In this document: piece after piece, positions 1 to 64,000 of the stretch
Position numbering within the stretch: position 1 is the stretch's first letter
Layout of the letters: each line of letters starts with the position of its first letter
Origin: a phage
Sequence record: PZ338878.1
DNA length: 64,000 nt
Direction: 5' to 3' (one strand)
The notes under the pieces: generated by a model
Databases searched by the model: none
What the model was told of the DNA's origin: nothing
The model's input: the letters and a program-made list of their open reading frames with translations, nothing else
Program-made: the position numbers and the translations under genes

Positions 1-82
1 GGCGTAAAACAAAACTTGGGATATCTTCATAACAGGTTAATGTACCTGCTGCATTAATATGGTCTACTTGAAAGTCTTTCAT
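1..82 (-). CDS. hypothetical protein, N-terminal 27 codons only (gene runs off the window start)
   Basis: AGGAGG Shine-Dalgarno 6 nt upstream of ATG at 82-80 (minus strand); frame open to position 1. Confidence 0.25.
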   Translation of the reverse strand, partial: MKDFQVDHINAAGTLTCYEDIPSFVLR

Positions 83-326
83 ACCTCCTGTATGTCCACA
101 CAATTCACATTGACAATTCCAAACCTGTTTCGGTTTGCCTGTTTTCTTATCTAAAACTACATTGCCATCTTTATCCAACCTATCGGCTTTAAATCGTACA
201 GATTGGATCTTTTTTATCTTATTCGGGTGTCTCACCCATGCTTTCCTTAAGCAACCCCTTAAATATGTATAAAAGGCTGCTTGAGTTTTCCAAGGTGTTC
301 CATCTCCCCAAATAACTTTAGGTTCT

Positions 327-521
327 TTATTTTCCAATAGTGCTCACCTTTTTAGCTACATAATCTCCAGGTGGAATGTTATATTTAAAGAAAAGCATAC
401 GGTCTAAACCAGCCTTACACATGTTTTCTGGGATTGTGATTGTATATAGGAGTTTATCTCCACGTTTATTGTATATTTTATACACTTCACCCTCTCCGTA
501 TTGTTTACCGTGAGAAGCCAT
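327..521 (-). CDS. hypothetical protein (64 aa)
   Basis: ORF preceded by AAGGAG RBS; in a co-directional early gene block. Confidence 0.45.
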   Translation of the reverse strand: MASHGKQYGEGEVYKIYNKRGDKLLYTITIPENMCKAGLDRMLFFKYNIPPGDYVAKKVSTIGK

Positions 522-906
522 CTACACTCTCCTTCAATTGTTCAATAGCATCTGCTGCTTCAATATACTTGCCTTTATACATTGCTTTTAAAGCCTTACG
601 AACAAGAACATCGTCTGTGTATAAATCAATTAGCTGATTAGCTAACTCAATTTTTACAGGATTTTTTAAGTTAGGGTAGGCTTCATACAACATATTGTAA
701 TATTTATCACTCAATTCTTTTTCAATATGAATAACGTGAATCGCTTTGTTTAGGTTGATCACACGATCACCTTTGTTTCGACAAGCATACTTAGCTAACT
801 TAGTGAAACAAGGAGTTGCACCAATTAGATATGCAAGTTCCAAAGGTTGCATACGCATACGTTTGTAGTGATCACCATCAATTTGAATATCCAGTGCTGT
901 AGTCAT
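505..906 (-). CDS. hypothetical protein (133 aa)
   Basis: ORF with GGAGGA RBS; short overlap with downstream gene. Confidence 0.5.
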   Translation of the reverse strand: MTTALDIQIDGDHYKRMRMQPLELAYLIGATPCFTKLAKYACRNKGDRVINLNKAIHVIHIEKELSDKYYNMLYEAYPNLKNPVKIELANQLIDLYTDDVLVRKALKAMYKGKYIEAADAIEQLKESVDGFSR

Positions 907-944
907 AAATCCTCCAAAAATAAAGGGGCTTTCGCCCCTTTTTA

Positions 945-1907
945 TTAAATTCCAATAACAGTGTTTACACGCTTCTCTTTGCTACGCAAATTAACACGTC
1001 CACGAGACAGGCTATTACATGATGTGCATCTTAGCACTTGGAATGTACTAACCGCTGTTGTGTAAACCTTACCAGGAACAACTTCAAGGTGCTCTTTACC
1101 GCAACGAGGACAACGAAGTTTTTCATCGTCATAGAATGCAGATACGTTAGGATGTTGTGGAATCCACGCACGAAGTTTGATGTAAAGATCTCTAAGAGAA
1201 ACAACATCACCATCGTTGTATGTTTGCATACGGAAGAAGGCGTGTCTGTCTCCTTCACAACATGCTTTCCACAAAGGAAAACCTTCATTATCAAGTTTAA
1301 AGTTTTCTGTATCAAAATACAAACACATTTCTTTAAGCGCATTAGAAGGTAGTGCAAACTGCTTCTTAGCTGCCTTGAGTGTATCAATTACAACATAGTG
1401 TGATGGTGGCTCCATACCGTGAAAAGCAAAACGTTGGTTAATATAAGCCTTATCAAACTTAATACCGTTGTGTGCGATCACAATATCTGCATCGTCAAGC
1501 AAGTGCCACAGATCTTGACATAATTCCCAATCATCTGTATGATCTATGTCAAACAGAGGGTAATTGCTAAGGTTCTTACCTTCTACTTCTCCTGTTTCTA
1601 AGTCAGCAGATGAATAGGAAAGCAAGTAACCTCGACGAATAACTTGTTCAGGTGCAATAAAGGCTTTGAAACGTGAGAAGCTATACACGATCTCCGGTGC
1701 TGTCTCTACGTCAATAATTTTAATTACTGGCCCACCTTTATCTTGCGGAGCACCGCGATGTGGTGAATTTACACGAGCTAAGTAATCATTTACTGTGCTC
1801 TTCTTAGTAGAACTTCCCAACACCTCTTGTGCAATCTTACGCGAAGAATAACCTTGTGCTTTCATAGATACAATCAAGGCTTTCTGTTCGTCTGTTAATT
1901 TACTCAA
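945..1907 (-). CDS. 3'-5' exonuclease, DEDDh/DnaQ-like, with N-terminal HTH and C-terminal Cys4 zinc ribbon
   Basis: Motifs IIDVET (Exo I) and IAHNGIKFD (Exo II); CPRCG...CTSCN ribbon; N-terminal helix-turn-helix-like segment. Confidence 0.6.
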   Translation of the reverse strand: MSKLTDEQKALIVSMKAQGYSSRKIAQEVLGSSTKKSTVNDYLARVNSPHRGAPQDKGGPVIKIIDVETAPEIVYSFSRFKAFIAPEQVIRRGYLLSYSSADLETGEVEGKNLSNYPLFDIDHTDDWELCQDLWHLLDDADIVIAHNGIKFDKAYINQRFAFHGMEPPSHYVVIDTLKAAKKQFALPSNALKEMCLYFDTENFKLDNEGFPLWKACCEGDRHAFFRMQTYNDGDVVSLRDLYIKLRAWIPQHPNVSAFYDDEKLRCPRCGKEHLEVVPGKVYTTAVSTFQVLRCTSCNSLSRGRVNLRSKEKRVNTVIGI

Positions 1908-2938
1908 TGTTCCTCCTGCTCTGAAATATATGCTTGTAGCATACTTTCAAAAGTTGTTTCATCATTCGCCCAACGTTTCATATATACCAACTGAAAAATT
2001 GTCTCTATCCATTCGTCAGTTGTCATCTCTACTTCTTCACCATCCCAAGAAGTAAATTTAACGCCATCTGGGAACCATTCATAATACTGATCTTTAACTG
2101 TCTGAAAAAGTTCAGCCTGTGTTTTACATTTGGAAATAAGATTAAAGCAAGTAATATCTCCAAACTTAACATCGAAATCTTGGTAAGGTCGAATACTATC
2201 TGTCTTATCACCCATTAGCATTTGATAAGCTAACCAGTAACTACCCCAACCCTTAATTTCTTTTTTCTTACCTTTTTCTACGATCCAGATATCACCAATA
2301 GATTCATCAATCAGAATAATACAAGGATTTTTATAAACACCATCCTCTTTATAAAAGTTAAAGAGTAAACTTGGTGTGTGCAAGCTATCTTTGTCGATAG
2401 ATGCTACAATATGAGAAAACTTACCAGTCTCCTTGTAGGCTTTATACCCTGCATATCCATAGATTTCTAAAGCATCATCTGCCTCAATACCAGTAACAAC
2501 GTCACCGTTATGTTTTTCAACTAGATAATCTTTAGTATCTGATAAATGGATTGGTCTTAAATCTGATCGTTCTGATTTATATTCTTTTGGCATTTTGAAA
2601 GAATGCCGGAAGGTTTTTCCTACCCCGATGACACCGCAATACTTTTGAAGTTTTAGGTGATCCATCATCTGGGTTATTTTTGTCTTTGCAGCTTGAAACG
2701 TAAAAGAAATATTATCTGGGACTATTTGAACGTCTTTTATTTCAAAATCTTCTCTAGAGAACAACTTCTTACCAGCAGCTTCGCGTTGCGCGTTAAGTAC
2801 TCCTAACCATCCTCCAATATTTTTTGAAGATTTACCCCAAAAATCTGTTCTTGTTTCAAACTCTTTTACATTACCGGAAGCCTTGTGTACAGCGTGGATT
2901 TTTCTTTGTTCTAAAGCTGAAGATGCTTGGAACGCCAC
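1904..2938 (-). CDS. 5'-3' exonuclease / flap endonuclease (Pol I 5'-nuclease-like)
   Basis: GIEADD and ASIDKD motifs matching the FEN/5'-nuclease GxEADD...S.DKD signature; 4-nt overlap with upstream gene. Confidence 0.6.
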   Translation of the reverse strand: MAFQASSALEQRKIHAVHKASGNVKEFETRTDFWGKSSKNIGGWLGVLNAQREAAGKKLFSREDFEIKDVQIVPDNISFTFQAAKTKITQMMDHLKLQKYCGVIGVGKTFRHSFKMPKEYKSERSDLRPIHLSDTKDYLVEKHNGDVVTGIEADDALEIYGYAGYKAYKETGKFSHIVASIDKDSLHTPSLLFNFYKEDGVYKNPCIILIDESIGDIWIVEKGKKKEIKGWGSYWLAYQMLMGDKTDSIRPYQDFDVKFGDITCFNLISKCKTQAELFQTVKDQYYEWFPDGVKFTSWDGEEVEMTTDEWIETIFQLVYMKRWANDETTFESMLQAYISEQEEH

Positions 2939-3030
2939 TTGATCGTAGTCTATTGCAAGAATTGTGTTCTCGTCAACATATTTGTGCAGGTCTTCCGGTT
3001 GGATTAAAATGTAACCGCTAATATTACCTC

Positions 3031-3243
3031 CTATTCATCATCTGAACTCTCTGTTGAGAATGTTCGTGTGTAGGGACACTGACGACTTGCAGAAACCTCT
3101 ATAACCTTGTCGTACATACCATTAGAGTAAAAACAGTATTTTGTACTTCCAGAAACTTGTTCTCCAGAATTAATTAAAGTTATTTGACCAGCATAAGAAT
3201 AAGAACTGATTGCTAGAAGTAAACCGACAAGAAGTTTTTTCAT
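3031..3243 (-). CDS. small secreted protein with N-terminal signal peptide (70 aa)
   Basis: MKKLLVGLLLAISSYSYA hydrophobic leader; AGGAGA RBS. Confidence 0.4.
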   Translation of the reverse strand: MKKLLVGLLLAISSYSYAGQITLINSGEQVSGSTKYCFYSNGMYDKVIEVSASRQCPYTRTFSTESSDDE

Positions 3244-3256
3244 GGTGTGTCTCCTT

Positions 3257-3284
3257 AAAAGCCCACCTAACTAAGTAGGTAGGC
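3257..3284 (-). terminator. rho-independent terminator downstream of the RdgC-like gene
   Basis: Minus-strand hairpin GCCTACCTA-loop-TAGGTGGGC followed by TTTT. Confidence 0.45.
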
Positions 3285-3317
3285 ATATTAACACATATTA
3301 AATTAGTAAGTCAAGTA

Positions 3318-4223
3318 TTATTTTTGAATAGTTGACTTGATAAGGTCTTGCATAATACCACGGATTTCGTTAAAGCACAGAAGGACAGATGCTTCAAAAG
3401 ATCCTTCTTCATCATTAAAGTATTTAGGGAATTTAATACCACTCAACTTAAATTCTTTATCAACAATAAAGTTAACGAAGCCGTCATATTCCAGGCCAAT
3501 GGCAACAACGTGCTTACCATCTTCCATAAGTTCTACTGCACGAGATTCATAAAGGGACTCTTTACTCCATACAACCACACCTTCCGAATCTTCAAGTTTA
3601 ATATAATTACCCAGGGTCAGTCGTTCAGCTTCATGTTCTTCTAAGATGGTATCAAAACCTTTAATAATGGCTTCTTCGTGTACACTAAACGGCAGAACTG
3701 GGAAAGTACCCAACACCTCACGAAGAAATACAGCAATATCTTCACTAATTTTCTTAGTACCATTAAGAACATAGGTAATACTGTTTTCAGTGTCTACAAC
3801 AACATAGTTATAGAAATCATCTGCCTCTGTTTCTGGGAGCAGAGAAAACACAATATCAGCCTCAATTGCTTTTTTGCTTTCTTTGTCCAAGAAGAACTCT
3901 TTAGTAGGATTTGCAGCAATAAACTCTTGTTCCATCTCCTGGAGTTTTTCATTAAGAATGCGTTTAACTTTCTTCTTGTTAACTTTCTTAACAGACTGCC
4001 CTACTTTAATAACCTCTAAACCAGAGAACACTTTTACATAGGAACCATCATCTTCAAAACGAACAAGACCAATGGTATGTGCTTGTTGCCCCTGTGCCAC
4101 AACAAAATCCAGCGGTTTGTCTGTTACTGTGTTCAGTGCTGAAATAGACAGACCATCACCAGAAATCAGGGTTACGCAAGATTTGAAATTTTTAGCAAAC
4201 ATAGTTTTCTCCTCAAATAACAA
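3318..4223 (-). CDS. rdgC: recombination-associated protein RdgC-like
   Basis: About 300 aa; blocks colinear with E. coli RdgC from memory (SLLPETEADDFYNYVVVDTENSITYV, ISEDIAVFLREVLGTFPVLPF). Confidence 0.55.
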   Translation of the reverse strand: MLFEEKTMFAKNFKSCVTLISGDGLSISALNTVTDKPLDFVVAQGQQAHTIGLVRFEDDGSYVKVFSGLEVIKVGQSVKKVNKKKVKRILNEKLQEMEQEFIAANPTKEFFLDKESKKAIEADIVFSLLPETEADDFYNYVVVDTENSITYVLNGTKKISEDIAVFLREVLGTFPVLPFSVHEEAIIKGFDTILEEHEAERLTLGNYIKLEDSEGVVVWSKESLYESRAVELMEDGKHVVAIGLEYDGFVNFIVDKEFKLSGIKFPKYFNDEEGSFEASVLLCFNEIRGIMQDLIKSTIQK

Positions 4224-4491
4224 CTACAAAATATTTTACACCATCATATTCGACAATATGATCAGGATATTTAAATCCTTTATAAGATTTACCAAACAGA
4301 CTAACAGCCTCATTAGCTTTGTTTTGCGGATTACTCAACCACTGTTCTTCTGTGTAAAACTTAAATTCTGTTCTCTTACCTTCTTTTTCTAAACCAACAA
4401 TTTCCTGTGTGATATCTTCAATACCTGCATTCTTCAAGGATTTGATTACCTGACGCAAACCGTGTTTAAAGATATCTTCTGCTGTTAACAT
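4213..4491 (-). CDS. hypothetical protein (92 aa)
   Basis: ORF with GGAGG RBS; overlaps start of RdgC-like gene. Confidence 0.45.
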   Translation of the reverse strand: MLTAEDIFKHGLRQVIKSLKNAGIEDITQEIVGLEKEGKRTEFKFYTEEQWLSNPQNKANEAVSLFGKSYKGFKYPDHIVEYDGVKYFVVVI

Positions 4492-4527
4492 AATACCTCC
4501 AATAAGCCCCCGAAGGAGCTTTATTTG

Positions 4528-5250
4528 TTAAGCAATGATTGCTGCGATATTAGGTTTAACAAAGGTAGATGGCTTCATAATTTTACCTTTGTCATCAAAG
4601 AATACGTATACCTTTTGAACTTCGTTATATACAGCATGTACTCCAGTATAAGAACCTTCTGCACGATCTTTGCTTCGCATCTCGATAGCATCACACTCTT
4701 TTTCAAGAGCTTCAACAATATCCTTAGTTTCCCAAATAGCCAGGAGTTGCTTCTTGGTAGGATACTTGGACTCATTGCTATTCAACACTTCACGCATAAC
4801 CTTCTTCTCGTTATAAACAGAACGCACCAAAGTATCTCGTGCCATACGTGTAAGTGTAAGAGACATTAGGGCAAATTGCAAGTCATTTTCTACCATTTTA
4901 TCAAATTCAATGATAACATCGTAGATGTTTTCTGCCAGAACATCTCCTGTCGGCATTTCCAGAGCTTTATCAACACCTTCTTTACCAAAGAACATAAACG
5001 CCAGGTAGGATGCTACCACAAAAATATCTGCTGCTGCATCAAGTAATTCAACGTGATCATTTTCCTGTGCTGCTGCTTGGAACTCTTTTAGTTCTTCTCG
5101 TACAAAAGAAAGTTGAGCTTCAAACATCTCTTGAGTAAATTCTGGAGTTACGCCTCCACGTGCCTTAGCATTCCAAGCAACAATTTGATCGGCAGCTTTG
5201 ATAAAGAAGCTATTGTCCACTTTTACTTGTTTGAAAAAATTCTCGATCAT
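4528..5250 (-). CDS. MazG-like nucleoside triphosphate pyrophosphohydrolase (putative)
   Basis: EExxE...ExxD-type acidic helix signature (REELKEFQAAAQENDHVELLDAAAD). Confidence 0.4.
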   Translation of the reverse strand: MIENFFKQVKVDNSFFIKAADQIVAWNAKARGGVTPEFTQEMFEAQLSFVREELKEFQAAAQENDHVELLDAAADIFVVASYLAFMFFGKEGVDKALEMPTGDVLAENIYDVIIEFDKMVENDLQFALMSLTLTRMARDTLVRSVYNEKKVMREVLNSNESKYPTKKQLLAIWETKDIVEALEKECDAIEMRSKDRAEGSYTGVHAVYNEVQKVYVFFDDKGKIMKPSTFVKPNIAAIIA

Positions 5251-5259
5251 TGTTTCTCC

Positions 5260-5440
5260 TTATTTAAAATATTGTTCTAACAAAACACTAATGCGAACTA
5301 CCGATTCGCCCATATACGCCCCAGCACAGAGGAAAACAACAAATCTACAAAAATTGCAGTACCATTTGTTCACTGGAAACGAGGCTAACATTATAATTGC
5401 AATAGCAATTAACATCATAAGAACTGTTACTAATACCATA
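5260..5440 (-). CDS. small membrane protein (59 aa, below ORF-track cutoff)
   Basis: MVLVTVLMMLIAIAIIMLASF hydrophobic N-terminus; GAGG RBS; nested between ligase and MazG-like genes. Confidence 0.3.
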
Positions 5441-5448
5441 TTTACCTC

Positions 5449-6564
5449 TTACTCTGCTGGTTCCCAAGTACCTGGAATCATCTTACGTACACGTACCCCA
5501 ACAGGCTTGGTAGGAATACCTTCGTCTGAAAATTCTTCGTACTCAATTTCAACAAATTGACCAATAAGTGTCAAAGCATTTTCTTCTTTACGATAGTTAA
5601 TGGTTTCATCTGAATCCTTACGCATCAGGAATTCGACTACTTTACCATTTTCCATCTCGCCTGTCAATACCCCGTCACCATTTTTATCACGTTTTGCACT
5701 TACCACCTTAACTTCAAGCGTCTGCCGTGGTTTACGTTTAATAACATCATAAGAACGTTTATCAAACTCATAAACACCTTGTGCATTACGATAAACAACA
5801 CCTTCAGCTTTCTCACGCAGAGCTTTTGCATAGAATGCATCAAACTGCTCTTGGTTTTCAATGTACTCTGTATGTACTACACAAATAAGTTCATCTAAAC
5901 CTTTATCTTCAACAACTTCTTTTAGAGCAGCCAAAACTTCAACCCTCTTCTCAAATGGTACAGATGGCACAGGAACATCATATACATAGTATTTAAGAAG
6001 CGGAGTGTTAGCATTATGCTTTTTCCACGCACTATTAATTTGTTGAAGGCTAAGGACACCCAAACCAGCAAAAACTTCACCATCAAGAGGATGACCAACT
6101 ACTTCTTTAATGAAGGTTGGAATTTCTTTCCAGTGAGGTGGAAGTTTATATACCTCCCCAGCTTTAGATAAGCATTCACCTTGCATGTTAATCATTGAAC
6201 GTAGACCATTCAATTTATATTGTGCATAACCTGGGAACAAAACACGATCAGCATAATCTTTATAATCCTGACATTTCATGGGTGTGGAAGGAACATGGTT
6301 TTCAGCTTCCTCTTTTGTTTTGTAATACCCATTCTTAAGTTGCTTTGTCCATTTGGCAAGAGCTTCTATTTCAGCTTGTTCTTCTGCTGTTGTTTCATTT
6401 GAGCGACCAATATTTTTAGGTTCTGCCGTATAAGATTTGCTAGTAATCTTTCCACCTAATTGACCATGAGCAACAGTTACAACACTACCTTCGGTATAGA
6501 CTGACCACTGTTTAATTTTACCTGTAGAAGTTTTACCATACAATGTAGGATTAGTTTGTTTCAT
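5449..6564 (-). CDS. ATP-dependent DNA ligase
   Basis: Nucleotidyltransferase motifs KLNGLR (I), DGEV (III), EGVVYR (IV), DVIKRK (V). Start moved to ATG at 6564, which has a GGAGG RBS; the ORF-track start at 6612 lacks one. Confidence 0.6.
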   Translation of the reverse strand: MKQTNPTLYGKTSTGKIKQWSVYTEGSVVTVAHGQLGGKITSKSYTAEPKNIGRSNETTAEEQAEIEALAKWTKQLKNGYYKTKEEAENHVPSTPMKCQDYKDYADRVLFPGYAQYKLNGLRSMINMQGECLSKAGEVYKLPPHWKEIPTFIKEVVGHPLDGEVFAGLGVLSLQQINSAWKKHNANTPLLKYYVYDVPVPSVPFEKRVEVLAALKEVVEDKGLDELICVVHTEYIENQEQFDAFYAKALREKAEGVVYRNAQGVYEFDKRSYDVIKRKPRQTLEVKVVSAKRDKNGDGVLTGEMENGKVVEFLMRKDSDETINYRKEENALTLIGQFVEIEYEEFSDEGIPTKPVGVRVRKMIPGTWEPAE

Positions 6565-6754
6565 CTTTAACCTCCAGTTGCGAAAGAACCCATTTAGCCA
6601 TTTCAATTTCACCGTGTAGTCTGCCTAGTTCATAGGCATCATCAATATTACCACCAGTGTAATCATCCACCATAAAGTAAGGATCTTCGCTACTGTTAGG
6701 TGCGTTTGCAATTCTCGTTAATTCTTCAATAAATGTCATAGTTACCCTTACCAA
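6551..6754 (-). CDS. hypothetical protein (67 aa)
   Basis: ORF in co-directional block; stop overlaps ligase start. Confidence 0.4.
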   Translation of the reverse strand: MVRVTMTFIEELTRIANAPNSSEDPYFMVDDYTGGNIDDAYELGRLHGEIEMAKWVLSQLEVKDETN

Positions 6755-6972
6755 TTATATACAAGAGTTTGAATCTCTTCCATCAAGTCTTCAAGATCTG
6801 TATCAACGTATTCAGAAGATGTTGCCATAAAGTATGTAATCATTGTGAACCCTTCCGAAGAAAGGGCATCAAGGATATCATTAAACATATCTTCCATTTC
6901 AGTATTCTCACCAAATGAGAATAACATTTGTTGATCTTCGCTTACACCTTTAACATAGATAGCTGTACTCAT
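6748..6972 (-). CDS. hypothetical acidic protein (74 aa)
   Basis: ORF tightly packed with neighbours. Confidence 0.4.
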   Translation of the reverse strand: MSTAIYVKGVSEDQQMLFSFGENTEMEDMFNDILDALSSEGFTMITYFMATSSEYVDTDLEDLMEEIQTLVYNW

Positions 6973-6975
6973 ATA

Positions 6976-7296
6976 TTAATCCTTAAGACGTTCATTTAAA
7001 TCTGCAATAACATCACCTAAATCTTCACATTCCAGTGTTAACTCTGAAACTTGTCCACTCAAATAACAAACTTCTTCATTTAGATCTGAAATAATGTTTT
7101 CTAATGAATCTACTTGATCATCATATGAACGTTTTGTTTCTTCAAGTTCTTCTGTAAGATCATTAATCAGACGAAGCAAAGATAAGATATAGCCGTCTCC
7201 TGTCTCGTTCCTCCACTCACTTCCGTAGCGATAAATAATAATTTCACCATTATCGACTACTGTAAAATACTTACCTTCACCAGAATAAATTTCCAT
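6976..7296 (-). CDS. hypothetical coiled-coil protein (106 aa)
   Basis: ORF with charged heptad-like sequence. Confidence 0.4.
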   Translation of the reverse strand: MEIYSGEGKYFTVVDNGEIIIYRYGSEWRNETGDGYILSLLRLINDLTEELEETKRSYDDQVDSLENIISDLNEEVCYLSGQVSELTLECEDLGDVIADLNERLKD

Positions 7297-7305
7297 ACAC
7301 TCTCC

Positions 7306-7710
7306 TTATTGTAGCTTAAGTGAACTGCGAAGACGTTTCTCTTGCTGATCACGAATATGTTGTGGAACCTCATGAATTGAGTCGTTACCGTGCCTATTTT
7401 CAACAACTAAAGAGATAACTTGATAACCAAACTCTTCAGCAAGAGTAAAATAAGGTTTAAGTTCTTTCTCTGTGGTTGAAGTGTTAGAGACAATAATCTT
7501 TTTAATATCAGATGCCATAGCATCACGAACAATACTCTGACACCATGCGTGTGCTTTACCTACATTCTCTGGCTTCCAATCGTAAACACCACTTTCTGTG
7601 TAATGATATTGATCTGCCTCACAGATAGGCCAATAACCTTCAGAAATAATTTCTGCTACTGTAGATTTACCTGCACCTGAAACACCACGTAAAATGATAA
7701 GTTGTTTCAT
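7306..7710 (-). CDS. P-loop polynucleotide 5'-kinase-like protein
   Basis: N-terminus MKQLIILRGVSGAGKST resembles the T4 Pnk kinase domain start (Walker A); abuts the RNA-ligase-like gene. Confidence 0.5.
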   Translation of the reverse strand: MKQLIILRGVSGAGKSTVAEIISEGYWPICEADQYHYTESGVYDWKPENVGKAHAWCQSIVRDAMASDIKKIIVSNTSTTEKELKPYFTLAEEFGYQVISLVVENRHGNDSIHEVPQHIRDQQEKRLRSSLKLQ

Positions 7711-8643
7711 TTAGCCTCCAAAGAAGTTTTCTATTTCTTTACGTCGCTCTTGTGGATCTAAAGCAGCCCATTGAGTCTTAGTAAAGTTGTTTCGAAGCCA
7801 TTCTAGCAAAGTATAATATTCTTCGTCAACAATTTGTTTAGCATTTTTTGGGTTGTCCCAAATCATATCCCACTTCTTATTGCCACCACGCATAAGGAAT
7901 TTCTTAGCAAGATAATATGGTGACTTAATCTTTAACAGCAAGTTAAACGGATAGTTTGTTTCACGAATAACAAACCCTTCGTGCTTACAATGTTTAGACA
8001 TTTCAACAACATCTGAAAATTTAATCATCGGATAAACTTCAGGACGTTTAAATTTTGTAATAGATGCAATCCCATCAAGCACACCTTCGGGTAACATGAA
8101 ACTTGTCCCATCAGGATTTTGAATCCTTGCTCCAATTAAGTATGCGCCTGGTTCTTCTTCAACAATATGTGGATCAGAAGGATCACAGATTTCAAAAAGG
8201 AAAGTTGCTTTTGCACTTTCTGTCCACTTAATGAAATATTCTATGTCATCACACTCGGAAACAATATGGTTCTTGGCAAGAATTGCAAAATCTGACTCTA
8301 GGCTCCCTGTTGTTGATACAATAAGTTGCCCTTTGTACACACCTACAGATGCCATAAAACCGTTTACTTTACGGACAGCATCTACAAGCTGGTCTGCTGG
8401 AAGATCTGTACCATTCTCAAAACGATTAAAGATTTTAGTAAAAGGCCAAATAACAACATTGTCTTCTGAGTCAACAACCAACCCACGACAATCTAGAAGG
8501 CGTTTGTCTACGTCCCACAAGTTGTCCCAGAATACATTGTTTTTGTATTTAAGTACAGCAAGACCAGCATACTCTCCAGATTTAACTTCTTTTTTATGCA
8601 CTAAACCTTTTGCAATCAGGTCATCACAATTGAACTTAGCCAC
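7711..8643 (-). CDS. RNA ligase-like nucleotidyltransferase
   Basis: Motifs KVNGF (I, no Arg at +5, unlike DNA ligases), FEICD (III), EGFVIRE (IV), LLLKIK (V). Confidence 0.5.
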   Translation of the reverse strand: MAKFNCDDLIAKGLVHKKEVKSGEYAGLAVLKYKNNVFWDNLWDVDKRLLDCRGLVVDSEDNVVIWPFTKIFNRFENGTDLPADQLVDAVRKVNGFMASVGVYKGQLIVSTTGSLESDFAILAKNHIVSECDDIEYFIKWTESAKATFLFEICDPSDPHIVEEEPGAYLIGARIQNPDGTSFMLPEGVLDGIASITKFKRPEVYPMIKFSDVVEMSKHCKHEGFVIRETNYPFNLLLKIKSPYYLAKKFLMRGGNKKWDMIWDNPKNAKQIVDEEYYTLLEWLRNNFTKTQWAALDPQERRKEIENFFGG

Positions 8644-8644
8644 C

Positions 8645-9196
8645 TTAATCTCCTTTGATTATCTTATGATGGTCTACAACAACAATATCACGCTTATCCA
8701 TAATAGAGATGATTTCGTCAAAATGCAAGATTTTTCCGTGTGCGTCCCAACCAACATCCAACATTTTCCCATACAAATGATCAGGGAATGATCCGTGAGA
8801 GTGCCCGTGTAGCATGATTGATCCATGCCCTTGTTTATTCCAGGAAGCCATAGGGTAATGGCTTAAGACGAAGAACAGTTTCTGATATTTCACTTCATCA
8901 TAATACACCACCTCGCCATATTCTGCAAGCACTTCTCGGTGTTTACTGTAATCATGGTTCCCAACACAGTAAGTAATATCCCCTTGGAGACGGGAAGCAA
9001 TCTTACGGGTATCTTCTTCAGTCCCGAAACAGAAGTCCCCAAGATGGTACATCTTTACTCCTGGTCTTGTGGCACATTTATTCCATGCTTCGATCAGTGC
9101 TTCTGTCATATGCTCCATATCTTCCCACGGGCGATATTCAGGAGCAAACTCTCGGATACGTTTGTGCATAAAATGCAAATCACTTGTAATAAACAT
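8645..9196 (-). CDS. calcineurin-like metallophosphoesterase (candidate 2',3'-cyclic/3'-phosphate end-healing phosphatase)
   Basis: Motifs DLHF, GDFCFG, GNHDY, GHSHG. Confidence 0.6.
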   Translation of the reverse strand: MFITSDLHFMHKRIREFAPEYRPWEDMEHMTEALIEAWNKCATRPGVKMYHLGDFCFGTEEDTRKIASRLQGDITYCVGNHDYSKHREVLAEYGEVVYYDEVKYQKLFFVLSHYPMASWNKQGHGSIMLHGHSHGSFPDHLYGKMLDVGWDAHGKILHFDEIISIMDKRDIVVVDHHKIIKGD

Positions 9197-9555
9197 TAGT
9201 ATAATCCCTCGCTGAATAGTTCACTGTCGTGACCATTTCTTTCATAGTTAATTTGTTTGGCATTATCTGCAATGATATAAGCATCTTTGCGACTCCACCA
9301 GTTATAATACTGATCAATAAACCCTTGATTATCAGGTAAGCAAAACAGTTTATCAATCAATCCTGCATCTTTTAAAACATTAAGTTGTGCAGATAGTACA
9401 GGATTTGCATGCCTAACACAAGGGATAATTAACTCTTCACCATTGTTGAGAATATACTTATTCGCAGCGCATACTATAACACGTTGAGCATAGTGATCCT
9501 CACCAATCCAAGTAAGAGGTTGGTAACAAATATCATGTTGATTAGTAGCGCACAT
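9196..9555 (-). CDS. hypothetical protein (Cys-rich, 119 aa)
   Basis: ORF; start moved to ATG at 9555 (ORF-track start at 9558 is TTG). Confidence 0.4.
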   Translation of the reverse strand: MCATNQHDICYQPLTWIGEDHYAQRVIVCAANKYILNNGEELIIPCVRHANPVLSAQLNVLKDAGLIDKLFCLPDNQGFIDQYYNWWSRKDAYIIADNAKQINYERNGHDSELFSEGLY

Positions 9556-9701
9556 CAATTTTCTTCATACTCTTCGTCTGTATGTATATCGTAAAAGCAA
9601 TCTTCAAAAGTTGCAAGTGCTTTTTCTACATCGGGCCAATGGTTAGTGTGTTTGTATATATAAAACCCATCCCCTTCATCTACCCAAATAACATAAAGCA
9701 T
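9555..9701 (-). CDS. small hypothetical protein (48 aa)
   Basis: AAGGAGG RBS then ATG at 9701; stop overlaps next start (ATGA-type junction). Confidence 0.3.
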   Translation of the reverse strand: MLYVIWVDEGDGFYIYKHTNHWPDVEKALATFEDCFYDIHTDEEYEEN

Positions 9702-9710
9702 AACACCTCC

Positions 9711-10052
9711 TTAATAGTTAACACGTTTAATTTCAACACCGTAGGATGAAATAAAATTTTCCTTAGCTAACATATATTTACCAGCAGCAGAAGGGTTTGA
9801 TGTATGGACATAGATAGTTTTAAGAGCATCCCATTCACCAGCATACAACATACATTCTACGTCTAAGAATGCATGATATCCTTCCTGATCTTCTCCAAGA
9901 TCATTATCGAAGTGTATCTCTGAGATATTATTGAAATTATCTTCATCTGAAACAAAAGATAACCAATCCTCAAAAGATTTTAACCAAATGGCATCCTCAT
10001 AACCATAATCTTTAGGATCTCTTAAATCGTCTAACCAAAGAATTTTAGCCAC
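9711..10052 (-). CDS. hypothetical protein
   Basis: ORF; likely GTG start at 10052 with GAAGGGGG RBS just after the upstream stop; ORF-track start at 10085 overlaps the upstream gene. Confidence 0.4.
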   Translation of the reverse strand: MAKILWLDDLRDPKDYGYEDAIWLKSFEDWLSFVSDEDNFNNISEIHFDNDLGEDQEGYHAFLDVECMLYAGEWDALKTIYVHTSNPSAAGKYMLAKENFISSYGVEIKRVNY

Positions 10053-10054
10053 TA

Positions 10055-10246
10055 TCAACCCCCTTCCTGTTTCTCTTCTTTCCAAGTTTTACCATTATCT
10101 ACCAACTTCTTAGAAACAGCAAATCTTTCTCCATTGATATAAAACAAATAAAGAATAAAGGATTTTCCTATAGTTACAGTATCTACTACTTCTACACGCT
10201 TCACACCTTGCATGTATTTGGCTTTACCTGAATAAATAAGGAACAT
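10055..10246 (-). CDS. hypothetical protein (63 aa)
   Basis: ORF in co-directional block. Confidence 0.35.
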   Translation of the reverse strand: MFLIYSGKAKYMQGVKRVEVVDTVTIGKSFILYLFYINGERFAVSKKLVDNGKTWKEEKQEGG

Positions 10247-10524
10247 TACTTATTCCTTTTGTTGTTGATCACATCTAAAGCTGTGTAAGGTTTGTTTGTA
10301 CCGCTGTATTCAAGAATAATTGGTACATATTCATAGACCAACTCAAAAGTACCATACATAGAATCTGCAACTGAAATAAGCATTTCAGTGCCTTTGTCGT
10401 TCTTAATTAATGAAAATCTTGCCCCTGGTTTATTGAGCACTTCATATTTCTTACCTGCTGTCAGCAAACCTGAATACCATTCATTTTCCACAACAGATAA
10501 ACACTTCAGATAAGTTTTTCTCAT
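10246..10524 (-). CDS. hypothetical protein (92 aa)
   Basis: ORF, start/stop overlap with neighbours. Confidence 0.4.
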   Translation of the reverse strand: MRKTYLKCLSVVENEWYSGLLTAGKKYEVLNKPGARFSLIKNDKGTEMLISVADSMYGTFELVYEYVPIILEYSGTNKPYTALDVINNKRNK

Positions 10525-10862
10525 TTCTTTTTGCTCCTTCTTTTAGGCTTCTCGTATAAACCTAACACAGCCGACTCTTTTGCGCAAATAGGAACTGACT
10601 TCATTCCTCGTTTTTTAGCTTCTGGTAGATTCAAAACCCACCAGCCAAACCAGTACAATTCATCTTCTGTGAAAGGATCTGCCATAGGATCTGCATCACG
10701 TGCTTCAAATTTAGCAAGAGCTTCTTCTATCTTTTCTATTGGAGTATCAAAGACAAAAGCCTCTGTGTCAAATTTTTGTTTCTTAGGAGCGGCTTTTGCC
10801 GCCACATCTTTAGATGCGCGCTTTGTTACGGATCGCTTCTTCGGTGTTTTCGCCATCAACAA
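10521..10862 (-). CDS. hypothetical basic protein, possibly nucleic-acid binding
   Basis: Lys/Ala/Pro-rich basic N-terminus and basic C-terminus. Confidence 0.4.
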   Translation of the reverse strand: MLMAKTPKKRSVTKRASKDVAAKAAPKKQKFDTEAFVFDTPIEKIEEALAKFEARDADPMADPFTEDELYWFGWWVLNLPEAKKRGMKSVPICAKESAVLGLYEKPKRRSKKK

Positions 10863-11049
10863 CCTCCATGCGGTGTAAGAAATCTTGCTGGAATCGCCAA
10901 TACTGTTGACCAGTCCTTACATCTTCGTAGATCACAACAGGATCAAATACTTTAGATACACCCGCTGGTTTAGGAAAGCCAACTACACGATATAAACCGC
11001 CTTTGCTAATACAAGAATATGTTACATCAGTTAAAATTTCTTTTTTCAT
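10810..11049 (-). CDS. hypothetical protein (79 aa)
   Basis: ORF in co-directional block. Confidence 0.35.
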   Translation of the reverse strand: MKKEILTDVTYSCISKGGLYRVVGFPKPAGVSKVFDPVVIYEDVRTGQQYWRFQQDFLHRMEVVDGENTEEAIRNKARI

Positions 11050-11243
11050 TTCTTAATAAACTCCAATACAGGTACGTGATCAGCAGTTAAAGTTACACAA
11101 TTGTAACTTACCTTTTCAACTTCAGAAAATGCTTCAACCCATAGCAAGAAATTCTCTTTAGCTTCTTCATAATTCAATGTTGACTTAACAACATGGAACT
11201 CACCAAGGATTACTCTATAGATTGTTTGCATAGTTTGATTCAT
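11046..11243 (-). CDS. hypothetical protein (65 aa)
   Basis: ORF, 4-nt overlap with next gene. Confidence 0.35.
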   Translation of the reverse strand: MNQTMQTIYRVILGEFHVVKSTLNYEEAKENFLLWVEAFSEVEKVSYNCVTLTADHVPVLEFIKK

Positions 11244-11309
11244 TTATTTTTCCTTTGTTTAAAATGTGTTAAACAATCGCAAATGCTTGTGACGCACTTT
11301 GTGATCCCA

Positions 11310-11717
11310 CTAATTAATGTCAGCACTATGATTGTTGAGAGTATAGGATACTCCATCGCCCAAGTCAACATGAATCTCAACTCCTAACTGTCTTTCTAAT
11401 GGTAAACGTTTTGAGAATTGATAATTACAAAATTTACAGTCTAAGTCAAGCAACTCATGTTTGCTTAAACCTGCAACGATAACTTTGCTTCCCACTGTCC
11501 ACTCAATACCTTCAAAGTTATCTCTTCTTTTCAAAATGTCAAGTAAGAAGATGATTTGTTGCCACTCCGTAGACAAGTCTTCTTCATAAAATGCAGAACA
11601 AAAAGTTTTATCATCGTAGAAAGCATACATTATGCCTCCATCTATTGTTTCACTTCTAACGTAACGTGTGACCCTCATTATTCCCTCCTGTATGGCTCTG
11701 TAACGAGCTAATAGCAC
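11310..11717 (-). CDS. hypothetical protein, first gene of the leftward early block
   Basis: ORF with AGGAGGG RBS; borders the divergent intergenic region. Confidence 0.4.
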   Translation of the reverse strand: MLLARYRAIQEGIMRVTRYVRSETIDGGIMYAFYDDKTFCSAFYEEDLSTEWQQIIFLLDILKRRDNFEGIEWTVGSKVIVAGLSKHELLDLDCKFCNYQFSKRLPLERQLGVEIHVDLGDGVSYTLNNHSADIN

Positions 11718-11809
11718 CTAAGATATGCAATCACCTTACCTCACAGTAAAACTCGTTACAATCGTTTTTAGGAGGTTCAGGTTGTACTTAAAAATAATCT
11801 AAAAAGGTG

Positions 11810-11838
11810 TTGACAAACGCAAAAAAGTATGCTACCCT
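11810..11838 (+). promoter_or_regulatory. sigma70-type promoter (TTGACA, 17-nt spacer, TGc-TACCCT)
   Basis: Perfect -35 and TG-extended -10 sharing the TATG-N-TA architecture of the other promoters here; transcript would begin at a CCCCC...GGGGG stem (11841-11871). Confidence 0.35.
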
Positions 11839-12019
11839 AACCCCCGAAAAACGCCGAGCGCAGCGAGGGGGTGTTATCTAATCTTGTGATACATGATCTA
11901 ACAGACAACTGAGTAGTCTACATATAGCACTATGTTATGTCTATAATACTAACATACATGCTCTATACTAACAATAGATTATTTATTAATTTTATTATTA
12001 ATTAAATAATAAATATCTA

Positions 12020-12048
12020 TTGACTTTAGATCTATCTGTATGTAGAGT
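12020..12048 (+). promoter_or_regulatory. sigma70-type promoter upstream of the prs-like gene
   Basis: TTGACT, 17 nt, TAGAGT preceded by TG; AT-rich upstream tract. Confidence 0.5.
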
Positions 12049-12087
12049 AGAGAACATAAAGTCCTAACTCAGCTAAGGAGATAAAAA

Positions 12088-12981
12088 ATGAAAGTTAGTA
12101 TTCTGCATGGTGTTGACTGTTATGTTACTGATGTAGACGTTAAAGTGTTTACATTCTCTGGTGGAGAACAACATGTTCAATTAGATATGAATCTATCAGA
12201 TTTCAATCATGCTACAGACAGAATCTTACTCACTTTAGAAGTAAGATCTGCTAAAGACTTGATGACTTTGGTTATGACTAAGAATGCATTGGACAATATG
12301 CTATATCATAAACCATATTGTGTTGATTTACTCATGTTGTATGTGCCGTATGCACGACAAGACAGAGTGTGTGAGCCTGGGGAAGCATTCGGAGTTAAAG
12401 CATTTGCTTCTATAATTAATTCATTAAATTTCTCACGTGTTATCGTTGCTGATCCGCATAGTGATGTTACTCCAGCAGTGTTTGACAGACTCTGTGTAAT
12501 ACCTCAAGAAGAGATTGCTTACGAAACTTTAAAGTGGAAGTTACGTATGGAGAATTTTGCTCTTGTTAGCCCTGATGGTGGTGCTCTTAAGAAAATATTT
12601 AAATTATCTAAGAAAATGTCTTTAGATGTGTTCTGTGCAGAGAAGGTTAGAGATACCGCAACAGGTGCTATTGTTCGTACAGACATTTCTGTACAGGATT
12701 TCAATAAGCGTAACCTGATGATCGTAGATGATATCTGTGATGGTGGTAGAACTTTTATCGAATTGGCTAAAGTGCTACGTGCTCGTAACGCAGGTAAGAT
12801 TGAGCTATATGTTACGCACGGTATCTTTTCTAAAGGTCTTAAAGAGTTAAGTGAGCACTTTGACTGCATTCATTCCCTTAATGTGTGGGAAGATAACATC
12901 CAAGAAGATTCTGGTGTTCTTGTTAAGAATCAGTCAGATTTGCAACAACAAATTGTATCTCCATACGTGTGGAATTTTTAA
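12088..12981 (+). CDS. prs: ribose-phosphate pyrophosphokinase (PRPP synthetase) family protein; candidate ADP-ribose pyrophosphokinase (Adps) of a NARP1-type pathway
   Basis: PRPP-binding loop MIVDDICDGGRTF; AAGGAG RBS; adjacent to nadV-like gene. Confidence 0.75.
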   Translation: MKVSILHGVDCYVTDVDVKVFTFSGGEQHVQLDMNLSDFNHATDRILLTLEVRSAKDLMTLVMTKNALDNMLYHKPYCVDLLMLYVPYARQDRVCEPGEAFGVKAFASIINSLNFSRVIVADPHSDVTPAVFDRLCVIPQEEIAYETLKWKLRMENFALVSPDGGALKKIFKLSKKMSLDVFCAEKVRDTATGAIVRTDISVQDFNKRNLMIVDDICDGGRTFIELAKVLRARNAGKIELYVTHGIFSKGLKELSEHFDCIHSLNVWEDNIQEDSGVLVKNQSDLQQQIVSPYVWNF

Positions 12982-12991
12982 ATAATAAGTG

Positions 12992-13020
12992 TTGACAATA
13001 GGGAGTATGCTTAGTAAGAT
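12992..13020 (+). promoter_or_regulatory. sigma70-type promoter upstream of the nadV-like gene, with overlapping inverted repeat
   Basis: TTGACA, 17 nt, TAAGAT; 8-bp inverted repeat GGGAGTAT / ATACTCCC (13001-13008 and 13019-13026) brackets the -10. Confidence 0.5.
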
Positions 13021-13052
13021 ACTCCCACATTAACAAACAAGGAGACATAACT

Positions 13053-14786
13053 ATGAATATTTTTGCACCTTTTGCTACTGATTGGTACAAACCTGGTCAC
13101 AAGCAGATGTACAACCAAAATACAAAACTTATTTTCTCTAATTTAACTCCTCGTAATGATAAAAACTTTGCACACTATGCAGATCGTGAAGCACGTGGTG
13201 TGATTGTTTTAGGTATTCGTCGAGCAGTCACTGATGCTCTTGTAACTATGTGGGATAGCTTCTTTAAAATGTCTCGTAGTGCAGCAGTAAATAAATTTTA
13301 TCGTATGTCTAAAAATGCATTAGGTGCTTCTGCTCCTTCTGCTGAATGTTGGGGAGAATTGCACGATTTAGGTTATCTTCCGCTGGAAGTTCGATCTCTG
13401 CCAGAAGGTGTTTTGTGTCCTATTGGTGTTCCTGTGTTTACTGTGCATAATACTTTAGAAAAATTCTTTTGGTTAACTAACTATGTGGAAACACTACTGT
13501 CAGATGAAACTTGGAAGACAATGACTAATGCCACAGCAGCTTTTCAGTATAAGCGTATCGCTATGGCATATGCGATGGCAACGTGTGATAATATTGATCA
13601 CGTTAACTTCCAGTGTCATGATTTTAGCCTACGTGGTTTAAGTAATATCGAAGATGGTTATAAGAGTGGTATCGCTCACTTGGCATCGTTCACAGGAACA
13701 GATAATATTCTGGCTATTGAAACTGTGCATGACTATTATGGTATTGATTATGATCAGTTTGTTGCAGGTTCGATTCCGGCAACAGAACATTCAGTAGCAA
13801 CGACTAACATTGGAGCTATTGTTGAAGATCTGAAGAAACATTTCCCACATCTTAAAGATGATGTAGATGGGCTTCGTTATGTAGCAGAAAAAGAGTTTCT
13901 TCGTCGTTATATCGAAGAAATTGTTCCAGAAGGTTTTTGTTCATATGTAGCAGACTCTTATGACTATTGGGCTGTATTGACTCGCATTCTGGTAGAATTG
14001 AAAGATTCCATTATGTCACGAAATGGTCGTCTTGTTATTCGTCCAGATTCAGGAGATCCGGTTAAAGTTGTTGCAGGATACAATGTTGAATCTTTTGATA
14101 ACTATGAAGACCTCTTAAATAATGGTATTGCGACAGCCACTGAAGTAGTTCATTTGGCTGATGTTAATAAGTATTACAATGTTCTTCAGGATTGCAGTGT
14201 TGCTGACTGTATTGATGAAACTTATGAGATTCCTTATTGTGAAGCAGTAGGTTCTATTCAAATCCTTTGGGAAGTGTTTGGTGGTACTATCAACCGAAAA
14301 GGCTACAAGGTTCTTGATCAGCATATCGGTATGATTTATGGTGATTCTATTACTGTTGAACGAGAACACGAGATCTTACGCCGACTGAAGAAGAAAGGTT
14401 TTGCAGCTTCCAATATTGTATTTGGTGTTGGTAGTTATACTTATCAGTTCAATACACGAGATACTTTTGGTTTTGCTGTTAAAGCAACAGGTAGTATTAT
14501 CGGTGAACACGAAATTTTGGTAAGTAAGGAGCCTAAAACTGATCCTGGTAAACGCTCTGCAAAAGGTTTTATTAAGGTTGTTAAGGATACCAATGGTAAT
14601 CTGTCTCTTGTAGATAATCTTTCTTTTAAAGATATCCAGGATGAAGACAATGAGTTACAAGTTATCTTCAAGGATGGTAAGGTTATTACACCACAAGTAG
14701 AAGGCCGTGATGAAACATTCACTGATATCCGCAACCGTGTTGACGTAGAGGTTCTTCGTACTATGGGAACCATCCAGGTTGACTAA
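13053..14786 (+). CDS. nadV: nicotinamide phosphoribosyltransferase family protein; candidate nicotinamide ADP-ribose transferase (Namat) of a NARP1-type pathway
   Basis: 577 aa; NAMPT-like N-terminus (FATDWYKPGHKQMY); GGAG RBS. Confidence 0.75.
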   Translation: MNIFAPFATDWYKPGHKQMYNQNTKLIFSNLTPRNDKNFAHYADREARGVIVLGIRRAVTDALVTMWDSFFKMSRSAAVNKFYRMSKNALGASAPSAECWGELHDLGYLPLEVRSLPEGVLCPIGVPVFTVHNTLEKFFWLTNYVETLLSDETWKTMTNATAAFQYKRIAMAYAMATCDNIDHVNFQCHDFSLRGLSNIEDGYKSGIAHLASFTGTDNILAIETVHDYYGIDYDQFVAGSIPATEHSVATTNIGAIVEDLKKHFPHLKDDVDGLRYVAEKEFLRRYIEEIVPEGFCSYVADSYDYWAVLTRILVELKDSIMSRNGRLVIRPDSGDPVKVVAGYNVESFDNYEDLLNNGIATATEVVHLADVNKYYNVLQDCSVADCIDETYEIPYCEAVGSIQILWEVFGGTINRKGYKVLDQHIGMIYGDSITVEREHEILRRLKKKGFAASNIVFGVGSYTYQFNTRDTFGFAVKATGSIIGEHEILVSKEPKTDPGKRSAKGFIKVVKDTNGNLSLVDNLSFKDIQDEDNELQVIFKDGKVITPQVEGRDETFTDIRNRVDVEVLRTMGTIQVD

Positions 14787-14857
14787 ATAAAAACTTCGTG
14801 ATAAGATTAAGGTAAGGAGAGCCTACAACTGCCCTGGATGGGCTTCACGAAGGATTT

Positions 14858-15079
14858 ATGAAACAACATAATTTTTATTTTCGTTGCCGAGCCTGTAACA
14901 GACACTTGACTAATCATTCCCGTAGAGACAGGAATGGTAATATTCAAGAGTCGGATCTATGCTCGATTTGTACAAGTTTGGCATTCGATGACAGTCCCGA
15001 AAGGGTTTATCAACATCAAAGTGTAACTGATCTTCTTCTAAATTACACAACACCAGAGGAGGAATTAGATTTCACATAA
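14858..15079 (+). CDS. hypothetical zinc-ribbon protein (73 aa)
   Basis: CRAC...CSIC cysteine pairs. Confidence 0.35.
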   Translation: MKQHNFYFRCRACNRHLTNHSRRDRNGNIQESDLCSICTSLAFDDSPERVYQHQSVTDLLLNYTTPEEELDFT

Positions 15080-15092
15080 TTAAGGAAACAGT

Positions 15093-15203
15093 ATGTCTAC
15101 AGAAATTATTTTTGGCTTATCTGTTTTTATTGCTATTGTATCTTTTGTATGCGGTTATACACTAGGTTACAGATCAAGAAAAAATATTGTAAAAACTAGT
15201 TGA
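15093..15203 (+). CDS. small single-pass membrane peptide (36 aa, below ORF-track cutoff)
   Basis: AAGGA RBS then ATG; MSTEIIFGLSVFIAIVSFVCGYTLGY hydrophobic core. Confidence 0.25.
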   Translation: MSTEIIFGLSVFIAIVSFVCGYTLGYRSRKNIVKTS

Positions 15204-15229
15204 CAACATAGCTAGTTATTTGCTAAGAT
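15200..15229 (+). promoter_or_regulatory. sigma70-type promoter (TTGACA, 18 nt, TAAGAT)
   Basis: Perfect -35 and 5/6 -10, upstream of ORF 15260 and the tRNA array. Confidence 0.45.
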
Positions 15230-15259
15230 AAGCACAAGTTAAACAAAAAGGAGAAAACT

Positions 15260-15526
15260 ATGACAGAACGTACTTATGGTAAAGAATTGATTGAGAAGCA
15301 CGTATTGATTGATAATAAAGGTGGAGCAATCTTTATTTTTGAACCTGAATCAGTTCTTACTGAAAACGAAAATGGTAGCGTTAGCCTTAAAACAGAAAGT
15401 TTGGTAATTGACTTCCTTGCTCTTCTGGATGAAATGGGGCTTCCGCACGAAGAAGAAGCAGCTATTGCTTTGATTACAGTTCTTCTGGAGAAACGCGAAG
15501 CTGGTGAAATGACCCAGTATGCTTAA
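15260..15526 (+). CDS. hypothetical protein (88 aa)
   Basis: ORF with AAAGGAG RBS. Confidence 0.45.
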   Translation: MTERTYGKELIEKHVLIDNKGGAIFIFEPESVLTENENGSVSLKTESLVIDFLALLDEMGLPHEEEAAIALITVLLEKREAGEMTQYA

Positions 15527-15533
15527 TATTCAA

Positions 15534-15609
15534 GGTTCCATAGCTCACTGACGAGAGCGCACACCTCATAAGTGTCGAGGGCAGGGATTGTAACCCTGGG
15601 GAACCACCA
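15534..15609 (+). tRNA. tRNA-Met (anticodon CAT; Ile2 or initiator not excluded)
   Basis: 76 nt; acceptor GGTTCCA/GGGAACC (one 7:66 mismatch); anticodon loop CTCATAA; non-canonical T-loop ATTGTAA; CCA encoded. Confidence 0.5.
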
Positions 15610-15640
15610 TTTAAAAGGAGATGCTATGCATCTCCTATAT

Positions 15641-15726
15641 GCAAGTGTGGTGGAATTGGTGATACACATTGTGCTTAAAACGCAACGCTTAAATGATTGA
15701 GGGTTCGAATCCCTCCACTTGCACCA
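15641..15726 (+). tRNA. tRNA-Leu (anticodon TAA)
   Basis: 86 nt class II; acceptor GCAAGTG/CACTTGC; anticodon loop CTTAAAA; long variable arm; T-arm GAGGG-TTCGAAT-CCCTC; A73; CCA encoded. Confidence 0.7.
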
Positions 15727-15728
15727 AC

Positions 15729-15834
15729 GCCTAGTAGGGTATTTGGTAATTCCGAGGCCATCAAAGCCTGAAAAATATGTTAGACCGCTTTGTCTAACTA
15801 AATACGAAATATGGTTCGATTCCATAACTAGGCT
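15729..15834 (+). ncRNA. tRNA-like element, 106 nt, non-canonical (possible stable small RNA, pseudo-tRNA or suppressor-like)
   Basis: Perfect 7-bp acceptor pairing GCCTAGT/ACTAGGC and canonical T-arm TATGG-TTCGATT-CCATA, but a 40-nt internal region with a 7-bp hairpin (15779-15798); candidate anticodon loop CATCAAA; no CCA encoded. Confidence 0.3.
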
Positions 15835-15866
15835 TCAATTTAAATAATAATTTTAGTAAAAATATC

Positions 15867-15895
15867 TTGACATTCACTTAGTTTTTTGTTATAGT
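15867..15895 (+). promoter_or_regulatory. sigma70-type promoter inside the tRNA array (TTGACA, 17 nt, TGt-TATAGT)
   Basis: Perfect -35 plus TG-extended -10, about 12 nt upstream of the next tRNA-like gene. Confidence 0.5.
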
Positions 15896-15906
15896 TACTG
15901 TGAAAA

Positions 15907-15988
15907 CGGGGTGTATCTCACCTGACTTCTAATCAGGCGTTAACCGAGTAATTGGAGTATGCAGGTTCGAATCCTGTCACCCCGACCA
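15907..15988 (+). tRNA. tRNA-Arg (anticodon TCT)-like, non-canonical D region
   Basis: 82 nt; acceptor CGGGGTG/CACCCCG; canonical anticodon arm CCTGA-CTTCTAA-TCAGG; T-arm GCAGG-TTCGAAT-CCTGT; CCA encoded; only 5 nt where the D-arm should be and a 23-nt region before the T-arm. Confidence 0.45.
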
Positions 15989-16006
15989 AAAAGTTTTAAA
16001 AACTAC

Positions 16007-16036
16007 TTGACAAGCAAGATAGTTTTATGTTAGATT
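16007..16036 (+). promoter_or_regulatory. sigma70-type promoter inside the tRNA array (TTGACA, 18 nt, TGt-TAGATT)
   Basis: Perfect -35 plus TG-extended -10, about 15 nt upstream of tRNA-Ser. Confidence 0.5.
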
Positions 16037-16051
16037 TAAAGTATGATAACG

Positions 16052-16141
16052 GGAAGGTAGGGCGCAGCGGTGCGCAACCAGGTTTGAACCCTGGCCCATT
16101 GTAGCGATACGGTGATGGTTCGACTCCATTATCTTCCTCCA
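16052..16141 (+). tRNA. tRNA-Ser (anticodon TGA)
   Basis: 90 nt class II; acceptor GGAAGGT/ATCTTCC; anticodon arm CCAGG-TTTGAAC-CCTGG; 19-nt variable arm; T-arm GATGG-TTCGACT-CCATT; CCA encoded. Confidence 0.7.
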
Positions 16142-16159
16142 AATTCAACTAGGAGCTTT

Positions 16160-16312
16160 ATGAATTATAAAACTATTGGACAGGTTGTTACCGGAGTTAA
16201 GATTGTAGATAATAAAGTTGTTTATGAGTATTCTAATCTTCAACAATCTGAAGATGGTAAAAATATTCGTATGGTAAAAGCAGAACAAAAAGATTCCGGT
16301 TGTTTTGAATAA
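16160..16312 (+). CDS. small hypothetical protein (50 aa) between tRNA genes
   Basis: AGGAG RBS then ATG at 16160; the ORF-track start at 16112 lies inside tRNA-Ser. Confidence 0.3.
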   Translation: MNYKTIGQVVTGVKIVDNKVVYEYSNLQQSEDGKNIRMVKAEQKDSGCFE

Positions 16313-16320
16313 TTAAGAAC

Positions 16321-16406
16321 GGTAGATTGGTGAAATGGTAGCCACAACAGTTTGCTAAACTGTCGTCGGAAACGGCGTGTAGGTTCAAGTCCTACATCTA
16401 CCGCCA
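16321..16406 (+). tRNA. tRNA-Ser (anticodon GCT)
   Basis: 86 nt class II; acceptor GGTAGAT/ATCTACC; anticodon arm ACAGT-TTGCTAA-ACTGT; long variable arm; T-arm GTAGG-TTCAAGT-CCTAC; G73; CCA encoded. Confidence 0.7.
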
Positions 16407-16540
16407 AGTTATCTTTAATGTAGCTTGTAATCTTACTTTAATAGAGTAAACTTTCGGCAGATGGCCTCCACCATCTTACCGATACCCTAATACTTCATAG
16501 TCAAGTGCCGCAAACACTGGCTATTTTAAAGATAATTTAT

Positions 16541-16616
16541 ACATCGTTAGCTTAGTTGGTAGAGCAAGGGGCTTTTAACTCCAAGGTCGAAGGTTCGAAT
16601 CCTTCACGATGTACCA
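16541..16616 (+). tRNA. tRNA-Lys (anticodon TTT)
   Basis: 76 nt; acceptor ACATCGT/ACGATGT (A1-U72); D-arm GCTT-AGTTGGTA-GAGC; anticodon loop CTTTTAA; T-arm GAAGG-TTCGAAT-CCTTC; CCA encoded. Confidence 0.65.
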
Positions 16617-16621
16617 AACAC

Positions 16622-16708
16622 GTAGGTATCGCATAGCGGCAATTGCTGGAGACTGTAAATCTCCTGCCCTTCGGGGCTTCGTTGGTTCGAGTCCAACTAC
16701 CTGCACCA
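16622..16708 (+). tRNA. tRNA-Tyr (anticodon GTA)
   Basis: 87 nt class II; acceptor GTAGGTA/TACCTGC; anticodon arm GGAGA-CTGTAAA-TCTCC; 16-nt variable arm with TTCG loop; T-arm GTTGG-TTCGAGT-CCAAC; CCA encoded. Confidence 0.7.
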
Positions 16709-16715
16709 AATTAAA

Positions 16716-16800
16716 GATGGATTGGCCTAGTGGTTGGGCGACGGACTGTTAATCCGTGAACGAAAGTTCTAGCAAGGTTCAAATCCTTGATCCATCGCCA
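16716..16800 (+). tRNA. tRNA with Asn anticodon (GTT) but a class II-type long variable arm
   Basis: 85 nt; acceptor GATGGAT/ATCCATC; D-arm GCCT-AGTGGTT-GGGC; anticodon arm ACGGA-CTGTTAA-TCCGT (as E. coli tRNA-Asn, from memory); 15-nt variable arm with GAAC/GTTC stem; T-arm CAAGG-TTCAAAT-CCTTG; G73; CCA encoded. Confidence 0.55.
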
Positions 16801-16879
16801 AATAGTGCTTGTAGAGTTAATAGAAACCTCTAGAATTTTCTAGAATTGTAGGTATAAAATCCTACCAAGCAAATATTTT

Positions 16880-16954
16880 GCTCCTATCGTATAACGGCTA
16901 TTACGGTTGCCTTGTAAGCAACTTATCAGGGTTCGAGTCCTTGTGGGAGCACCA
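16880..16954 (+). tRNA. tRNA-Thr (anticodon TGT)
   Basis: 75 nt; acceptor GCTCCTA/TGGGAGC; anticodon arm GTTGC-CTTGTAA-GCAAC; T-arm CAGGG-TTCGAGT-CCTTG; CCA encoded. Confidence 0.7.
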
Positions 16955-16971
16955 ATTTTAACTCTAAAGGA

Positions 16972-25389: not shown

Positions 25390-25782
25390 ATGGCAACTGG
25401 AATTTCTTTATCAAACTACCGCCAGGAATTTGGACACCTTGTTCTGGGTGGAGTATTTAGTTCTGACCTAGGTCACTGTGTTCGTGAAGTGAACCTGGTT
25501 AAAACTGCAACCATGAAAATTGGTTCTGTACTGAAAGCTGACAACACAGAAGCTGCTTCTGCTGGTGAAGCTGTTAAAGTTCTGCTGTGGACTGACGCAC
25601 TGTTCGGGATCGATGATGTTGCAGTAGGTGACACTTTCACCGCAGTTGTTGGTGTACGTGACCTGACTCTCAACCGTTATGCAGTTTACTACAAGAGTGG
25701 TGATCTGATTGATGACGCTGGCGTTGCAGCACTGGAAACTCACGATCTGAAACTGACTGAAAAAGTTGTTTTCACTTCTTAA
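25390..25782 (+). CDS. head protein (decoration-type?), highly expressed
   Basis: 130 aa ORF with strong codon bias (CTG, CGT, GGT) like the adjacent capsid gene; AAGGAG RBS. Confidence 0.35.
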   Translation: MATGISLSNYRQEFGHLVLGGVFSSDLGHCVREVNLVKTATMKIGSVLKADNTEAASAGEAVKVLLWTDALFGIDDVAVGDTFTAVVGVRDLTLNRYAVYYKSGDLIDDAGVAALETHDLKLTEKVVFTS

Positions 25783-25803
25783 TTTTTAATAGGAGATTTA
25801 TAC

Positions 25804-26805
25804 ATGCCAGCTATTATCTTAGATCAGGTTGTTGACTTTAGCCCAATGATTGAGCTACAAGAAACTCCTGATACACTTATCGCAAGTCTGAACCTGTTTG
25901 ATGTTCAGTATCATGCTACCACTGCTATCGAAATTGGCAGACAGAAAAATGCAGATGGTCTGATCCCAGCACGTGAACGTGGTGGTGAGCGTAACTTCCT
26001 GACTATGGACGCTCCAAGCGTTAAAGTCTTCCGTATTCCGTTCTTCCCTCTGGATAAGAACATTAAGGCACAGGATATTCAATCCTTCCGTAGCTTCGCT
26101 ATGGGTGGCATCAATGATAACCTGCGTACCGAAGCGGAAGTTGTTAACCGCTATATGACTCAAATCCTGCGTGATGTTGCAAAAACTAAAGAAAAAATCT
26201 TTGCAGAAGCAGTAATGGGTCGTGCATACAATGGTGTTGGTGGTGCAGCTAACTCTGCATACAACTGGTACACCGAATGGGGTGCTACCCAGAAATCAGT
26301 ATCTGTAGATTTCGCTTCTACTACTGTTTCTCCGGCTGCTACCATTGAGAAAGAAGCTCGTGCATACATCATCGATCAGAAACAAGACGGTTCTACCGCT
26401 ACTCGTATCGTTGCTCTGTGCTCTCGTGAGTTCTTTGCTTCTCTGGTTAACTCTCCGTTTGTTCGCCAGGCTTATCAATACTTCCAAGGTACTCCGAACC
26501 TTCTGCGTGACCGCCTAAGCGGTAATATGGACGTTCAAGTATTCGAATGGAATGGTGTAACCTACATCGAAGATATCCACGGTAACATTCCTGCTGGTGA
26601 AGCGTTTGTTCTGCCGATGGGTATTCCAGATATGTTCCAGGCGCACTATGCTCCAGCGGATACTCCAGAACTGGCTAACACTGTTGCTCGTGATCTGTAT
26701 ACCTTTATGGTATCTGAACACCGCACTGTACAGCTACAGTCTGAATTCTCCCTGCTGGCGGTTAATACCCGTCCAGAACTGGTAGTTAAACTGACTACTG
26801 CTTAA
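25804..26805 (+). CDS. major capsid protein (putative)
   Basis: 333 aa, strongly biased codon usage, position after scaffold, followed by a strong terminator. Confidence 0.5.
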   Translation: MPAIILDQVVDFSPMIELQETPDTLIASLNLFDVQYHATTAIEIGRQKNADGLIPARERGGERNFLTMDAPSVKVFRIPFFPLDKNIKAQDIQSFRSFAMGGINDNLRTEAEVVNRYMTQILRDVAKTKEKIFAEAVMGRAYNGVGGAANSAYNWYTEWGATQKSVSVDFASTTVSPAATIEKEARAYIIDQKQDGSTATRIVALCSREFFASLVNSPFVRQAYQYFQGTPNLLRDRLSGNMDVQVFEWNGVTYIEDIHGNIPAGEAFVLPMGIPDMFQAHYAPADTPELANTVARDLYTFMVSEHRTVQLQSEFSLLAVNTRPELVVKLTTA

Positions 26806-26826
26806 TCCTTAACGGGATTCTAAAAA

Positions 26827-26853
26827 GCCTGCCCCTTGCGGGTGGGCTTTTTT
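26827..26853 (+). terminator. rho-independent terminator after the capsid gene
   Basis: GCCTGCCC-CTTGC-GGGTGGGC stem then TTTTTT. Confidence 0.6.
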
Positions 26854-26872
26854 ATTATGTGTCCCACTAACA

Positions 26873-27241
26873 ATGAGAGGAAACACGATTATGGGTAACG
26901 CTGTACTGAAAACATATTTTAGCTACCATGAAATGATTATGGATTTTGCTTCACTATCTCCTGCATTAGATGCAGGTAAGACACTTAGTGTTGCTCCACC
27001 TATGTCATTCTATACTACAGATGGTAGAGTAGCCCTTGGCGGTAACTTTATTCACTTCTTAGTTCGTCTACGTGAAGAGACAGGAATTCAGGTTCATCCC
27101 TTCGGAAGTGAAGAACATCCTGGTTACTATCTCGTTAGCTATGAAGATTATGCACCTGTAGAATTAAAAACGCAAGATAAAATTGAAGTTAAAGCAGTAG
27201 ACACACCAGCAAAGAAACGTGCACAGCGCACTAAAAAGTAA
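26873..27241 (+). CDS. hypothetical head/neck-module protein
   Basis: ORF; start ambiguous (ATG 26873 or 26891). Confidence 0.4.
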   Translation: MRGNTIMGNAVLKTYFSYHEMIMDFASLSPALDAGKTLSVAPPMSFYTTDGRVALGGNFIHFLVRLREETGIQVHPFGSEEHPGYYLVSYEDYAPVELKTQDKIEVKAVDTPAKKRAQRTKK

Positions 27242-27253
27242 TAGGAGGTTTAC

Positions 27254-27802
27254 ATGCTTGTAGCTAGTGACCTTGTACCTATGATCCGTATATTGGTGTT
27301 TAATCCTTCACAAGAAACACTTCCTGATGCAATGATTGAACAGATCATTCAAACGTGGATAGATGTGCTAGGGAATGATGATGCCAATAAATGTGCCGTA
27401 CTGTGGAACAGTCTGATCTCTGTACTTGAATACTTGTGGAATACAGACGTACTAAATCATAATACACAGACAGGTGGTGCTCTTTCTAGAAAAGAGAAAG
27501 TTGGCGAAGTACAGGTTGAAGTAACCTTTGGTACTGGACAGACAGAATACATCTCACCTTGGGAAAATATCTATAAAGGATATCTTGATGGTGATATGAT
27601 GATACCTGGTTGTACTTCTGGTAGAGGTGTAACGAGTAAAGTATTAGTTGGTGGTGTTGATGCTCGTGAAATTGATCGTGTCAACAGTGATCCTAATTCA
27701 GTAAATGGTTTAGGTGGTGTTGGCAGTGTAGATCGACATACGAGAAATATCAAGTATGCCAGAAACTATGGCCCCATTGGTTACTACAGAAGGGATAAAT
27801 AA
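27254..27802 (+). CDS. head-tail joining protein (putative, by synteny)
   Basis: ORF with AGGAGG RBS between capsid and sheath genes. Confidence 0.35.
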   Translation: MLVASDLVPMIRILVFNPSQETLPDAMIEQIIQTWIDVLGNDDANKCAVLWNSLISVLEYLWNTDVLNHNTQTGGALSRKEKVGEVQVEVTFGTGQTEYISPWENIYKGYLDGDMMIPGCTSGRGVTSKVLVGGVDAREIDRVNSDPNSVNGLGGVGSVDRHTRNIKYARNYGPIGYYRRDK

Positions 27803-28290
27803 TGAAATGTGAGATCAAACGTGGCGATGATATGTCGTTAGATGAATATTTTAGTAAAATGCTGGCTCTGGATAATATAGAAATAGATGCTGGTTTTCTT
27901 ACTGCTGTTCGCCATCCAGAATCAGATCTCACTATCCCTGCAATTGCTGCCATACAACAGTTTGGTAATGAAACAAACAATACTCCTGCACGTCCGTTTT
28001 TAACGGATGGTGCAGTCCACGCCAGCAAAGAAATACCTAAACATTTTGATGAAGTGTTTAGAAATTATTTACTTCGTGGAAGGGGTTTAGCTGCCTTTGA
28101 ACCTATTGCAAAAGTTTCACGAGAATCTATTGCTAAAGCGATTGCTCTGCAACGTTATAGACCACTATCTCCTGTGACTATTAAAATCCGTAGAGATAAA
28201 GGTAACTACTCTTCTCATATTCTTATTGATACTGGACACTTAATTAACAGTATTGAATCAGAAATCAAGAAGGGTCGTTCTAAAAAATAA
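27802..28290 (+). CDS. head-tail joining protein (putative, by synteny)
   Basis: ORF; start overlaps upstream stop (ATGA). Confidence 0.35.
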   Translation: MKCEIKRGDDMSLDEYFSKMLALDNIEIDAGFLTAVRHPESDLTIPAIAAIQQFGNETNNTPARPFLTDGAVHASKEIPKHFDEVFRNYLLRGRGLAAFEPIAKVSRESIAKAIALQRYRPLSPVTIKIRRDKGNYSSHILIDTGHLINSIESEIKKGRSKK

Positions 28291-28291
28291 C

Positions 28292-28320
28292 TTGCAATAA
28301 GTCTGTTTTTGATGTATACT
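28292..28320 (+). promoter_or_regulatory. sigma70-type promoter (TTGCAA, 17 nt, TG-TATACT)
   Basis: 5/6 -35, TG-preceded -10, upstream of the AAAGGAGA RBS of gene 28335. Confidence 0.4.
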
Positions 28321-28334
28321 AAAAAGGAGATACA

Positions 28335-28751
28335 ATGCTATTAGACCAATTTACTCTCCTTGATCTTACAACGTATCAGGGTCGTAAAAGAACCTATGTT
28401 CAAGATCCTGATTCGCCAATTTCCAATATGGGTAATACAGTAGCATACGAAGACTTTACAATAGAGGCTGCAAGTTTGCAACCAATATCAGGTAGAACAC
28501 TTCAAGCACTGCCAGAGGGATACAGATCTAAGGCACAATATAGCTTCTGGACAAAAACAGAAATCAGAGGCATTCAGCAAGGATCAGATCAATTATCTGA
28601 CCAAATACTAATAGATGGACAATGGTTTTCCATTTATTCTTTGAAAGATTGGACAAGAACATCTTTCTTAATACACACACATTGTGTTGCTATTCTAGAT
28701 GACCAGAATAACACCTATTCTTATTCTGAGGAGGGTGGTAATTTTGGCTAA
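28335..28751 (+). CDS. neck/tail-completion protein (putative, by synteny)
   Basis: ORF with AAAGGAG RBS. Confidence 0.35.
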   Translation: MLLDQFTLLDLTTYQGRKRTYVQDPDSPISNMGNTVAYEDFTIEAASLQPISGRTLQALPEGYRSKAQYSFWTKTEIRGIQQGSDQLSDQILIDGQWFSIYSLKDWTRTSFLIHTHCVAILDDQNNTYSYSEEGGNFG

Positions 28752-29400
28752 TATCTACGAACAAATTGAATTGTATGAAAATACGATATTATTAAATATC
28801 GCTAAGTTCTTACAAAGACTCGTGGGGCTTCCGGTTTATGTTATGGATAAGCCATTTGTTAAACCAACAACCCCATATCTGACATTACGTATTGTATCAT
28901 CTGATGATTCAGGTGGTTGGTCACAAAAATATTCTTTTAGTGAAGATGCGTTTTCATATCTAATGGACAATAAGTATGAAATAGAACTTATGGCTTTTAG
29001 AGGAAGACCAATGACACTTTTAAGTTATGTTCTTGCGGCACTTCGTGGTGCAGATGAATTAAAATACCAGTATCTTTATTCCAAAGGTATTAGCTTCTTG
29101 TCTGCAACAAATGTTGCACAGGCTAACACTGTTCTGGATGGAGATAAAACTGAACAAAGAGCGAGAATATTTCTTACATTCAATACTACGATGGTTATTG
29201 AGGATTTAGTAACTACCGAAATTGAAGCAATTAATATGAACATTCATTCGTTCAGAGATGATTACGATGATCCTACTCCAATAGATCTTCCTTTGGATAA
29301 GATTTACATTGTTGCTCACAGAAGTAAAACTTATTACTTTACGACGACTGATGATGGATCATTAATTAAGTATATCCCAACGGATAATTCATTGGAATAA
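28744..29400 (+). CDS. neck/tail-completion protein (putative, by synteny)
   Basis: ORF; probable TTG start at 28744 after GAGGAGGG RBS (ORF-track ATG at 28699 lies deep in the upstream gene). Confidence 0.35.
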   Translation: MANIYEQIELYENTILLNIAKFLQRLVGLPVYVMDKPFVKPTTPYLTLRIVSSDDSGGWSQKYSFSEDAFSYLMDNKYEIELMAFRGRPMTLLSYVLAALRGADELKYQYLYSKGISFLSATNVAQANTVLDGDKTEQRARIFLTFNTTMVIEDLVTTEIEAINMNIHSFRDDYDDPTPIDLPLDKIYIVAHRSKTYYFTTTDDGSLIKYIPTDNSLE

Positions 29401-29420
29401 AGTTTCTAACAGGAGCATAA

Positions 29421-30827
29421 ATGGCAACTTTTCGTGATAAGGTAGTTTCCGTAACCCTTACCTACGGTGCTACTTCAATTAGTGAAACACAGTTTGATAT
29501 CCCTCTAATTCTTACAGGGCATAACGTTACTGGCAATCTTGTAGATTATTTCACTTCTTCAGACGCACTTCTGCAAGCAGGTTTTGGCACTGCCGATCCA
29601 GCTTATAAAATGGCAAAACTACTATTTGACGGTCTGTTCGCACCAGAACAAGTTATCGTCGGTAAGCGTGATGTTTCTAAAACAACTCTAACTCCAGTAG
29701 TTGAAGATAGTGCAACTTACGTTATCACTATTAAAGCAAATTCAAAAAGCAAGGACTTCAAGTTTGTTGCCGATGATACTGCAACTGCTCAAGAGATTGT
29801 TGTTGGTTTAACAGAAATGATCAACGCAGACATGGTGTATAAAGAATTCTTCACTGTGTCAAACGATGGTAGTGTTATCACTGTAACCCCAGTTGCAGGT
29901 AAATACGCTACTATGGATAGTTCAGGATTCACAACTAAAGTAGAATATGCAAATGATATCTTAGAAGATATTGCTAAAATTGCAGATTATGAAAACAGTT
30001 GGTTCTGGTTACTATCTGATTCTCACGCAGAACAAGATATTATCGATCTAGCAGGTTATGTAGAAGAGCACGATAAAGTGTATTTCTTCTCTACCTCGCA
30101 ACCAGGTGTTCTAACTAAACAAGAAGATAACATTCTAGAACGCTTAGGTGATATGGGCTACAATAACACTTGTATGGCATTGTGGATGACTAACGCTGAT
30201 ACAGTGTTCCCAGAAGCTGCTGTAGTTGGTTCTATCTGCTCTGCAACACCAGGTACTACTACCCTGCATGGTAAAACCCTTGTTGGTATCGAGATTGAAA
30301 AACTTGGTCAGACAGCAGAAAACTTTATCGTTCAACAGAATGGTAATATTTACCGTAAAGAACACGGTGTTCTGTTCTACCGTGATGGTTTCATGGTTAG
30401 TGGTTTCTATGTTGACTATGTGGTACACGCTCTGTGGTTCAAAGCTCGCGTAGAAGAATCTCTGTTCGCTCTATTTAAACAGCAATCTATGCTTGGTAGT
30501 GGTGTTAGAGCAACTTCTGCTGGTCTTGCTTTGATTCGTCAGGCTGTTACTGCAAACCCAATCCAAGTAGGTATTAACAATGGTTCTATTGCCAATGAGG
30601 TAGTAACTTCAGAGGAAACAGGACTTCTGGTAAGCCTTAAACCTACTATCTATATCCCATCTCGTGCAGATATGACTGATGCTCAAATCAATGCACGTTT
30701 GGTTGATGGTATGGTTATTGAATACGTATATGCTGGATTCTTCCACTATGTTAAAGTGCAGGTAAACGTTCTGACGAACCGCACTGCAAATAGCCAGAAT
30801 TCCAATAGCTCTACTGTATCTTCATAA
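29421..30827 (+). CDS. tail sheath protein (putative)
   Basis: 468 aa, biased codon usage, AGGAG RBS, directly upstream of tube-sized gene. Confidence 0.45.
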   Translation: MATFRDKVVSVTLTYGATSISETQFDIPLILTGHNVTGNLVDYFTSSDALLQAGFGTADPAYKMAKLLFDGLFAPEQVIVGKRDVSKTTLTPVVEDSATYVITIKANSKSKDFKFVADDTATAQEIVVGLTEMINADMVYKEFFTVSNDGSVITVTPVAGKYATMDSSGFTTKVEYANDILEDIAKIADYENSWFWLLSDSHAEQDIIDLAGYVEEHDKVYFFSTSQPGVLTKQEDNILERLGDMGYNNTCMALWMTNADTVFPEAAVVGSICSATPGTTTLHGKTLVGIEIEKLGQTAENFIVQQNGNIYRKEHGVLFYRDGFMVSGFYVDYVVHALWFKARVEESLFALFKQQSMLGSGVRATSAGLALIRQAVTANPIQVGINNGSIANEVVTSEETGLLVSLKPTIYIPSRADMTDAQINARLVDGMVIEYVYAGFFHYVKVQVNVLTNRTANSQNSNSSTVSS

Positions 30828-30835
30828 TTAAAAGC

Positions 30836-30853
30836 AGCGGGGGAAACCCCGCT
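30836..30853 (+). terminator. GC-rich hairpin (partial terminator/attenuator) between sheath and tube genes
   Basis: AGCGGGG-GAAA-CCCCGCT with no U-tract. Confidence 0.3.
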
Positions 30854-30885
30854 TATATGAAAAGTAGTATAAAAGGAGATCCACT

Positions 30886-31365
30886 TTGGATAAAATGCTT
30901 ACTGGCGTAATGGCCTATGATCCTTCTCAAGTAATCCTGTCTTTGGGTGGTTGGGAACCTTGGGGTTTCGCCGCAGATACCAAAATTGTTATTAACAAAA
31001 CTAACGATATCATCAACCCATATTCAGGTACTGATGGTGACGTTTCCTTGGCGCTTAGTCGTAACCGTTTAGGTACGCTAACAATGTCACTGCAACGTAC
31101 TTCTCCAGCAAACGAAGTTCTTGCTGCTTATGCACAAACGATGTATTCTACTCGTCAAGTAGCATTTAGCGTATATCTGGAAGACCCTCGCGGATATTAT
31201 ATCAGCACAATTGGTTGGATTCAAAGCCAACCGGACGATACTATTGGTGAAACTATTCAAGAAAACCAATGGGTAATTGGTCTTAAAGATGCAAGCCTAC
31301 TTCGTTCTACTGTAGGTGTTGGTGTTAACGCACTTAACTCTATTAGTGCTCTAACTATTCAGTAA
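30886..31365 (+). CDS. tail tube protein (putative)
   Basis: 159 aa ORF after sheath gene; AAAGGAG RBS; TTG start. Confidence 0.45.
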   Translation: MDKMLTGVMAYDPSQVILSLGGWEPWGFAADTKIVINKTNDIINPYSGTDGDVSLALSRNRLGTLTMSLQRTSPANEVLAAYAQTMYSTRQVAFSVYLEDPRGYYISTIGWIQSQPDDTIGETIQENQWVIGLKDASLLRSTVGVGVNALNSISALTIQ

Positions 31366-31368
31366 TAA

Positions 31369-31394
31369 AAAGGGCAGAAATGCCCTTTATTTTT
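31369..31394 (+). terminator. rho-independent terminator after the tube gene
   Basis: AAAGGGCA-GAAA-TGCCCTTT then ATTTTT. Confidence 0.55.
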
Positions 31395-31408
31395 AAAGAG
31401 AGGAAATA

Positions 31409-31891
31409 ATGGAACAACAAAAAGATAATACTATTGCAAAATTTGCTCGTCCAGAAGTAATGGTTGAAATTGATCTGGATGAAGGACGCAGTGTAAAATT
31501 TAGAGTTCTCAAGTGGAGTCCGACTAAAGTTTTTGAAAGGATTCCAGAACTAGGTAGTGTACTGGCTGTTCCTATGACAATGTATAATACTGCTCTTATG
31601 TCAGCAGACGAAGATCTAGAAGCTCGTATTGCTATGGCACTGATCCAATTATTCAGTGGTCTGGAAGAAAAAAACTTAGCCGCATTCTTACGTAAAATTT
31701 TAGATGAAGTTTACACAGAAGCAGGACACAGTGTTTCCGATAATTTTGATGAATTGTTTTTTGCTCACCCAGAATTAGTTGTTGACTTAGCTGCAAAAGT
31801 TCTTGAGGTGAACTATGCCCCTTTTTTCAAACGAGGTTTCGGAAAACTGTTGACCCAATTTCAAGGAATAGAGACTCTAGCGAAGAGTTAA
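31409..31891 (+). CDS. tail assembly chaperone (G-like)
   Basis: 160 aa ORF between tube and tape-measure genes; slippery site near its 3' end. Confidence 0.5.
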   Translation: MEQQKDNTIAKFARPEVMVEIDLDEGRSVKFRVLKWSPTKVFERIPELGSVLAVPMTMYNTALMSADEDLEARIAMALIQLFSGLEEKNLAAFLRKILDEVYTEAGHSVSDNFDELFFAHPELVVDLAAKVLEVNYAPFFKRGFGKLLTQFQGIETLAKS

Positions 31892-32166
31892 GTCCGGCAA
31901 TTAAATCAGCAATTGAAATTGCCTCACAAACCCTTAGCTTGACATGGTATGAAGTAATTCTTTGTAAGGTAATTAAGAATACCTCCGAAACCTTGTCCTC
32001 GTTAGATAATTATGGTGTAGATTATCTACTTAAAATTTATGAATATTTAACATTTGAAGACTATGTACAAGATCTTCACGTTAAAGATGCGGATATTAAA
32101 CGTGGTCAACAGAGAACAATAAGAGAACTGGATACGGCTATGAAAAAATTAATTCCAGATTCATAA
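31409..32166 (+). CDS. tail assembly chaperone, -1 frameshift fusion product (G-T-like)
   Basis: Shift at 31822-31828 joins ORF 31409 to the 31939-32166 ORF frame; canonical position immediately upstream of the tape-measure gene. Confidence 0.4.
31822..31828 (+). other. -1 programmed ribosomal frameshift slippery heptamer T TTT TTC
   Basis: X XXY YYZ heptamer in the chaperone 0 frame; the -1 frame is open from 31807 to 32166. Confidence 0.45.
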
Positions 32167-32185
32167 GTAATACGGAGGATTACCC

Positions 32186-34165
32186 TTGTTAGAAATTAAC
32201 ACTTCCAAGATTAAGAATACAGTAACGTTTACTGTAGATAAAGACAGTTTAAAAAATACTAAAGACGCAATTAAAAACCTTAAAACTTTTACAGAATCTA
32301 TTGAACCATCTTTAAATATGACTAAAATGCGTCGTCAGTTTAAAAGTATGGAAGAGTATGCTAAAAGAATAAGGCAGCAAATGTCAGGTCTTGGCGGCGG
32401 TAATCCTCCACCAATCCCACCAGCCGGAGGTTCAAGTGGTGGTGGAAAAGGAGGAAGTGGTAGAGGTGGTTCTGGATCTTCTGGAGGACGTAAGACACCA
32501 GAGGAAAGAGCCGCAGAAGCCGCCGCTAAACGTGCAGCACTTGCTAATATGAAGCAAGACGATTTTAGTTTTAAAGCTATGCCTTTTACAAAAGCAGACA
32601 GCAGAATTCTAGAAAAATCTAAAAAGATTGTAGAAGAAACTGTTGAACTTTATCGTAAAGGTGTAATCACTAGCCAACAAATGAATAATACTTTGGCTAG
32701 ACAGTTAGAAGAACTACGAAGATCTCATAGAGAGAAGAATGCACAACTTCTTGATGAAGAGAGAGCTAGACGTAGAATTGCCCGTCTGCAAGAAGCAGAA
32801 GATAAAAGAAGACAGCGTATCCGAGAAAGAGAAAGAAAGGATTTCGAACGTCAGCAAAGAAGAGAGAAAGAAGCAAGACAACGAGATAGACAACGTAAGC
32901 TATCTGGTGTAGGTAATGCTGCTATTGCTCTTAACCCTGCTATGTTTGGTGCTGCTCTTTTAGGTGCTGGTTTATATCAAGGTATAAGCAAAATAGCTGA
33001 AAATATTACAGCGGCGGCAGAACGTATTAATATGGTTAGTAAAGGTGGTCAGAACGTACAGGTAAACCCTAACGCAATTTTAACAATGCGTACTTGGGGT
33101 GAAATGAACGGTGTAGACTCTGCCAGCATTATTAAAGCCATTGACAATATTAAAGACGTTCGTGAACGTTTAGGTAATACTGTACTCCACTCTGAATTTG
33201 ATGAAAAATCAGGTAAATGGAAAGGTGGAGATAGTGGTATTAATGAAATCATGAACCAATTTGGTTGGTCGAAAGAAGATGTTGCTAAATTCCAGAACAG
33301 ACCTCTAGACTTTGTTCAAGCACTTGTTAATGAAGGTCAAAAAAGAGGAATGAACTCCGCGCAAATTGGTCGTTTGATGGAAAACCTTGGTGATGACTTA
33401 ATGCACTACCAACGTATGTTTTTGGATAACGGTAAAGAGTACATGAAAGTCTTGGATATGTTAAAAAATTCAGGAGCAACTCTTAACGATGAAAACATCA
33501 AAGCAGCACAAGATTTTGTTAAACTAAGAGCACAAATTAGTGCAGCAGGAGAAGGTTTTACCAATAACTTACTTGTAGGGTTTATGGATGGTTTAAAATC
33601 TGCACCAGATTTTGCAGAAAATATGAAAACTTTCCAAGAAGCTGCTCGTGGTCTTGGTGAAATGTCTGGTAGTATTGTAAGTAGCCTTGCAAAAATTGCG
33701 AAATATTTCCTTGATTTTTCAAATAAGGTTGGGCCAAAAAACAATACTAAAGAAGCTGTAAGAGATTATTATAATGGTACGCAGTATGGGTACGATGCAC
33801 AGGTTGGTGGTAATCCTTGGGCTTATTGGCCTATTGGAAGAGATCAACATAAACCTGAAAATCAACCTTTAGGTGACTTTGATAGTAGTTTCTTAACTAG
33901 CGCCTTAAACCCAAGTGCTTCTAGTATTGGTTACAATAGACCTGATTTAACAGCATCTATGCTAACACCACGCCAAGGTGTTCCAGTACCGTTAAGTCTA
34001 GAGAATACGGTTGTTATCCCAGACAACGCATTCCAGATTAATGTTATTCCAGATGGTTATGGTTTTAGTAATTATCTAGATGCGACAATGAATACCAGTT
34101 TTAGTAACTTCTCACAAGGTTTAACTCTTCAGTTAAGCAGTGGACAATCTTCTACTGGTGGTTAA
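32186..34165 (+). CDS. tail tape measure protein
   Basis: 659 aa; Gly-rich tracts (GGGNPPPIPPAGGSSGGGKGGSG); Arg/Glu-rich coiled coil; TTG start after GGAGGA RBS. Confidence 0.6.
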   Translation: MLEINTSKIKNTVTFTVDKDSLKNTKDAIKNLKTFTESIEPSLNMTKMRRQFKSMEEYAKRIRQQMSGLGGGNPPPIPPAGGSSGGGKGGSGRGGSGSSGGRKTPEERAAEAAAKRAALANMKQDDFSFKAMPFTKADSRILEKSKKIVEETVELYRKGVITSQQMNNTLARQLEELRRSHREKNAQLLDEERARRRIARLQEAEDKRRQRIRERERKDFERQQRREKEARQRDRQRKLSGVGNAAIALNPAMFGAALLGAGLYQGISKIAENITAAAERINMVSKGGQNVQVNPNAILTMRTWGEMNGVDSASIIKAIDNIKDVRERLGNTVLHSEFDEKSGKWKGGDSGINEIMNQFGWSKEDVAKFQNRPLDFVQALVNEGQKRGMNSAQIGRLMENLGDDLMHYQRMFLDNGKEYMKVLDMLKNSGATLNDENIKAAQDFVKLRAQISAAGEGFTNNLLVGFMDGLKSAPDFAENMKTFQEAARGLGEMSGSIVSSLAKIAKYFLDFSNKVGPKNNTKEAVRDYYNGTQYGYDAQVGGNPWAYWPIGRDQHKPENQPLGDFDSSFLTSALNPSASSIGYNRPDLTASMLTPRQGVPVPLSLENTVVIPDNAFQINVIPDGYGFSNYLDATMNTSFSNFSQGLTLQLSSGQSSTGG

Positions 34166-34172
34166 TGCATAA

Positions 34173-34196
34173 AGCCTCGCTTCGGCGGGGCTTTTT
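34173..34196 (+). terminator. rho-independent terminator after the tape-measure gene
   Basis: 8-bp stem AAGCCTCGC/GCGGGGCT with TTCG tetraloop then TTTTT. Confidence 0.6.
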
Positions 34197-34203
34197 ATTT
34201 GTC

Positions 34204-34233
34204 TTGACAAAGAGTTGTTTTTCGTGATAAAAT
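34204..34233 (+). promoter_or_regulatory. sigma70-type promoter (TTGACA, 18 nt, TGa-TAAAAT)
   Basis: Perfect -35 plus extended -10; upstream of the baseplate gene block. Confidence 0.5.
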
Positions 34234-34280
34234 GAGTGATAAGGGAGAATGTTTCTTATCACATTAAGAGGTAAAATTAT

Positions 34281-34991
34281 ATGGCAGCAAACACTCCAGA
34301 ACAACACGTTCAAGCGGTTTATAAAGCGGAACAAGATATAAATTCTACAAAAAACACAAATAACTCTGCCTCTACTGTGAAAGGGGAGAATGGTTTTTGT
34401 ATTTTAGCAAGTGTTTACAATAGTGCAAGTGATCAATATATTCAAAACTACCAGGCTATAGTTTTTGATGCTGTGCCAAATATCGGTGTAAAACGCCAAG
34501 CAGATGTTACTAGCTATCCTGTAGAAAATGGTGCTAATGTATCGGATCACGTTCAAGTTAAAAATAATACTTTCTCTTTATCAGGAATGATTACAGAGAC
34601 ACCTGTAAGATTGATGCGAGATATGCTATATAGTGCTGGTGTTAACGGTACTCGTATCAGTCAAGCAATTACTTACTTAGATAAAATATTTGATGAAAGA
34701 CAGCCTATCATTTTAATAACAGAACATAAGGTGTATGAGAATGTTATTTTGAAAGGCATATCATATGAATATCAAACAGAATATGCAATGCAATTTGACT
34801 TGGAATTTGAACAAGTAAGATTAGTTTCCTACGGGGAAACAAATGCTATTGCACTTAAGACAAAACCAAATAAGAATACAGGTGTTAAAAACAAGAAAGG
34901 TACTAGTCCAGATGCTGATTTGGATGCAAGAACAGGGAAAGCAACTGGTACAGAACATCTTAGTGATCACAGTGCAGATGGTAAAAAATAA
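34281..34991 (+). CDS. baseplate/tail structural protein (putative)
   Basis: ORF with AAGAGG RBS; first gene after the TMP terminator. Confidence 0.4.
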   Translation: MAANTPEQHVQAVYKAEQDINSTKNTNNSASTVKGENGFCILASVYNSASDQYIQNYQAIVFDAVPNIGVKRQADVTSYPVENGANVSDHVQVKNNTFSLSGMITETPVRLMRDMLYSAGVNGTRISQAITYLDKIFDERQPIILITEHKVYENVILKGISYEYQTEYAMQFDLEFEQVRLVSYGETNAIALKTKPNKNTGVKNKKGTSPDADLDARTGKATGTEHLSDHSADGKK

Positions 34992-35002
34992 GGAGAAAAT
35001 TT

Positions 35003-35422
35003 TTGGCTATTTCATCTTATTCAAAGATCAGTAGAAGCACATCTAATAGTGGCTACAATGCAGTATTTATTGATCGAAATTTAGGTTATTATTCTTGGTA
35101 CTTACCTACAGAACAGTACCCAGACCAAACATATACGGTAACTCTCGATGGAGTAGATTATGATATACGTTTGAGATGGAATACAAGAGATCAAGCGTGG
35201 CAAATGCAATTAGGATTATCAGGAGACAACCCTAGTGTAACTTTTAAAGTAACCAATGGTTTAGATCTTCTAGAACCATATAAGTATATAGAATCTGTGC
35301 CGGATGGTCAACTCTATTTGGTAGATACTGTTAAAATAAACGGTAGACCTAATTACTATGACACAGGTGTAGATAAAAGATTTGCTTTGGTTTATATCGA
35401 CGCTCTTCCATATCAAGCATGA
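35003..35422 (+). CDS. baseplate/tail structural protein (putative)
   Basis: ORF with AAGGAGAA RBS. Confidence 0.4.
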   Translation: MAISSYSKISRSTSNSGYNAVFIDRNLGYYSWYLPTEQYPDQTYTVTLDGVDYDIRLRWNTRDQAWQMQLGLSGDNPSVTFKVTNGLDLLEPYKYIESVPDGQLYLVDTVKINGRPNYYDTGVDKRFALVYIDALPYQA

Positions 35423-35438
35423 TAAAAGGAGTTTTTAA

Positions 35439-36449
35439 ATGGCAGAAGAAAGAAATTACACAAAAGCTCCTGCACCCAATCTAAACAGAGCATACAAACT
35501 GTTAATAGGTACAGCTACTAATACTAAAGAAAAAAGGACAAAAAATTCCTCTTTCAAATCTACAGTAGACTTAGATACTAAACTAGGGGATGCTAAAAAA
35601 TCAACCCCTAATTTGTATGTTATTACGGAGCACCAAATATCTTTCACAATAAGAAAAGATAATAATAAAGATCCTAATCAAGCCGAGATAACTATTTATA
35701 ACCTAAGTGATGATACTGTTAATTATATTAACAAAGGTATTCGTAACAACTTGGCTGTTGCTTTGGCAGTAGGTTATGAAGGTCAAGAGTTAATTATGAT
35801 CTTTAAGGGAACGGTGCAGTGGGTGAGTGATACCTTTAACAATACAGACAGACGTACAGTGTTACATTGTCTGGATGGTGGTATTAACATCTCCGAAGCA
35901 AGGACAAGCAGAAGTTATCCGAAAGGTACAAAAGTAAGTAAGGTTGTTAAAGATTTAGTTAAAGATTTAGGTACTACAGAAGGTAATATTCACGTAGATA
36001 CAGAGAAAACTTTATCATCTGCAACAGCTATGTGTGGGAACACATCACATTACTTAGAAAGTATCTGTAAAGGTATTGATCATAACGTGTCAATACAAGA
36101 CGGATCTGTTTACGTGACACCAAGATCACAAATGTCTAGTGCAAGATGCGCATATATTAGTGCAGAAACAGGTTTAATTGGTAGTCCAGAACCTTTCCAC
36201 AACGATATTAAACCGACACAAAAAGTAACTAAATCTTCTAAGAAAGCTAAAAAGCCTACAGATGGTGTTAAGTTCAGATGTGAAATGAACGGTGCTATCT
36301 TACCAGAAAAAACTGTTTGGCTCAAGAGCCATAACTATGATGGTGGTTTTAAGGTGGTGTCTGTTGTTCATACAGGCGATAGGGAAGGTAAAGACTGGAC
36401 AACTGAAGTAGAGTCTGTATCTGTATCTGCAATTATTAAGAAGGGCTAG
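35439..36449 (+). CDS. baseplate hub-like protein (putative)
   Basis: 336 aa ORF between TMP and spike-like gene. Confidence 0.35.
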   Translation: MAEERNYTKAPAPNLNRAYKLLIGTATNTKEKRTKNSSFKSTVDLDTKLGDAKKSTPNLYVITEHQISFTIRKDNNKDPNQAEITIYNLSDDTVNYINKGIRNNLAVALAVGYEGQELIMIFKGTVQWVSDTFNNTDRRTVLHCLDGGINISEARTSRSYPKGTKVSKVVKDLVKDLGTTEGNIHVDTEKTLSSATAMCGNTSHYLESICKGIDHNVSIQDGSVYVTPRSQMSSARCAYISAETGLIGSPEPFHNDIKPTQKVTKSSKKAKKPTDGVKFRCEMNGAILPEKTVWLKSHNYDGGFKVVSVVHTGDREGKDWTTEVESVSVSAIIKKG

Positions 36450-36451
36450 AA

Positions 36452-37189
36452 ATGGATGCTTTAAATTTTGTAACAGCAATCCGTGGATTAATCAACGAAC
36501 AAGTTGCGGAAGTACATACATCTTTACCTGTAAGGGTAATTGGTGTAGATTATGGATCTAAGACAGTAACTTTAGAATCTATTGTAAAAAACACCAGATC
36601 TACTGAAGATGAAATAGATTACCCAACATTCCACGATGTTCCTTTTATGGTAAATGGTGGTGGTACAGGTAGAATTTCATTTCCAATTAAAGCAGGAGAT
36701 ATTGGTGTTGTTGTCTTTTCGGAAAGAGATCCGTCGAATGCTTTCCAGACAGATGGAGATACAGCCAGCAGCGGAACATTAATTCAACCTTGTGGTTTAT
36801 ATCCAGCCTGTTTTATTCCTAAGATAGCAACAGCTACAGATTCTTCAGAAGAAGTAGATTCTGAAAAAGTTGTTATCTCAAATAATAAGCAAACTTACGC
36901 TTCGTTTGATCCTAACGGTAATATATCTGTGTACAACACACAAGGTATGAAAATAGATATGACACCAAACAGTATCGTTCTTACTGATGCAGGAGGAGGA
37001 AAACTTACACTGCAAGGCGGGACTATGACATATAAAGGTGGTACTGTAAATTTAAACGGTTTAACAATCACACCTGACGGTCGTATGAAAGATAGTGGTG
37101 GCATTGGTTTACACACACATACACACCCTGTACGCGGTGTTGAAACTGGTGGTAGCACTGTTACTTCCGACAAACCAAATGGAGGTTAA
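36452..37189 (+). CDS. baseplate central spike protein (gpV/gp5-like), putative
   Basis: C-terminal Gly-rich segment with HTHTHP motif typical of metal-binding spike tips. Confidence 0.4.
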   Translation: MDALNFVTAIRGLINEQVAEVHTSLPVRVIGVDYGSKTVTLESIVKNTRSTEDEIDYPTFHDVPFMVNGGGTGRISFPIKAGDIGVVVFSERDPSNAFQTDGDTASSGTLIQPCGLYPACFIPKIATATDSSEEVDSEKVVISNNKQTYASFDPNGNISVYNTQGMKIDMTPNSIVLTDAGGGKLTLQGGTMTYKGGTVNLNGLTITPDGRMKDSGGIGLHTHTHPVRGVETGGSTVTSDKPNGG

Positions 37190-37192
37190 CAG

Positions 37193-37828
37193 ATGGGAAT
37201 ACCATTTGATTTAAAACTTGATGGTTCTAACGATTTAGTAATGGTGGATGGTGATTTAACACTAACCACAACTAAAAGTGAAATTGCAGCACAGACGCTT
37301 GGAATAACACTTAGAACTTTCCGTGGAGAATGGTTCCTCAATTCTAATTTTGGGGTTCCATATCTGCAAGAGATTATTGGTGTTGCCAAGAAGAAAGAGA
37401 TTGTTGATCGCATTTTCTTATCAACTATCGCAAGTAATGTTTATATAGATAATATCAATTCCTATACATCCTCTTATGATAGAGATGATAGGTATTACTC
37501 AATGAACGTTACTGTTACAGTTGGTGAACAAGTTGTTAGTGCTCTATTCAGTACACAGCCGTCTGAAGAATATATCTATCCAGAAGCTGGTGATGATAAT
37601 GCAGCAATCACTTGTGAAGCATTTGAAATTGTTGAATCTGCAAATAGACTCTATCGCTTTATTAACATTGTTGGTCTTCCTAAAGATACTTATTCTACTT
37701 GGTGGAATGAGTGGTCTAACGAGGCATTGCTTGAAAAATACCTTGTTAACGAAGCCAATAAAGGTCTTGCAACCAATTACAATTATGCTATAACAGCAAC
37801 AATGGGAGCTACAAATAATAATGGCTGA
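37193..37828 (+). CDS. baseplate wedge protein, gp25/W-like
   Basis: FRGEWFLNSNFGVPY matches the conserved RGE...fG core of gp25/GPW-family proteins. Confidence 0.5.
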   Translation: MGIPFDLKLDGSNDLVMVDGDLTLTTTKSEIAAQTLGITLRTFRGEWFLNSNFGVPYLQEIIGVAKKKEIVDRIFLSTIASNVYIDNINSYTSSYDRDDRYYSMNVTVTVGEQVVSALFSTQPSEEYIYPEAGDDNAAITCEAFEIVESANRLYRFINIVGLPKDTYSTWWNEWSNEALLEKYLVNEANKGLATNYNYAITATMGATNNNG

Positions 37829-38294
37829 TTTAACTACAATCAAGGTGTCTGATCTACCTGTAACAACATCTGTTTCAGACACAGATTATTTTGTAACAGA
37901 TCAATCAGGCATCACTAAGAAAACATCATTACGTGTTCTTCTTGCGGGTGCTGGTGTTACACGAAATCGTCTTTCTGCAAGGGGTACTGTTACAAATACC
38001 CTAGCTTTAGATATTAGCACGGCAGAGTATTTCTCTGCCACTTTATCTAGTCCAACTTGCAGTATTTCATTTAGTAATGTTCCAGTTACAACTAACATTG
38101 TTCAAAACTTTACTCTATCCCTACGTCAAGGCAGTGGAGCAAATAAAGTAACGTGGCCTCAATCTGTTAAATGGAGTTTTGGTCGCGCTCCTGTTTTGAG
38201 TTATAAACAGGGAGCTACAGATATTTTTGAATTTGTTAGTTATGATAATGGAGCTACCTGGATAGGTAGTTTAGTGATGGCAGGAGTGATTTAA
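37821..38294 (+). CDS. baseplate structural protein (putative)
   Basis: ORF overlapping neighbours by a few nt. Confidence 0.35.
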   Translation: MADLTTIKVSDLPVTTSVSDTDYFVTDQSGITKKTSLRVLLAGAGVTRNRLSARGTVTNTLALDISTAEYFSATLSSPTCSISFSNVPVTTNIVQNFTLSLRQGSGANKVTWPQSVKWSFGRAPVLSYKQGATDIFEFVSYDNGATWIGSLVMAGVI

Positions 38295-41170
38295 TGTCAA
38301 GAATTAAGCACAGAATTGACAATGTTTTTCAACTGATCGATGGACATATTCAGTTCTTAGATCGTAATACAGGTTTAACTGTAGATCCTACAGTGCAACA
38401 CTATGTATTAAACCCACAAAACGTTCTAGCTAATAACAGACACTTTATAAACTGGACTGCTCAAGAAGGGCAACCAAACGGGGATGCTACAACAGAAGGT
38501 CAATCCGTGCTTGTTCTTGGTTGCGCTTATGCATACCTAGCTTCCGGCGATACAAAGTATTTAGACTCTGCTAAAAAATATTGGCAAGCCTATATAGATT
38601 ACTTCTTTGGTGGTCAACCTATCCCAGATCCGCCAGCAAAATATCGCCCTAACTGGATTATTAACGGTAAAGAACCACGTCTTGCACACTATCCTCTTAC
38701 AGATGATGGCTACCCTACACACGGAGGTTTTAAGGGTAGCTTAATGACGTGGACTAACGGTAGAACAGTTATTCCTCATGGTGCTCCACATTGGGGAGAA
38801 TACCTTGATAAAGCATGGTTTGCTTTTAATGGTAATCTAGGATGGAACTCTGTAAACGCTACAGTATATGCTGTTAATGCAGATGGAACAACAGATTGGT
38901 CTAAGAATGGAGATCAGTGGGACGTTGATTGGATCATTGATCGTCTAGGACGTAAAGTTGATTGGGATGGAAATATCTTAGAAGAAGGTTTTCCAACATC
39001 TCAATACGGAACAGTTCAACTAAAAAATACTTCTGTCAACGGTACATATAAATTTAACTACGCGACTTGTAACCCTGTTGAACACGGCGGTTATTTAATG
39101 GAGCGTAACACTATGTGGCATAACAGACCAGTTAACGTTCCGGTAGAAATGGGCTTTCAGGATAATGCGTCAGATGCCGAAACTTGGTGGTGTGATGCTA
39201 ATTACCTGATGTACCAAATTACAGGAGAAAGAAAATATTGGCTATGCTGGCAGTCTTCACTGTTAGTGTGTCAAGATTACTCAAACATTGATATGTTTGA
39301 TAAATTCTTCCGTAAATCTACATATGCAACTATTCCGTTTACAGATGGCATCTCTTACGATTATTCGTATCCATCTACAGCAATACCTAAATATTCAAGA
39401 GATACTTTAGGTTATATTGTTATTAGACAAGATGTTGCTGCTCAAACAACATTAGAACAGCAAGCCATTTGGTTTAAAGTTGATCAGAACTCTAAGTTAC
39501 GAGTTCAGTTCCAAGGTGTAGATGACGTAGGACATGGTATCCTTTTCCGTCCAGAATTGGAGCTAAGTAAGACCAAAGATGAAAATAACACAGTAACTTA
39601 CCGTTGTGGTTTACCACTAGGTACAGCTAATATGACAAGCATGGATATTCCATTATCCAGCTTTATGAGAAGTACCCCTCCGAATGGTGGAACATATATT
39701 ATCGCAGACCCGCGAATTATTGTTGACTGGGGTGACAATACTGTGGTACAATATAAGTATGTAACAGGTATTGCTGGAACTAATAATGACCAGATTGTTA
39801 CTGCATCAATGGATACGGATGGTGGTATCACTGTTGGTTTTTGGTTAACTCCTACATCAAAAGCTAATGTTAAGTCTATCACATATAGAACATATGAAGA
39901 TGACTTTAACATGACTATCACGGATGCTCAAGGTTGGAGATGGTGGGCTATGCTGCCTAAAACGCAAGGGGCATGGAGTACGAAGACTTTATCAGCCTCT
40001 GCTTTTAAGTTAAGTGCTTATCAGCCTAATCATCCAGAAACAGATCCTAAACCTTCAGCAATAAATCTTACTGCGGTAGATCAGGTAAATTTAGTTCTGG
40101 ATACGGCTCCTGTCAATGGTTTAACAGGAACAATAGATTTCTATTGTATTAACGATGTACCTGAAAGATATTCATCATCTTCTGGTGATGATTATACCAT
40201 GTACTTCCGTATCACTGTACAGGCTTCAAGTTCTCATACTGCTAAGTTAGGTGATTGTACTATTATTGACTATAAGTTAAATAGTCTTAATTACACACCA
40301 GGAATAATTCCATTCTCTAATATCAGTGACCCAAACACTGCATTATACGATGGATGGCGTGGTATTCCATACCCAGGATACCAGTATCCTTCCTTATACT
40401 GTTTCGCAGGTAGGGATATTGATTGGACACGTTTAAACAACAGTATTGATTTCTTGTATGATGCTCAAATGTGGTTTTATAACACGTTTGATCCTGTGAT
40501 GCCTGGGCCTATGGCACAAGCATATGTGTGGGATCGTTGGGATGCAAGAAAATACGGTGAACCGAATACGTTCACAATGAAACACTGGAATGAAAAAGCG
40601 TGGGATGGTTATGAAGCTCGTGCATTCTACTGTGCTTGTCATGCTGTATACGAACTTGTACAAAGAGGAGAAACACCTCCTGAAAAACTGGTAACAGTTT
40701 GTAAAAATTGGATCAACTACCTTAAATGGTTCCAAGACAATAATGATGGAAGAACACCAACTATCTTTAACCCAGATGGTACAGTTCTTGCACCTATAGA
40801 TGACTTTACTAGTCATATGTCTGCACTGTTTATGGCTGGTTGTTCAATCATGGGTTTGGCAGGTTATGATTCACAAATTCCAAACATTGGTATTGTAGCA
40901 GACAGATGTTTTGATCTGATTCAGCAAAACTATATTGTGCTTTCCCCTAACCATCCGATGAATGGTTGTTGGAGTGTTGCACCGCGTCCAGATTCAGATA
41001 ACGGAATGTTCTTTGGTTTCCATGCTGGAGAACTACTACGTGGTTTTGGTTTATATGCTTTATATCGTAAACTAAATCCTCAAAACGCCTTACCAATTTT
41101 GGACAATAGTAACATACCGACACTAACTGTTCTAACTATGAATGATATTAGTGTTGATGTAACCAAATAA
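38294..41170 (+). CDS. large tail-associated protein with glycoside-hydrolase-like helical domains (candidate depolymerase)
   Basis: 958 aa; Trp/Tyr/Asp-rich segments reminiscent of (alpha/alpha)-barrel carbohydrate enzymes; no motif confirmed. Confidence 0.35.
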   Translation: MSRIKHRIDNVFQLIDGHIQFLDRNTGLTVDPTVQHYVLNPQNVLANNRHFINWTAQEGQPNGDATTEGQSVLVLGCAYAYLASGDTKYLDSAKKYWQAYIDYFFGGQPIPDPPAKYRPNWIINGKEPRLAHYPLTDDGYPTHGGFKGSLMTWTNGRTVIPHGAPHWGEYLDKAWFAFNGNLGWNSVNATVYAVNADGTTDWSKNGDQWDVDWIIDRLGRKVDWDGNILEEGFPTSQYGTVQLKNTSVNGTYKFNYATCNPVEHGGYLMERNTMWHNRPVNVPVEMGFQDNASDAETWWCDANYLMYQITGERKYWLCWQSSLLVCQDYSNIDMFDKFFRKSTYATIPFTDGISYDYSYPSTAIPKYSRDTLGYIVIRQDVAAQTTLEQQAIWFKVDQNSKLRVQFQGVDDVGHGILFRPELELSKTKDENNTVTYRCGLPLGTANMTSMDIPLSSFMRSTPPNGGTYIIADPRIIVDWGDNTVVQYKYVTGIAGTNNDQIVTASMDTDGGITVGFWLTPTSKANVKSITYRTYEDDFNMTITDAQGWRWWAMLPKTQGAWSTKTLSASAFKLSAYQPNHPETDPKPSAINLTAVDQVNLVLDTAPVNGLTGTIDFYCINDVPERYSSSSGDDYTMYFRITVQASSSHTAKLGDCTIIDYKLNSLNYTPGIIPFSNISDPNTALYDGWRGIPYPGYQYPSLYCFAGRDIDWTRLNNSIDFLYDAQMWFYNTFDPVMPGPMAQAYVWDRWDARKYGEPNTFTMKHWNEKAWDGYEARAFYCACHAVYELVQRGETPPEKLVTVCKNWINYLKWFQDNNDGRTPTIFNPDGTVLAPIDDFTSHMSALFMAGCSIMGLAGYDSQIPNIGIVADRCFDLIQQNYIVLSPNHPMNGCWSVAPRPDSDNGMFFGFHAGELLRGFGLYALYRKLNPQNALPILDNSNIPTLTVLTMNDISVDVTK

Positions 41171-41178
41171 GGAAAATA

Positions 41179-43338
41179 ATGAAACAGGCTATTTTTACTG
41201 TAACTCGAAATACGAGAGTAAATGCCAGTTCATTCAGCTATAAGACCGTCGATGGAACGGCGGTCGCTGGTAGAGATTATGTAGCTAAACAGGGAACAGT
41301 AACGTTCCCTTCTGATGCAGATTCTGCTACTGTGGTGGTTGATGTATATGAACGTCCGGCAAACTCTTTAGATCTTTATTTTACTCTTGAGATTACTAGC
41401 ATAAGTCAAAATAACATGATGATCAATGAAGAAATTCGTTGTGTTATTACGACTAATCAATCGAATACAACCCCGCTAACTTGGCCTGTTGTGAAGTCTA
41501 GAATGTTTGATCCTAAGTTTTGGACAATAGATTCTCAAGCAACAGAAAGTTGTTCTATTATCTCTAATGGTGATTCTTTCACAGCAAGAATGGTTAATAG
41601 GACAGTGGCTGGTCTTGCTGGGATTATTTGGTCAACTTACGATAAATATGATCACAAAGGATTAGGCTACCAAGAACATTCTGACTTAAGTAAAGAGAAA
41701 CTTTGGTTTAAAATGGAACTTAGTCAAGGTGTTCCTGGATTAAAAGAAGAAAAATTAATACCATCCTTAACAGTGACACTGAAGGATGAAACAGTTCATT
41801 ATGTATCTCTAAACTTTTATGCAGAAGAAGTTTCAGAAGATGGTAAGACAGCAACAATCAAATTAGATTTCTCAAACTTAAAATCGGGGCCAGAAAATGA
41901 TATTGTTGTTGACACTACACAAATAGATAATATGTTCTTCTCCTTGATCTCAACGAGGTATCAAGAAATTGAAGATATTATTCCTGTAGACAATGAGGAT
42001 CTTTCCTTTAAGTTTACCATACTGGAGCCTGATACTGGTTACAGTATGATGAATATGGGTAATTTAAATGTTCCAGCACACACCATAAGAATGTGTACAT
42101 CTTATGATGATATGTATAACCTGACCCCAGAGCGAATTATTTCTAACACCTACAGATTAGGTTATAGGGATATGATTAACCACTATAATGGTATGTCACA
42201 CTATTATCAGTTTAGTTGGGATGCTGGTTCTAATAAATGGGCTTTGAATAGAACAGAATATTTAAACCCAGCAACAGAAGCATGGTTTGATAATTTCCAC
42301 GCTAATGCAAAAGCTATGGGCTACACAGTAATGAATTCCTTAAGTTTTGAACTTATGAGTACAGTGTGTCCTGTAGAATGGGTACAACATACTTGGAATG
42401 ATGATCTTGCTGCTACAGGTTATGAGCCACCAAGTTATGTTTTATCTCCTTCAATTGATGAAGGGATGAATTATTTACAAGGTGTAATAAATAAAATAGC
42501 TTCTATATCCGCTGCTAATGATCTTCCGGTTATTATTCAGGTTGGTGAACCGTGGTGGTGGTATAACACAGCTACCAATCTACCGTGTATTTATGATTAT
42601 ACAACCAAAGTTGCATTTAATAATGAAACTGGATTGTATGCACAAGATGTTGGTACAGTTAAAAATTATAAAACTGGTACACCATATAATGAATATTATG
42701 CATTCCTATCTAAAACATTAGGACTGCGTGTTGCTAAATTTGCAACAGATACCAGATTAGCATATCCTGGAGCTAAAGTTACATTGTTACCATTTGTGCC
42801 ATCCATTTTGGGTAATGGTATGATGGAGTTTGTTAACTTCCCTAAAGATTATTATATCCCAGAGAACTTTGACTTTTATTGTTCAGAATGTTATGACTGG
42901 TTGTTGGAAGGTAAGATGGAAAAATCTTTCGACGCTATCACAATACCTAATGAGCAACTAGGTTTTAGTTACGATAAGATACATTATCTTGCAGGGTTTG
43001 TTCCAGACGCAACTCTAGCACCATTATATGGCTTTGATCCTGAATCAGACTACAGAACATATTTGTGGAAAATGATTATAGGTAATATTGTATTGAATGA
43101 TCAGAAGTTTGTTGGTTTATATCAATACATATGGGCTTACCCACAAATAATGCATGATTCAATAACTGTTCTTAATTCAAAATCCCAAGTGTTTTATATG
43201 GGTAATGTGCCTTTGAATTGCTACTTGCAAGATATCACTCTTAAACAGGTAAATGTTGAGATTGCCACTATAAGTGGAATTACATTAGCCACTAAATCTG
43301 GAGAAGATTTAGTAACAACACAAAAATTTTATATATAG
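41179..43338 (+). CDS. tail-associated protein with N-terminal Calx-beta-like domain
   Basis: KTVDGTAVAGRDYVAKQGTVTFPSDADSATVVVDV resembles the Calx-beta motif. Confidence 0.4.
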   Translation: MKQAIFTVTRNTRVNASSFSYKTVDGTAVAGRDYVAKQGTVTFPSDADSATVVVDVYERPANSLDLYFTLEITSISQNNMMINEEIRCVITTNQSNTTPLTWPVVKSRMFDPKFWTIDSQATESCSIISNGDSFTARMVNRTVAGLAGIIWSTYDKYDHKGLGYQEHSDLSKEKLWFKMELSQGVPGLKEEKLIPSLTVTLKDETVHYVSLNFYAEEVSEDGKTATIKLDFSNLKSGPENDIVVDTTQIDNMFFSLISTRYQEIEDIIPVDNEDLSFKFTILEPDTGYSMMNMGNLNVPAHTIRMCTSYDDMYNLTPERIISNTYRLGYRDMINHYNGMSHYYQFSWDAGSNKWALNRTEYLNPATEAWFDNFHANAKAMGYTVMNSLSFELMSTVCPVEWVQHTWNDDLAATGYEPPSYVLSPSIDEGMNYLQGVINKIASISAANDLPVIIQVGEPWWWYNTATNLPCIYDYTTKVAFNNETGLYAQDVGTVKNYKTGTPYNEYYAFLSKTLGLRVAKFATDTRLAYPGAKVTLLPFVPSILGNGMMEFVNFPKDYYIPENFDFYCSECYDWLLEGKMEKSFDAITIPNEQLGFSYDKIHYLAGFVPDATLAPLYGFDPESDYRTYLWKMIIGNIVLNDQKFVGLYQYIWAYPQIMHDSITVLNSKSQVFYMGNVPLNCYLQDITLKQVNVEIATISGITLATKSGEDLVTTQKFYI

Positions 43339-43346
43339 GAGTAAAA

Positions 43347-45662
43347 ATGTCAACTACAATTACTAATTTACCCGAAACATCAAAAGTTAATGGTTCTGAT
43401 TACCTGGTTTTAGACCAACCTGATAAGACTGTTAAAAGCACAGTTTCCAACTTTCTTACTAACACTGGGGTGGTTGCTGCGGGGAGTTATACACCTAGAA
43501 CATTAGCCGATAGATTTGCTGATGTATTTAACGTTAAAGACTTTGGTGCAATTGGTGATGGAGTTACCGATGATACAGCAGCACTGCAAGCAGCAATAGG
43601 CGCAGCAGCAACTTCTGGTGTAAAACTGATATGGCCTGCTGGTACTTACTTGTTCACCAAACTTAGTAGCACTATTAGATATGGAGCATACAATTGGGAG
43701 GCAATAGGTCACGTAGAGCTTATCAGCACAGCTAACCCTGTCGGTGAAGCAGGTCAGGCTATACTACTAAGCGGAGCTTATAGTTCAGATCTGCTAAGTT
43801 TCGAGGAATATGATGTTAAGAAAGGTGATAGATCTATTACCTTAAATAAGGTACTTGATGCATCTACAAAAGACCTCATCGTGATTCGTAATAAGCACGT
43901 TGTACGAGGTGATCATCGTGGTAGCTGGCAAGAAGGTCAAATATCAGGTATTACAAAAGTAGAAGGAAATACCATTATGTTAGACCAGAATGCGCAGTAT
44001 TACTATAGGTCTGGTGGTAACTTCCATTTCACAGTTACTGGTGCGGAAAGTGGACGCAAGTTTTCTGCTGCTGAGTTTTCTGTTACCAACCCGCCACGTG
44101 ATGCATTATATCGTATCACAGGAACAACCGGTGTTAATGCTGGTATAACAAAGGTTGTAACAGCATATGATGATGCAACTAAGACCTTCACCATAGGTTC
44201 TGATGCAAACACAGGGTTCCCTAATACACCAGCAGTTGGTGATCAGTTCTTACTAGATAGGAAAGCAGAGGCTTGGTTGGTATACCCAGCAACTGTACAC
44301 ATTTCTGGTGACTTCGTACTTAAGACACAGCGTGGCCTTATTACAGATGCAGAAAAAGGTTCTCTCGCATGGGATGGACTTGTTCTAAGATATTGCCGTG
44401 ACAGCAAGATACAACTTGGTGGTGTACACAATTTCCCTAACTCAGGTGTTACAGTGAATATGTCATTGCGTGTTCATGTCAATGTAAGTAATATTACTGG
44501 GGCTAACAGGGTGTGGGATGGGTCAGGAGGCTCTGGTAATGCGGTATCCATTAACACCAGTAGCTTCTGCATAGTAGAAGGTCTGTCTTCGACAGGTTGC
44601 CGAAGGGGTGTAGATGTCACCGGTAGTAACTGGTCTAGTTTCTATAACATGATTAAAGACATCTCTGTGAGAGGGGGTGGCGTAGGTTTCACAGGTCAAT
44701 CTATCTTCCCACAGATAGGGTCTGCTGCTGATTGCTATGGAGTGGGCAGTCATGGCGGAGCTGTAGGTACAATGTATGATGGATGTGATTTAGTGGATTG
44801 CACTATACCATTTACCATACGTGGTTTTGATGAGAGTATTCAGAATAGTACAATTCGTGGGTATTGCTCTCAGCCAATTCGCCTGTATTACGCAAGCGGG
44901 TGCTACATTAACAATGTTACATACTCTGACGGTTTCACAGAAACTAAAGGGAGCACTAGCGAGTGGCAGACGATTACAACGACAGAGTACCGTAAGTTAC
45001 GACCAATTAGTTTCTTGACTATCACAGATACTTGGTCTTTTGAAACACCAACTGTAGTGGAGAATTGTGTTGCCAAATCTATTACTCGCTCTTTTGCTTA
45101 TGTAACAACAAAGGAAGAACAGCTAGATAACTTGGTACTTAAGGGTTGTATAGCTTATGTGGATAACTATGGCGCATCTACCACTGATGCAGCTTTCTTG
45201 CAAGTGATTGGTACTCCAGAGTTCCTAGGTAATATAGGTATGTTTGGTGGATGTGATCTTATTTTAGTTGGTTCAAACAACACAGTAAGCTCAAGTCAAA
45301 TGGTGAGAATTGCCTCCGCTTGTACTGGTATCATCCGCAGAAGTGAGACATTGTGGGAAGTAAGGATTAATTCAGGAGAGCAGAAGCGTGTGCCTCTTTC
45401 GAAAACATCTTCTATGCTTCTTGTAGATGTAGCTAACATGGGCAACCCAGGTAACTATAGTGCTTGCAATGTAATCATGGGTAAGGACGATGCAACCGAT
45501 TACTCGCCACTAAGCTCCTTCAACAAGAATAAGGTAGAGTTGCGAGATACTGGAGGGGCAACTGCCGGCACTCTTGCCTTATGGTTTTCTGGTAACAAGC
45601 TAGGAATAACTAATGGTTTCGGAGGAAAAGCTAATATACTTATAGATATTAGATCGTTCTAA
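43347..45662 (+). CDS. tailspike with pectate-lyase-like right-handed beta-helix domain (candidate depolymerase)
   Basis: N-terminal particle-binding segment then DFGAIGDGVTDDTAALQAAI (pectate lyase superfamily signature). Confidence 0.55.
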   Translation: MSTTITNLPETSKVNGSDYLVLDQPDKTVKSTVSNFLTNTGVVAAGSYTPRTLADRFADVFNVKDFGAIGDGVTDDTAALQAAIGAAATSGVKLIWPAGTYLFTKLSSTIRYGAYNWEAIGHVELISTANPVGEAGQAILLSGAYSSDLLSFEEYDVKKGDRSITLNKVLDASTKDLIVIRNKHVVRGDHRGSWQEGQISGITKVEGNTIMLDQNAQYYYRSGGNFHFTVTGAESGRKFSAAEFSVTNPPRDALYRITGTTGVNAGITKVVTAYDDATKTFTIGSDANTGFPNTPAVGDQFLLDRKAEAWLVYPATVHISGDFVLKTQRGLITDAEKGSLAWDGLVLRYCRDSKIQLGGVHNFPNSGVTVNMSLRVHVNVSNITGANRVWDGSGGSGNAVSINTSSFCIVEGLSSTGCRRGVDVTGSNWSSFYNMIKDISVRGGGVGFTGQSIFPQIGSAADCYGVGSHGGAVGTMYDGCDLVDCTIPFTIRGFDESIQNSTIRGYCSQPIRLYYASGCYINNVTYSDGFTETKGSTSEWQTITTTEYRKLRPISFLTITDTWSFETPTVVENCVAKSITRSFAYVTTKEEQLDNLVLKGCIAYVDNYGASTTDAAFLQVIGTPEFLGNIGMFGGCDLILVGSNNTVSSSQMVRIASACTGIIRRSETLWEVRINSGEQKRVPLSKTSSMLLVDVANMGNPGNYSACNVIMGKDDATDYSPLSSFNKNKVELRDTGGATAGTLALWFSGNKLGITNGFGGKANILIDIRSF

Positions 45663-45753
45663 TGCCACTAATCAAATCAGTTAAGCAAAGTGCTGTACGC
45701 CAGAACACACAAGAGGTTATTCAGTCAGGACGTGACACTAAACAGGTTATAAG

Positions 45754-45773
45754 ACCCCTCTTCGGAGGGGTTT
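45754..45773 (+). terminator. hairpin terminator after tailspike gene
   Basis: ACCCCTC-TTCG-GAGGGGT then TT. Confidence 0.45.
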
Positions 45774-45796
45774 ACTAGAAAAACAAAGAGGTACTT

Positions 45797-45946
45797 ATGA
45801 ACGAATTATTCTACCAAGGCGGTATTGCCCCAGGTACTACTGCCATTAGTCTTAGTGCTGCTGTACTTGTGCATTCAGCGGGTTCTGTAGACCTTGGGGA
45901 ATTAGCTGTATCTTGTGATTTAAAAAGTAATGAGAACGCACCATGA
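45797..45946 (+). CDS. small hydrophobic protein (49 aa, below ORF-track cutoff)
   Basis: AAAGAGG RBS; stop overlaps next start (ATGA). Confidence 0.3.
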   Translation: MNELFYQGGIAPGTTAISLSAAVLVHSAGSVDLGELAVSCDLKSNENAP

Positions 45947-46188
45947 GAAAATTTTTAATAGGTATGTTTTGTACATATCCTGATAATAAAGTCAGTTCTA
46001 CTAAAGTTTGGAATGCTATTGGTATGATTGTTATGTCCAGTATGTTTATTTATTTGGGAATTGATAAAGAAATTCCTGAATGGATGGGCTGGGCTTTTGT
46101 TTTTATGATCACACCATCCAGACTAATGAAGAATTTAATAGATTTACGTTGGGGCAGATCACCTGCCCCTGATAAGGAGGATAACTAA
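45943..46188 (+). CDS. small membrane protein with charged C-terminus (holin-like topology)
   Basis: Two or three hydrophobic segments then RLMKNLIDLRWGRSPAPDKEDN. Confidence 0.35.
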   Translation: MRKFLIGMFCTYPDNKVSSTKVWNAIGMIVMSSMFIYLGIDKEIPEWMGWAFVFMITPSRLMKNLIDLRWGRSPAPDKEDN

Positions 46189-47675
46189 TGGCAGATTATG
46201 GTTTAACAGATGCTGGTTTTGTAATTCCAACGTTTGATGATATTTTAAATAATTATATGACAGCATTGAAAAACACTTTCGGTGCAGATACAGCTACATC
46301 TGAAGATACTGTCTTTGGTCAACTGTTTCGTATTATTGCATATACAGATTACACACTTTGGGAAGGTATGCAAGGTGTTTACAATACCCAAACCTTAGAT
46401 GGTGCAGAAGGTATTTACCTTGATGAAATTTTCTCTAAAAGGGGTTTTTATCGTAAAGCTGCTTCTGCTGGTAGTGGTTATGCTTATGTTAAATCTAACA
46501 ATAAGGCAGCTTGGACTTATGAACTAAGCACAGATGTTTATTTTAATGCCGATAACGATTTGACATATTATGTCAGTGCACCAACAATGTTGAATGCTAA
46601 GATTGGAGCATATACCATTTCTAAAGCAAACGCAACAGCTTCTGGTGAAACTTCTATTACTTTCTACATTCAAAGTGCTATTGATGGTGGTCTTAACAGT
46701 AAAACATTAAGTCCTAGCAATACAAACTTTATTGTAGATCTCACGAATTTCATTAAAGCTAACGTATCAACAACAGATCGTGCTTTAGTATGGAATGATG
46801 CTAGTAATGTTTACATGGGTTATAATCCAGAAGATAATGTTAATCCAATAGGTCTAGTAACACCAGTGAAATTTTATGCATCTATTGCCATTGGTACAAA
46901 ATGGAGTGAAATTCCAGTTACGTGTTCAGACGTTGGTTATAATCCAGTAGGTACAGAAAGTATTACAGGTATTTCTTCAACGTTTACAGGCTTTTTAGAT
47001 ACAGGTAACTTCTATCCGTTCTCTCCAGGTACAGATGTTGAAACAGATGCAGAATTCCGTTCTCGTTTCAATGATAATATGGATGAAGCTAATGCTGCTA
47101 CTCGTGCTGCTATTGTTAAAGCTCTATTACTGACAGACGGTGTGACAAAGGTTAAGATTTATGATAACCCTACACTACACGATCAGGAACATGCTCCAGC
47201 TATGACATTTCAGACTATTGTGTATGGTGGTACAGCAGAAGAAGTTGCACAGGTTATTTATAATACTAAGCCTATTAACACCTTAACTTATGGTACGACA
47301 GCAATTACTATCATAACAGAAGATGGTGGTCAAGAAGTAATTCGTTTTTCTCCTGGTGATAATGCGGAATACTCACTTAAACTGGTATATCAAACTGGCA
47401 ATGGTAGTGTGTTAAGTACAACAGAAAGGGAAAATATTGTTTCTGCTCTTGCAAACTTACAGGCTTATTTTGAATTAGGCTCAACAGTAACTAACGATCA
47501 GATAAAAGGTGTAATTTATTCTGCACTTGCGTTCGGACGCTTGACTTCTCTCCGTGTTTATGTTAAACTTAATACTGAGGATGACAGTAAATATAATGAG
47601 GGAGATATCACTCCAGCGTACAATGTTGTACCATCCTTTGACCTTGATAATATTTCCTACGAGTACGGAGTCTAA
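46188..47675 (+). CDS. baseplate J-like / tail-fibre-proximal structural protein (putative)
   Basis: 495 aa ORF; N-terminus FDDILNNYMTALKNTFG loosely resembles baseplate J-family proteins. Confidence 0.35.
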   Translation: MADYGLTDAGFVIPTFDDILNNYMTALKNTFGADTATSEDTVFGQLFRIIAYTDYTLWEGMQGVYNTQTLDGAEGIYLDEIFSKRGFYRKAASAGSGYAYVKSNNKAAWTYELSTDVYFNADNDLTYYVSAPTMLNAKIGAYTISKANATASGETSITFYIQSAIDGGLNSKTLSPSNTNFIVDLTNFIKANVSTTDRALVWNDASNVYMGYNPEDNVNPIGLVTPVKFYASIAIGTKWSEIPVTCSDVGYNPVGTESITGISSTFTGFLDTGNFYPFSPGTDVETDAEFRSRFNDNMDEANAATRAAIVKALLLTDGVTKVKIYDNPTLHDQEHAPAMTFQTIVYGGTAEEVAQVIYNTKPINTLTYGTTAITIITEDGGQEVIRFSPGDNAEYSLKLVYQTGNGSVLSTTERENIVSALANLQAYFELGSTVTNDQIKGVIYSALAFGRLTSLRVYVKLNTEDDSKYNEGDITPAYNVVPSFDLDNISYEYGV

Positions 47676-47677
47676 AA

Positions 47678-48307
47678 ATGGCAGTGAGTGTTGACCATGT
47701 GACAACGTGGGATAGTATCAATGAAGATGTTAAAGACCTACTGATTGAAGATTTTAAATCTTCTCCGAACATTGTCAAACTACTCTATATCATTTCTAGC
47801 GAAAAACAAAAGATAGATCAGGCAATGATCTATCTTGCCAAACACCGCTTAATCTCTACTGCAACTGGTAAGTATTTAGATCTTATTGGTGAAGAGATGG
47901 GGATGGAGAGAAATGGTGCTACGGATGAAGAGTATCGTACAATATTAAAAATCAGGGCTTATCGTGTTGCGTCTTCTGGTACGCGAGATGATATCATTGA
48001 TATGTTCGCTCGTTTTACAGGAACAGAAAAAGAAACGATCAATACATACGTTGGATTAAATAAAACATTCGACGTATTCTTTTATAATTTGTGTCTACAA
48101 TCCGATCAGGCAGTAGCACAGTTACTTAACGTTTTCCCGATCCTAAGTAGTTATCGCTTAGGTGCGAAAGCGGGTGCAGCCTTTGGTTTCACTTCCTATT
48201 ATGCCACAAAGCCACCTCATGGTATAGGTGGTTTAGGTTCTCTTTACACAGAGGCTGAAGGAGATGATACAGGGCGAATGACTATGCTGATAGCTCAAAT
48301 AGAATAA
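47678..48307 (+). CDS. tail structural protein (putative)
   Basis: ORF immediately downstream. Confidence 0.35.
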   Translation: MAVSVDHVTTWDSINEDVKDLLIEDFKSSPNIVKLLYIISSEKQKIDQAMIYLAKHRLISTATGKYLDLIGEEMGMERNGATDEEYRTILKIRAYRVASSGTRDDIIDMFARFTGTEKETINTYVGLNKTFDVFFYNLCLQSDQAVAQLLNVFPILSSYRLGAKAGAAFGFTSYYATKPPHGIGGLGSLYTEAEGDDTGRMTMLIAQIE

Positions 48308-48320
48308 GGAGTTACTCTTA

Positions 48321-49301
48321 ATGGCAAAGCCACAATACTACCCTGACTGGGCGACACAAACAGTAACCCTCCCAGGAACGGGAAACACAAACAAGATTAG
48401 ACCAAAAGAAACCATCCGTAATGTTGGTATGGATTTTGGTCAGATTATGACTTGTGAAGAAATGAACTGGATCTTGAACAATATTGGGTCTTGGATTCGC
48501 TATATGCAAGATGAATTCTTCCCAACATTGCCTACTACATATCTTCCTATAGTCGGTACTAAAATTACAATGGCAGGTGATGCTACAGGTGAAGTTACAT
48601 GGAATGGTAATGCTGCTGTAACATTATCTATTCAAGTCGTAGATAATAGTCATAATCACTTATCAGCTAACATTACAGACGCAACATCAAACCAAGTTGT
48701 AGGAAATGTCCTTGTTAAGCGTGATAATGGTGGTGCTATCTATGCAGGTGATATTTACACTTGTGGTACAGGTGCTACAGATCCTGCAACATTATTTTTT
48801 AGAAACTATAACGGACAAACAGTAGGCAATATGTCTTCTGAACCAGGTGCAGGTGGTCAACTCTATATTTATAGAATAAATCCATCTACTGGAGGAACAT
48901 CTTGTGGAGTCCGTTTGTATGATGCAGGTTATGTTTTAATAGACAACCCTCGTTCTAATTCTGGTCAAGATACTGGTAATGGTAATGCTCTTGTAAGATT
49001 AGATTATCTTAACTCAAGACTAAACTCATTGCAAAGTACACTGCAAAATAATATTAACAACGTTAATAGCAACTTGCAAGGCCAAATTAATAACATTAAC
49101 AATAGAGTTTCTTCTGTTGTGTCTTCTATCCGTCTAGGTACACGTATTAAAGCTGGTGTATCTGAATCTCCTTTCTATGCTGGTCACGTGATCACAGGCT
49201 GGGGTTTTGGTGATAAGAAAGAACTTCGTGGTGCTTGGTATTGGTCTGCTCCGCTACAATATTACATTAATGGTAGGTGGATAACAGTAACCAACGTTTA
49301 G
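48321..49301 (+). CDS. tail fibre protein
   Basis: Asn/Gln/Ser-rich coiled-coil shaft (LNSRLNSLQSTLQNNINNVNSNLQGQINNINNRVSS) and Gly-rich beta segments. Confidence 0.45.
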   Translation: MAKPQYYPDWATQTVTLPGTGNTNKIRPKETIRNVGMDFGQIMTCEEMNWILNNIGSWIRYMQDEFFPTLPTTYLPIVGTKITMAGDATGEVTWNGNAAVTLSIQVVDNSHNHLSANITDATSNQVVGNVLVKRDNGGAIYAGDIYTCGTGATDPATLFFRNYNGQTVGNMSSEPGAGGQLYIYRINPSTGGTSCGVRLYDAGYVLIDNPRSNSGQDTGNGNALVRLDYLNSRLNSLQSTLQNNINNVNSNLQGQINNINNRVSSVVSSIRLGTRIKAGVSESPFYAGHVITGWGFGDKKELRGAWYWSAPLQYYINGRWITVTNV

Positions 49302-49313
49302 TAAGGAGAACAC

Positions 49314-49865
49314 ATGAAAAAAGATGTTATTTACACTGGCTTTGAACTATATCAACCAGAATTGACAGAAGAAAATGTCATCTATCTTTCAATAGGTGCT
49401 GGTTTTCTTAAAGATAAAGATGGTAATGATTGGTACGAAATTCAGAAATATTTATCCAAAAATTACCCTGATGCCTATTTCTTAACTCTAGATCACAATA
49501 ATGTAGTTGTTGCAGCTACGAAAGATGTTTCTACATATTTTCCCGCTGGTCTTACTGTTCTTGTAACATACAATGTTCCAGATAAAATAGAAGAAGAAAG
49601 CAACCTAGGATCGTGGAGATATGACAATGGTAAGTTTATTTCTCATAATGGGTTTGCAATAGAAGATGCCAACCTTAAAATGGAAAAAGAATTAACTTGG
49701 GCCACAAATCAAATATCTGCAATTCAAGATTTAGAGGAATTACAAGGTTTATCTGAAGAACAAAAAGATTGGTTAGGAAAAGTTAAACTATATCGTGCAA
49801 CACTGATTCAAATTAACGTTGAAGATGCACCTAATATAACTTGGCCTACAAGACCTAAGAAATAG
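49314..49865 (+). CDS. tail fibre assembly/chaperone protein (putative)
   Basis: 183 aa ORF directly after the fibre gene. Confidence 0.35.
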   Translation: MKKDVIYTGFELYQPELTEENVIYLSIGAGFLKDKDGNDWYEIQKYLSKNYPDAYFLTLDHNNVVVAATKDVSTYFPAGLTVLVTYNVPDKIEEESNLGSWRYDNGKFISHNGFAIEDANLKMEKELTWATNQISAIQDLEELQGLSEEQKDWLGKVKLYRATLIQINVEDAPNITWPTRPKK

Positions 49866-49874
49866 GGGTAATGT

Positions 49875-50216
49875 ATGGAGCTAACAGAAGTATGGGATAT
49901 CGCTAAAGAGGCGATTATCCCTCTTATTGGTGTAATCTGGGTGGTCTTCAAACAGAAGATAGATGATATAGCAAGTGATTTGGATAAAATGGAAGACAAA
50001 TACCGTGAACTAGAAAAGAAGTTGGTGTTTGTTGAATCCACTTATGCTACCAAAGCAGAACTTGCTCAAATGCTTAACCAGATCAACTCTACATTAATGG
50101 CAAATAATACTGCCTTAGAACAGAAGATTGAAAAAATAATGGATTTAAAAAATGCTCCTGTTCAATTAATGCTAGAGGAGATTACGAAGCGCACACAAAG
50201 TAAGGACAAAAATTAA
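49875..50216 (+). CDS. hypothetical protein with N-terminal hydrophobic segment and coiled coil
   Basis: IIPLIGVIWVVF then heptad-like charged sequence. Confidence 0.35.
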   Translation: MELTEVWDIAKEAIIPLIGVIWVVFKQKIDDIASDLDKMEDKYRELEKKLVFVESTYATKAELAQMLNQINSTLMANNTALEQKIEKIMDLKNAPVQLMLEEITKRTQSKDKN

Positions 50217-52630
50217 TGGCGAATTTTCCAACATATCCTGCTACGACACTAGAACAAGGTGTTGATCTGGTTATATTCTCGTCTAACCAGATGCATGATG
50301 TTATTAACGGGGATGCTACAGCAACTGTAGAAACCGAAACAGGTTTAATACCTACACTGCGTAAAGCACTTGTTGATAACTTCTTCTTTAAGAGTCCTGT
50401 TGCTTGGTCAGCAGGATCAACTGAAACTGTATTTAACCAGTTACGTTATTTTGAAAACGGTATCTTGAGTGGGTACTACTATGCTCCATCTGCCACTACT
50501 GCGAACCCTGTACCTATGCAGGGTACACCTGTAGGAGACAGTAACTGGACTCTGTATGCTCTTAAAACTGAACAGTTAGCTTCAGATGTGTATCCTTGGT
50601 ATTTTAAAGGTGCTACAGGGTATGAGACAGAAATCAGTCCTCCTTATATCTTTGATAATGCTATTGTCACCATTAACGGTGTAATTCAGATTCAGGGTGA
50701 AGCATTTACTATCAAAGATAGTAAAATTATTCTGGCAGAACCATTAGGTTTAGATCCGTCTACTGGTCTACCTAACAAATTGTTTGCTTTTATTGGTAAA
50801 ACAACAGCCTCTACTTCTTACGTAGAGAAAAACCTTTTGTCATCTACCACTGGTGCAGCAATGGTTGGTCTTCCATCTGGAGGCAATCTGTTACAAGCTC
50901 AATACTTTGTAACGCCTGAGCAGTTTGGTGCAATTGGTGATGGAGTTACCGATGATACTCAAGCAATTCTAAAAACCATTACTTTCGCTAACACGAATAA
51001 CATTCAAGTACGTGCAGATAAGAATTATAGATTCACAAGCTCAATTGCTATGTCTGGTATTCGTTGGTATGGTGGTACATTCACTGGTAACGGTGGAACA
51101 ATGATTTCTACTGTGTCCTGTTGGATTGAAAACGTTCGCTTTGAAAAATGTTATGTTAAGATGTTAGGTGGTGATTGCCGATTCTATCGTAATATCTTCT
51201 CCAACGCAACATCTACAGCAGCATTTTTAATGCAAGCAATGACAAGTGAAGGTACGTTGGACTTCAGTTACAACGAAATGTATGGTTGTAAATATGCGAT
51301 CCTGCAACAAGGTACTGGAGAAGTAATGACCTATGGGCGTTACTCTAACAACTACATTCACGATATCAAAGGTGATGCTATTGAACTTAACGTAGTTCAA
51401 AAACACTACACTGAAGGTTTGATCATCGAGAATAACCACATTGCTAACGTAGATGCTTCTGGACAAGGGGCAAACTGGGGTATTGGTATTGGTGTAGCAG
51501 GTAGTGGCCCATATGGTGTTGATGCTCCTGATTCACAATATGTACGTAACTTCAGTATCGTTGGAAATAGGGTTTACAATTGCCGTCAATGTTTACACGT
51601 TGAAATGGGTAAAAACTTCACTATACGTGACAACGAAGTTTATCCTAACACAGCAGTTTCAACAGGTACAGGTTTAACTACTTGTGGTGTTGCATTATAC
51701 GGATGCCAAGATTTTGAAGTTGATGGTTTAACTGGTTATCTGCTTAATGATCCGTCTGTTTCAACACGCATGGTCTTTATTGACTGGGGTGTTAACAGTG
51801 GAAGATATGCGGGGCCACCAATTAACTTTACAATTAAGAATTTGGATATTCCAGAATCTTCAATTGAAATTGCAACGGCTGGATCAGATGCCTGGGAAAA
51901 CTCTACAATTGTTAGTAACATCAATTGTAATGTTTTTAAATGGCGTGGATTACCATCTAGCTCTACCTTTAATAATATTCGTTGCCGTAGTATTGACTTT
52001 ATTGGTCAACACGGAAGCGGAGAAGGAAGTGGTGGCGGTTTCTATACTCGCAGCCAATTCACTTATATGAAGTGGGTAGGATGTACAGCACTTAGCGGAG
52101 ATGAAACAACAGTTTCTTTTGCTAAAATCTACACGGATCGTTGCGATCAGGTTGGAAATAACTTTGGTGTTCCAACTGCTGTTGATGGTACAGGTCATCG
52201 TGGGCCAGTCTTAACCACTATTTCTGAACAATATTTTACAGATTATGATGAATTCCCAGGTGGGCGTGACTTCCCTACTGGAACAGTTATTCATTGTGCA
52301 AGCGGTAAAAAACACGTTGTTACAGTAGGTGGTGCTTTCTTTAGTAATAATGAGAAAATAAAAGCAACTGTTACAGGTCAAACCTATCTACAGTCTAATG
52401 CTTTAAACTGGGCTAGTAATGGCTACGCTAAAGCGGCAGGTACTAAGATTGTTATTCCAGGTGCAGGAGCAAATGGTGGCGATCTTGTGACAACTATAGC
52501 ACGTGCTACGTATGTGACAAATAGTTTGTACACAATAGATATTGCAGATCCAATTGTAACACCTACAGCAGAGAATACACAAATTAAAGCTCTGAACCCT
52601 GTTACTTTTGTTACTGTCAATAATGCTTAA
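50216..52630 (+). CDS. second tailspike with pectate-lyase-like beta-helix domain (candidate depolymerase)
   Basis: QFGAIGDGVTDDTQAIL signature; shares a 35-nt identical DNA stretch with gene 43347. Confidence 0.55.
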   Translation: MANFPTYPATTLEQGVDLVIFSSNQMHDVINGDATATVETETGLIPTLRKALVDNFFFKSPVAWSAGSTETVFNQLRYFENGILSGYYYAPSATTANPVPMQGTPVGDSNWTLYALKTEQLASDVYPWYFKGATGYETEISPPYIFDNAIVTINGVIQIQGEAFTIKDSKIILAEPLGLDPSTGLPNKLFAFIGKTTASTSYVEKNLLSSTTGAAMVGLPSGGNLLQAQYFVTPEQFGAIGDGVTDDTQAILKTITFANTNNIQVRADKNYRFTSSIAMSGIRWYGGTFTGNGGTMISTVSCWIENVRFEKCYVKMLGGDCRFYRNIFSNATSTAAFLMQAMTSEGTLDFSYNEMYGCKYAILQQGTGEVMTYGRYSNNYIHDIKGDAIELNVVQKHYTEGLIIENNHIANVDASGQGANWGIGIGVAGSGPYGVDAPDSQYVRNFSIVGNRVYNCRQCLHVEMGKNFTIRDNEVYPNTAVSTGTGLTTCGVALYGCQDFEVDGLTGYLLNDPSVSTRMVFIDWGVNSGRYAGPPINFTIKNLDIPESSIEIATAGSDAWENSTIVSNINCNVFKWRGLPSSSTFNNIRCRSIDFIGQHGSGEGSGGGFYTRSQFTYMKWVGCTALSGDETTVSFAKIYTDRCDQVGNNFGVPTAVDGTGHRGPVLTTISEQYFTDYDEFPGGRDFPTGTVIHCASGKKHVVTVGGAFFSNNEKIKATVTGQTYLQSNALNWASNGYAKAAGTKIVIPGAGANGGDLVTTIARATYVTNSLYTIDIADPIVTPTAENTQIKALNPVTFVTVNNA

Positions 52631-52632
52631 TT

Positions 52633-52653
52633 AAAAGGGGCGAAAGCCCCTTT
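52633..52653 (+). terminator. rho-independent terminator
   Basis: AAAAGGGGC-GAAA-GCCCCTTT. Confidence 0.5.
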
Positions 52654-52670
52654 ATAAAAGGAGTAGTAAA

Positions 52671-54632
52671 GTGATTTTAACACGTCCAAATAGTGCCATT
52701 GCAGACATGGTAGAGTCTCGCTATAGAAAGCGTAGAAGTTTTGCAAGTGGTTTTACCTTAAGAGATGCTCGTGAAGCATTGCTCTTTGAAGCTGACGGTA
52801 ACTACTATCAGTGGAAAGGTTCTCTACCTAAAGTTGTACCTGCTAACTCTACTCCTACATCTACTGGAGGGATTTCAGATACAGCTTGGAAAAATGTGGG
52901 TAATGCAGATGACATTGCTCAAATAGAATCAGAATTAGATGCTATTGAAGCTGAAATTGAAGATCTTAGAGAATCCATCCCAGAAGCTGGTAAATCAGCT
53001 TACCAGATTGCCGTAGACAATGGTTTCCAAGGTACTGAGACACAGTGGTTGGCTTCTTTAAAAGGTGATCCAGGTGCTCCATTAAAGCTATTAGGGACAC
53101 TATCTAATACCAACCAATTACCTACAAGTGGAAACAATGCAGGGGATGCATGGATTGTAGGCGAGAATATGTATGCTTGGGATGGTACTGCTTGGAGAAA
53201 AGTAAACTCACAGGGGCCAGAAGGTAAATCTGCTTATGAAGTATGGCTTGCAGCAGGAAATGAAGGTACAGAACTAGATTATCTTGCTTCAATTAAAGGT
53301 GATAAAGGGGAGCCTGGCCCAGAGGGGCCACAAGGTGTGCCAGGTAATAATGCTAATGGTTTTGATTACCAAGGCGCAGCTAATTCCGTTTCAGATCTTC
53401 CTTCTGCATCTCATGGAAACACATCTCAAGCATGGAGTGTTGGTACATATCTATACGTGTCAAACGGTGTAGAATGGATCAATATGGGTGCTATAGTGGG
53501 GCCAAAAGGAGATAAAGGCGACAAAGGTGATAAGGGTAACACTGGTGATTCAGCTTATCAAGTCTGGTTAAATGCTGGTAACGTTGGTACTATTGACGAA
53601 TATATTGCCTCTCTGAAAGGAGAAAAAGGTGATAAGGGAGACAAGGGTGATCAAGGTGCACAGGGTATACAAGGCTTGACGGGGCCAACTGGTGCAGGGT
53701 TGACCATTATTGACATTCTGACTAACACTTCTGAACTACCACAAACTGGAGAAGAGGGTGATGGTTATCTGATCAATAATGAACTTTGGGTCTGGTTGCA
53801 AGGAGCCACAGAGTGGACAAATGTTGGTCGTTTAGCTGGTACTCCAATCACTGCAAAAGGACACGTTGCGTCTGCAAGTGCACTTCCTCCTACAGCTAAT
53901 TACGGTGATGCTTATCTGACGGAAGATACAGGTCATCTTTACATTTACACCTATGATGAACAAACTCAAACTGCTGAATATGTAGATATGGGTAGTTTGA
54001 AAGGTGATAAGGGTGAAAAAGGTGACGCTGGTACTAACGGTACAGACGGTGCAACTTGGATTGTTAAAACAACAGATCCAATCTCTAGTGATGGTAAACA
54101 AGGTGATTATGCCTTTAATATCTCCACGGGCGAGGTGTTCTTAAAAACATCTGCAACTGTCTGGACTTCTCAAGGTACACTACCTAGTATCACAGATGCA
54201 CCTAGTGACGGTAAGACTTATGCTCGTAAAGATGGGGCATGGGAAGAACTCACTAATTCTGTAGATGGTCAAGATATAGTTCCAACAAAAGTAACAACTA
54301 ATTTTATAGAGGTTACAGCATATACCAACAATTCTGTTACAGGGGACTGGACACCTCCAGGAACACATAACATGAATGTGTTGAATCTTACTGGTAACGC
54401 TACTATAAAAGCATGGCCTGGTGTCGAAGATAGTACAAAACCTAAACCATTCTCTGCAATAGTTTATCTTATCCAAGATGCCACTGGAGGTCGTACTGTT
54501 ACTTTAGATCCATCTTACAAAGTAATTGGTTCCAGTGATATTAATACAGATCCTAACGGAGTAACAATACTACAACTAACATATTGTGGTGTTGGCGATT
54601 ACGTGGATGCTATTGTTGCTAAACGCACATAA
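52671..54632 (+). CDS. tail fibre with collagen-like Gly-X-Y tracts and phage-tail-repeat motifs
   Basis: GDKGEPGPEGPQGVPG, GPKGDKGDKGDKGNTGD, GEKGDKGDKGDQGAQGIQGLTGPTGAG; three SAYQ..W...G..GT...Y.AS.KG repeats; GTG start. Confidence 0.55.
   Translation: MILTRPNSAIADMVESRYRKRRSFASGFTLRDAREALLFEADGNYYQWKGSLPKVVPANSTPTSTGGISDTAWKNVGNADDIAQIESELDAIEAEIEDLRESIPEAGKSAYQIAVDNGFQGTETQWLASLKGDPGAPLKLLGTLSNTNQLPTSGNNAGDAWIVGENMYAWDGTAWRKVNSQGPEGKSAYEVWLAAGNEGTELDYLASIKGDKGEPGPEGPQGVPGNNANGFDYQGAANSVSDLPSASHGNTSQAWSVGTYLYVSNGVEWINMGAIVGPKGDKGDKGDKGNTGDSAYQVWLNAGNVGTIDEYIASLKGEKGDKGDKGDQGAQGIQGLTGPTGAGLTIIDILTNTSELPQTGEEGDGYLINNELWVWLQGATEWTNVGRLAGTPITAKGHVASASALPPTANYGDAYLTEDTGHLYIYTYDEQTQTAEYVDMGSLKGDKGEKGDAGTNGTDGATWIVKTTDPISSDGKQGDYAFNISTGEVFLKTSATVWTSQGTLPSITDAPSDGKTYARKDGAWEELTNSVDGQDIVPTKVTTNFIEVTAYTNNSVTGDWTPPGTHNMNVLNLTGNATIKAWPGVEDSTKPKPFSAIVYLIQDATGGRTVTLDPSYKVIGSSDINTDPNGVTILQLTYCGVGDYVDAIVAKRT
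52989..53696 (+). repeat. intragenic repeats (three roughly 30-aa units plus collagen-like triplets)
   Basis: Repeat units at aa 107-136, 185-214 and 291-320 of gene 52671; Gly-X-Y runs at aa 209-226, 277-293, 316-342. Confidence 0.5.
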
Positions 54633-54635
54633 TCA

Positions 54636-54660
54636 AAGCCCCTTCGGGGGCTTATTATTT
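54636..54660 (+). terminator. hairpin terminator
   Basis: AAGCCCC-TTCG-GGGGCTT then ATTATTT. Confidence 0.45.
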
Positions 54661-54671
54661 AAGGAGATTAA

Positions 54672-57491
54672 ATGTATCCTATTCCTTTATTTATGTCAAC
54701 AACATCAGCTTCAGTAGTAACAGCTACATCTATAACCACTTCCTCTATTGGTATTGCAATAGTTGGTAGTAAAAAGCAACTGACATACACAGTTTCACCG
54801 GAAGATGGTGCGTTATTTGATATAGCTTTTTCATCTTCAGATAATACCAAAATGGTTATAGATAATAATGGTATGATGGAGTTTGTTGCCGAAGGTGGTT
54901 TTGATGCAATAATGACAGCTAAAAATAATTTAGGTGCTGTCTTAACTGATCAATCTGGTGGCTATGCTTCAGAATTAAGTGTGTACACTGAAAGTCTGTC
55001 TGCTATGGATGCAGGAACTACTCAACAATTGGTTGCTACAATCAGTCCAGAAGGTGCTAAAGACCTTCCAGACATGGTAATTACGTACACCACAACAGAT
55101 CCAGAAGTAGCTACTGTAAGTCCTACAGGATTAATAACTGCTCTTAAAGATGGCAGTTGCCGTATAGGTTGCACTGCAACTTATCAAGGAACAGTGGTGG
55201 CCTCTGATAGTTCTTATTTAGGTGTTAATGCTGTTCCTGTTATTTCTAATGTAACAGCCGTGGCAAACAGCTATGGAGACATTCGTGTTGCTTGGGATGT
55301 AGCTGATCCGCTAGATGGTGATACTTATACTGTAGAAGTATTAGATTTAAGTAATAACAGTGTCCAGTGGACTACAACAACCACGAATACTTACGCTTAC
55401 TTTGATATCTCTGACTCTATTCCTCTTTATGGGTTTGCTCCAACATACCTTAAAATTAGCGTTAAGAGCACCAAAGCAGCACCCGTTATCTTTAATAACT
55501 CAATAGCTACAGATGATTCATTCATTAAAGAAGTTATTGTCTTTGCTGGACAAGATAACGTAAATGCACACTTTACAGAACTATCTGGTGCAAATAAAGC
55601 AGCAATGAGTAGCACAACAGCCCGTAATGCATATGCTACGCAACGTGGTTTAGCAAATGCTGAAGTTCTCCCGTTAAATACAGCTTCTGGATCATCAGCA
55701 GCAGATAAATATGCTGACGATAAAGCTGGAACAGGTACACCAGACAACTACTGGTATGATCTGGATAACACAGCAGATGGGCCATGCTTAACTAACTTTA
55801 TCACTAAAGTCACACCTTATGCAAGTAAGGTTAAAGCGATTATTTGGGGACAAGGTGAAAATGATGCTGTATCAGCATCTTCAACTGTTGCAGGTAGATA
55901 CAGTAACACTACACGTTACCATGATGCTACGATAGCTATCTTTGATAAGATGCGTACAATAGTTCCTGCTTCTCAAGCAAAAATTGTTTGGCAGATCCTA
56001 GGACGTTCTTATTTATATGGTGTAGAAGTTAATGGTGTGGATTGGCAGAAATACAGAAATGTACAAAGAACCATCTCTACAGCACGTGACGATGTTATCA
56101 TTGGTTCTTGGGTGGATGGTGCTGAACGCTACAGTGGTTATGTTTATGAAGAAGGTATTGCTGGTCGTATCCATTATATTTCTTCTGTATACCAAACAGC
56201 AGCTACAAAACTTGCTAAATCAGCAGCAGACGGTACAGACCTAACATCAACGTCACCTGTTTGGGTTGATATGGCTGTTCCAACTGGAGCAACAGCTATT
56301 TCCCAATCTAATCAAGATATAATTTTAGCATGGGATGCTCAAGGTTATAGTAAACACTACTTCCGTAATATTAACGTCTTAACAGCATCTGTATTAACTG
56401 AACAAACCCTTAATACGAACAGTTATACGTTTACCTATGCAGATCAAGTAGAACAATATGGTTTTGCAGCAGGTACTACGGTATTTGATGTTGCATATTA
56501 TGACGAAGCAAATGATGTGTTATCTCCTTTAGTACGTTTTAATGTTAGCGTTACAGCAGGAAAAGTAGAAGATAAACCTGTCGTGATGGATTATGATTTG
56601 ACACAAGAAACTCTTCCATCAGATGTTAAGGTTAATGGTGGGAACTCTTTTGCTCGTGCTTCTGGAGATAAACTTGTAGCCACTAACACCTTGGTTGCTC
56701 CGTTGGAGTATGTTGGTACTACCCCTGTAGGTAGACGTGTAACAGCTAACACAGCTACACAAATTTTTGTCAACAACGCCTTAACAAGCGCAAGCCCGTG
56801 GGTAAAGACCAACTTAACTGTTGCAGCTTCATCTGATAACTCTCCGGCTGGAACTACTGCTAATGTATTCAAATTAACTCCGACTACAACCTCTGGTAGT
56901 CATATCTTAACTGCAACATATACTAACGCGTACAACATATCTGCCGGACGTAACTGGTCTGCCTCTGTTTTCTTGAAAGCGAACGGGATTACTAAGGCCA
57001 AACTAAGATTAAAAGCAGGAACTGAAGTTAATGAGGGTACTTTTGATTTAGCAGCAGGTACATTCGCAGGAAGTGAAGCTAATATTATATCTATGGGCAA
57101 CGGTTGGTATCGTGCTATTCTGCATAAAACAGGGATAGCCAAACAGTCCTCCATAAGTTTTGAAATAATTGCCTTGGATGCAACTGGTGCGGAGATTTTC
57201 GCTGGAGATGGTACTAGTAACCTTGCAGTTTGGTTGCCACAGCTTGAAGGTGCTTCTACAGGAGACACATCAAAAGCTGGATCGCCTTATGTCTGCACAT
57301 ATCCTGGAAATTTAGGAGGAGTATCCTTCACTATACCAAGGAACGGACATACTGGTGTGGATGTTTACTATTCCAACGGAGACGTTGTTCGTGACGTATT
57401 CTCTGGTACGGCATCTACTTGGACAATAAACTACTCCAGCTTGTACGATTGGGGATCAGTCTTTATTACAGGTTTGAAATATTACGACTAA
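54672..57491 (+). CDS. tail protein with Ig-like segments and a SASA/SGNH-type carbohydrate esterase-like domain
   Basis: VIVFAGQDNVNAHF (GQxN block) and IWGQGENDA (QGExD block) resemble sialate O-acetylesterase motifs, with Asp in place of the usual Ser. Confidence 0.45.
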   Translation: MYPIPLFMSTTSASVVTATSITTSSIGIAIVGSKKQLTYTVSPEDGALFDIAFSSSDNTKMVIDNNGMMEFVAEGGFDAIMTAKNNLGAVLTDQSGGYASELSVYTESLSAMDAGTTQQLVATISPEGAKDLPDMVITYTTTDPEVATVSPTGLITALKDGSCRIGCTATYQGTVVASDSSYLGVNAVPVISNVTAVANSYGDIRVAWDVADPLDGDTYTVEVLDLSNNSVQWTTTTTNTYAYFDISDSIPLYGFAPTYLKISVKSTKAAPVIFNNSIATDDSFIKEVIVFAGQDNVNAHFTELSGANKAAMSSTTARNAYATQRGLANAEVLPLNTASGSSAADKYADDKAGTGTPDNYWYDLDNTADGPCLTNFITKVTPYASKVKAIIWGQGENDAVSASSTVAGRYSNTTRYHDATIAIFDKMRTIVPASQAKIVWQILGRSYLYGVEVNGVDWQKYRNVQRTISTARDDVIIGSWVDGAERYSGYVYEEGIAGRIHYISSVYQTAATKLAKSAADGTDLTSTSPVWVDMAVPTGATAISQSNQDIILAWDAQGYSKHYFRNINVLTASVLTEQTLNTNSYTFTYADQVEQYGFAAGTTVFDVAYYDEANDVLSPLVRFNVSVTAGKVEDKPVVMDYDLTQETLPSDVKVNGGNSFARASGDKLVATNTLVAPLEYVGTTPVGRRVTANTATQIFVNNALTSASPWVKTNLTVAASSDNSPAGTTANVFKLTPTTTSGSHILTATYTNAYNISAGRNWSASVFLKANGITKAKLRLKAGTEVNEGTFDLAAGTFAGSEANIISMGNGWYRAILHKTGIAKQSSISFEIIALDATGAEIFAGDGTSNLAVWLPQLEGASTGDTSKAGSPYVCTYPGNLGGVSFTIPRNGHTGVDVYYSNGDVVRDVFSGTASTWTINYSSLYDWGSVFITGLKYYD

Positions 57492-57492
57492 T

Positions 57493-57523
57493 AAAAAAGG
57501 AGCCATTAGGCTCCTTTTCTTTT
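57493..57523. terminator. bidirectional hairpin terminator between convergent genes
   Basis: AAAAGGAGCC-ATTA-GGCTCCTTTT with A/T runs on both sides. Confidence 0.55.
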
Positions 57524-57526
57524 ATC

Positions 57527-57958
57527 TTAATCAGTGAAAATTACGCTCACATCTTCTTTAGAGAAGAGTTTATGATCTTCACCTTTTGTCTCAAGAGTTT
57601 CATACAGGTTAAGAAGTTCTGAAACATCTTTCTCTACCAGTTTCTTCAATGTTGCAATTTTCTGTTTGCGATTCTTAATACGTTCAGCTACAACCTTACG
57701 TTGGTATCCAGCAGTACGATAACCTGAGAAAGTTACACCAGTAAGACTTGCAGTTACAGGATCGTAGTGACGTTCAATCTGAAATTTATTAAAAGGTACA
57801 GCGTCATCACGAATAATCTTACCGCCATTACTTACTTGACGAAGACCAGTAACTTGTTCCAGTCGTGCCATAGAAATCTTTGGAGACAGACCAGAGTCCA
57901 AATTCATACCGTTGTTAATCAGTGCTTTCAGGGTGATTTTGCTGTTCAGTGTACTCAT
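57527..57958 (-). CDS. hypothetical protein (143 aa)
   Basis: ORF overlapped at its 5' end by the methyltransferase gene. Confidence 0.45.
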   Translation of the reverse strand: MSTLNSKITLKALINNGMNLDSGLSPKISMARLEQVTGLRQVSNGGKIIRDDAVPFNKFQIERHYDPVTASLTGVTFSGYRTAGYQRKVVAERIKNRKQKIATLKKLVEKDVSELLNLYETLETKGEDHKLFSKEDVSVIFTD

Positions 57959-58646
57959 TTAGTCGTTCCTCCGCTTGCTTAAAAATATTTACATCGGCTT
58001 CACAGCCTAAGTATTCTCTACCTGTTAAAAGTGCCGCAACTTGTGTTGTTGCACTTCCAGAGAAGAAGTCTAAGACTACATCTCCTTCGTTGGTATGTAT
58101 ATTAATAAGGTCACAAAACAAAGTCAAGTGTTTTTGTGTTGGATGAAAACGATCTGCTCCTTGATAGATAGGATACTCAAACACACCCTTATGGTAGGAA
58201 GCATTGAAGGTTGGCTTCGAACCTTTAACACAAACAATAGCCATCTCTTTAGCGTTACTAAGGTAGTTAACACCACTGTTGATGGGTACAGGGTTTGTTT
58301 TAATCCATTCAATAGTACGGAACATACGAAAACCAAGCGGTTCAAGGATTTCACGTAGTTCCTGGATCTTCCAGATATCATACCAAACTATGCAAGTACC
58401 ACCTTTTCTAAGCACCCTATAGGCTTCTTTGAATACTTCTTTAAAGTAAGGAATATCTACAACATCCCAGTCACCAAAGTTGTAAGATACACGGAATCTA
58501 TCCGTATCTTTTCCAGTAGGTTCTCCAGATTGAAAATTTGTGTCACGAGAAATAGCATATGGTGGGTCAGTAAGAATCAAATCTACACTATTGCTTTCGA
58601 GGGTTTGCAGGTAGTTTAATGCGGTGTTGTTTACAAATTCGCTCAT
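57915..58646 (-). CDS. DNA methyltransferase (N6-adenine or N4-cytosine, beta-class motif order)
   Basis: Motif IV LILTDPPYAI precedes motif I VVLDFFSGSATT; GAAGGAGA RBS. Confidence 0.7.
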   Translation of the reverse strand: MSEFVNNTALNYLQTLESNSVDLILTDPPYAISRDTNFQSGEPTGKDTDRFRVSYNFGDWDVVDIPYFKEVFKEAYRVLRKGGTCIVWYDIWKIQELREILEPLGFRMFRTIEWIKTNPVPINSGVNYLSNAKEMAIVCVKGSKPTFNASYHKGVFEYPIYQGADRFHPTQKHLTLFCDLINIHTNEGDVVLDFFSGSATTQVAALLTGREYLGCEADVNIFKQAEERLNEYTEQQNHPESTD

Positions 58647-58657
58647 TATATCTCCTT

Positions 58658-58684
58658 CAAAGAAAAGGAGCCGTTAGGCTCCTT
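58658..58684 (-). terminator. rho-independent terminator, near-identical copy of the 57493 hairpin
   Basis: Minus-strand AAGGAGCC-TAAC-GGCTCCTT then TTTCTTTG. Confidence 0.5.
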
Positions 58685-58706
58685 ATATTCACACAATATT
58701 TAATTA

Positions 58707-59654
58707 TTAGAAACAGTGCAGGAAGTTTCGACCATATTGCAAACCAATAGGAGCAAACGGGATATCATCATCGAAATCTTGAACAACAGGTTCTGGTTCT
58801 TTCGGTGCTGGCTCTTTCTTCTCTACTTTTTTAGTTTCTTTCTTAACTTCTTGTACTGGGGTAGACATTCCACGGATAGCAGCAGCTACTTTATCAGACA
58901 AAGCAAGAACTTCACGAGCAGCTTCAATAATCTCTTCTGCCGTTACAGTTTTACCTGTATGATCACGACAAGCGTTAAGAATTGCGTGTCCAACTGAAGC
59001 ACCAAGATCATAGTCAGTTACATCAACGCCACGATCTTTAGCAATTTCAGCTTTCAGAGTAACAGTTGCAGATTGTACCACACCAGCCAAGTCGAAAGCA
59101 TCACCTTTCACACCAGCACGTAGAAGCTCCAGAGCGCCGTTTACAGCGTGTCCTGTTTCAATCCCTACGGTATCACGTTTTTTGTAGTTAGGCTTGTTAC
59201 CGTCATTATTAGATGGCTTATTTCCACCTTTTGAAGAGGATTGCGCTTGCTGAACACCTTCTGTTGAAAGAATAGTGATTTTACCTTTAGAGGAGTTGTA
59301 GTATGTTTTGCCATTCCATTCGGAAGGTTTAACATCCATAGTTAGTTCTACGCCTTTTTCGATAGTAACCCACTTATCACCATCTTTAACTTGCAGGTTT
59401 TCATGTTCTGGGTGCAGTTTAACTTCACCTAGGCTAACCCAAACACCTTTATCATCAGCACCAGCACCTTTCTCTTTAATAAGCAGAGATGCTTTGTGAG
59501 TTGATTCAATTTTCTTATCTGGCTGACCTGCAACCTTAATATAAGAGACTTTCATTTCATCAAACTTATCTAGTTTGACATATTCGACAATACCTTCAGC
59601 CCAGAATGCTTCTTTTTTAGTACGGCGGTCGATTTCAGAATTAATTACTGGCAT
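58707..59654 (-). CDS. single-stranded DNA-binding protein-like
   Basis: Acidic DFDDDIPF motif (as at the E. coli SSB C-terminal tip, from memory) near the C-terminus; Gly/Asn/Lys-rich linker; 315 aa. Confidence 0.45.
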   Translation of the reverse strand: MPVINSEIDRRTKKEAFWAEGIVEYVKLDKFDEMKVSYIKVAGQPDKKIESTHKASLLIKEKGAGADDKGVWVSLGEVKLHPEHENLQVKDGDKWVTIEKGVELTMDVKPSEWNGKTYYNSSKGKITILSTEGVQQAQSSSKGGNKPSNNDGNKPNYKKRDTVGIETGHAVNGALELLRAGVKGDAFDLAGVVQSATVTLKAEIAKDRGVDVTDYDLGASVGHAILNACRDHTGKTVTAEEIIEAAREVLALSDKVAAAIRGMSTPVQEVKKETKKVEKKEPAPKEPEPVVQDFDDDIPFAPIGLQYGRNFLHCF

Positions 59655-59670
59655 AAATTCTCCTCTATAA

Positions 59671-60069
59671 TTACATTACTTTAACACAAAACTCTCGTAA
59701 AAGAGTAGCGTCAGTTTCTTCCAACAGGTATTTACCAAGACCAATACCAAATCCTATTTCACCACTTTCAAAATGGAGAATTTGTATCTTTTCTCCACCA
59801 AGGTTAATTACTTTTGCTTTTCCAGGATTGTCCAAAACATCTCGTATTGTGTCCTGTAGTAGCATTAGTTCACGTTTTGTAATAGTGGTTTCAGATATCT
59901 CTTTGTCTTCTACCCGCACTGTTAAACGGTTGTATCCACCAAAGAGACATAGTATTTGAATAAAAAAGGTATTATCTTGAGGTTCAACATCTTTTTTAGT
60001 TAGTTCAAGACGATTAGTTTCTCTACTATAGAACGTCTCGACTAAGATTTTAGAACGATTGTCTGTCAT
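59671..60069 (-). CDS. hypothetical protein (132 aa)
   Basis: ORF with GAGGA upstream. Confidence 0.45.
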   Translation of the reverse strand: MTDNRSKILVETFYSRETNRLELTKKDVEPQDNTFFIQILCLFGGYNRLTVRVEDKEISETTITKRELMLLQDTIRDVLDNPGKAKVINLGGEKIQILHFESGEIGFGIGLGKYLLEETDATLLREFCVKVM

Positions 60070-60079
60070 TCAAGTCCTC

Positions 60080-60109
60080 ATAATAACACATAATTGTAAG
60101 GTTTGTCAA
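60080..60109 (-). promoter_or_regulatory. sigma70-type promoter on the minus strand (TTGACA, 18 nt, TGt-TATTAT)
   Basis: Perfect -35 and extended -10 read on the minus strand; only about 10 nt from the ATG at 60069, so the transcript would be near-leaderless. Confidence 0.3.
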
Positions 60110-60112
60110 CAC

Positions 60113-60706
60113 TTAAATCTTAAATTCTTCGTTGTTAAACGAATCTAGTGTACGTACTTCTGGTTTTTTGGGAATGAAAACGTCTTTTACAAAGCGGAAC
60201 ATAGGGAAACGTTCTGCCATTTTACGGACGTGTGCTTCTTTACCTGTGTATCGGTGATTAATAGTGCAAATATTAGTTTTCAATGCAAAGTCAAAATCTG
60301 GATGATATACATAATTTTGACCATCCCAGTAACACAGGCAAATAGCTACGTCAAAATTCCATACGATTTCACTGCGTACACCCTCTTCCATGATCATAAA
60401 GTTAAACTTAAGATCTTTATAGTATGCTTCAAATACCCATTTCAAATGTGGTAGTTCGGCATAAGTGTGTTCTGTTTGCTTAGTAAGTTGTTTAACATTA
60501 CGTGCACCAACACCCAACATCAAAAATTTCTCTACCAGTACGGTTGTATTGTGGTTAGGCATACGCAAGTAAATGTCAATATCTTGCGCAGGTGTTTCTA
60601 ATCGCCAGTCGCGTACAGCGCCGCCAGCTACAATTGCAAACGGATCTACCAGTTGGCACATACGTAATACTTCTAAAGCGCGTACTTTTTGATCTTCAAT
60701 ATTCAT
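60113..60706 (-). CDS. CCA-adding enzyme/poly(A) polymerase-type nucleotidyltransferase head domain
   Basis: AIVAGGAVRDWRLETPAQDIDIY matches the GGxVRD...DxD motif of class II tRNA nucleotidyltransferases; 197 aa. Confidence 0.5.
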   Translation of the reverse strand: MNIEDQKVRALEVLRMCQLVDPFAIVAGGAVRDWRLETPAQDIDIYLRMPNHNTTVLVEKFLMLGVGARNVKQLTKQTEHTYAELPHLKWVFEAYYKDLKFNFMIMEEGVRSEIVWNFDVAICLCYWDGQNYVYHPDFDFALKTNICTINHRYTGKEAHVRKMAERFPMFRFVKDVFIPKKPEVRTLDSFNNEEFKI

Positions 60707-60843
60707 ATTTTCTCCTATCTCTTATGGTCTTTGCGTTATTCTAGATGTTCAAACATCTAATTATGAAATGGTTTAAAAGTGCGGAACAACCTTGGCAATA
60801 ATAGATTGTCCCACATAAAAACTCCTTTAAAATCAAACAGATA

Positions 60844-63423
60844 CTAGTGACAACTGGCCCATGAGTTACCAACATCGTAACCAGCAGTGAGAGGTACATT
60901 AAGATTGTAATACTCACCAGCTTTATTAACAGCGATAGATGCTAATTCTCCAGCACGACTGTAGGCTGTAAACCAACCACCTTTCGGAGATTCATGTACG
61001 TTAGCCCAAATCTTGCCAGTACGTTTCTCTTCTTCTTCTTTCCAGGCGTTAACTTTATCCAAACATTCTTTATCAATTTTCTTTTGTTCTTCTGGATCAT
61101 CAACTTGAGTCCAACCTAAAGATTCTTTAGAGAACCATTTAAAATGCACTAGATCACGAGTTACTTCAAGCTGTGCTTCATCGTGATATGCAATCATTTG
61201 TTGAACGAATGACTTATTTTTCCAGTCATCAACAAAAAAGTCAACAGCTAATCCTTCTTCTTCGATAAGATCATCGTAGATAACCATTGCTCTTTTTGCA
61301 CAAATAACACCACCACTCTGGAACAGAGAGTTAAGTATTGCGTGTGCAGATCGTGTAGGTACTTTCCTACCATCAATACCAAGAATGTATTTCTTACCTG
61401 TTTTAACCCAAAAATCATGCAGACGTTCTTTAAGAAGCGCAAGAGGCTTTGCAGCTTCCCAGAAAGCATCGTATACAAGCTGTCCTGTATACATATCACT
61501 ACCAATAGTTTTTGCTACTTTTGCAGCTTGAGCACCATAGGTAATACCATATTTAACAGATTTAGCAGGGCTTCGTTCAAACTTACGACCAATAGTATCA
61601 GAAATACGTCGAGCCATCATTGTATGAACATCATTAGGTTTTTCCAACAATAGAGCGTTACAATATTCGTGTGGCTCCTGCTCGTACCGCCAACAGTAGT
61701 GTGATTCTATTTTTGCTTCAAGAGAATCGAAGTCATAACCAATCTGGAAGTATTTTGGAACTTCTACACCAAATAAGTTACGCATTTCATATCCGTACAG
61801 AGATGTTACACGTGGAATGTTTGCTACTAATCTATGTTTCATACGAGACGTAGCTGCATCACACGTTGCAGCAGGAGTTGGTATACGACCATCAGCCCTT
61901 ACTGCCGCCAGATAACCTTTATCGTAATCCTCTTCATCTTCTTCCCAATCAGCACCACCACCTAGAATAGAGTTTCTACGATGTTTATACGTAAGATACT
62001 GCACAATCTGCGTAGCATAAGGAAACTTTTCACCCAGTGCTTCCAAGTTAGGACAAATATCTTTCTCTTGCCCTTTTGTAAAGGAAGGGTTAGTAAGCAC
62101 TTTAACACCACGACCTTTAGCTTTAGCAATACGATCTCTTAGTTTCCATTCCAAAGTTTCTGGTGTGCACTCCAGATGATCACATCTATCCTGGCAGAAG
62201 TTAGATGCTAATGTTTGATCAACATAGTCACGAATAGCCTTCTCCATTTGTGCTTCATCTTTCTTAATCTTAGTGCCAGATTTAAGAGTGATATCTTTAT
62301 CTTTATATTCAGATGGACTCCAACCTAAACCAACTAACCAATTTTTAATATGTGTAGTGTCGTCTAAAGTAGCAGGTACTGTAGGATCACAAATAGGTTC
62401 TTCTGCTGGAATAGGTAGTTTAAACTCTTTACCTAATGCAAATAACCACCAACCATCTTCTTTTTGTACAAGTTCACCAGAATGTTTCTCTGCAAACTTT
62501 AGCATGTTACTTGAAGGTTCACCATTCTTTTTAAACTGTAGTTTAGGTGGAATGAATGATTTCAAATAACCTTTAGTAGCAGGTTTAGGAGGTAGCACAG
62601 GTTCTGCCTCTAAACGACATGCTTCCATTCGAGCATCCAGATCACGAATATTATCCTCTGCTTGTTTCATATTGAAAGCAAAGCCACGGTGCTCTTGACG
62701 TGTAATAATATCAGCTACACGTTGTTCTAAGTTAAATGGTTCAGACCACTTATTATAATCACCCCACTCTTCCATCAAATAACGGAACACTGCGGTGTTA
62801 GCTTTGTTATCGTAAATACAGTAATACAGCATATCTGCTGCAAATGTTCTAAATCTTTCAGTTTCAGGGATGTTTTTTCTAAAATCAATTTTAACATCCC
62901 CTCCAGCTTTCTTAGATAACTCTGCCAGACTATGACCACCGAAGCGATCAGGGTTTAGTGTCTTACTTAAGATCATAGTATCACAAATTTCAATGTTACT
63001 ATTACCCCAAGTATTGTACTTAATACTGTAGTTGAGTTTAAAAAATAATTTAATTGCCAGTAAGTCGAAGTTAATGATGTTGTGTCCAACTACTTTGGTA
63101 ATTTTATAGTTTGAATTACCTTTAAATTTACCTGTTCCATTTACAAAATCAGGAAAATCTTTAAGAGGGAAATGGGTATATTCTAAATGCTCATATTCCT
63201 CCAGTCGGTATTCATACTTTCCGTCAGTCTCAATATACGGACGACCATCGAAAAGATATTTATCACCATCATGGAAAGCAATAATCTCTCCAGTATCATG
63301 ACTTTCACACACAATACAGTGCATTGCAAAACTATCTTTTAAACGATATGGACTTGCCAAGTAATCTACACTTTCGTCATTAAGCAAGTTGTTACTTTCA
63401 ATGTCGAAAGTAAAAGCTCCCAT
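60844..63423 (-). CDS. DNA polymerase, family A, with 3'-5' proofreading exonuclease domain
   Basis: FDIESNN (Exo I); DFDSLEAKI (motif A-like); KSVKYGITYG (motif B); YHDEAQLEV (motif C); AAGGAGGGAGA RBS. Confidence 0.75.
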   Translation of the reverse strand: MGAFTFDIESNNLLNDESVDYLASPYRLKDSFAMHCIVCESHDTGEIIAFHDGDKYLFDGRPYIETDGKYEYRLEEYEHLEYTHFPLKDFPDFVNGTGKFKGNSNYKITKVVGHNIINFDLLAIKLFFKLNYSIKYNTWGNSNIEICDTMILSKTLNPDRFGGHSLAELSKKAGGDVKIDFRKNIPETERFRTFAADMLYYCIYDNKANTAVFRYLMEEWGDYNKWSEPFNLEQRVADIITRQEHRGFAFNMKQAEDNIRDLDARMEACRLEAEPVLPPKPATKGYLKSFIPPKLQFKKNGEPSSNMLKFAEKHSGELVQKEDGWWLFALGKEFKLPIPAEEPICDPTVPATLDDTTHIKNWLVGLGWSPSEYKDKDITLKSGTKIKKDEAQMEKAIRDYVDQTLASNFCQDRCDHLECTPETLEWKLRDRIAKAKGRGVKVLTNPSFTKGQEKDICPNLEALGEKFPYATQIVQYLTYKHRRNSILGGGADWEEDEEDYDKGYLAAVRADGRIPTPAATCDAATSRMKHRLVANIPRVTSLYGYEMRNLFGVEVPKYFQIGYDFDSLEAKIESHYCWRYEQEPHEYCNALLLEKPNDVHTMMARRISDTIGRKFERSPAKSVKYGITYGAQAAKVAKTIGSDMYTGQLVYDAFWEAAKPLALLKERLHDFWVKTGKKYILGIDGRKVPTRSAHAILNSLFQSGGVICAKRAMVIYDDLIEEEGLAVDFFVDDWKNKSFVQQMIAYHDEAQLEVTRDLVHFKWFSKESLGWTQVDDPEEQKKIDKECLDKVNAWKEEEEKRTGKIWANVHESPKGGWFTAYSRAGELASIAVNKAGEYYNLNVPLTAGYDVGNSWASCH

Positions 63424-63464
63424 TCTCCCTCCTTAAAATATTTCTAAAGTCTTAATTTGTTAAT

Positions 63465-63493
63465 ACTGTACCATAAATTAATTGTTTTGTAAA
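63465..63493 (-). promoter_or_regulatory. sigma70-type promoter for the DNA polymerase gene (TTTACA, 17 nt, TACAGT)
   Basis: Minus-strand reading; about 35-nt leader containing the RBS. Confidence 0.4.
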
Positions 63494-63510
63494 GGGGCTT
63501 TCGCCCCTTC
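63491..63510 (-). terminator. hairpin terminator downstream of gene 63514-63999
   Basis: GGGGC-GAAA-GCCCC then TTTAC on the minus strand; overlaps the -35 of the polymerase promoter. Confidence 0.35.
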
Positions 63511-63513
63511 TTG

Positions 63514-63999
63514 TTATTTATTGTCAGCACTTAATTGTACTTTAATAAGGCAATTAGGGACACCATTGGTATTTCTCAAACCTACACGGTCAATTTTAAC
63601 TGTCCCTGTTAAGCCACTAAAAGTGGAAACAATGTTATTAATGTTTTCATCCTTACTAGCGATATCAAGAACAACTTTATCACTAACATTTTTCAACATA
63701 CGATCTACAAGCTCTCCCACAAAACCACTGGTAGTTTGAATGAGAAGGTATAGGCAACCATCCTCAAACCACAAATGTTCGCCATAAGCATAACCGTATG
63801 GTTCTAACTCCGATCCATCTTGAAATTTAAACTTGGCAATAGTTTTCGTATAATCATACCCTAACGCAGAAGGGGATACCCCATAGAGGATATTTTCGTT
63901 GTCTTTCATATTTTTCTCCTTAATAAGAACCATCAGGAATATTCTCTGGGTTACTTGTGTATTGATCGTAATCGTGAAGTGTCGCTGTTTTAATCTCAT
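63514..63999 (-). CDS. hypothetical protein (161 aa)
   Basis: ORF upstream of the polymerase gene; start at the window edge. Confidence 0.45.
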   Translation of the reverse strand: MRLKQRHFTITINTQVTQRIFLMVLIKEKNMKDNENILYGVSPSALGYDYTKTIAKFKFQDGSELEPYGYAYGEHLWFEDGCLYLLIQTTSGFVGELVDRMLKNVSDKVVLDIASKDENINNIVSTFSGLTGTVKIDRVGLRNTNGVPNCLIKVQLSADNK

Positions 64000-64000
64000 A

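Follow-up and report, generated by a model that had tools for sequence, protein, structure and literature searches.

A candidate RNA end-healing and end-sealing operon of stand-alone kinase, ligase and phosphoesterase genes in a coliphage

A Stephanstirmvirinae coliphage carries a gene cassette that is probably an operon for healing and sealing RNA ends, a counterpart with split genes to the tRNA repair system that phage T4 builds from Pnkp and Rnl1. The window, by which we mean the whole stretch of DNA analysed, comprises 64,000 nucleotides of sequence record PZ338878.1. Three contiguous ORFs fill 9196..7306 on its minus strand (9196..8645, 8643..7711 and 7710..7306), exactly where the preliminary description had placed a co-directional three-gene cassette. 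They encode a calcineurin-like metallophosphoesterase (MPE), an ATP-dependent RNA ligase and a P-loop kinase. A further candidate enzyme, cREC, which that description lacked, is encoded two small ORFs upstream of the MPE in the same operon. The features referred to below are:

7306..7710, minus strand: minimal P-loop kinase of 134 aa, encoded as a stand-alone protein; predicted 5′-OH polynucleotide kinase acting on RNA
7711..8643, minus strand: ATP-dependent RNA ligase, 310 aa, GTG start; Rnl1-type adenylyltransferase domain and short helical C-terminal module
8645..9196, minus strand: stand-alone calcineurin-like MPE, 183 aa; predicted 2′,3′-cyclic phosphate/3′(2′)-phosphate end-healing enzyme
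9196..9558, minus strand: 120-aa ORF (phrog_839) between cREC and MPE, its membership of the module uncertain
9555..9701, minus strand: 48-aa ORF between cREC and the 120-aa ORF, a CDS in the annotation of phage PaulScherrer
9711..10085, minus strand: cREC (cyclic-phosphate-processing receiver-like domain), 124 aa; predicted metal-independent 2′,3′-cyclic phosphodiesterase
7296..6551: three small ORFs, in the place where Proteus phage Mydo has a Sir2-like gene
60706..60113: Pol-beta-type nucleotidyltransferase, 197 aa; phrog_1614 (3.5e-34), PolyA_pol head domain at 20.1 bits (cut-off 23)

The kinase, ligase and MPE genes are translationally coupled in an operon-like manner. The ATG of the kinase directly follows the TAA of the ligase, a single base separates the TAA of the MPE from the GTG of the ligase, and the stop of the 120-aa ORF overlaps the start of the MPE (TAATG). 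At all three junctions a Shine–Dalgarno-like GGAG lies shortly 5′ of the start. Scans of positions 4300–12300 gave promoters (26 sites, 27 expected) and terminators (5, with 4.2 expected) at chance level and leave the transcription unit undefined. NCBIfam had no model for the kinase, the ligase or the MPE, and a single-sequence search of the PDB returned nothing useful for the ligase and weak matches for the kinase. Single sequences being insufficient, the PDB relatives of these two proteins were detected with family profiles.

The ligase matches PF09511 (RNA_lig_T4_1) with 53.7 bits at a cut-off of 28.3. KVNGF, EGFVIRE and KIK, named in the preliminary description as RNA-ligase-type motifs, are all present and conserved, within KVNGF (K92), HEGFVIRE (E222, G223) and LKIKS (K238, K240). 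Across 42 sequences from 41 lineages, K92 (aligned with T4 K99), E151, E222–G223 and K238/K240 are invariant, as are, in the same 42 sequences, the counterparts of T4 Rnl1 R54, K75, K99, E159, E227, G228, K240 and K242. R53 and K70 are invariant too, and F72 is kept among close relatives; in the profile alignment this region falls on 'LECRG' and 'PMEKFFN' of T4 Rnl1, in whose N-terminal sub-domain Arg54, Lys75 and a Phe contact ATP (PMC6379707). T4 Rnl1 was the sole sequence relative in the PDB found with the family profile, and the best structural matches were T4 Rnl1 and the LIG domain of fungal tRNA ligase. The protein has the T4 Rnl1/Trl1-LIG fold with its catalytic set intact. In T4 Rnl1, a C-terminal domain of about 120 aa gives specificity for the tRNA anticodon loop, and C-domains define the ligase clades (PMC6379707). 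The profile alignment detected no homology between that domain and the helical C-terminal module here (~69 aa), so that tRNA specificity of this ligase is presumptive. Members of the ligase family were found in 674 cultured-phage records, whose hosts include Escherichia, Pseudomonas, Vibrio, Klebsiella and Acinetobacter, and PHROG labels the family 'RNA ligase and tail fiber protein attachment catalyst'. A separate PHROG family, phrog_8238, is a 737-aa 'RNA ligase' whose N-terminus is matched by the kinase and whose C-terminus is matched by the ligase.

The kinase matches PF13671 (AAA_33) at 38.3 bits (cut-off 27), phrog_2071 at 2e-57 and the polynucleotide kinase family phrog_505 at 9e-9. Its P-loop reads GVSGAGKST, in which G9, G14 and K15 do not vary and G12 and T17 recur in 90% or more of the sequences. 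Neither K15 nor D33 varies among 37 sequences, and D33 aligns with D35 of T4 Pnk, in the RDDY motif of that enzyme and the RDDF motif of Pnkp1; the corresponding Asp is the catalytic general base of polynucleotide 5′-kinases (D35 in T4, D38 in CthPnk). Searched against PDB sequences, the family profile matched Pnkp1 (4xrp, 1.4e-6), T4 Pnk (1ly1, 4.6e-5), CthPnk (4gp7) and the RNA 5′-OH kinases of Mucorales (9d8a/9drz). An AF2 model (pLDDT 91) was nearest to CthPnk (TM 0.78) and T4 Pnk (TM 0.77). The resemblance to T4 Pnk proposed in the preliminary description was thereby extended to a set of polynucleotide 5′-kinases, with CthPnk, T4 Pnk, Pnkp1 and the Mucorales enzymes as the closest structures. 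The kinase represents a divergent sub-family of the T4 Pnk/CthPnk type that retains the match in fold (TM 0.78 to CthPnk), and phosphorylation of polynucleotide 5′-OH ends is predicted from sequence and model together. R38 of T4 Pnk, three residues after the Asp, and R126 of the lid reportedly contact the substrate and NTP phosphates (Wang and Shuman). A clear counterpart of R38 is absent: the window's kinase has His at position 36, where relatives mostly have His or an aromatic residue. Only close relatives share R106 of the lid segment; R8 and H113, by contrast, are invariant. Foldseek also returned gluconokinase, adenylate kinase and PFK-2 kinases at roughly 10-fold weaker E-values. A dNMP kinase identity, named in the preliminary description as evidence that would count against it, was not borne out by family and structure comparison: phrog_139 covers the P-loop alone (residues 1–35, E 1.7e-4), and no dNMP kinase is among the top structural matches.

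For the MPE, the match to the phosphoesterase family phrog_547 is strong (3e-55). The Pfam model Metallophos_2 scores 21.7 bits, under its cut-off of 27, yet 29 of 35 family members match it. All six metal-binding motifs could be assigned (D6xH8, G53D54, G79N80H81D, H113 and G131H132xH134), among them the DxH, GD, GNHD and GHxH of the preliminary description, which are conserved. In 40 sequences, D6, H8, G53, D54, G79, N80 and H81 are invariant, and H113, G131, H132 and H134 are present in 38, the exceptions being truncated ORFs. With the metal-binding motif set intact, the MPE is predicted to be catalytically complete. It stands alone, and the earlier claim of a 3′ phosphatase that is separate and of another fold than that of T4 Pnkp, where a HAD domain does this work, holds accordingly. 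The sole PDB relative is the uncharacterised Aquifex protein aq_1665 (1xm7, profile E 1e-22). When the profile was searched against the PDB, the phosphatase chains of CthPnkp and lambda phosphatase went unmatched even with E ≤ 1 as the limit, and motif II reads GDF(C/S)F, without the DRG extension of GDxxDRG. The MPE lies outside the lambda-phosphatase/CthPnkp sub-family, but it may act as the CthPnkp phosphatase does. The MPE domain of bacterial CthPnkp, a precedent for an MPE as a 3′ healing enzyme, hydrolyses 2′,3′-cyclic phosphates, as does lambda phosphatase (PMC2190708). Relatives of the MPE occur as fusions with a PF09414 RNA_ligase domain (P0363) and with PF18143 HAD_SAK_2 (P0396), the 'Swiss-army-knife' RNA-repair HAD domain. 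The family is large (23,334 cluster representatives). Among the best 80 viral MPE loci, 33 contain this ligase and six more have a PF09414-type RNA ligase with an OB fold beside the MPE. In 41 of these 80 we found no RNA ligase within 3–5 kb, which indicates that the MPE family is not confined to RNA repair.

cREC matches PF20274 (cREC_REC) with 53.9 bits at a cut-off of 27; no solved structural relative was found in the PDB search. The domain is described as a predicted cyclic-phosphate-processing enzyme that is experimentally uncharacterised according to the authors (PMC7824862, PMC9503650). In related phages (loci L084–L088 and L093, and Proteus phage Mydo) its gene lies directly between those of ligase and kinase. 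Only 11 of the 70 ligase loci have it, which makes it an add-on of some lineages. The 120-aa ORF matches phrog_839 (3.2e-47) and has no Pfam or PDB match; an unrelated lineage (L140) has a homologue adjoining the ligase, and in L080 one is found near an MPE. One homologue of the 48-aa ORF was found among the 70 ligase loci.

We then compared 70 viral contigs encoding this ligase subfamily, grouped into 41 lineages by clustering at ≥ 70% ligase identity. All three genes lie within 5 kb in 62 of the contigs. Counted by lineage, 39 of 41 have the MPE at no more than 5 kb from the ligase, and 36 of 41 have the kinase at that distance. Twenty-one lineages show the arrangement KIN-LIG-MPE and 12 show MPE-LIG-KIN. 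Of the 35 lineages with all three genes, 33 have the ligase in central position and 18 have the genes side by side (span ≤ 2.3 kb). The linkage survives inversions of gene order across divergent lineages. When all ORFs around the 70 ligase loci were clustered, no fourth universal partner emerged; the clusters ranking after ligase, MPE and kinase were antisense shadow ORFs, followed by NAMPT in 18 lineages and DNA ligase in 15. At up to 5 kb from the RNA ligase, many lineages have NAD+ salvage genes (NAMPT 18/41, PRPP-synthetase-like 11/41, Macro 7/41 and NMNAT-like 6/41), and 15/41 have a DNA ligase. The module has a patchy distribution over unrelated phage groups, a pattern typical of accessory, conflict-related genes.

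RNA repair follows as the reading from the ligase and kinase folds, the MPE motifs, the linkage in 36–39 of 41 lineages and the fusions of the MPE family to RNA-repair domains. In the proposed pathway, a ribonuclease of the host or of a competitor, most plausibly an anticodon-loop or other metal-independent tRNase, would leave a 2′,3′-cyclic phosphate and a 5′-OH. The cyclic phosphate would be opened by cREC (where present), by the MPE or by both, and the MPE would then strip the resulting monoester phosphate to give a 3′-OH. The 134-aa kinase would move an NTP phosphate onto the 5′-OH. Finally, the ligase would adenylylate itself at Lys92, pass the AMP to the 5′-phosphate and seal the break. 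The families, linkage and fusions of the three enzymes support the healing and sealing cassette that the preliminary description had proposed, and this is the best-supported reading and agrees with every computational test; what the enzymes do, that they act on RNA and on tRNA in particular, how cREC and MPE share the work and which nuclease is countered are inferences. Several findings count against it: the kinase has no clear R38 counterpart, its R106 is shared by close relatives alone, the Foldseek matches to other kinases are only some 10-fold weaker, the MPE family extends beyond RNA repair, the C-terminal module of the ligase shows no homology to the T4 tRNA-specificity domain, and the neighbours are DNA-metabolism genes (DNA ligase, RdgC and exonucleases). 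A literature search returned no experimental study of the cassette, of Phapecoctavirus/Stephanstirmvirinae RNA ligases or of cREC, and no assay of this ligase subfamily, the aq_1665-like MPE subfamily, the mini-kinase family or cREC.

A different end chemistry, of the kind used by fungal and plant Trl1, is the alternative that fares best, and we consider it unlikely. cREC, the MPE or both would act as a cyclic phosphodiesterase only and yield 3′-OH,2′-PO4 ends, and the ligase would need the 2′-phosphate and leave it at the junction. An NAD+-dependent enzyme would then take it off, either KptA/Tpt1 of the host or, in phages related to this one, a linked Sir2-like protein. The argument starts from H159 (motif III Glu + 8), R252 (motif V Lys + 12) and K248, which are invariant in the ligase (42 sequences, 41 lineages). 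T4 Rnl1 has Ile in the H159 column and presumably, going by sequence register past motif V, Ser at the R252 equivalent. H159 and R252 may match the 2′-phosphate pocket of fungal Trl1. The proposed 2′-PO4 site of Trl1-LIG consists of His227 (motif III Glu218 + 9), Arg337 (motif V Lys325 + 12) and Arg334 (PMC6379707). The Trl1-LIG/Rnl6 clade combines this 2′-PO4-binding site, a His plus RxxR, with a helical C-domain of Trl1 type. It is conceivable, if doubtful, that the ligase is the founder of a phage clade combining an Rnl1-like catalytic domain with a Trl1-like short C-module and a 2′-phosphate pocket (H159, K248, R252). However, the correspondence of residues is one of motif spacing and not of 3D superposition, and by sequence the ligase family matches T4 Rnl1 only, with no Trl1 chain at E ≤ 10. 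NAD+ salvage genes near the ligase in many lineages, with NAMPT the most frequent, would be explained by such repair, but they may cluster there simply to counter NAD+-depleting defences. The Mydo cluster has a Sir2-like gene, and Iyer et al. proposed that the Sir2-like protein removes 2′-phosphates (PMC9503650); the window itself yielded neither KptA nor Sir2 nor Macro. An MPE with monoesterase activity would, moreover, strip the 2′-phosphate.

It is considerably less probable that the genes merely share an anti-defence or accessory island, in which the MPE and perhaps cREC would degrade nucleotide second messengers or ADP-ribose derivatives and the kinase would be a nucleotide kinase. The size of the MPE family and its many viral loci without a nearby RNA ligase are compatible with this, as are the MazG-like and NAD+ salvage genes near the cassette. 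Iyer et al. indeed write 'nucleotide kinase' and suggest that calcineurin-like and cREC enzymes might process ADPr>P (PMC9503650). An island of this kind accords poorly with the tight linkage, in which contiguity and the central ligase survive inversion, with translational coupling at the junctions, with the MPE–RNA ligase and kinase–ligase (phrog_8238) fusions, and with the polynucleotide kinases that are the best matches of the kinase.

Routine phage RNA processing, be it maturation of transcripts of the phage's own tRNA cluster or joining of programmed cleavage products, is about as improbable. The cassette lies 6–9 kb from 16–17 phage tRNA genes on the other strand, the small Pol-beta nucleotidyltransferase is encoded in the same window, and the sequence identifies no specific nuclease target. 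The preliminary description had counted 19 tRNA-like genes; ARAGORN called 16 and Rfam 14, one of the latter (15907–15985) having no ARAGORN call, and the total is 17. It had also listed a CCA-adding-like enzyme: a Pol-beta-type nucleotidyltransferase does exist, but with a sub-threshold PolyA_pol match that label is imprecise. Neither ARAGORN nor Rfam reported an intron-containing or split tRNA, the T4 precedent is one of counter-defence (PMC6379707; PMC1484252), and the patchy distribution of the module points to conflict.

Least credible is DNA end processing, in which kinase and MPE would serve the neighbouring ATP-dependent DNA ligase (6612..5449) in phage replication, recombination or repair and the Rnl1-like protein would act on DNA or, like T4 gp63, in tail-fibre attachment, a role also named in the PHROG label of its family: DNA ligase, RdgC, 5′ exonuclease and DnaQ-like exonuclease genes do share the leftward block, a DNA ligase lies nearby in 15 of 41 lineages, and DNA ends are substrates of T4 Pnkp and CthPnk as well (DNA-bound PDB entries), but the constant partner of kinase and MPE is the Rnl1-like ligase (36–39 of 41), the fusions of the MPE family are with RNA ligase and with an RNA-repair HAD domain, and cREC occurs in RNA-repair and ADPr>p contexts (PMC9503650).

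Read as RNA repair, the cassette can be set beside five known systems. T4 Pnkp and Rnl1, which counter PrrC, are likewise phage-encoded and meet the same need for 3′ healing, 5′ phosphorylation and ATP-dependent sealing. The likeness extends to the Rnl1 adenylyltransferase domain with aligned catalytic residues and to the Pnk P-loop fold with its catalytic Asp. In T4, however, a single protein carries both the kinase and the phosphatase, the latter an acylphosphatase of the HAD/DxDxT kind, whereas here the 134-aa kinase and the binuclear MPE each stand alone and cREC is added. The ligase has 310 aa rather than 374 and no detectable T4-type C-terminal tRNA-specificity domain. The T4 pnk and rnlA genes are not adjacent. 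Clostridium thermocellum Pnkp/Hen1 and the Pnkp1-Rnl-Hen1 system share the combination of a P-loop Pnk, an ATP-dependent ligase and a calcineurin-type MPE, the last serving as 2′,3′-cyclic phosphodiesterase/phosphomonoesterase (PMC2190708, PMC3675462, PMC4411300), and Pnkp1 and CthPnk are the best sequence and structure matches of the kinase. Fungal and plant Trl1 (LIG-KIN-CPD) differs in being a single eukaryotic polypeptide, in having a 2H phosphoesterase as CPD, and in a ligase that requires a 2′-PO4, the junction phosphate being removed by Tpt1 and NAD+.

The closest parallels are in phages. The related myoviruses Escherichia phage V5 and Proteus phage Mydo have this gene neighbourhood too: a T4-like tRNA ligase, cREC, a small kinase, a MazG-like pyrophosphatase and a calcineurin-like phosphoesterase, with DNA ligase and NAMPT nearby (PMC9503650), and the rV5/Mydo neighbourhood was predicted to be a sirtuin-centred RNA repair system (Iyer, Burroughs, Anantharaman and Aravind, 2022, PMC9503650, section 3.7.3). 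The Mydo and window ligases are 57% identical. Mydo differs in its Sir2-like gene, at whose position the window has the three small ORFs, and in the place of cREC, which is upstream of the MPE here. That study treats the phosphoesterase as occasional, whereas in our sample no other gene accompanies the ligase as constantly (39/41 lineages). Orthologues with 97% DNA identity are bas60_0242-0244 of Escherichia phage PaulScherrer (Bas60, MZ501100), which already bear the names 'polynucleotide kinase', 'RNA ligase' and 'putative phosphoesterase'; bas60_0247, the orthologue of cREC, is listed as hypothetical. The arrangement is thus already known in silico, from PMC9503650 and from GenBank annotation.

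Immunity by tRNA cleavage is increasingly recognised (PrrC, RloC, PARIS, Septu, OLD, bacterial Schlafens and Cas13/Cas12a3), and T4 Pnkp/Rnl1 is the sole experimentally proven phage RNA-repair countermeasure. The cassette would be a different and far more widespread solution than that of T4, assembled from four small stand-alone predicted enzymes. Were the Trl1-type chemistry true, it would provide a natural source of 2′-phosphorylated RNA for bacterial Tpt1/KptA, which has no known physiological substrate in bacteria. The compact enzymes (134-aa kinase, 183-aa phosphoesterase and 310-aa ligase) may also serve as reagents for RNA end manipulation. Because the cassette sits in tractable BASEL-collection phages that grow on E. 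coli K-12, both the defence nucleases it may counter and its chemistry are directly testable.

The preliminary description had placed a three-gene RNA end-healing and sealing cassette at 9196..7306. We found three ORFs head-to-tail on the minus strand there, with every motif that it had quoted:

9196..8645, minus strand: metallophosphoesterase (MPE) gene, 183-aa ORF
8643..7711, minus strand: ligase gene, 310-aa ORF
7710..7306, minus strand: kinase gene, 134-aa ORF

The upstream ORF and the MPE gene overlap in TAATG, the MPE and ligase genes are separated by TAA, one base and GTG, and the ligase gene ends in TAA directly before the ATG of the kinase gene. At every junction, a GGAG-type ribosome-binding site is embedded in the tail of the gene before it, as is typical of operons with translational coupling. 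The phage is a ~148-kb E. coli myovirus of the Stephanstirmvirinae, and its cassette region is 98.8% identical to that of phage EC.P2 and 97% to that of Escherichia phage PaulScherrer (Bas60). Fold, catalytic residues, gene linkage and fusions all supported the proposed function, and we consider it likely that the cassette heals and seals RNA.

Every binuclear metallophosphoesterase motif is conserved in the MPE. The Aquifex protein aq_1665, itself uncharacterised, is the one relative with a solved structure (profile E 1e-22), and comparison with the lambda-phosphatase-like domain of CthPnkp revealed no relationship past the superfamily motifs. Since this is a very large family, with 23,334 representatives at 50% clustering, the substrate of the MPE must be inferred from context. 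We therefore turned to the 5-kb neighbourhoods of 70 viral contigs encoding this ligase sub-family (30–98% identity). Ligase, MPE and kinase occurred together in 62 contigs, ligase and MPE in five, ligase and kinase in two, and the ligase alone in one. When the contigs were collapsed to 41 lineages at a ligase identity of at least 70%, the MPE was near the ligase in 39 and the kinase in 36. No further real gene family was nearly as frequent among the ORF clusters of these lineages: antisense shadow ORFs came next, followed by nicotinamide phosphoribosyltransferase (NAMPT, 18/41) and DNA ligase (15/41). Far from being an occasional neighbour, the MPE accompanies the ligase more constantly than any other gene, and the three-gene core extends over at least 36 divergent lineages. 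The gene order was kinase–ligase–MPE in 21 lineages and MPE–ligase–kinase in 12, indicating that the linkage survived rearrangement and is not merely inherited synteny; the genes were contiguous in 18 of the 35 three-gene lineages. The ligase family was present in 674 cultured-phage records.

In the reverse test, we used the 80 best viral MPE loci, which were 33–44% identical to the query MPE except for one near-identical locus. This ligase was nearby in 33 of them, and six of the remainder (the viral locus L080, at 1971–3335, and five others) paired the same MPE family with an RNA ligase of another family (PF09414 plus a PHA02142 OB domain). Two fusions were detected among the best 150 MPE matches in 1.84 billion representatives (proteins P0363 and P0396), joining the MPE to an RNA_ligase domain and to HAD_SAK_2, the HAD domain of "Swiss-army-knife" RNA-repair proteins. 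Both the pairing with the PF09414-type ligase and the fusions suggest that the family is a general "3′-end healing MPE" serving several ligase types. PHROG 8238, a 737-aa "RNA ligase", has a kinase match at its N-terminus and a ligase match at its C-terminus. Taken together, linkage, reverse test and fusions are explained far better by a role in healing and sealing than by any other reading.

The ligase matches Pfam RNA_lig_T4_1 above threshold, and a profile of 30 homologues searched against all PDB sequences retrieved only T4 Rnl1 (E 1.8e-10; residues 48–241). In this alignment, R53, K70, K92, E151, E222/G223 and K238/K240 pair with the T4 motifs LECRG, PMEKFFN, TKEDG, FEF, EGY and KIKS. These catalytic residues are invariant in 42 sequences from 41 lineages (32–77% identity to the query), as are H159, K248 and R252. 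A confident AlphaFold model (pLDDT 90) placed T4 Rnl1 and the LIG domain of fungal tRNA ligase level in Foldseek, both at ~3e-13. The helical C-terminal module of ~69 aa could not be aligned to the 120-aa tRNA-specificity domain of T4 Rnl1. Since it is the C-terminal domain that defines an RNA ligase clade (PMC6379707), the protein probably belongs to a distinct sub-clade, despite its Rnl1-type catalytic domain.

We also considered repair by a Trl1-type pathway, in which a 2′-phosphate is left at the junction and later removed with NAD+. A 2′-phosphate is obligatory for fungal Trl1-LIG, and the proposed His and Arg contacts to this phosphate lie at +9 and +12 from motifs III and V (PMC6379707). 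The invariant H159 and R252 of the phage ligase stand at +8 from the motif III Glu and +12 from the second motif V Lys, T4 Rnl1 is without such residues in the aligned column, and more residues of the model match Trl1-LIG than T4 Rnl1 in structural alignment. Genes for NAD+ salvage and Macro and NMNAT-like genes are frequent ligase neighbours, and the equivalent cluster of Proteus phage Mydo contains a Sir2-like gene. However, the correspondence of H159 and R252 is one of spacing alone, Trl1 is undetectable by sequence from this ligase family, and the cluster in the window is without a Sir2, KptA or Macro gene. We regard this pathway as unlikely, and the residue spacing marks a candidate 2′-phosphate pocket in the ligase.

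Genes around the repair operon were as follows:

12088-12981, plus strand: PRPP-synthetase-like (Prs-like) gene, divergent from the repair operon
13053-14786, plus strand: NAMPT gene (NAD+ salvage), divergent from the repair operon
6551-7296, minus strand: three small ORFs of 106, 74 and 67 aa, at the position of the Mydo Sir2-like gene
4528-5250, minus strand: MazG/PRA-PH-like nucleotide pyrophosphohydrolase, 240 aa (PF01503, 31 bits; phrog_671)

A Prs-like gene was found within 5 kb of the ligase in 11/41 lineages, and lineages with NAMPT or Prs-like neighbours include distant Pseudomonas Pakpunavirus as well as Mydo. This adjacency may reflect NAD+-dependent RNA repair chemistry or mere co-location of counter-defence genes. 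In Mydo, the Sir2-like gene lies between kinase and DNA ligase (6945-7721 of the compared locus, L154); with the small ORFs in its place, the window lacks the sirtuin that the published rV5/Mydo neighbourhood includes. The 106-aa ORF matches phrog_18076, 'hol-like chemotaxis', and its Pfam matches are coiled-coil-like noise. A MazG-like gene was within 5 kb of the ligase in 12/70 loci, all from related phage groups, and such a pyrophosphohydrolase is among the genes of the neighbourhood of Iyer et al, 2022 (PMC9503650).

The single kinase sequence gave generic P-loop matches only. With the family profile, the best PDB matches were polynucleotide kinases that belong to RNA-repair systems: Pnkp1 from the Pnkp1-Rnl-Hen1 complex (1.4e-6), T4 Pnk (4.6e-5), two Mucorales tRNA-splicing RNA kinases and CthPnk. 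The structures nearest to the model (pLDDT 91) were CthPnk (TM 0.78) and T4 Pnk (TM 0.77). In the alignment, D33 falls on the general base D35 of T4 Pnk; D33 and the lysine of the P-loop are both invariant. Where T4 Pnk has R38, most sequences have His or an aromatic residue, the lid arginine R106 is found in close relatives only, and R8 and H113 are invariant instead of the T4-type arginines. From sequence and model, the kinase is predicted to work like Pnk; given the differences at the R38 and lid-arginine positions, we treat it as a divergent sub-family and not as an established T4 Pnk family member.

Two further genes upstream of the MPE may contribute, the first of them overlooked in the preliminary description:

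10085..9711, minus strand: cREC gene, 124 aa, two small ORFs upstream of the MPE (Pfam cREC_REC, 53.9 bits against a cut-off of 27)
9196-9558, minus strand: 120-aa protein (phrog_839), between cREC and MPE

Pfam describes cREC_REC as a "cyclic-phosphate processing receiver domain", and cREC is predicted to open 2′,3′-cyclic phosphates (PMC7824862, PMC9503650). The gene lies directly between ligase and kinase in Klebsiella/Salmonella relatives and in Mydo. Its presence in only 11/70 ligase loci marks it as a lineage-specific addition, so that 3′-end healing must fall to the MPE alone in most lineages. The 120-aa protein had no Pfam or PDB match; an unrelated lineage has a homologue directly upstream of its ligase gene (locus L140, 4163-4453), L080 has one near an MPE, and it could be a further accessory component.

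From fold, catalytic residues and linkage, we infer a repair pathway in which cREC and/or the MPE would open the cyclic phosphate and the MPE would then strip the phosphomonoester. A metallophosphoesterase performing both 3′ steps has precedent in CthPnkp and lambda phosphatase (PMC2190708). The kinase would phosphorylate the 5′-OH, and the ligase would join the break via Lys92-AMP.

The wider window contains the following features:

15534-18410, plus strand: tRNA cluster (ARAGORN, 16 genes; Rfam, 14)
60113-60706, minus strand: Pol-beta-type nucleotidyltransferase, 197 aa (GGAVRD...DIDI signature; phrog_1614, 3.5e-34)
60844-63423, minus strand: DNA polymerase ORF, 859 aa

The ARAGORN genes include Lys-UUU, Tyr-GUA and Asn-GUU, and Rfam reported a tRNA at 15907-15985 that ARAGORN did not. 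Lys-UUU is the isoacceptor cut by PrrC. The supposed CCA-adding-like enzyme is a Pol-beta-type nucleotidyltransferase. Against the head domain of CCA-adding/poly(A) polymerases it scores 20.1 bits, below the cut-off of 23, and its length falls short of that of a complete CCA-adding enzyme; conceivably, it could restore RNA ends ahead of ligation. The PaulScherrer DNA polymerase is annotated as a 1104-aa precursor with a 245-aa intein, whereas the 859-aa orthologue here appears from its length to be without one. GC skew changes sign at ~12 kb and ~58 kb, coinciding with the boundaries between leftward (early/metabolic) and rightward (tRNA/structural) gene blocks.

The closest characterised system is T4 Pnkp/Rnl1. 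In contrast to it, the cassette divides the healing functions among separate proteins, uses a phosphatase of a different fold, has cREC in addition and carries a ligase with a different C-module. Healing is likewise metallophosphoesterase-based in the bacterial Pnkp/Hen1 and Pnkp1-Rnl-Hen1 systems, although their MPE is of a different sub-family and fused to the other domains. The neighbourhood was already described in silico by Iyer et al (PMC9503650), and the GenBank annotation of Bas60 names the three genes polynucleotide kinase, RNA ligase and putative phosphoesterase; our literature search found no experimental study of the cassette. It is a new, uncharacterised variant that comparative genomics had already flagged. 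What is new here is the constancy of the MPE, the breadth of the three-gene core, the MPE/RNA-repair fusions and the candidate 2′-phosphate pocket. The cassette is less a surprise than a good target for experiments, and a tractable one.

Follow-up and report, generated by a model that had tools for sequence, protein, structure and literature searches.

A conserved promoter-hairpin module in the main divergent control region of a phi92-like phage genome

The divergent gap and its neighbouring genes

The 64-kb stretch of DNA analysed here (the window) derives from a Justusliebigvirus (phi92-like) phage that infects E. coli, and the region considered below matches about 56 Justusliebigvirus genomes at 97–99% identity. 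The region is flanked by a leftward gene for a 122-aa homologue of Phi92_gp106A (11310..11678, minus strand; delimited from the ORF list and the phi92 annotation), in which a Pfam search found no domain, and by a rightward phosphoribosyl-pyrophosphate (PRPP)-synthetase-like gene, the homologue of Phi92_gp107 (12088..12981, plus strand; Pfam Pribosyltran and Pribosyl_synth, and annotation). The ribosome-binding site AAGGAG and the ATG of the latter occupy 12075..12090 (plus strand), as read from the sequence and the phi92 annotation. A nicotinamide phosphoribosyltransferase (NadV-like) gene lies downstream (13053..14786, plus strand; Pfam NAPRTase, E = 6e-38), and the rightward unit as a whole comprises NAD-salvage genes followed by a tRNA cluster.

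The gap is a real control region, the main divergent one of the genome, and one of two points in the phi92-like genome where transcription diverges. The original prediction of a gene-free divergent gap holds, except for its length of 370 bp: the ORF list, the phi92 annotation and genus-wide identity place the region at 11679..12087, a true span of 409 bp. According to the phi92 annotation the leftward gene starts with the ATG at 11678-11676, which has an AGGAGG ribosome-binding site; the GTG at 11717 is not its start. All sequence features originally listed for the gap were found where they had been placed, and they differ in conservation. Several GenBank records draw small “hypothetical protein” genes across the promoter P1 and the hairpin described below; these are probably spurious.

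Promoter P1 and its leader hairpin

P1 (11810..11838, plus strand) consists of the -35 hexamer TTGACA (11810-15), a 17-nt spacer, a TG dinucleotide (11830-31) and the -10 hexamer TACCCT (11833-38), the extended -10 reading TG-C-TACCCT at 11830-11838. It thus has the composition of a sigma-70 extended -10 promoter, with a near-TTGACA -35 at a spacer of 16–18 nt, a TGn, and a -10 hexamer with A and T kept as its second and sixth bases. A generic sigma-70 scan overlooks P1, because TACCCT agrees with TATAAT at only three of six positions. In a phage promoter profile, built from 11 other intergenic promoters of the window and scored at 127,916 positions, P1 ranks 22nd and the second promoter, P2, 14th; the two tandem rightward promoters proposed earlier, at 11810 and 12020, are both credible on these ranks. 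Among 13 genus members, no site varies between 11801 and 11865. The A-tract-rich stretch AAAAATAATCTAAAAAGG just upstream (11786..11809, plus strand) may act as an UP element, judging from its sequence, and the DNA upstream of the promoter is A/T-rich in every copy of the module defined below. Transcription from P1 probably begins at the G of a conserved GAA (predicted start 11846, plus strand, 8 nt past the -10): a G 7–8 nt past TACCCT and followed by AA is present in seven of ten module copies, with an A as the putative start in the other three.

As claimed originally, P1 is followed by no open reading frame before P2, none of 30 aa or more being present on the plus strand between them. A small peptide encoded in the P1 leader was rejected as well, the only frames there having 4–25 codons and none being conserved, and Eryne and 92CQ have an annotated 54-codon CDS there, which is broken in the window. 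Nor does TACCCT mark a special class of phage promoters. About nine unrelated viral contig groups contain the exact 14-mer GTATGCTACCCTAA after a properly spaced TTGACA, and in a scan for TTGACA-N11-GTATGnTAnnnTAA, among the matches listed, TATAAT dominates (9 of 27 distinct) and CCC occurs in none; TACCCT looks like a minority variant of a widespread promoter layout.

The predicted start of P1 coincides with the beginning of a 5'-terminal leader hairpin (11846..11876, plus strand), defined by an RNAalifold consensus and a covariation count. Its invariant core, CC-GA-GC-GCA-GC-GA-GG (11854-11868), is made up of two C-G pairs, a tandem G.A/A.G, two G-C/C-G pairs and a GNA triloop, and stands on a variable lower stem. 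The loops are GCA, GAA, GTA, GATA or GGGA across module copies, with only the middle base or bases varying. In the stem, 82.9% of cells are paired, compared with 30–42% when the partners are slid, and the covariation score of 0.349 (0.176 in shuffles) was reached by none of 500 shuffles. Pair 59-78, for example, is CG in three sequences, UA in three, UG in three and GU in one, and pair 61-76 is CG in six and AU in three; as the lower stem includes G-U pairs, the structure is specific to the sense strand. RNAalifold on the four leaders of the copy at this locus found this hairpin alone, and in nine of ten module copies the minimum-energy folds leave 0–5 unpaired 5' nucleotides from the inferred start. 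The window's own copy has the weakest lower stem of the set, with an alternative register that leaves four unpaired 5' nucleotides. Single-sequence fold energies were no better than those of shuffles (z between -0.05 and -0.95).

It is this inner hairpin, and not the CCCCC...GGGGG stem singled out at first, that is the conserved structure. The outer stem (11841..11871, plus strand; CCCCC at 11841-11845, GGGGG at 11867-11871) is genus-specific, being absent from Tr1, the Klebsiella phages and L214; the G count of its GGGGG arm varies within the genus, its CCCCC lies upstream of the predicted P1 start, and it folds no better than shuffled sequence (z = -0.95).

P1 is not the local oddity that it seemed, but one of three paralogous promoter-hairpin modules per Justusliebigvirus genome (a complete genome carries three copies), and the module is conserved across the Stephanstirmvirinae and in one metagenomic phage. 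It consists of TTGAC(A/T), a 17-nt spacer, TGn, an invariant TACCCTA and, 13–16 nt on, an invariant CGAGCG-(N or NN)-AGCGAG hairpin; in ten copies from five lineages, TTGAC, ATG, TACCCTA and CGAGCG-(N/NN)-AGCGAG are invariant and the -10-to-core spacing stays at 13–16 nt. The P1 -10 region and hairpin core also form the longest invariant stretch of the gap among five divergent lineages. Copy A, that of P1, sits at the divergence point. Copy B, 2.5 kb inside its transcription unit, is 100% identical over 95 nt in at least 56 genomes; like one Phapecoctavirus copy, it reads directly into protein-coding genes and has no A+T tract. In Phapecoctavirus and Justusliebigvirus alike, copy C runs antisense to the genes beside it, so the module is not always an mRNA leader. 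None of the three copies is annotated in the records examined, and a host origin of the module was rejected, with zero matches in 5,426 complete E. coli genomes.

The hairpin core by itself, GCCGAGCGNAGCGAGG, is found in many bacterial, viral and metagenomic contigs, many of them G+C-rich, where the matches could be coding; only some are clear non-coding repeats or terminator-like. As a universal structured element the core was rejected, its flanking complementarity being barely above that of shuffles (0.81 versus 0.55 pairs). The juxtaposition of TACCCT and the hairpin in unrelated contigs (L256, L277) was likewise set aside, at roughly two cases and about the chance expectation, as was a hammerhead-like core, with which the flanks are incompatible (CUGAnGA...GAAA). 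An Rfam search returned no family at threshold and only GA-cis (RF02987) below it (21.1 bits against a gathering score of 34.7; E = 0.023–0.057). The core recurs in the 3' hairpin of that family's consensus (Cc-GA-gc-GaAa-gc-GA-gG), where it is accompanied by a G.G mismatch and a lower stem of 3 bp, whereas the module loop is usually a triloop, the 5' hairpin of the family would fall on the promoter, and the insert measures 61 nt against 31 nt in the model; RF02987 had no match in Tr1, L050, L096 or L097. The module hairpin is not a member of GA-cis.

P2, repeats and other elements of the gap

P2 (12020..12048, plus strand) has the -35 hexamer TTGACT (12020-12025), a 17-nt spacer and the -10 hexamer TAGAGT (12043-12048), with a predicted start at about 12055. 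It scores 9 of 12 in the generic sigma-70 scan; both hexamers are invariant within the genus, and counterparts exist in Tr1, the Klebsiella phages and L214. On the plus strand between 11846 and 12020, no intrinsic terminator (a G+C-rich stem-loop with a U tract) was found, and over the 6.5 kb that follow the two promoters there is none that would have to be overridden, the first strong plus-strand one lying at 18,524. On the minus strand, the terminator scan yielded a terminator-like stem followed by T5 (11852..11865), whose T run (A5 on the plus strand) is missing from other lineages and which is probably incidental.

No strong, conserved leftward promoter was found within the gap. The best candidate (11915..11943, minus strand; TAGACA, 17 nt, and TAGACT after TG) ranks 64th in the profile and scores 9 of 12 in the generic scan; it is doubtful, since its -35 varies within the genus and its -10 is lost in Tr1. 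A weak alternative read from the sequence (11731..11759, minus strand; TTGTAA, 17 nt, TAAGGT) is invariant within the genus, and at the matching place Tr1 and the Klebsiella phages have good leftward promoters of the form TTGACT/TTGACA-N17-TACCAT/TATCAT. Leftward promoters better than both candidates are found within the leftward block itself, at 11368 and 10771.

Several shorter elements lie between P1 and P2. A 17-bp palindrome, AGACAACTGAGTAGTCT (11903..11919), is a candidate protein-binding site on the basis of its sequence and of the comparison with Tr1, in which the surrounding block is kept at 24 of 26 positions with the two central mismatched bases swapped. It occurs once in the window and overlaps the -10 of the minus-strand candidate at 11915..11943. 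The isolated TATAAT (11942..11947, plus strand) is present as predicted, but it is not conserved: A11943C is found in two of 13 genus members, and the hexamer is absent from Tr1 and the Klebsiella phages. The AT-rich near-direct repeats, CTATAATACTAACA (11941-11954) and CTATACTAACA (11963-11973), proved to be non-random. They belong to a cluster of CTAACA repeats (11895..11975, plus strand) with copies at 11898, 11949 and 11968, including ATACTAACA at 11946-54 and 11965-73. The 174-nt P1 leader contains three CTAACA where 0.077 are expected (Poisson 7e-5, for a motif picked post hoc), and nowhere else in the 64 kb do three CTAAC fall within 80 nt. The repeats are short (6–9 bp) and unevenly spaced (51 and 19 bp); two of the three are retained in Tr1, and they are unrecognisable in the Klebsiella phages.

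Beyond the repeats, a low-GC zone (11929-12062) surrounds the core of an A+T-rich, partly palindromic tract (11974..12019), with TTAATTAA at 11998-12005. The tract varies in length among genus members, with 11–12-bp indels at 11977 and 11999, and its TATTAATTAA core is retained in Tr1 and the Klebsiella phages. A physical genome end at the tract was rejected, as the ALITA record alone breaks there and no other record does; that break is probably an assembly break.

Function of the region

The best explanation, which we hold with moderate confidence, is that the region contains tandem early promoters for the NAD-salvage/tRNA unit, with a stabilising hairpin at the 5' terminus of the P1 transcripts. 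From the observed anatomy, conservation, covariation and copy number of the module, we infer that P1 and P2, as tandem promoters of the host sigma-70 type, would drive the rightward unit. P1 combines a consensus -35, the 17-nt spacer and the extended -10 TG with the unusual, invariant TACCCT and a discriminator rich in C. Over its first ~30 nt, the P1 RNA is predicted to fold into the hairpin, with an invariant top (C-GA-GC-GNA-GC-GA-G) and a lower stem that covaries up to the 5' end. Such a 5'-terminal stem-loop may protect the RNAs made from P1 against the 5'-end-dependent decay that involves RppH and RNase E, and the outcome would be a long-lived mRNA with a 242-nt leader beside a P2 mRNA with a short one. 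Just ahead of P2, the A+T tract would serve at minimum as an UP-like element or as bent DNA. The reading of the P1 transcript as an mRNA leader is supported by copy B and the Phapecoctavirus copy, which lead straight into genes, and by the lack of a terminator between P1 and P2.

Both halves of this explanation have parallels. The T7 A1/A2/A3 and T5 early promoters are tandem, strong and read by host sigma-70 RNA polymerase. Like P1 and P2, they are consensus-like host-type promoters placed in series at the head of an early unit, with A/T-rich upstream DNA, a consensus -35 and a 17-nt spacer; unlike theirs, the -10 of P1 is an invariant, poor-looking TACCCT, offset by TGn and a perfect -35, and it is always coupled to a hairpin. 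E. coli mRNAs are known to be stabilised by 5'-terminal stem-loops, and the ompA leader of Emory, Bouvet and Belasco (1992) is reportedly the reference case. The ompA leader and the polypurine stabiliser of the Bacillus phage SP82 resemble the predicted P1 hairpin in starting within a few nucleotides of the 5' end of a long untranslated leader, but the top of the P1 hairpin is invariant in sequence across genera, which is not required of stabilisers.

Some features go beyond tandem promoters and a stabilised leader. Stabilisation alone leaves unexplained the invariance of TACCCT (the phage's other promoters vary their -10) and that of the hairpin top, which is invariant rather than merely paired, a pattern that points to a factor recognising it. 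A 20-bp UP element would call for less than a tract so rich in A+T and a cluster of repeats.

A serious alternative, less likely than the promoter reading but compatible with it, is that the region is a replication origin activated or primed by transcription, of the T7 and T4 kind. P1 would then transcribe into the repeat cluster and the A+T tract, the latter serving as a DNA-unwinding element. The T7 primary origin consists of two promoters followed by an A+T-rich stretch, T4 oriF and oriG of a promoter with a downstream unwinding element, and the lambda origin of iterons beside an A+T-rich stretch. The present region likewise has a promoter reading into an A+T-rich, unwinding-type tract with short repeats at its flank; however, the CTAACA repeats are much shorter than the 19-bp iterons of lambda and fade out in the Klebsiella phages and, in contrast to transcription-dependent origins, the module is also present at two other places away from any A+T tract. 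The tract itself argues for the origin, as it holds the lowest-GC 60-mer of the window (8.3%) and of the whole 148,885-bp genome of a congener (10%, with 0.002% of its 60-mers as low). The other divergence point, at 76 kb, has no such tract, so that extreme A+T content is not general to divergent promoter regions here. The variation of the tract in steps of 11–12 bp, and the CTAACA cluster (its Poisson value being post hoc) together with the conserved 17-bp palindrome immediately upstream of it, point the same way. Yet the tract occupies the exact position of an UP element for P2, L214 retains P1, the hairpin and P2 but has no A+T tract, and a DnaA box with at most one mismatch was not found in the region.

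The cumulative GC skew reaches its global minimum inside the region both in the window (12,036) and in the congener (140,143), which would favour an origin, but all four GC-skew turning points coincide exactly with strand switches. The same coincidence was seen by the authors of the rV5 study (PMC3606486). GC skew thus adds nothing beyond gene orientation, since its turning points are the strand switches: the region contains an A+T-rich stretch of the unwinding type and no skew switch independent of gene orientation. The idea of an origin put forward in the original prediction therefore keeps circumstantial support (the A+T extreme, the skew minimum, the repeats and the promoter reading in) and loses the skew as an independent argument.

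The hairpin tip bears on this question as well. GCGNAGC and GCGNNAGC are extraordinarily stable DNA mini-hairpins described by Hirao and co-workers, and have been reported at priming or initiation sites, namely the G4 origin, RSF1010 ssiA and the promoters of the N4 virion polymerase (review PMC13037366). The tip of the module matches GCGNAGC (N being C, A or T) or GCGNNAGC (GATA, GGGA) exactly, which is in favour of an origin; in contrast to those mini-hairpins, it is carried by a tandem G.A and by a covarying stem that includes G-U pairs, just past a sigma-70 promoter, and for these reasons it fits RNA better than single-stranded DNA. We know of no N4-type polymerase in the Stephanstirmvirinae.

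It is distinctly less probable that a factor loads at the invariant hairpin and modifies RNA polymerase or the transcript, so that transcription from the three module promoters would differ, for example in processivity, antitermination or timed shut-off. The analogy would be with lambda N, which acts at nut boxB, with HK022 put RNA, or with RfaH, which reads the ops hairpin in the non-template DNA strand. Lambda nut (boxA/boxB) and HK022 put resemble the module in being short conserved hairpins just downstream of early promoters, whereas the module differs in loop and stem and lacks a conserved boxA, a known N-like partner and terminators to override, none occurring in the 6.5 kb downstream of P1 and P2. 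A factor would account for a hairpin top that is invariant beyond pairing, for loops in which only the middle base or bases vary, as expected of a GNA/GNNA fold with a fixed surface, and for the co-conservation of -10, discriminator and hairpin in all copies at a -10-to-hairpin distance of 13–16 nt. Two of the three module copies are also placed where one of the four transcription units begins, or close to it. The loops GCA, GAA, GTA, GATA and GGGA fit the two DNA mini-hairpin classes (PMC13037366), and the GAUA loop is not a GNRA; the G-U pairs of the lower stem nevertheless favour RNA over DNA, and by our own comparison only 7 of the 12 positions in the ops consensus GGCGGTAGNNTG are shared by the motif. 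The analysis yielded no candidate for the protein that would bind it. The boxA-like TGCTCTATA (11959-11967) is not conserved: G11960 is A (TACTCTATA) in 10 of 13 genus members, and the element is missing in the Klebsiella phages and L214. It also lies 90 nt from the hairpin, and no lambda-type nut site (boxA CGCTCTTA or TGCTCTTTAACAA beside boxB) was found.

A broader version, improbable in our estimation, would make the module a dedicated cis-element whose hairpin is read by a phage or host factor, as nascent RNA or as a mini-hairpin in displaced non-template DNA, and which singles out three transcription starts per genome. Copy A would pass its transcript on to the neighbouring repeats and A+T tract and so start replication, and copy C would yield a small RNA. 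On this reading the copy C RNA would have ACUAAC in common with the copy-A leader and might base-pair with the beginning of the NAD-salvage gene that comes first.

The proposal that P1 yields a discrete small non-coding RNA, made of the hairpin and a CTAAC-rich body that ends before P2 and acting as a regulator or decoy, is very improbable: despite the missing ORF between P1 and P2 and a leader fold energy of z = -2.06, the plus strand at 11846-12020 has no terminator-like site and offers only an all-A-U palindrome, the four copy-A leaders share no conserved structure besides the 5' hairpin, and copy B directly precedes a gene. The small structured RNA that was at first suspected is hence unlikely at copy A, because no terminator separates P1 from P2. 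A segment of the leader, ATACTAAC, is complementary to 12094-12101 (codons 3–5 of the PRPP-synthetase-like gene) and is predicted to pair with it at a probability near 1, but this pairing is confined to the genus, most members of which have its 5-bp arm broken. The definition of a small-RNA gene fits copy C better than copy A; with its antisense position, a hairpin plus TTTAT some 90 nt further on, and a body in which ACTAAC, a motif common to the P1 leader, occurs twice, copy C looks like a small-RNA gene on sequence grounds.

Phi92-like and phAPEC8-like phages are widely collected for therapy, and the module offers a short, precisely bounded and strongly conserved promoter-leader unit that is open to testing, together with one specific candidate origin. 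If the hairpin stabilises mRNA, as in the explanation that we prefer, it would provide a compact, portable 5' element for the design of E. coli expression; if it is instead read by a factor, it would point to a new step in the control of early transcription in a large group of phages.

The gap and its neighbouring genes

Over 1.2 kb around the gap, the sequence shares 97–99% identity with about 56 Justusliebigvirus phages in GenBank (phi92, PHB05, ECGD1, and others). In phi92, the gap is flanked by the leftward gp106A and the rightward gp107, with ribosome-binding sites as the sole annotation. All sequence features named in the original prediction are present at their predicted coordinates, and the gap indeed lies between divergent genes, but its length of 370 bp (11718–12087) needed correction: the leftward gene starts with an ATG at 11678–11676, so that the gap spans 11679–12087 (409 bp). 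The label “NAD module” is fair, because the rightward genes carry phosphoribosyl-transferase/synthetase and NAPRTase Pfam domains.

Downstream of the NAD genes lies a cluster of 16 tRNA genes (15534–18410; 14 by Rfam) with several strong phage-class promoters among them, which ends at a strong terminator (18524–18542). The phi92 record (L001 5346–5496, window ~13645–13795) has a 151-nt “hypothetical tRNA” within the NadV gene, where ARAGORN and Rfam detected no tRNA. Between two NAD-salvage genes, a promoter TTGACA-N17-TAAGAT (12985–13020) is set within an inverted repeat, GGGAGTAT...ATACTCCC, whose stem spans the spacer and −10 of this promoter. Four “Campylobacter phage” records (MG065639, MG065645, MG065656, and MG065689) share 97.6% identity over this region with the phi92-like phages of E. 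coli, and their host label looks doubtful.

Promoters P1 and P2 and their predicted transcripts

A generic promoter scan listed the rightward promoter P2 (12020–12048) and missed P1 (11810–11838), since its −10 TACCCT matches TATAAT at only three of six positions. The phage’s own promoter class follows TTGACA, ~17 nt, (T)G-n-TAnnnT, and a profile trained on 11 other intergenic promoters ranked P2 14th and P1 22nd among 127,916 scored positions, most higher ranks being taken by the 11 training sites. For comparison, Citrobacter phage Tr1 was reached via DNA similarity, the Klebsiella phages phi1_175008 and KP13-26 via a neighbouring protein, and the metagenomic contig L214 via a DNA pattern scan. 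The gap alignment of five lineages has a mean column identity of 61% and a single long invariant block (ATG-n-TACCCTA, then C-CGAA, then GCCGAGCG-N-AGCGAGG), which comprises the P1 −10 region and the first ~25 transcribed nucleotides; among 13 genus members, positions 11801–11865 have zero variable sites. P2 is found in all five lineages with divergent sequence. The isolated TATAAT, also highlighted originally, is not retained across the five lineages and varies among the 13 genus members. Small “hypothetical protein” genes are annotated across P1 and the hairpin (window 11725–11889 equivalents) in PQ529420, PV682554, OR525700, MT932211, OR515479, and PQ360875; this ORF is probably spurious, as it is cut to 25 codons in the window and varies among records.

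No strong conserved leftward promoter was found in the gap. The best candidate (minus strand, 11943–11915; profile rank 64) has a −35 that varies within the genus and a −10 that is gone in Tr1, and better leftward promoters are seen at positions 11368 and 10771, within the leftward block. On the plus strand, no terminator-like site was seen between P1 and P2, so P1 transcripts are expected to continue through P2 into the NAD-salvage genes; the first strong terminator lies at 18,524, past the tRNA cluster. Judged from the sequence, P1 transcripts should have a 242-nt leader, while that of P2 transcripts would be ~33 nt.

The 174-nt P1 leader contains three CTAACA (0.077 expected) and is the only place in the whole 64 kb with three CTAAC within 80 nt. 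ATACTAAC, present twice in this leader (11946–11972), is complementary to GTTAGTAT (12094–12109) in codons 3–5 of the PRPP-synthetase-like gene. RNAfold pairs the two in the P1 transcript with a probability near 1; the upstream partner is missing from the P2 transcript. Most genus members have a broken 5-bp arm beside this pairing, and no such pairing was seen in Tr1. The 17-bp palindrome AGACAACTGAGTAGTCT (11903–11919; one copy in the window) is kept in Tr1 with the central mismatched pair changed from A/A to T/T, a change expected at a dimer-binding site whose central positions are free to vary, which makes the palindrome a candidate protein-binding site.

The leader hairpin and its copies

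The predicted CCCCC/GGGGG stem exists, but it folds no better than shuffled sequence and, unlike the inner hairpin, this outer stem is unconserved across lineages. A 45-nt consensus of the invariant block used as query matched two sites per Justusliebigvirus genome plus Phapecoctavirus sites, and a complete congener genome (148,885 bp) has three copies. Copy A is the one in the gap, at the divergence point; copy B, 100% identical in at least 56 genomes, lies 2.5 kb within the other leftward unit and leads to a small ORF without an A+T tract; copy C is directed against its neighbouring genes in both Justusliebigvirus and Phapecoctavirus. All ten copies collected share TTGAC, ATG, TACCCTA, and CGAGCG-(N or NN)-AGCGAG, with 13–16 nt between the −10 and the hairpin core.

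The core can pair as C-G, tandem G.A/A.G, G-C, and C-G with a G-N-A loop, which is GATA or GGGA in some copies. RNAalifold predicts the core fold and a lower stem from four lineages, and in four entire copy-A leaders its sole consensus structure is the hairpin, beginning at the predicted first nucleotide. Across the ten copies, 82.9% of cells are paired versus 30–42% with slid partners, and the covariation score is 0.349 versus 0.176 for shuffled alignments (reached by 0 of 500 shuffles), figures that overstate independence as the copies are related, the slid controls equally so. Pair 59–78 is CG in three copies, UA in three, UG in three, and GU in one; pair 61–76 is CG in six and AU in three. 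Read from the opposite strand, the G-U pairs turn into A.C mismatches, which assigns the structure to the sense strand and, most simply, to RNA. Its tip is exactly a GCGNAGC or GCGNNAGC mini-hairpin, types that are unusually stable in DNA and have been reported at the G4 origin, RSF1010 ssiA, and N4 promoters (PMC13037366). The 3′ hairpin of the Rfam family GA-cis has the same core; membership was rejected with a match well below the Rfam threshold.

Copy C (minus strand, OZ035773.1 ~100,415–100,545, i.e., sequence L501 1–545 and the end of L500; also L495 1204–1345 and L497 1203–1345) points against both neighbour genes, and ~90 nt on has a hairpin, GAGTATAT...ATATACTC, then TTTAT. Its body contains ACTAAC twice, a motif repeated in the copy-A leader, and copy C resembles a small-RNA gene that is kept in both genera. 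The core GCCGAGCGNAGCGAGG, often after CCCGAA(GGG), is also seen well beyond this phage in non-coding contexts, for instance on the minus strand of sequences L096 (~4,890–4,975) and L097 (~1,540–1,860), with the same element in L163, L210, and L230 and many loci among L098–L366. A metagenomic viral contig has it in tandem arrays, Sphaerisporangium genomes carry it as a multi-copy repeat, and in contigs of giant viruses it makes hairpins with T or A runs after them. Many further matches lie in G+C-rich DNA, where they could simply be coding.

The A+T tract, replication, and the role of the unit

The A+T tract (11974–12019) varies among 13 genus members by indels of 11–12 bp, each about one helical turn: at 11977 and 11999, a 12-bp insert (AATTAAATAATA) occurs in 5 of 13 and an 11-bp insert in one. 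A repeat_region is annotated here in the record of phage inny, and the ALITA genome record (PP359570.1; L005, L006) both starts and ends in the tract (window ~11973), which is probably where the assembly broke in low-complexity DNA rather than a physical genome end.

The main rival reading, compatible with promoter function, is that the gap could be a replication origin. In the transcription-dependent origins of T7 and T4 and in the lambda origin, a promoter reads into a repeat cluster followed by an A+T tract, and the gap has a like layout. The tract, which has no counterpart at the other divergence point, contains the lowest-GC 60-mer of the window (8.3%) and is the lowest-GC stretch of the entire 149-kb congener. 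Cumulative GC skew reaches its minimum at 12,036 in the window and, in the complete congener, on the copy-A hairpin. However, all four skew turning points fall at strand switches, as the authors of the rV5 study likewise found (PMC3606486). The tract, with its TATTAATTAA core, is retained in Tr1 and the Klebsiella phages, but L214 lacks it and the module occurs elsewhere without any such tract; the tract also sits exactly where P2 would have an UP element, and no DnaA box with at most one mismatch was found in the gap.

We therefore read the gap as an ordinary divergent early promoter region that, from its sequence, holds a well-defined, strongly conserved, unannotated promoter-plus-leader-hairpin unit. 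Compared with the full chain, P1 and P2 as promoters are much more certain, and stabilisation by the hairpin is less certain. The hairpin’s most likely role would be to protect P1 transcripts as a 5′-terminal stem-loop, and we give this whole chain, from early promoters to protected transcripts, roughly even chances. As the invariance of both TACCCT and the hairpin top exceeds the needs of a stabiliser, we leave room for their recognition by a factor.

Follow-up and report, generated by a model that had tools for sequence, protein, structure and literature searches.

A series of promoter-like sites on the plus strand of this phage DNA shares, beyond the usual -35 and -10 boxes, additional bases of the form TATG-N-TA, and the question raised by them is whether these bases are read by the host RNA polymerase or whether they form a recognition or regulation element specific for the phage, as was suggested in the first-pass annotation. 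The stretch of DNA analysed (the window; 64,000 nt in all) is from a phi92-like myovirus of the genus Justusliebigvirus and shows 99% identity to OP177727.1. Between 11.8 and 34.2 kb, 12 promoter-like sites were identified on the + strand, all of them intergenic and on the coding strand (Table 1). The range assigned earlier to this family (11810-34233) extends exactly from the start of the -35 box of P11810 to the end of the -10 box of P34204, and the five strings that had been quoted as examples are all present in place. The placement described earlier, before the NAD module, inside the tRNA array and before late operons, is also correct, as the sites precede the genes for PRPP synthetase and NAMPT, lie among the tRNAs, and precede the genes for the portal, the head protease and the tail proteins encoded behind the tape measure.

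Table 1. Promoter-like sites of the window and a tRNA gene located behind one of them.
Site	Coordinates	Strand	-35 box, spacer (bp), -10 box	Bases before -10 box	Context
P11810	11810..11838	+	TTGACA-17-TACCCT	TATGc	Contains ATGCTACCC; the more upstream of two tandem sites within the divergent intergenic region; 243-nt leader to PRPP synthetase (12088)
P12020	12020..12048	+	TTGACT-17-TAGAGT	TG abuts -10 box, no canonical TGn	Very AT-rich upstream tract; 33-nt leader to PRPP synthetase
P12992	12992..13020	+	TTGACA-17-TAAGAT	no TGn	NAMPT (13053) 26 nt downstream
P14779	14779..14807	+	TTGACT-17-TAAGAT	cgTGa	Overlaps final NAMPT codons; small ORF at 14858 downstream
P15200	15200..15229	+	TTGACA-18-TAAGAT	ttTGc	Before ORF 15260, tRNA-Met and tRNA-Leu; Klebsiella phage orthologue at L009 1267
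P15867	15867..15895	+	TTGACA-17-TATAGT	ttTGt	About 5 nt before tRNA 15907-15985
tRNA gene	15907..15985	+			Rfam tRNA model, 40 bits (gathering score 29); missed by ARAGORN
P16007	16007..16036	+	TTGACA-18-TAGATT	TATGt	Contains ATGTTAGAT; tRNA-Ser (16052) 9 nt downstream
P17316	17316..17345	+	TTGACA-18-TAGAGT	TATGt	Contains ATGTTAGAG; tRNA-Gly (17357) 5 nt downstream
P18566	18566..18594	+	TTGACT-17-TATCCT	TATGt	Contains ATGTTATCC; just past terminator 18524-18542 closing the tRNA array; small-ORF, spanin and terminase genes downstream
P22015	22015..22044	+	TTGACA-18-TAAAGT	TATGt	Contains ATGTTAAAG; between terminase large subunit and portal genes
P23709	23709..23737	+	TTGACA-17-TAGACT	TG abuts -10 box, no canonical TGn	Before head-maturation-protease-like gene and head operon
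P34204	34204..34233	+	TTGACA-18-TAAAAT	cgTGa	Immediately past terminator behind tape-measure gene; ~23-kb tail and baseplate block downstream
Same class, outside the range	60080..60109	-	TTGACA-18-TATTAT	TGTGt	Intergenic
Same-class candidate	3285..3314	-	TTGACT-18-TAATAT	TGTGt	Intergenic
Same-class candidate	63465..63493	-	TTTACA-17-TACAGT	TATGg	Intergenic, directly past a GC-rich hairpin
Candidate leftward partner	11946..11974	-	TTGTTA-17-TAGTAT	TATGt	Divergent region; weaker -35 box (4/6)

The pattern TTGACA-N13-16-TGnTA has 11 matches as compared to 1.41 expected, and at least 11 matches were obtained in none of 100 shuffles; for its TATG version, four matches were observed and 0.09 expected. 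All seven of the + strand matches are intergenic, and they lie 5-58 nt before a tRNA or a Shine-Dalgarno sequence, with the sole exception of P11810 (243 nt). In the + strand block, the k-mers most enriched in the intergenic DNA were TTGACA and TTGACAA, followed by the Shine-Dalgarno sequence, and 10 of the 20 copies of TTGACA/TTGACAA fell within the 6.4% of the DNA that is intergenic in this block (p = 1e-7). The predicted leaders are 5-9 nt long for tRNAs and 14-58 nt for start codons, P11810 again being the exception, and the same motif precedes the tRNA, metabolic and structural genes served by this set. The proposal that these are promoters of the host type is thus well supported by the statistics, position, orientation and leader lengths of the sites, and also by their conservation across genera (see below). 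The TTGACA...TGnTA matches on the - strand at 5667, 10771 and 56773 were rejected; they are within or antisense to genes and their number fits that expected by chance (~1.4).

The sites are less uniform than was initially thought. At least ten TG-extended sites with a perfect or near-perfect TTGACA had been reported. The signal is far above chance, but of the 12 + strand sites nine have TTGACA and three TTGACT as the -35 hexamer, and a correctly placed TGn at -15/-14 is found in only nine of the 12, being absent from P12992, P12020 and P23709; it is also present in the - strand site at 60109. The spacer is of 17 bp in six of the + strand sites and of 18 bp in the other six, and rather than in most of them, it ends in TATG, giving TATGnTA, in only five of the 12. 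Nor are these sites near-identical, as their mean pairwise identity amounts to 0.38 for the upstream sequence, 0.35 for the spacer and 0.29 for the downstream sequence, and 0.30 is expected from composition. These values also bear upon the possibility that the sites are copies of a single duplicated promoter cassette (i.e., a dispersed repeat) and that their similarity is due to common descent. Although P15200 and P16007 share both the sequence 'aaaaacta(g/c)TTGACAa' and the 'tagtt' in their spacers, and the tRNA arrays of related phages vary in gene content, the identity outside the contact elements, which is at the level expected from composition, effectively refutes this explanation; the spacers are unrelated and those of orthologous sites diverge freely, making such an origin very unlikely.

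When conservation was examined position by position (n = 13 sites), T-12, A-11 and T-7 were each present in 13/13. However, TAnnnT was a criterion for the selection of sites, and because these three bases were required by it, they do not provide independent evidence, and the presence of a TAnnnT -10 box in all 13 sites tabulated serves as a consistency check. Of the other positions, T-15 is found in 11/13, G-14 in 10/13 and T-17 in 9/13 sites, the last of these in eight of the ten sites with TGn. Position -16 is mixed (A5, T4, G3, C1). A complete TRTG occurs in 6/10 TGn sites, and T-17 may be just a part of a T/A-rich tract that extends from -20 to -17. Upstream of most -35 boxes there is an adjoining A-tract ('taaaaacta', 'ctaaaaagg', 'tcaaaag'), which is absent at P14779 and P34204. 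Beyond the contact positions, this table contains no informative columns. Each conserved position corresponds to one that is known to be contacted by, or to affect, the RNA polymerase, viz. a putative proximal UP A-tract, tcTTGACA, T-17, T-15 G-14, and T-12 A-11 T-7. The bases T-17, T-15, G-14, T-12 and A-11 are all read by, or affect, the E. coli sigma-70 holoenzyme (PMC2613000; bioRxiv 10.1101/2025.01.23.634641); for -17 and -16 an effect on promoter strength is known in E. coli (PMC2613000), although no direct contact is known. Outside of the promoters, TATGTTA shows no enrichment (28 copies versus 19.2 expected). The extra TATG-N-TA bases are most probably the known extended -10 element, made up of TRTGn and the two bases with which the -10 box begins, and the suggestion that they form a phage-specific element is unsupported, since these positions are known for sigma-70, -16 is mixed and TATGTTA is not enriched.

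Based upon these results, the sites are very probably ordinary strong promoters of a composite UP/-35/extended -10/-10 type that are read by the unmodified sigma-70 holoenzyme of E. coli. The transcription start sites, the sigma-70 dependence and the timing of use considered here are predictions from sequence. The steps by which such promoters would be recognized are drawn from established promoter biochemistry. The alpha subunits' C-terminal domains would bind to the A-tract around -46 to -40, region 4.2 of sigma to (tc)TTGACA and region 3.0 to T-15 G-14, promoter strength would be tuned by T-17 and a purine at -16 (as in TRTG), and sigma region 2 would read T-12 and capture A-11 and T-7. The contact with TGn should offset -10 boxes in which only 3-5 of the six bases agree with TATAAT (TAGAGT, TAGATT, TAAAGT, TATCCT, TACCCT) and also the slightly long spacer of 18 bp. 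A point against this reading is that at two of the sites the -10 boxes (TACCCT and TATCCT) are poor.

Orthologues of these sites were sought in phAPEC8 and Klebsiella phage phi1_175008, two more distant relatives that belong to two other genera and were taken from a collection of annotated phages, using the terminase-portal segment (~76-78% identity). The orthologues retain TTGACA, TG and TA...T, whereas their spacers and flanks have diverged; the spacer is of 18 bp in 11 of the 14 sites in the relatives. In the phAPEC8 orthologue of P16007, TTGACA and TATGTTAGATT are kept within a diverged setting of the spacer; those of P17316 have kept the -35 box, T-17 and TAnAGT and lack G-14; the Klebsiella phage orthologue of P22015 reads TATGG TAAAGT; and at P34204 only the -35 box, TG and TA..AT are retained. 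The perfect -35 box shows strict conservation in all three genera, which favours use of the host sigma region 4. When viral contigs were searched with NAMPT, only near-identical relatives were recovered, along with a single locus of 40% identity that has no comparable promoters.

The closest counterparts of these sites among cellular promoters are the extended -10 and '-35/TGn' promoters of E. coli (e.g., gapA P1 and Pminor). The two groups share TG at -15/-14, with one base between it and the -10 box, a -35 box of good quality and a -10 box whose imperfections are compensated by TGn, and in both the spacer tends to be of 18 bp (PMC2613000). The '-35/TGn' class has been described previously, TGn promoters in general favour spacers of at least 18 bp, and in tyrT TGn occurs together with an essential -35 element (PMC2613000). 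In contrast to this class, the -35 box of the phage sites is perfect in 9/12 cases and is mostly accompanied by a UP-like A-tract; the combination of all four elements that they show is rarer in host genes. A partial likeness is also seen to the '-16 region' (-17 TRTG -14) of Gram-positive sigma-A promoters (PMC2613000; bioRxiv 10.1101/2025.01.23.634641), in the presence of T-17 (9/13 sites; 12/14 in the relatives) and a mostly purine -16, which yield TATG or TGTG immediately ahead of nTAnnnT. However, the host of this phage is E. coli, -16 is T in several sites, and no more than about half carry a complete TRTG. Both TG and TRTG, and likewise an AT tract adjoining the -10 box, are enriched across bacteria (bioRxiv 10.1101/2025.01.23.634641). 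Composite architecture of this kind is often found in strong promoters of lytic phages. The early promoters of both T4 and T5 are very strong promoters for the host polymerase. In T4, UP, -35, TGn and -10 elements occur together in them (PMC2613000), whereas in the phi92-like group the early-region set is different and more stereotyped, and it is the non-early genes that are driven by the TGn-rich class.

It was also considered whether the sites might be T4-type late promoters (TATAAATA at -10, no -35 element) or MotA-type middle promoters, recognized by a sigma factor that has been replaced or remodelled. The MotA box, (a/t)(a/t)TGCTT(t/c)A, is centred at -30 and replaces the -35 element. At all of our sites, the positions -35 to -30 read TTGACA or TTGACT without a TGCTT box at about -30, and TATAAATA occurs six times versus 7.0 expected and never at the sites, all of which possess a -35 box. 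Coliphage rV5 (Vequintavirinae; related large myoviruses) contains 33 sigma-70-like TTGACA promoters, among which 11 have an extended -10, as well as a 'late' MEME motif, TggTAaAAtA, reported in 2013, which is located upstream of late genes and which its authors interpreted as an analogue of the late consensus of T4 (PMC3606486). This comparison could favour a T4-type reading; however, no homologues of gp33, gp45 or gp55 were reported in rV5 (PMC3606486), and such an interpretation of the present sites is extremely improbable. The rV5 motif, which reads (T)(G/T)TGGTAAAAT, is an extended -10 box like those of the present sites, although most of its copies lack the -35 box found at every site here.

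The rV5 motif is also relevant to a further explanation, that the TATGnTA core, or the architecture of TRTGn and an 18-bp spacer, is a discriminator for a phage factor and marks a middle/late class of genes. Such a factor might be a protein directed against sigma region 4, which could silence early promoters that depend on the -35 box but spare those with TGn. The rV5 motif is nearly the same as ours and precedes late genes in a phage where an Srd-like protein was noted (PMC3606486), TGn/-10 promoters are resistant to AsiA of T4 (PMC2613000), and two clearly distinct sigma-70 architectures exist within one genome. In the genome of the closest relative, the promoters of the early region are of the sigma-70 type with spacers of 16-17 bp, roughly one in four of them having TGn, and this class also has a conserved transcribed sequence and a 5' hairpin. 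As the early region thus differs in its sigma-70 architecture, TGn and the 18-bp spacer mark non-early genes, and a class-specific role in timing is possible. Against a factor of this kind, all of the conserved positions already contact sigma-70 or modulate its activity, position -16 and TATGTTA alone behave as described above, and a perfect -35 box in three genera is unexpected if region 4 is disabled. The tRNA, NAD and structural genes also share this architecture, so that no obvious temporal classes are separated in the window, and no candidate for the factor was identified. We consider this explanation unlikely. Also of low probability is that phi92-like phages employ two host-type promoter sets as a timing device, with a phage protein that binds to the polymerase favouring the TTGACAA/18-bp/TRTGn set later; the extended -10 bases may then be the feature that discriminates between early and non-early sets. 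The contrast between these classes, which is a modest new point, could underlie temporal control. With regard to the sigma-70 reading, the late timing of the portal, head and tail genes is unexplained by consensus host promoters, and the class-specific TGn, T-17, 18-bp spacer and A after TTGACA are not obviously due to strength alone. The searchable literature contains no transcript 5'-end data for phi92-like phages and no relevant transcriptomics for Vequintavirinae/Stephanstirmvirinae.

Reading by the sigma-70 holoenzyme requires nothing conceptually new, as the conserved bases fit its known contacts and the rV5 tabulation of 2013 already included an equivalent motif. The main value of these sites is for annotation, as they delimit the transcription units for NAD salvage, tRNAs, packaging, head and tail. 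The + strand block is split by them into PRPP synthetase, NAMPT, two small ORFs and four tRNA groups, followed by the lysis and terminase genes, the portal, the head operon, and the tail and baseplate operon. P15867 is accounted for by the additional tRNA at 15907-15985, which is its predicted product. An Rfam scan of 11-35 kb detected only tRNAs and sub-threshold noise, and no known regulatory RNA beneath the promoters. The P16007 site is marked in no public record of a phi92-like or phAPEC8-like phage among the matches listed. The sites are likely to be strong in E. coli, which has a bearing on cloning toxicity and on their use as promoter parts. Lastly, the block enclosing P23709 is nearly invariant across the genera and is capable of forming a hairpin.

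Megablast searches with window 11.8–20 kb matched 487 phage records, of which the top match (99.1% identity) was Escherichia phage pEC-M2929-1AR.1 (OP177727.1), classified among the phi92-like phages (Stephanstirmvirinae, Justusliebigvirus). Based upon GC skew and ORF layout, the genes left of about 11.7 kb (ribonucleotide reductase, thymidylate synthase, ligase, exonuclease) are on the − strand, those at 11.8–57.5 kb on the + strand, and − strand genes resume past about 58 kb. The + strand block contains PRPP synthetase, NAMPT and 16 tRNAs identified by ARAGORN, downstream of which are found spanins, terminase large subunit, portal and a head-protease-like gene, and then decoration and major head proteins, sheath, tube, tape measure and tail/baseplate genes.

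By considering every TTGACA with its context, together with relaxed scans, 12 promoter-like sites were identified on the + strand between 11810 and 34233, all of them in intergenic gaps and on the coding strand. The five strings quoted in the first-pass annotation were all found, but its counts were slightly too high: instead of at least ten TG-extended sites, 9 of the 12 have a correctly placed TGn (T−15 G−14, one base upstream of the −10 box), and TATGnTA, said to occur in most, is present in five.

Promoter-like sites in the window (P, + strand site named by its −35 start), with one candidate − strand promoter
Site	Strand	−35 box	Spacer (bp)	−10 box	Bases preceding −10
P11810	+	TTGACA	17	TACCCT	TATGc
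P12020	+	TTGACT	17	TAGAGT	TG abutting −10
P12992	+	TTGACA	17	TAAGAT	without TG
P14779	+	TTGACT	17	TAAGAT	cgTGa
P15200	+	TTGACA	18	TAAGAT	ttTGc
P15867	+	TTGACA	17	TATAGT	ttTGt
P16007	+	TTGACA	18	TAGATT	TATGt
P17316	+	TTGACA	18	TAGAGT	TATGt
P18566	+	TTGACT	17	TATCCT	TATGt
P22015	+	TTGACA	18	TAAAGT	TATGt
P23709	+	TTGACA	17	TAGACT	TG abutting −10
P34204	+	TTGACA	18	TAAAAT	cgTGa
11974 (candidate)	−	TTGTTA	17	TAGTAT	TATGt

Assuming +1 to be 7 nt past the −10 box, the predicted leaders are 5–9 nt to tRNA 5' ends and 14–58 nt to start codons, except for that of P11810 (243 nt), within which P12020 lies. These two tandem rightward promoters are part of a 370 bp divergent control region (11718–12087), which also contains the candidate leftward promoter at 11974 and an extremely AT-rich tract (11980–12018); the long P11810 leader opens with a possible C5/G5 hairpin (11841–11870). 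Terminator hairpins directly precede P18566 and P34204. No further sigma-70-like promoter was found after P34204 on the + strand at 34240–57491, a stretch of about 23 kb with tail, baseplate and fibre genes, and the several terminator-like hairpins between genes in this region (at about 45.76, 52.64, and 54.64 kb) imply read-through or partial termination.

The pattern TTGACA-N13-16-TGnTA has 11 matches in the window against 1.41 expected, a number reached in none of 100 shuffles; with TATG required, there are 4 against 0.09 expected. Seven of the 11 matches are + strand sites at 11810–34233, all intergenic; an eighth, at 60109, is a promoter in intergenic DNA on the − strand. The other three (5667, 10771, 56773), similar in number to the chance expectation, are within genes or antisense to them. 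In an unbiased ranking of k-mers, comparing intergenic with total DNA of the + block, TTGACA, with 10 of its 20 copies falling in the 6.4% of the block that is intergenic (p = 1e-7), headed the list, followed by TTGACAA and TCTTGACA and then by the Shine-Dalgarno sequence AAGGAG.

The first-pass annotation had regarded these sites as near-identical, which is not borne out: mean pairwise identity is 0.93 for the −35 box and 0.64 for the −10 box, but only 0.38 for the upstream sequence, 0.35 for the spacer and 0.29 for the downstream sequence, against 0.30 predicted from composition. When the 12 sites and 60109 were aligned on the −10 box (n = 13), T−12, A−11, and T−7 were present in 13/13, although this invariance is partly built in, as the site-selection rule required all three. 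T−15 was present in 11, G−14 in 10 and T−17 in 9, and position −16 was A in five, T in four, G in three and C in one. Positions −20 to −18 are T/A-rich and most −35 boxes have an A-tract just upstream; the remaining columns contain no information.

As the conserved positions are all known contact or modulating positions of the E. coli sigma-70 holoenzyme, TATG-N-TA is the TRTGn extended −10 element plus the first two invariant −10 bases (T−17, A−16, T−15, G−14, N−13, T−12, A−11), and the suggestion of a phage-specific recognition or regulation element is not upheld. The Hawley–McClure consensus 'tcTTGACat...t-tg-TAtAaT' reportedly already includes T−17, T−15, G−14, and the 'tc' ahead of TTGACA, which was also picked up by our intergenic k-mer comparison of the + block. 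Sigma region 3 recognizes the TGn at −15 to −13; this element is extended to −17 TRTG −14 in Gram-positive promoters, and bases −17 and −16 affect the level of transcription in E. coli (Hook-Barnard and Hinton review, PMC2613000). Spacers of at least 18 bp are more frequent in TGn promoters, a weak −10 box is compensated by TGn in the '−35/TGn' class, and many T4 early promoters have UP, −35, TGn and −10 elements together (PMC2613000). A cross-bacterial analysis likewise found enrichment of TG and TRTG, with an AT tract adjoining the −10 box (bioRxiv 10.1101/2025.01.23.634641). From their sequences, the sites are best explained as ordinary host-polymerase promoters, in which the TG contact would offset both −10 boxes matching TATAAT at only 3–5 of 6 positions and the 18-bp spacer.

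Like sites are present at corresponding places in both phAPEC8 (Phapecoctavirus) and Klebsiella phage phi1_175008, the relatives compared, which show about 76–78% identity across the terminase–portal segment used to find them. In orthologous alignments the spacers and flanks diverge while TTGACA, TG, and TA...T are kept; the P16007 spacer, for example, is agcaagatagttt here and actaacattattt in phAPEC8, with TATGTTAGATT next in both. Of the 14 sites in the relatives, 11 have an 18-bp spacer and 12 have T−17. The TA within TATG varies more (CGTGA, TGTGT, and CATGC for P34204 in the three phages), G−14 is lost in the P17316 orthologues, and the arrangement corresponding to P22015 in phAPEC8 is a different one, of 17 bp.

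T4-type late and MotA-type middle promoters are excluded at the sequence level, since TATAAATA is at chance level in the window (6 against 7.0 expected) and absent from the promoter sites, all of which have a −35 box. A motif equivalent to that of the sites has already been published for phage rV5 (Vequintavirinae), which has 33 sigma-70-like promoters, 11 with an extended −10 (Kropinski et al., 2013, PMC3606486). The MEME motif upstream of its late genes, TggTAaAAtA, compared by its authors with the T4 late consensus, is given in Table S4 as (T)(G/T)TGGTAAAAT, which amounts to an extended −10 box, often with T at −17 (PMC3606486). As the P16007 site is annotated in none of the public records among the 121 matches listed, phi92 included, the sites are new annotations, belonging to a thoroughly known kind of element.

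The early region, outside the window, was studied in the OP177727.1 record (124–145 kb), where about 20 TTGACA promoters have a different and more stereotyped design: spacers measure 16–17 bp, only about a quarter have TGn, position −13 is often G, and a transcribed 'gTATCACATAGG' is conserved, followed by a GC-rich hairpin GCGGGAAATGGTTTCCCGC. The stereotyped family (A-tract, TTGACA, 16/17-bp spacer, TAAAGT-like −10, then these two elements) is located on the − strand at about 137.7–145 kb of this record (L003 about 29700–37000) and also at L002 1104. A dozen or more early transcripts are predicted to share the conserved initial transcribed sequence and 5' stem-loop. The TGn, T−17, 18-bp, TTGACAA design is also found at the few intergenic − strand promoters of the window, 3314, 60109, 63493, and possibly 11974. 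The two sigma-70 architectures would so set early apart from non-early genes across the genome, a split that could simply stem from differing requirements for strength and mRNA stability. The difference could also be used by a phage factor in the manner of T4 AsiA, which spares TGn promoters (PMC2613000); by this analogy such a factor is conceivable, but we consider it quite unlikely. Against a factor reading TATG itself are the lack of conservation at −16, the strictly kept −35 box, the single design common to tRNA, NAD and structural genes, and the absence of clear enrichment of TATGTTA alone (28 copies in the window, where 19.2 are expected; 4 of 100 shuffles reached 28).

At P23709, the spacer, the −10 box and the first bases of the transcript lie within a block 'caaatatcctgtagactaagatttatgggatatttgttttta' (23713–23764; core 23719–23761). 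It is nearly invariant across the three genera, whereas its flanks have diverged (orthologues at about 16736–16790 in the phAPEC8 sequence, L008, and about 15301–15355 in that of phi1_175008, L009). The block forms a 17-nt inverted repeat, and a U-run comes after the 18-bp hairpin (−22.3 kcal/mol, z = −4.6) that its RNA folds into; the block's two substitutions among the relatives are not compensatory. It could be an operator, or a hairpin, with the promoter embedded in it, at which read-through transcripts terminate or are processed. The true start of the gene at 23762–24253 is likely the ATG at 23774, which has an upstream Shine-Dalgarno-like GAGGAA and is conserved in the relatives, whereas 23762 is not. 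The gene product aligns with phrog_1530 ('DNA methyltransferase') over no more than the C-terminal part of the profile and, in addition, with head maturation protease families; its annotation as 'DNA methyltransferase', carried by several public records, is probably an error.

Among the tRNAs, the two tRNA-Met genes called by ARAGORN at 15534 and 18019 had no Rfam match at E <= 0.1. A tRNA-like stretch at 15727–15835 (+), between tRNA-Leu and P15867, has ends complementary to each other (gcctagt...actaggc) and contains a T-arm-like 'atggttcgattccat'; it was called by neither ARAGORN nor the Rfam tRNA model and may be a decayed tRNA gene. An additional tRNA at 15907–15985 (+), without an ARAGORN call, scored 40 bits with the Rfam tRNA model (gathering score 29); its anticodon-loop region cttctaa, read by eye, suggests Arg(TCT), and there is a tRNA-Arg at the equivalent position in phAPEC8.

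Follow-up and report, generated by a model that had tools for sequence, protein, structure and literature searches.

Two adjacent genes of a phi92-like (Justusliebigvirus) coliphage very probably form a two-gene NARP1 counter-defence module, and the pair is already known: near-identical proteins are catalogued as NARP1 in the paper that defined the pathway. The genes lie in a 64,000-nt stretch of DNA (record PZ338878.1; the window), which derives from a phi92-like E. coli myophage and has 99.4% identity to phage PHB05 at this locus. The first-pass annotation, made from the sequence alone, had described adjacent Prs-like and 577-aa Nampt-like genes, and both ORFs are found exactly as described. 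The Prs-like ORF, adps (ADP-ribose pyrophosphokinase homologue of the Prs family, 297 aa), occupies 12088-12981 and was assigned by ORF, profile matches, tree and predicted fold; the Nampt-like ORF, namat (nicotinamide ADP-ribose transferase homologue of the Nampt family, 577 aa), occupies 13053-14786 and was assigned by ORF, profile matches and structure comparison. Both are on the plus strand with a 71-nt gap between them, and each has in front of it a putative sigma-70-like promoter and, closer to the start codon, the ribosome-binding site AAGGAG. A Prs-family gene with an immediately neighbouring, co-oriented Nampt-family gene is the arrangement expected of NARP1. No gene for Adpp phosphatase, RyDEP or Nmnat was found nearby, in the flanking ORFs (9196-11717 upstream and 14858-17301 downstream) or in the wider annotation. 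Specifically, none of the flanking ORFs scanned matched a Macro-domain ADPR-1''-phosphate phosphatase, as would be expected of NARP1-AP, or an RyR-domain (PF02026) glycosidase, as would be expected of RyDEP-containing NARP1, and an Nmnat or Nudix-NMNAT domain, the mark of NARP2, was absent from these ORFs and from the PHB05 annotation of the window. Judged by gene content, the locus is the minimal two-gene form of NARP1.

The NARP1 pathway was described by Osterman et al. (bioRxiv 10.1101/2024.02.11.579819), who defined it genetically on genes 79-80 of phage Bas63 and biochemically on the SPbetaL1 homologues, whose active-site mutants lost activity. Other NARP1 operons shown to be active come from Paenibacillus foliorum, mycobacteriophage DyoEdafos and Vibrio phage Gary, and the Adps and Namat activities have been demonstrated for the SPbetaL1, P. 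foliorum and DyoEdafos enzymes. The Adps-Namat reading proposed in the first-pass annotation agrees with this work (10.1101/2024.02.11.579819) and with our sequence tests. In the proposed mechanism, a host SIR2-, TIR- or SEFIR-type defence would cleave NAD+ to ADP-ribose and nicotinamide; Adps (12088-12981) would convert ADP-ribose and ATP to ADPR-PP; and Namat (13053-14786) would join ADPR-PP to nicotinamide, yielding NAD+ directly, without passing through NMN and without the help of host salvage enzymes. In the same paper, the proteins of phi92, PHB05, Bas62 and Bas60 are already tabulated (Supplementary Tables 1 and 2): the Prs-like ones stand among the Prs/Adps homologues, flagged "Namat within 10 genes = Yes", and the Nampt-like ones among the Namat homologues, marked "Adps-associated". 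Four BASEL phages feature in the tables, Bas60 and Bas62 among them. Hence the novelty implied by the first-pass annotation falls away, and the window's copy adds nothing conceptually. A literature search for NARP1 experiments on a protein or mutant of phi92-like phages found none, so that function in this lineage rests on homology; both enzyme activities and the anti-defence phenotype are predicted for the window pair by homology only, its proteins being 26-39% identical to the tested Bas63 and SPbetaL1 enzymes.

The window Adps is a Prs-family protein that stands apart from the housekeeping enzymes. It matches Pribosyltran (PF00156, 1.4e-7) and Pribosyl_synth (PF14572, 1.7e-6) in Pfam and phrog_619 "ribose-phosphate pyrophosphokinase" in PHROGs (3.6e-91), and its AF2 model (pLDDT 93.8) has the Prs fold. 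Over 226 aa it is 36% identical to its Bas63 counterpart; identity to E. coli Prs is 24%. TIGR01251, a broad subfamily model, gives it 116.8 bits (cut-off 113) and E. coli Prs 422.7, and on all Prs equivalog models it reaches only 46-97 bits against cut-offs of 296-536; Bas63 Adps is likewise below cut-off. In a neighbor-joining tree of 32 sequences (Poisson distances; small outgroup of E. coli and four actinobacterial Prs), the split between Prs and the rest is recovered in 100% of 500 bootstraps, with the window protein on the side of Bas63 and SPbetaL1 Adps. The Adps-type motif forms DPHSDVT, KxRDxxTG and DDICDGGRT are present: the window protein has DPHSDVTPAVF, EKVRDTATG and DDICDGGRT in place of the Prs DLHAxQIQGFF, KRR flexible loop and DDMIDTGGT, and its C terminus is unrelated to the conserved Prs C-terminal segment. 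Thus the combination of equivalog score, Prs motifs and C-terminal segment that characterizes a housekeeping class I Prs is not found.

The catalytic features of the family are retained. Lys186 (codon 12643-12645, plus strand), in the catalytic flexible loop EKVRDTATG, aligns with K162 of SPbetaL1 Adps and K197 of B. subtilis Prs and is invariant in 88 homologues; the SPbetaL1 K162A mutant is inactive (10.1101/2024.02.11.579819). The PRPP-binding loop pointed out in the first ORF is present as the ribose-phosphate binding loop MIVDDICDGGRTF (residues 211-223; 12718-12756, plus strand), where cellular Prs has DDMIDTGGT. This loop is highly conserved in the same 88 homologues, with D214, D215 and F223 invariant and I216, C217, D218, G219, G220 and T222 nearly so. 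Neither sequence nor fold searches of the PDB turned up a solved Adps structure, so specificity for ADPR versus ribose-5-phosphate is not readable from residues.

The window Namat matches NAPRTase in Pfam (PF04095, 6e-38) and phrog_448 "nicotinamide phosphoribosyl transferase" in PHROGs (1.5e-188), and is 39% identical to Bas63 Namat. Its best PDB match by sequence is the SPbetaL1 Namat crystal structure 9W5X/9W5W (E 4.5e-118), with human NAMPT at about 5e-50, and 9W5X is also the best Foldseek match of its AF2 model (pLDDT 92; TMt 0.93, rmsd 2.5). The entry 9KE8 was considered as a phage Nampt and rejected, being Haemophilus ducreyi NadV. By alignment, all NAD+ contacts of SPbetaL1 Namat are kept or conservatively substituted in the window protein, at D10, Y12, F191, S192, R194, D217, A243, H246, R330, D332, G430, D431, S432, G460, S461, Y462, F466, T468, R469 and D470. 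His246 (codon 13788-13790, plus strand) is the equivalent of the catalytic histidine, SPbetaL1 H245, and F191, D217 and R330 correspond to SPbetaL1 F189, D215 and R306; all four are invariant in 67 homologues, indicating that the catalytic core is present.

Two clamp elements have been described that bear on the choice of substrate. The selectivity-clamp helix (SCH) has a published Namat-only motif, GSX-Phi1-X-Phi2-X-Phi3-TRD, whose third and seventh positions are aromatic (PMC12774641). The window sequence GSYTYQFNTRD (residues 460-470; 14430-14462, plus strand) fits it with aromatics Y462 and F466, and position 462 is F or Y in 119/119 homologues and position 466 in 116/119. The motif is absent from PRPP-using enzymes, namely, KVP40 Nampt (GGGLLQQLDRD), the Xcc enzyme (GGALLQKVDRD) and HdNadV (GAQTYQRNTRD). 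The selectivity-clamp loop (SCL) spans residues 35-49 (NDKNFAHYADREARG; 13155-13199, plus strand) as defined in PMC12774641, by whose rule the third residue is R, K or Y and, if it is K or Y, the fourth stacks on adenine. The window loop does not match this rule exactly: its third residue is K37 (K in 117 of 119 homologues), but the fourth, N38, is variable (N, L, Y or H), and it is the fifth position, F39, that carries the conserved aromatic, as also in Bas63 (K-W-F). Members of the subfamily conserve K37, F39 and H41. The alignment against Adps and Namat on the one hand and Prs and NadV on the other, proposed in the first-pass annotation, comes out on the NARP1 side, with the SCH motif, NAD+ contacts and catalytic lysine present and Adps apart from cellular Prs.

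How is the pair expressed? Upstream of adps lies a putative sigma-70-like promoter, TTGACT-17-TAGAGT (12020-12048, plus strand; 9/12 consensus), followed by AAGGAG at 12075-12080, 7 nt before the ATG; between the genes lies another, TTGACA-17-TAAGAT (12992-13020, plus strand; 10/12 consensus), followed by AAGGAG at 13039-13044, 8 nt before the namat ATG. The description as near-consensus suits the -35 hexamers but somewhat overstates the match at the -10. Taken singly, promoter-like sites are not significant (23 found versus 15.4 +/- 3.5 expected in 4.3 kb). The form TTGACN-N16-18-TAAGAT occurs 3 times versus 0.16 expected, always on the plus strand and directly upstream of genes at 12.9-15.3 kb. 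Expression may be early, from host-type promoters. A conserved gene for a 73-aa Cys4 protein comes after namat.

The namat promoter overlaps a perfect 8-bp inverted repeat, GGGAGTAT-N10-ATACTCCC (13001-13026, no strand assigned). The left arm, GGGAGTAT (13001-13008), is in the promoter spacer, the right arm, ATACTCCC, is at 13019-13026, and the -10 hexamer (13015-13020) begins in the 10-nt loop and runs into the right arm, so that the earlier statement of a repeat bracketing the -10 holds approximately. The window contains 50 perfect 8-bp repeats with this geometry versus about 20 in shuffles, with about 0.014 expected per 45-nt region, and the region as RNA folds at -15 kcal/mol (z = -3.15). 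The repeat is identical in Bas60 and Bas62, but those phages are about 97% identical overall, and its conservation is uninformative for that reason; in the next relative, Citrobacter phage Tr1, the intergenic spacer is 227 nt and non-alignable. Membership in a regulon was rejected, as the half-site occurs only at this locus in the window (2 matches versus 1.26 expected), and so was an intrinsic terminator for adps, as no T-run follows the repeat and the terminator scan makes no call. The suggestion that the repeat implies regulation thus finds nothing behind it beyond the presence of the repeat. A more elaborate arrangement, which we regard as unlikely, would have Namat and the Cys4 gene each on its own TTGAC(A/T)-17-TAAGAT promoter rather than in a simple operon, with the hairpin or palindrome uncoupling Namat from Adps expression (e.g., by operator binding or transcript processing) and with the insertion of about 57 aa in Namat or the Cys4 protein adding a function absent from the SPbetaL1 enzymes. 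That insertion relative to SPbetaL1 Namat covers residues 343-399 (14079-14249, plus strand; by alignment) and is predicted to form a small alpha/beta subdomain; the insertion of Bas63 Namat at this site is longer.

Another question is whether NARP1 chemistry here would serve defence at all. It might instead recycle ADP-ribose as part of general NAD+ housekeeping in the infected cell, e.g., where phage or host reactions have consumed NAD+. Pairs of Adps and Namat homologues are present in bacterial chromosomes outside prophages, and the Geminocystis pair adjoins an NrtR-type regulator that has a Nudix and an NrtR winged-helix domain. NrtR controls NAD metabolism and is responsive to ADP-ribose. 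Against this, deletion of the operon sensitized Bas63 to SIR2-HerA and phage Fado to DSR2 (10.1101/2024.02.11.579819), ADPR-PP was seen in Bas63 infection only with the defence system present, NARP1 by itself was enough to abolish several NAD+-depleting defences, and phage carriage is widespread (859 genomes, 4.3%). Taken together, these observations make a housekeeping purpose very unlikely and argue for counter-defence.

The least probable reading, to which we give hardly any weight, is the classical one of a PRPP synthetase and an NMN-forming nicotinamide phosphoribosyltransferase feeding host NMN-to-NAD+ salvage (NadR/PncC) and so raising NAD+ for replication. Database names and family models favor it, and the second protein passes the cut-off of NCBIfam NF006629. 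NCBIfam itself has no Adps or Namat model, and the window proteins return Prs and NAPRTase names only. The NMN-binding HdNadV structure is also almost as near in fold to the window Namat (TMt 0.92). Moreover, if no ADPR-PP is present, Namat enzymes in vitro use PRPP to form NMN, for which reason the window Namat may have some classical salvage activity as well. [quoted passage not shown] In the window itself, the first protein falls below all Prs equivalog cut-offs and has neither of the Prs motifs DLHAxQIQGFF and DTGGT, the second has the adenine-clamp motif that PRPP-using Nampts lack, and no Nmnat gene lies nearby to finish an NMN route.

Relative to the catalogued NARP1 genes of phi92, PHB05, Bas60 and Bas62, nucleotide identity is 97-99%, the promoter and inverted repeat are identical, and there is no functionally notable difference; each window protein differs at 2 residues from PHB05 and at 3 from Bas62, none at a functional site. 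Bas63 (Escherichia phage JohannRWettstein, Felixounavirus) belongs to a different phage family, with 36% (Adps) and 39% (Namat) identity, yet gene order and orientation are as in the window. Both Namats are long forms (577 aa in the window, 593 aa in Bas63) with insertions at the same two sites, the second being about 30 residues shorter in the window; the SCH is GSYTYQFNTRD versus a similar GSYTYQYMTRD, the SCL lysine is common to both with a fourth residue of Asn in the window and Trp in Bas63, and the Adps motifs DPHS, KVR..TG and DDICDGGRTF are shared. The spacer is 71 nt with a promoter-like site and hairpin in the window versus 45 nt in Bas63.

The Bacillus phage SPbetaL1 (Adps WIT26982.1; Namat WIT26983.1, PDB 9W5X/9W5W) provides the best match of the window Namat by both sequence and fold. 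Its NAD+/nicotinamide contacts, catalytic His, R306 (window R330) and K162 (window K186) are retained or conservatively substituted. In contrast, SPbetaL1 Namat (491 aa) has neither insertion and an SCL that is shorter by 6 residues, with Arg40 as the residue used, the Adps loop is DDLSSFGGT versus DDICDGGRT, and the genes overlap without an internal promoter, where the window has a 71-nt spacer. In Vibrio phage KVP40, NARP2 (NadV/Nampt with Nmnat) likewise restores NAD+ for the phage through a Nampt-family enzyme, but this Nampt has no clamp motif, uses PRPP and needs Nmnat, whereas the window has Adps and no Nmnat nearby. NARP1-AP (with the Macro-domain phosphatase Adpp) and RyDEP-containing NARP1 have the Adps/Namat core in common with the window, which shows no Macro- or RyR-domain gene in the scanned ORFs.

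With NARP1, phages rebuild the metabolite destroyed by Thoeris, DSR1/2, SIR2-HerA, SEFIR, Kongming and SPARSA, and knowledge of the pathway helps to predict phage host range. For Justusliebigvirus phages, the prediction is resistance to ADPR-producing NAD+ depletion. By published logic, the minimal form should fail against aRES-type defence because aRES yields ADPR-1''-phosphate and the locus has no Adpp phosphatase. The value of the present assignment lies in annotation, as nearly all GenBank records name these genes PRPP synthetase and nicotinamide or nicotinate phosphoribosyltransferase. Some Justusliebigvirus phages are under characterization against drug-resistant E. coli.

The 297-aa Adps ORF (12088-12981, + strand) matches Pfam Pribosyltran and Pribosyl_synth and PHROGs phrog_619 (3.6e-91), and the 577-aa Namat ORF (13053-14786, + strand) matches Pfam NAPRTase (6e-38) and phrog_448 (1.5e-188); both lie exactly where the first-pass annotation had placed them, each with an AAGGAG ribosome-binding site 7 to 8 nt ahead of its ATG. 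The NARP1 pathway proposed in that annotation agrees with the published description (10.1101/2024.02.11.579819). Its reading of the pair as NARP1 is supported by the published pathway, by the clamp helix and substrate contacts of Namat, and by the clade and K186 of Adps. We consider this reading very probable, with enzymatic steps and phenotype extrapolated by homology from tested enzymes at 26 to 39% identity. In about 60 GenBank/RefSeq records, the gene pair is nearly always called PRPP synthetase plus nicotinamide/nicotinate phosphoribosyltransferase, or hypothetical, and the names Adps and Namat are absent from all of the ~60 listed phage records matching 12020-14786.

NARP1 was described in a preprint by Osterman et al. 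that reportedly later appeared in Nature in 2024. The prs-like/nampt-like operon was found in four BASEL phages, its deletion made Bas63 sensitive to SIR2-HerA, and ADPR-PP was detected only in cells both infected and defence-expressing; SPbetaL1 Adps converts ADPR and ATP to ADPR-PP, and SPbetaL1 Namat converts ADPR-PP and nicotinamide to NAD+ (bioRxiv 10.1101/2024.02.11.579819). Its Supplementary Tables 1 and 2 list proteins of phi92, PHB05, Bas62 (JohannJBalmer) and Bas60 (PaulScherrer) as 'Namat within 10 genes: Yes' and 'Adps-associated', and three of the four BASEL entries could be identified there (Bas60, Bas62, and Bas63). The window runs collinear with the genome of Escherichia phage vB_EcoM_PHB05, starting at PHB05 position 35745, with an ungapped identity of 98.8% across its first 15 kb and 99.4% within 12020-14786, which places it by sequence in Justusliebigvirus (phi92-like myophages, Stephanstirmvirinae). 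Each window protein differs by 2 residues from PHB05 and 3 from Bas62, none at functional positions. Since near-identical phi92, PHB05, Bas60, and Bas62 proteins are already tabulated, NARP1 in this genus is published and catalogued. No experiments on any phi92-like NARP1 were found in the literature.

Alignment with characterised Adps and Namat and with housekeeping Prs supported both assignments. The window Adps shares 36% identity with its Bas63 counterpart (BLASTP, 226 aa); in the multiple alignment, its identity is 26% to SPbetaL1 Adps and 18 to 24% to cellular Prs. In a neighbor-joining tree of 32 sequences, five cellular Prs separated from all phage/Adps-like sequences in 100% of 500 bootstraps, and the window Adps clustered with those of other large enterobacterial myophages. 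The protein barely exceeds the cut-off of the broad NCBIfam subfamily model TIGR01251 (116.8 versus 113 bits) and, like Bas63 Adps, fails every NCBIfam Prs equivalog model; E. coli Prs scores 423 to 533 bits on NCBIfam models. Where cellular Prs have DLHAxQIQGFF, KRR, and DDMIDTGGT, the window Adps has the clade-typical DPHSDVT, KxRDxxTGxI, and DDICDGGRT, and its K186 corresponds in the alignment to SPbetaL1 K162, which is essential, and to B. subtilis K197. No solved Adps structure was found by sequence or fold; the nearest solved proteins are ordinary Prs (E ~1e-14; TM 0.72 to 0.77). Clade membership and pairing with an ADPR-PP-selecting Namat suggest that Adps is specific for ADPR.

Structures of SPbetaL1 Namat (9W5X and 9W5W) are available, and its selectivity clamp pairs a variable loop, termed SCL, with a helix, termed SCH (Lan et al., PMC12774641). 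SPbetaL1 Namat is the best PDB match of the 577-aa protein (4.5e-118), followed by H. ducreyi NadV (HdNadV; 6.8e-101) and human NAMPT (~5e-50). In an alignment with the Bas63, SPbetaL1, and KVP40 enzymes, all listed NAD+ contacts are kept (D10, Y12, F191, S192, R194, D217, A243, R330, D332, G430, D431, S432 [Ala in SPbetaL1], G460, S461, Y462 [Phe], F466 [Tyr], T468, R469, and D470), as is catalytic His246. The SCH (residues 460-470, GSYTYQFNTRD) fits the published Namat motif in full, and the motif is conserved over 119 database homologues. The SCL matches in part: its third residue is K37, as in Bas63, the variable fourth is Asn38, and the conserved aromatic is Phe39. The AlphaFold2 model (pLDDT 92) superposes best on 9W5X (TMt 0.93) and nearly as well on HdNadV (TMt 0.92); the two therefore cannot be told apart by fold alone. 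Compared with SPbetaL1 Namat, the window protein has two insertions (~residues 253-282 and 343-399), both predicted to form folded structure, and Bas63 Namat has insertions at the same sites.

Two alternatives share the small remaining probability. The first is classical PRPP/NMN salvage, of which Namat is partly capable in vitro; the SCH of PRPP-using enzymes, however, differs from that of the window (KVP40, GGGLLQQLDRD; Xcc, GGALLQKVDRD; HdNadV, GAQTYQRNTRD). HdNadV (Haemophilus ducreyi, PDB 9KE8/9KEO) has an intermediate clamp helix that keeps the Namat-like T-Y-Q..N-TRD frame but has neither of the two adenine-stacking aromatics, and may be an evolutionary intermediate from Nampt to Namat. 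The second is NARP1 chemistry serving housekeeping ADPR recycling, as suggested by chromosomal bacterial Adps/Namat pairs, one of them beside an NrtR regulator. The chromosome of the cyanobacterium Geminocystis sp. NIES-3708 (retrieved locus L010:5001-8191) carries an Adps-like gene that shares 45% identity with the window Adps, a Namat-like gene with clamp motif GSYTYQYVTRD, and beside them a gene for a regulator that combines NUDIX and NrtR winged-helix domains. Regulators of the NrtR type respond to ADP-ribose, and a bacterial NARP1 that serves regulated ADPR recycling would be consistent with this. Homologues also occur in Thorsellia and Endozoicomonas (41 to 46% identity).

For the preferred NARP1 reading, the variant was sought by domain scans of flanking ORFs (9196-11717 upstream, 14858-17301 downstream, and 4528-9196 further out) and in the PHB05 annotation of the window. 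Neither a Macro domain (Adpp of NARP1-AP), a RyR domain (RyDEP), nor an Nmnat (NARP2) was found in these, and the pair is therefore a minimal two-gene NARP1. Following the published reasoning, it would be expected to counter NADases that release ADPR but not aRES, whose product is ADPR-1''-phosphate.

A Namat homologue in Citrobacter phage Tr1 (retrieved locus L007:3519-6176) is 885 aa long and carries an insertion of ~310 aa immediately behind its catalytic RPDSG segment. The only PHROGs matched by this insert are ribonucleotide reductase, PhoH, and thymidylate synthase, each over a sub-region. An intein would give such a pattern, but Pfam detected no intein domain. The 867-aa protein P0217 may be similar.

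A + strand block starts with the pair and runs on through 16 tRNA genes into lysis and structural genes; minus-strand replication/repair genes lie upstream across a 370-bp AT-rich spacer. This divergent intergenic region (11718-12087) marks the strand switch at the cumulative GC skew minimum and contains promoter-like sites facing both directions, a minus-strand terminator-like hairpin (11865-11852), and short A/T palindromes (11991-12013). The tRNA genes (15534-18410, + strand) begin 750 nt downstream of Namat, include three of tRNA-Met type (CAT anticodon), and have sigma-70-like promoters scattered among them. On the minus strand, 4528-5250 encodes a 240-aa PRA-PH/MazG-type pyrophosphohydrolase-domain protein (PF01503, 3.2e-7), a further nucleotide-metabolism gene of the early region. 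An RNA-repair-like cassette a few genes upstream of the pair (7306-10085, - strand) comprises an AAA_33 kinase (7306-7710), an Rnl1-type RNA ligase (7711-8643), a metallophosphoesterase (8645-9196), and a cyclic-phosphate-processing receiver-domain protein (9711-10085; cREC_REC, PF20274, 3e-14). It probably serves tRNA-repair counter-defence; a connection to the ADPR-cyclic-phosphate by-product of NARP1 would be pure speculation.

Only three points are left over: the internal promoter and the palindrome in it, the deviating SCL, and a conserved small Cys4 gene downstream. Promoter-like sites precede Adps (TTGACT-17-TAGAGT, 12020-12048, + strand, 9/12 consensus positions) and Namat (TTGACA-17-TAAGAT, 12992-13020, + strand, 10/12), and chance alone yields many such single matches. 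TTGACN-N16-18-TAAGAT occurs 3 times versus 0.16 expected, each time immediately upstream of a + strand gene within 12.9 to 15.3 kb, and the looser TTGACN...TANNNT form 37 times versus 21; these are probably real host-type promoters. The inverted repeat reported in the first-pass annotation (arms GGGAGTAT at 13001-13008 and ATACTCCC at 13019-13026) is indeed present, overlapping the promoter spacer and the -10 hexamer, and its region folds well as RNA (-15 kcal/mol, z = -3.15). The regulatory role suggested for it found no further support: its half-site has no other copy in the window, and it is conserved only in ~97%-identical phages, the spacer of the next relative being unalignable. Immediately after Namat, 14858-15079 (+ strand) encodes the 73-aa Cys4 protein, which falls in phrog_37033 (a family listed without a function) and weakly matches the RecR zinc finger, with its own promoter-like TTGACT-17-TAAGAT (14779-14807) overlapping the Namat stop codon. 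This gene could be accessory or merely syntenic; the distantly related phage Tr1 encodes a 74% identical protein at the equivalent position.
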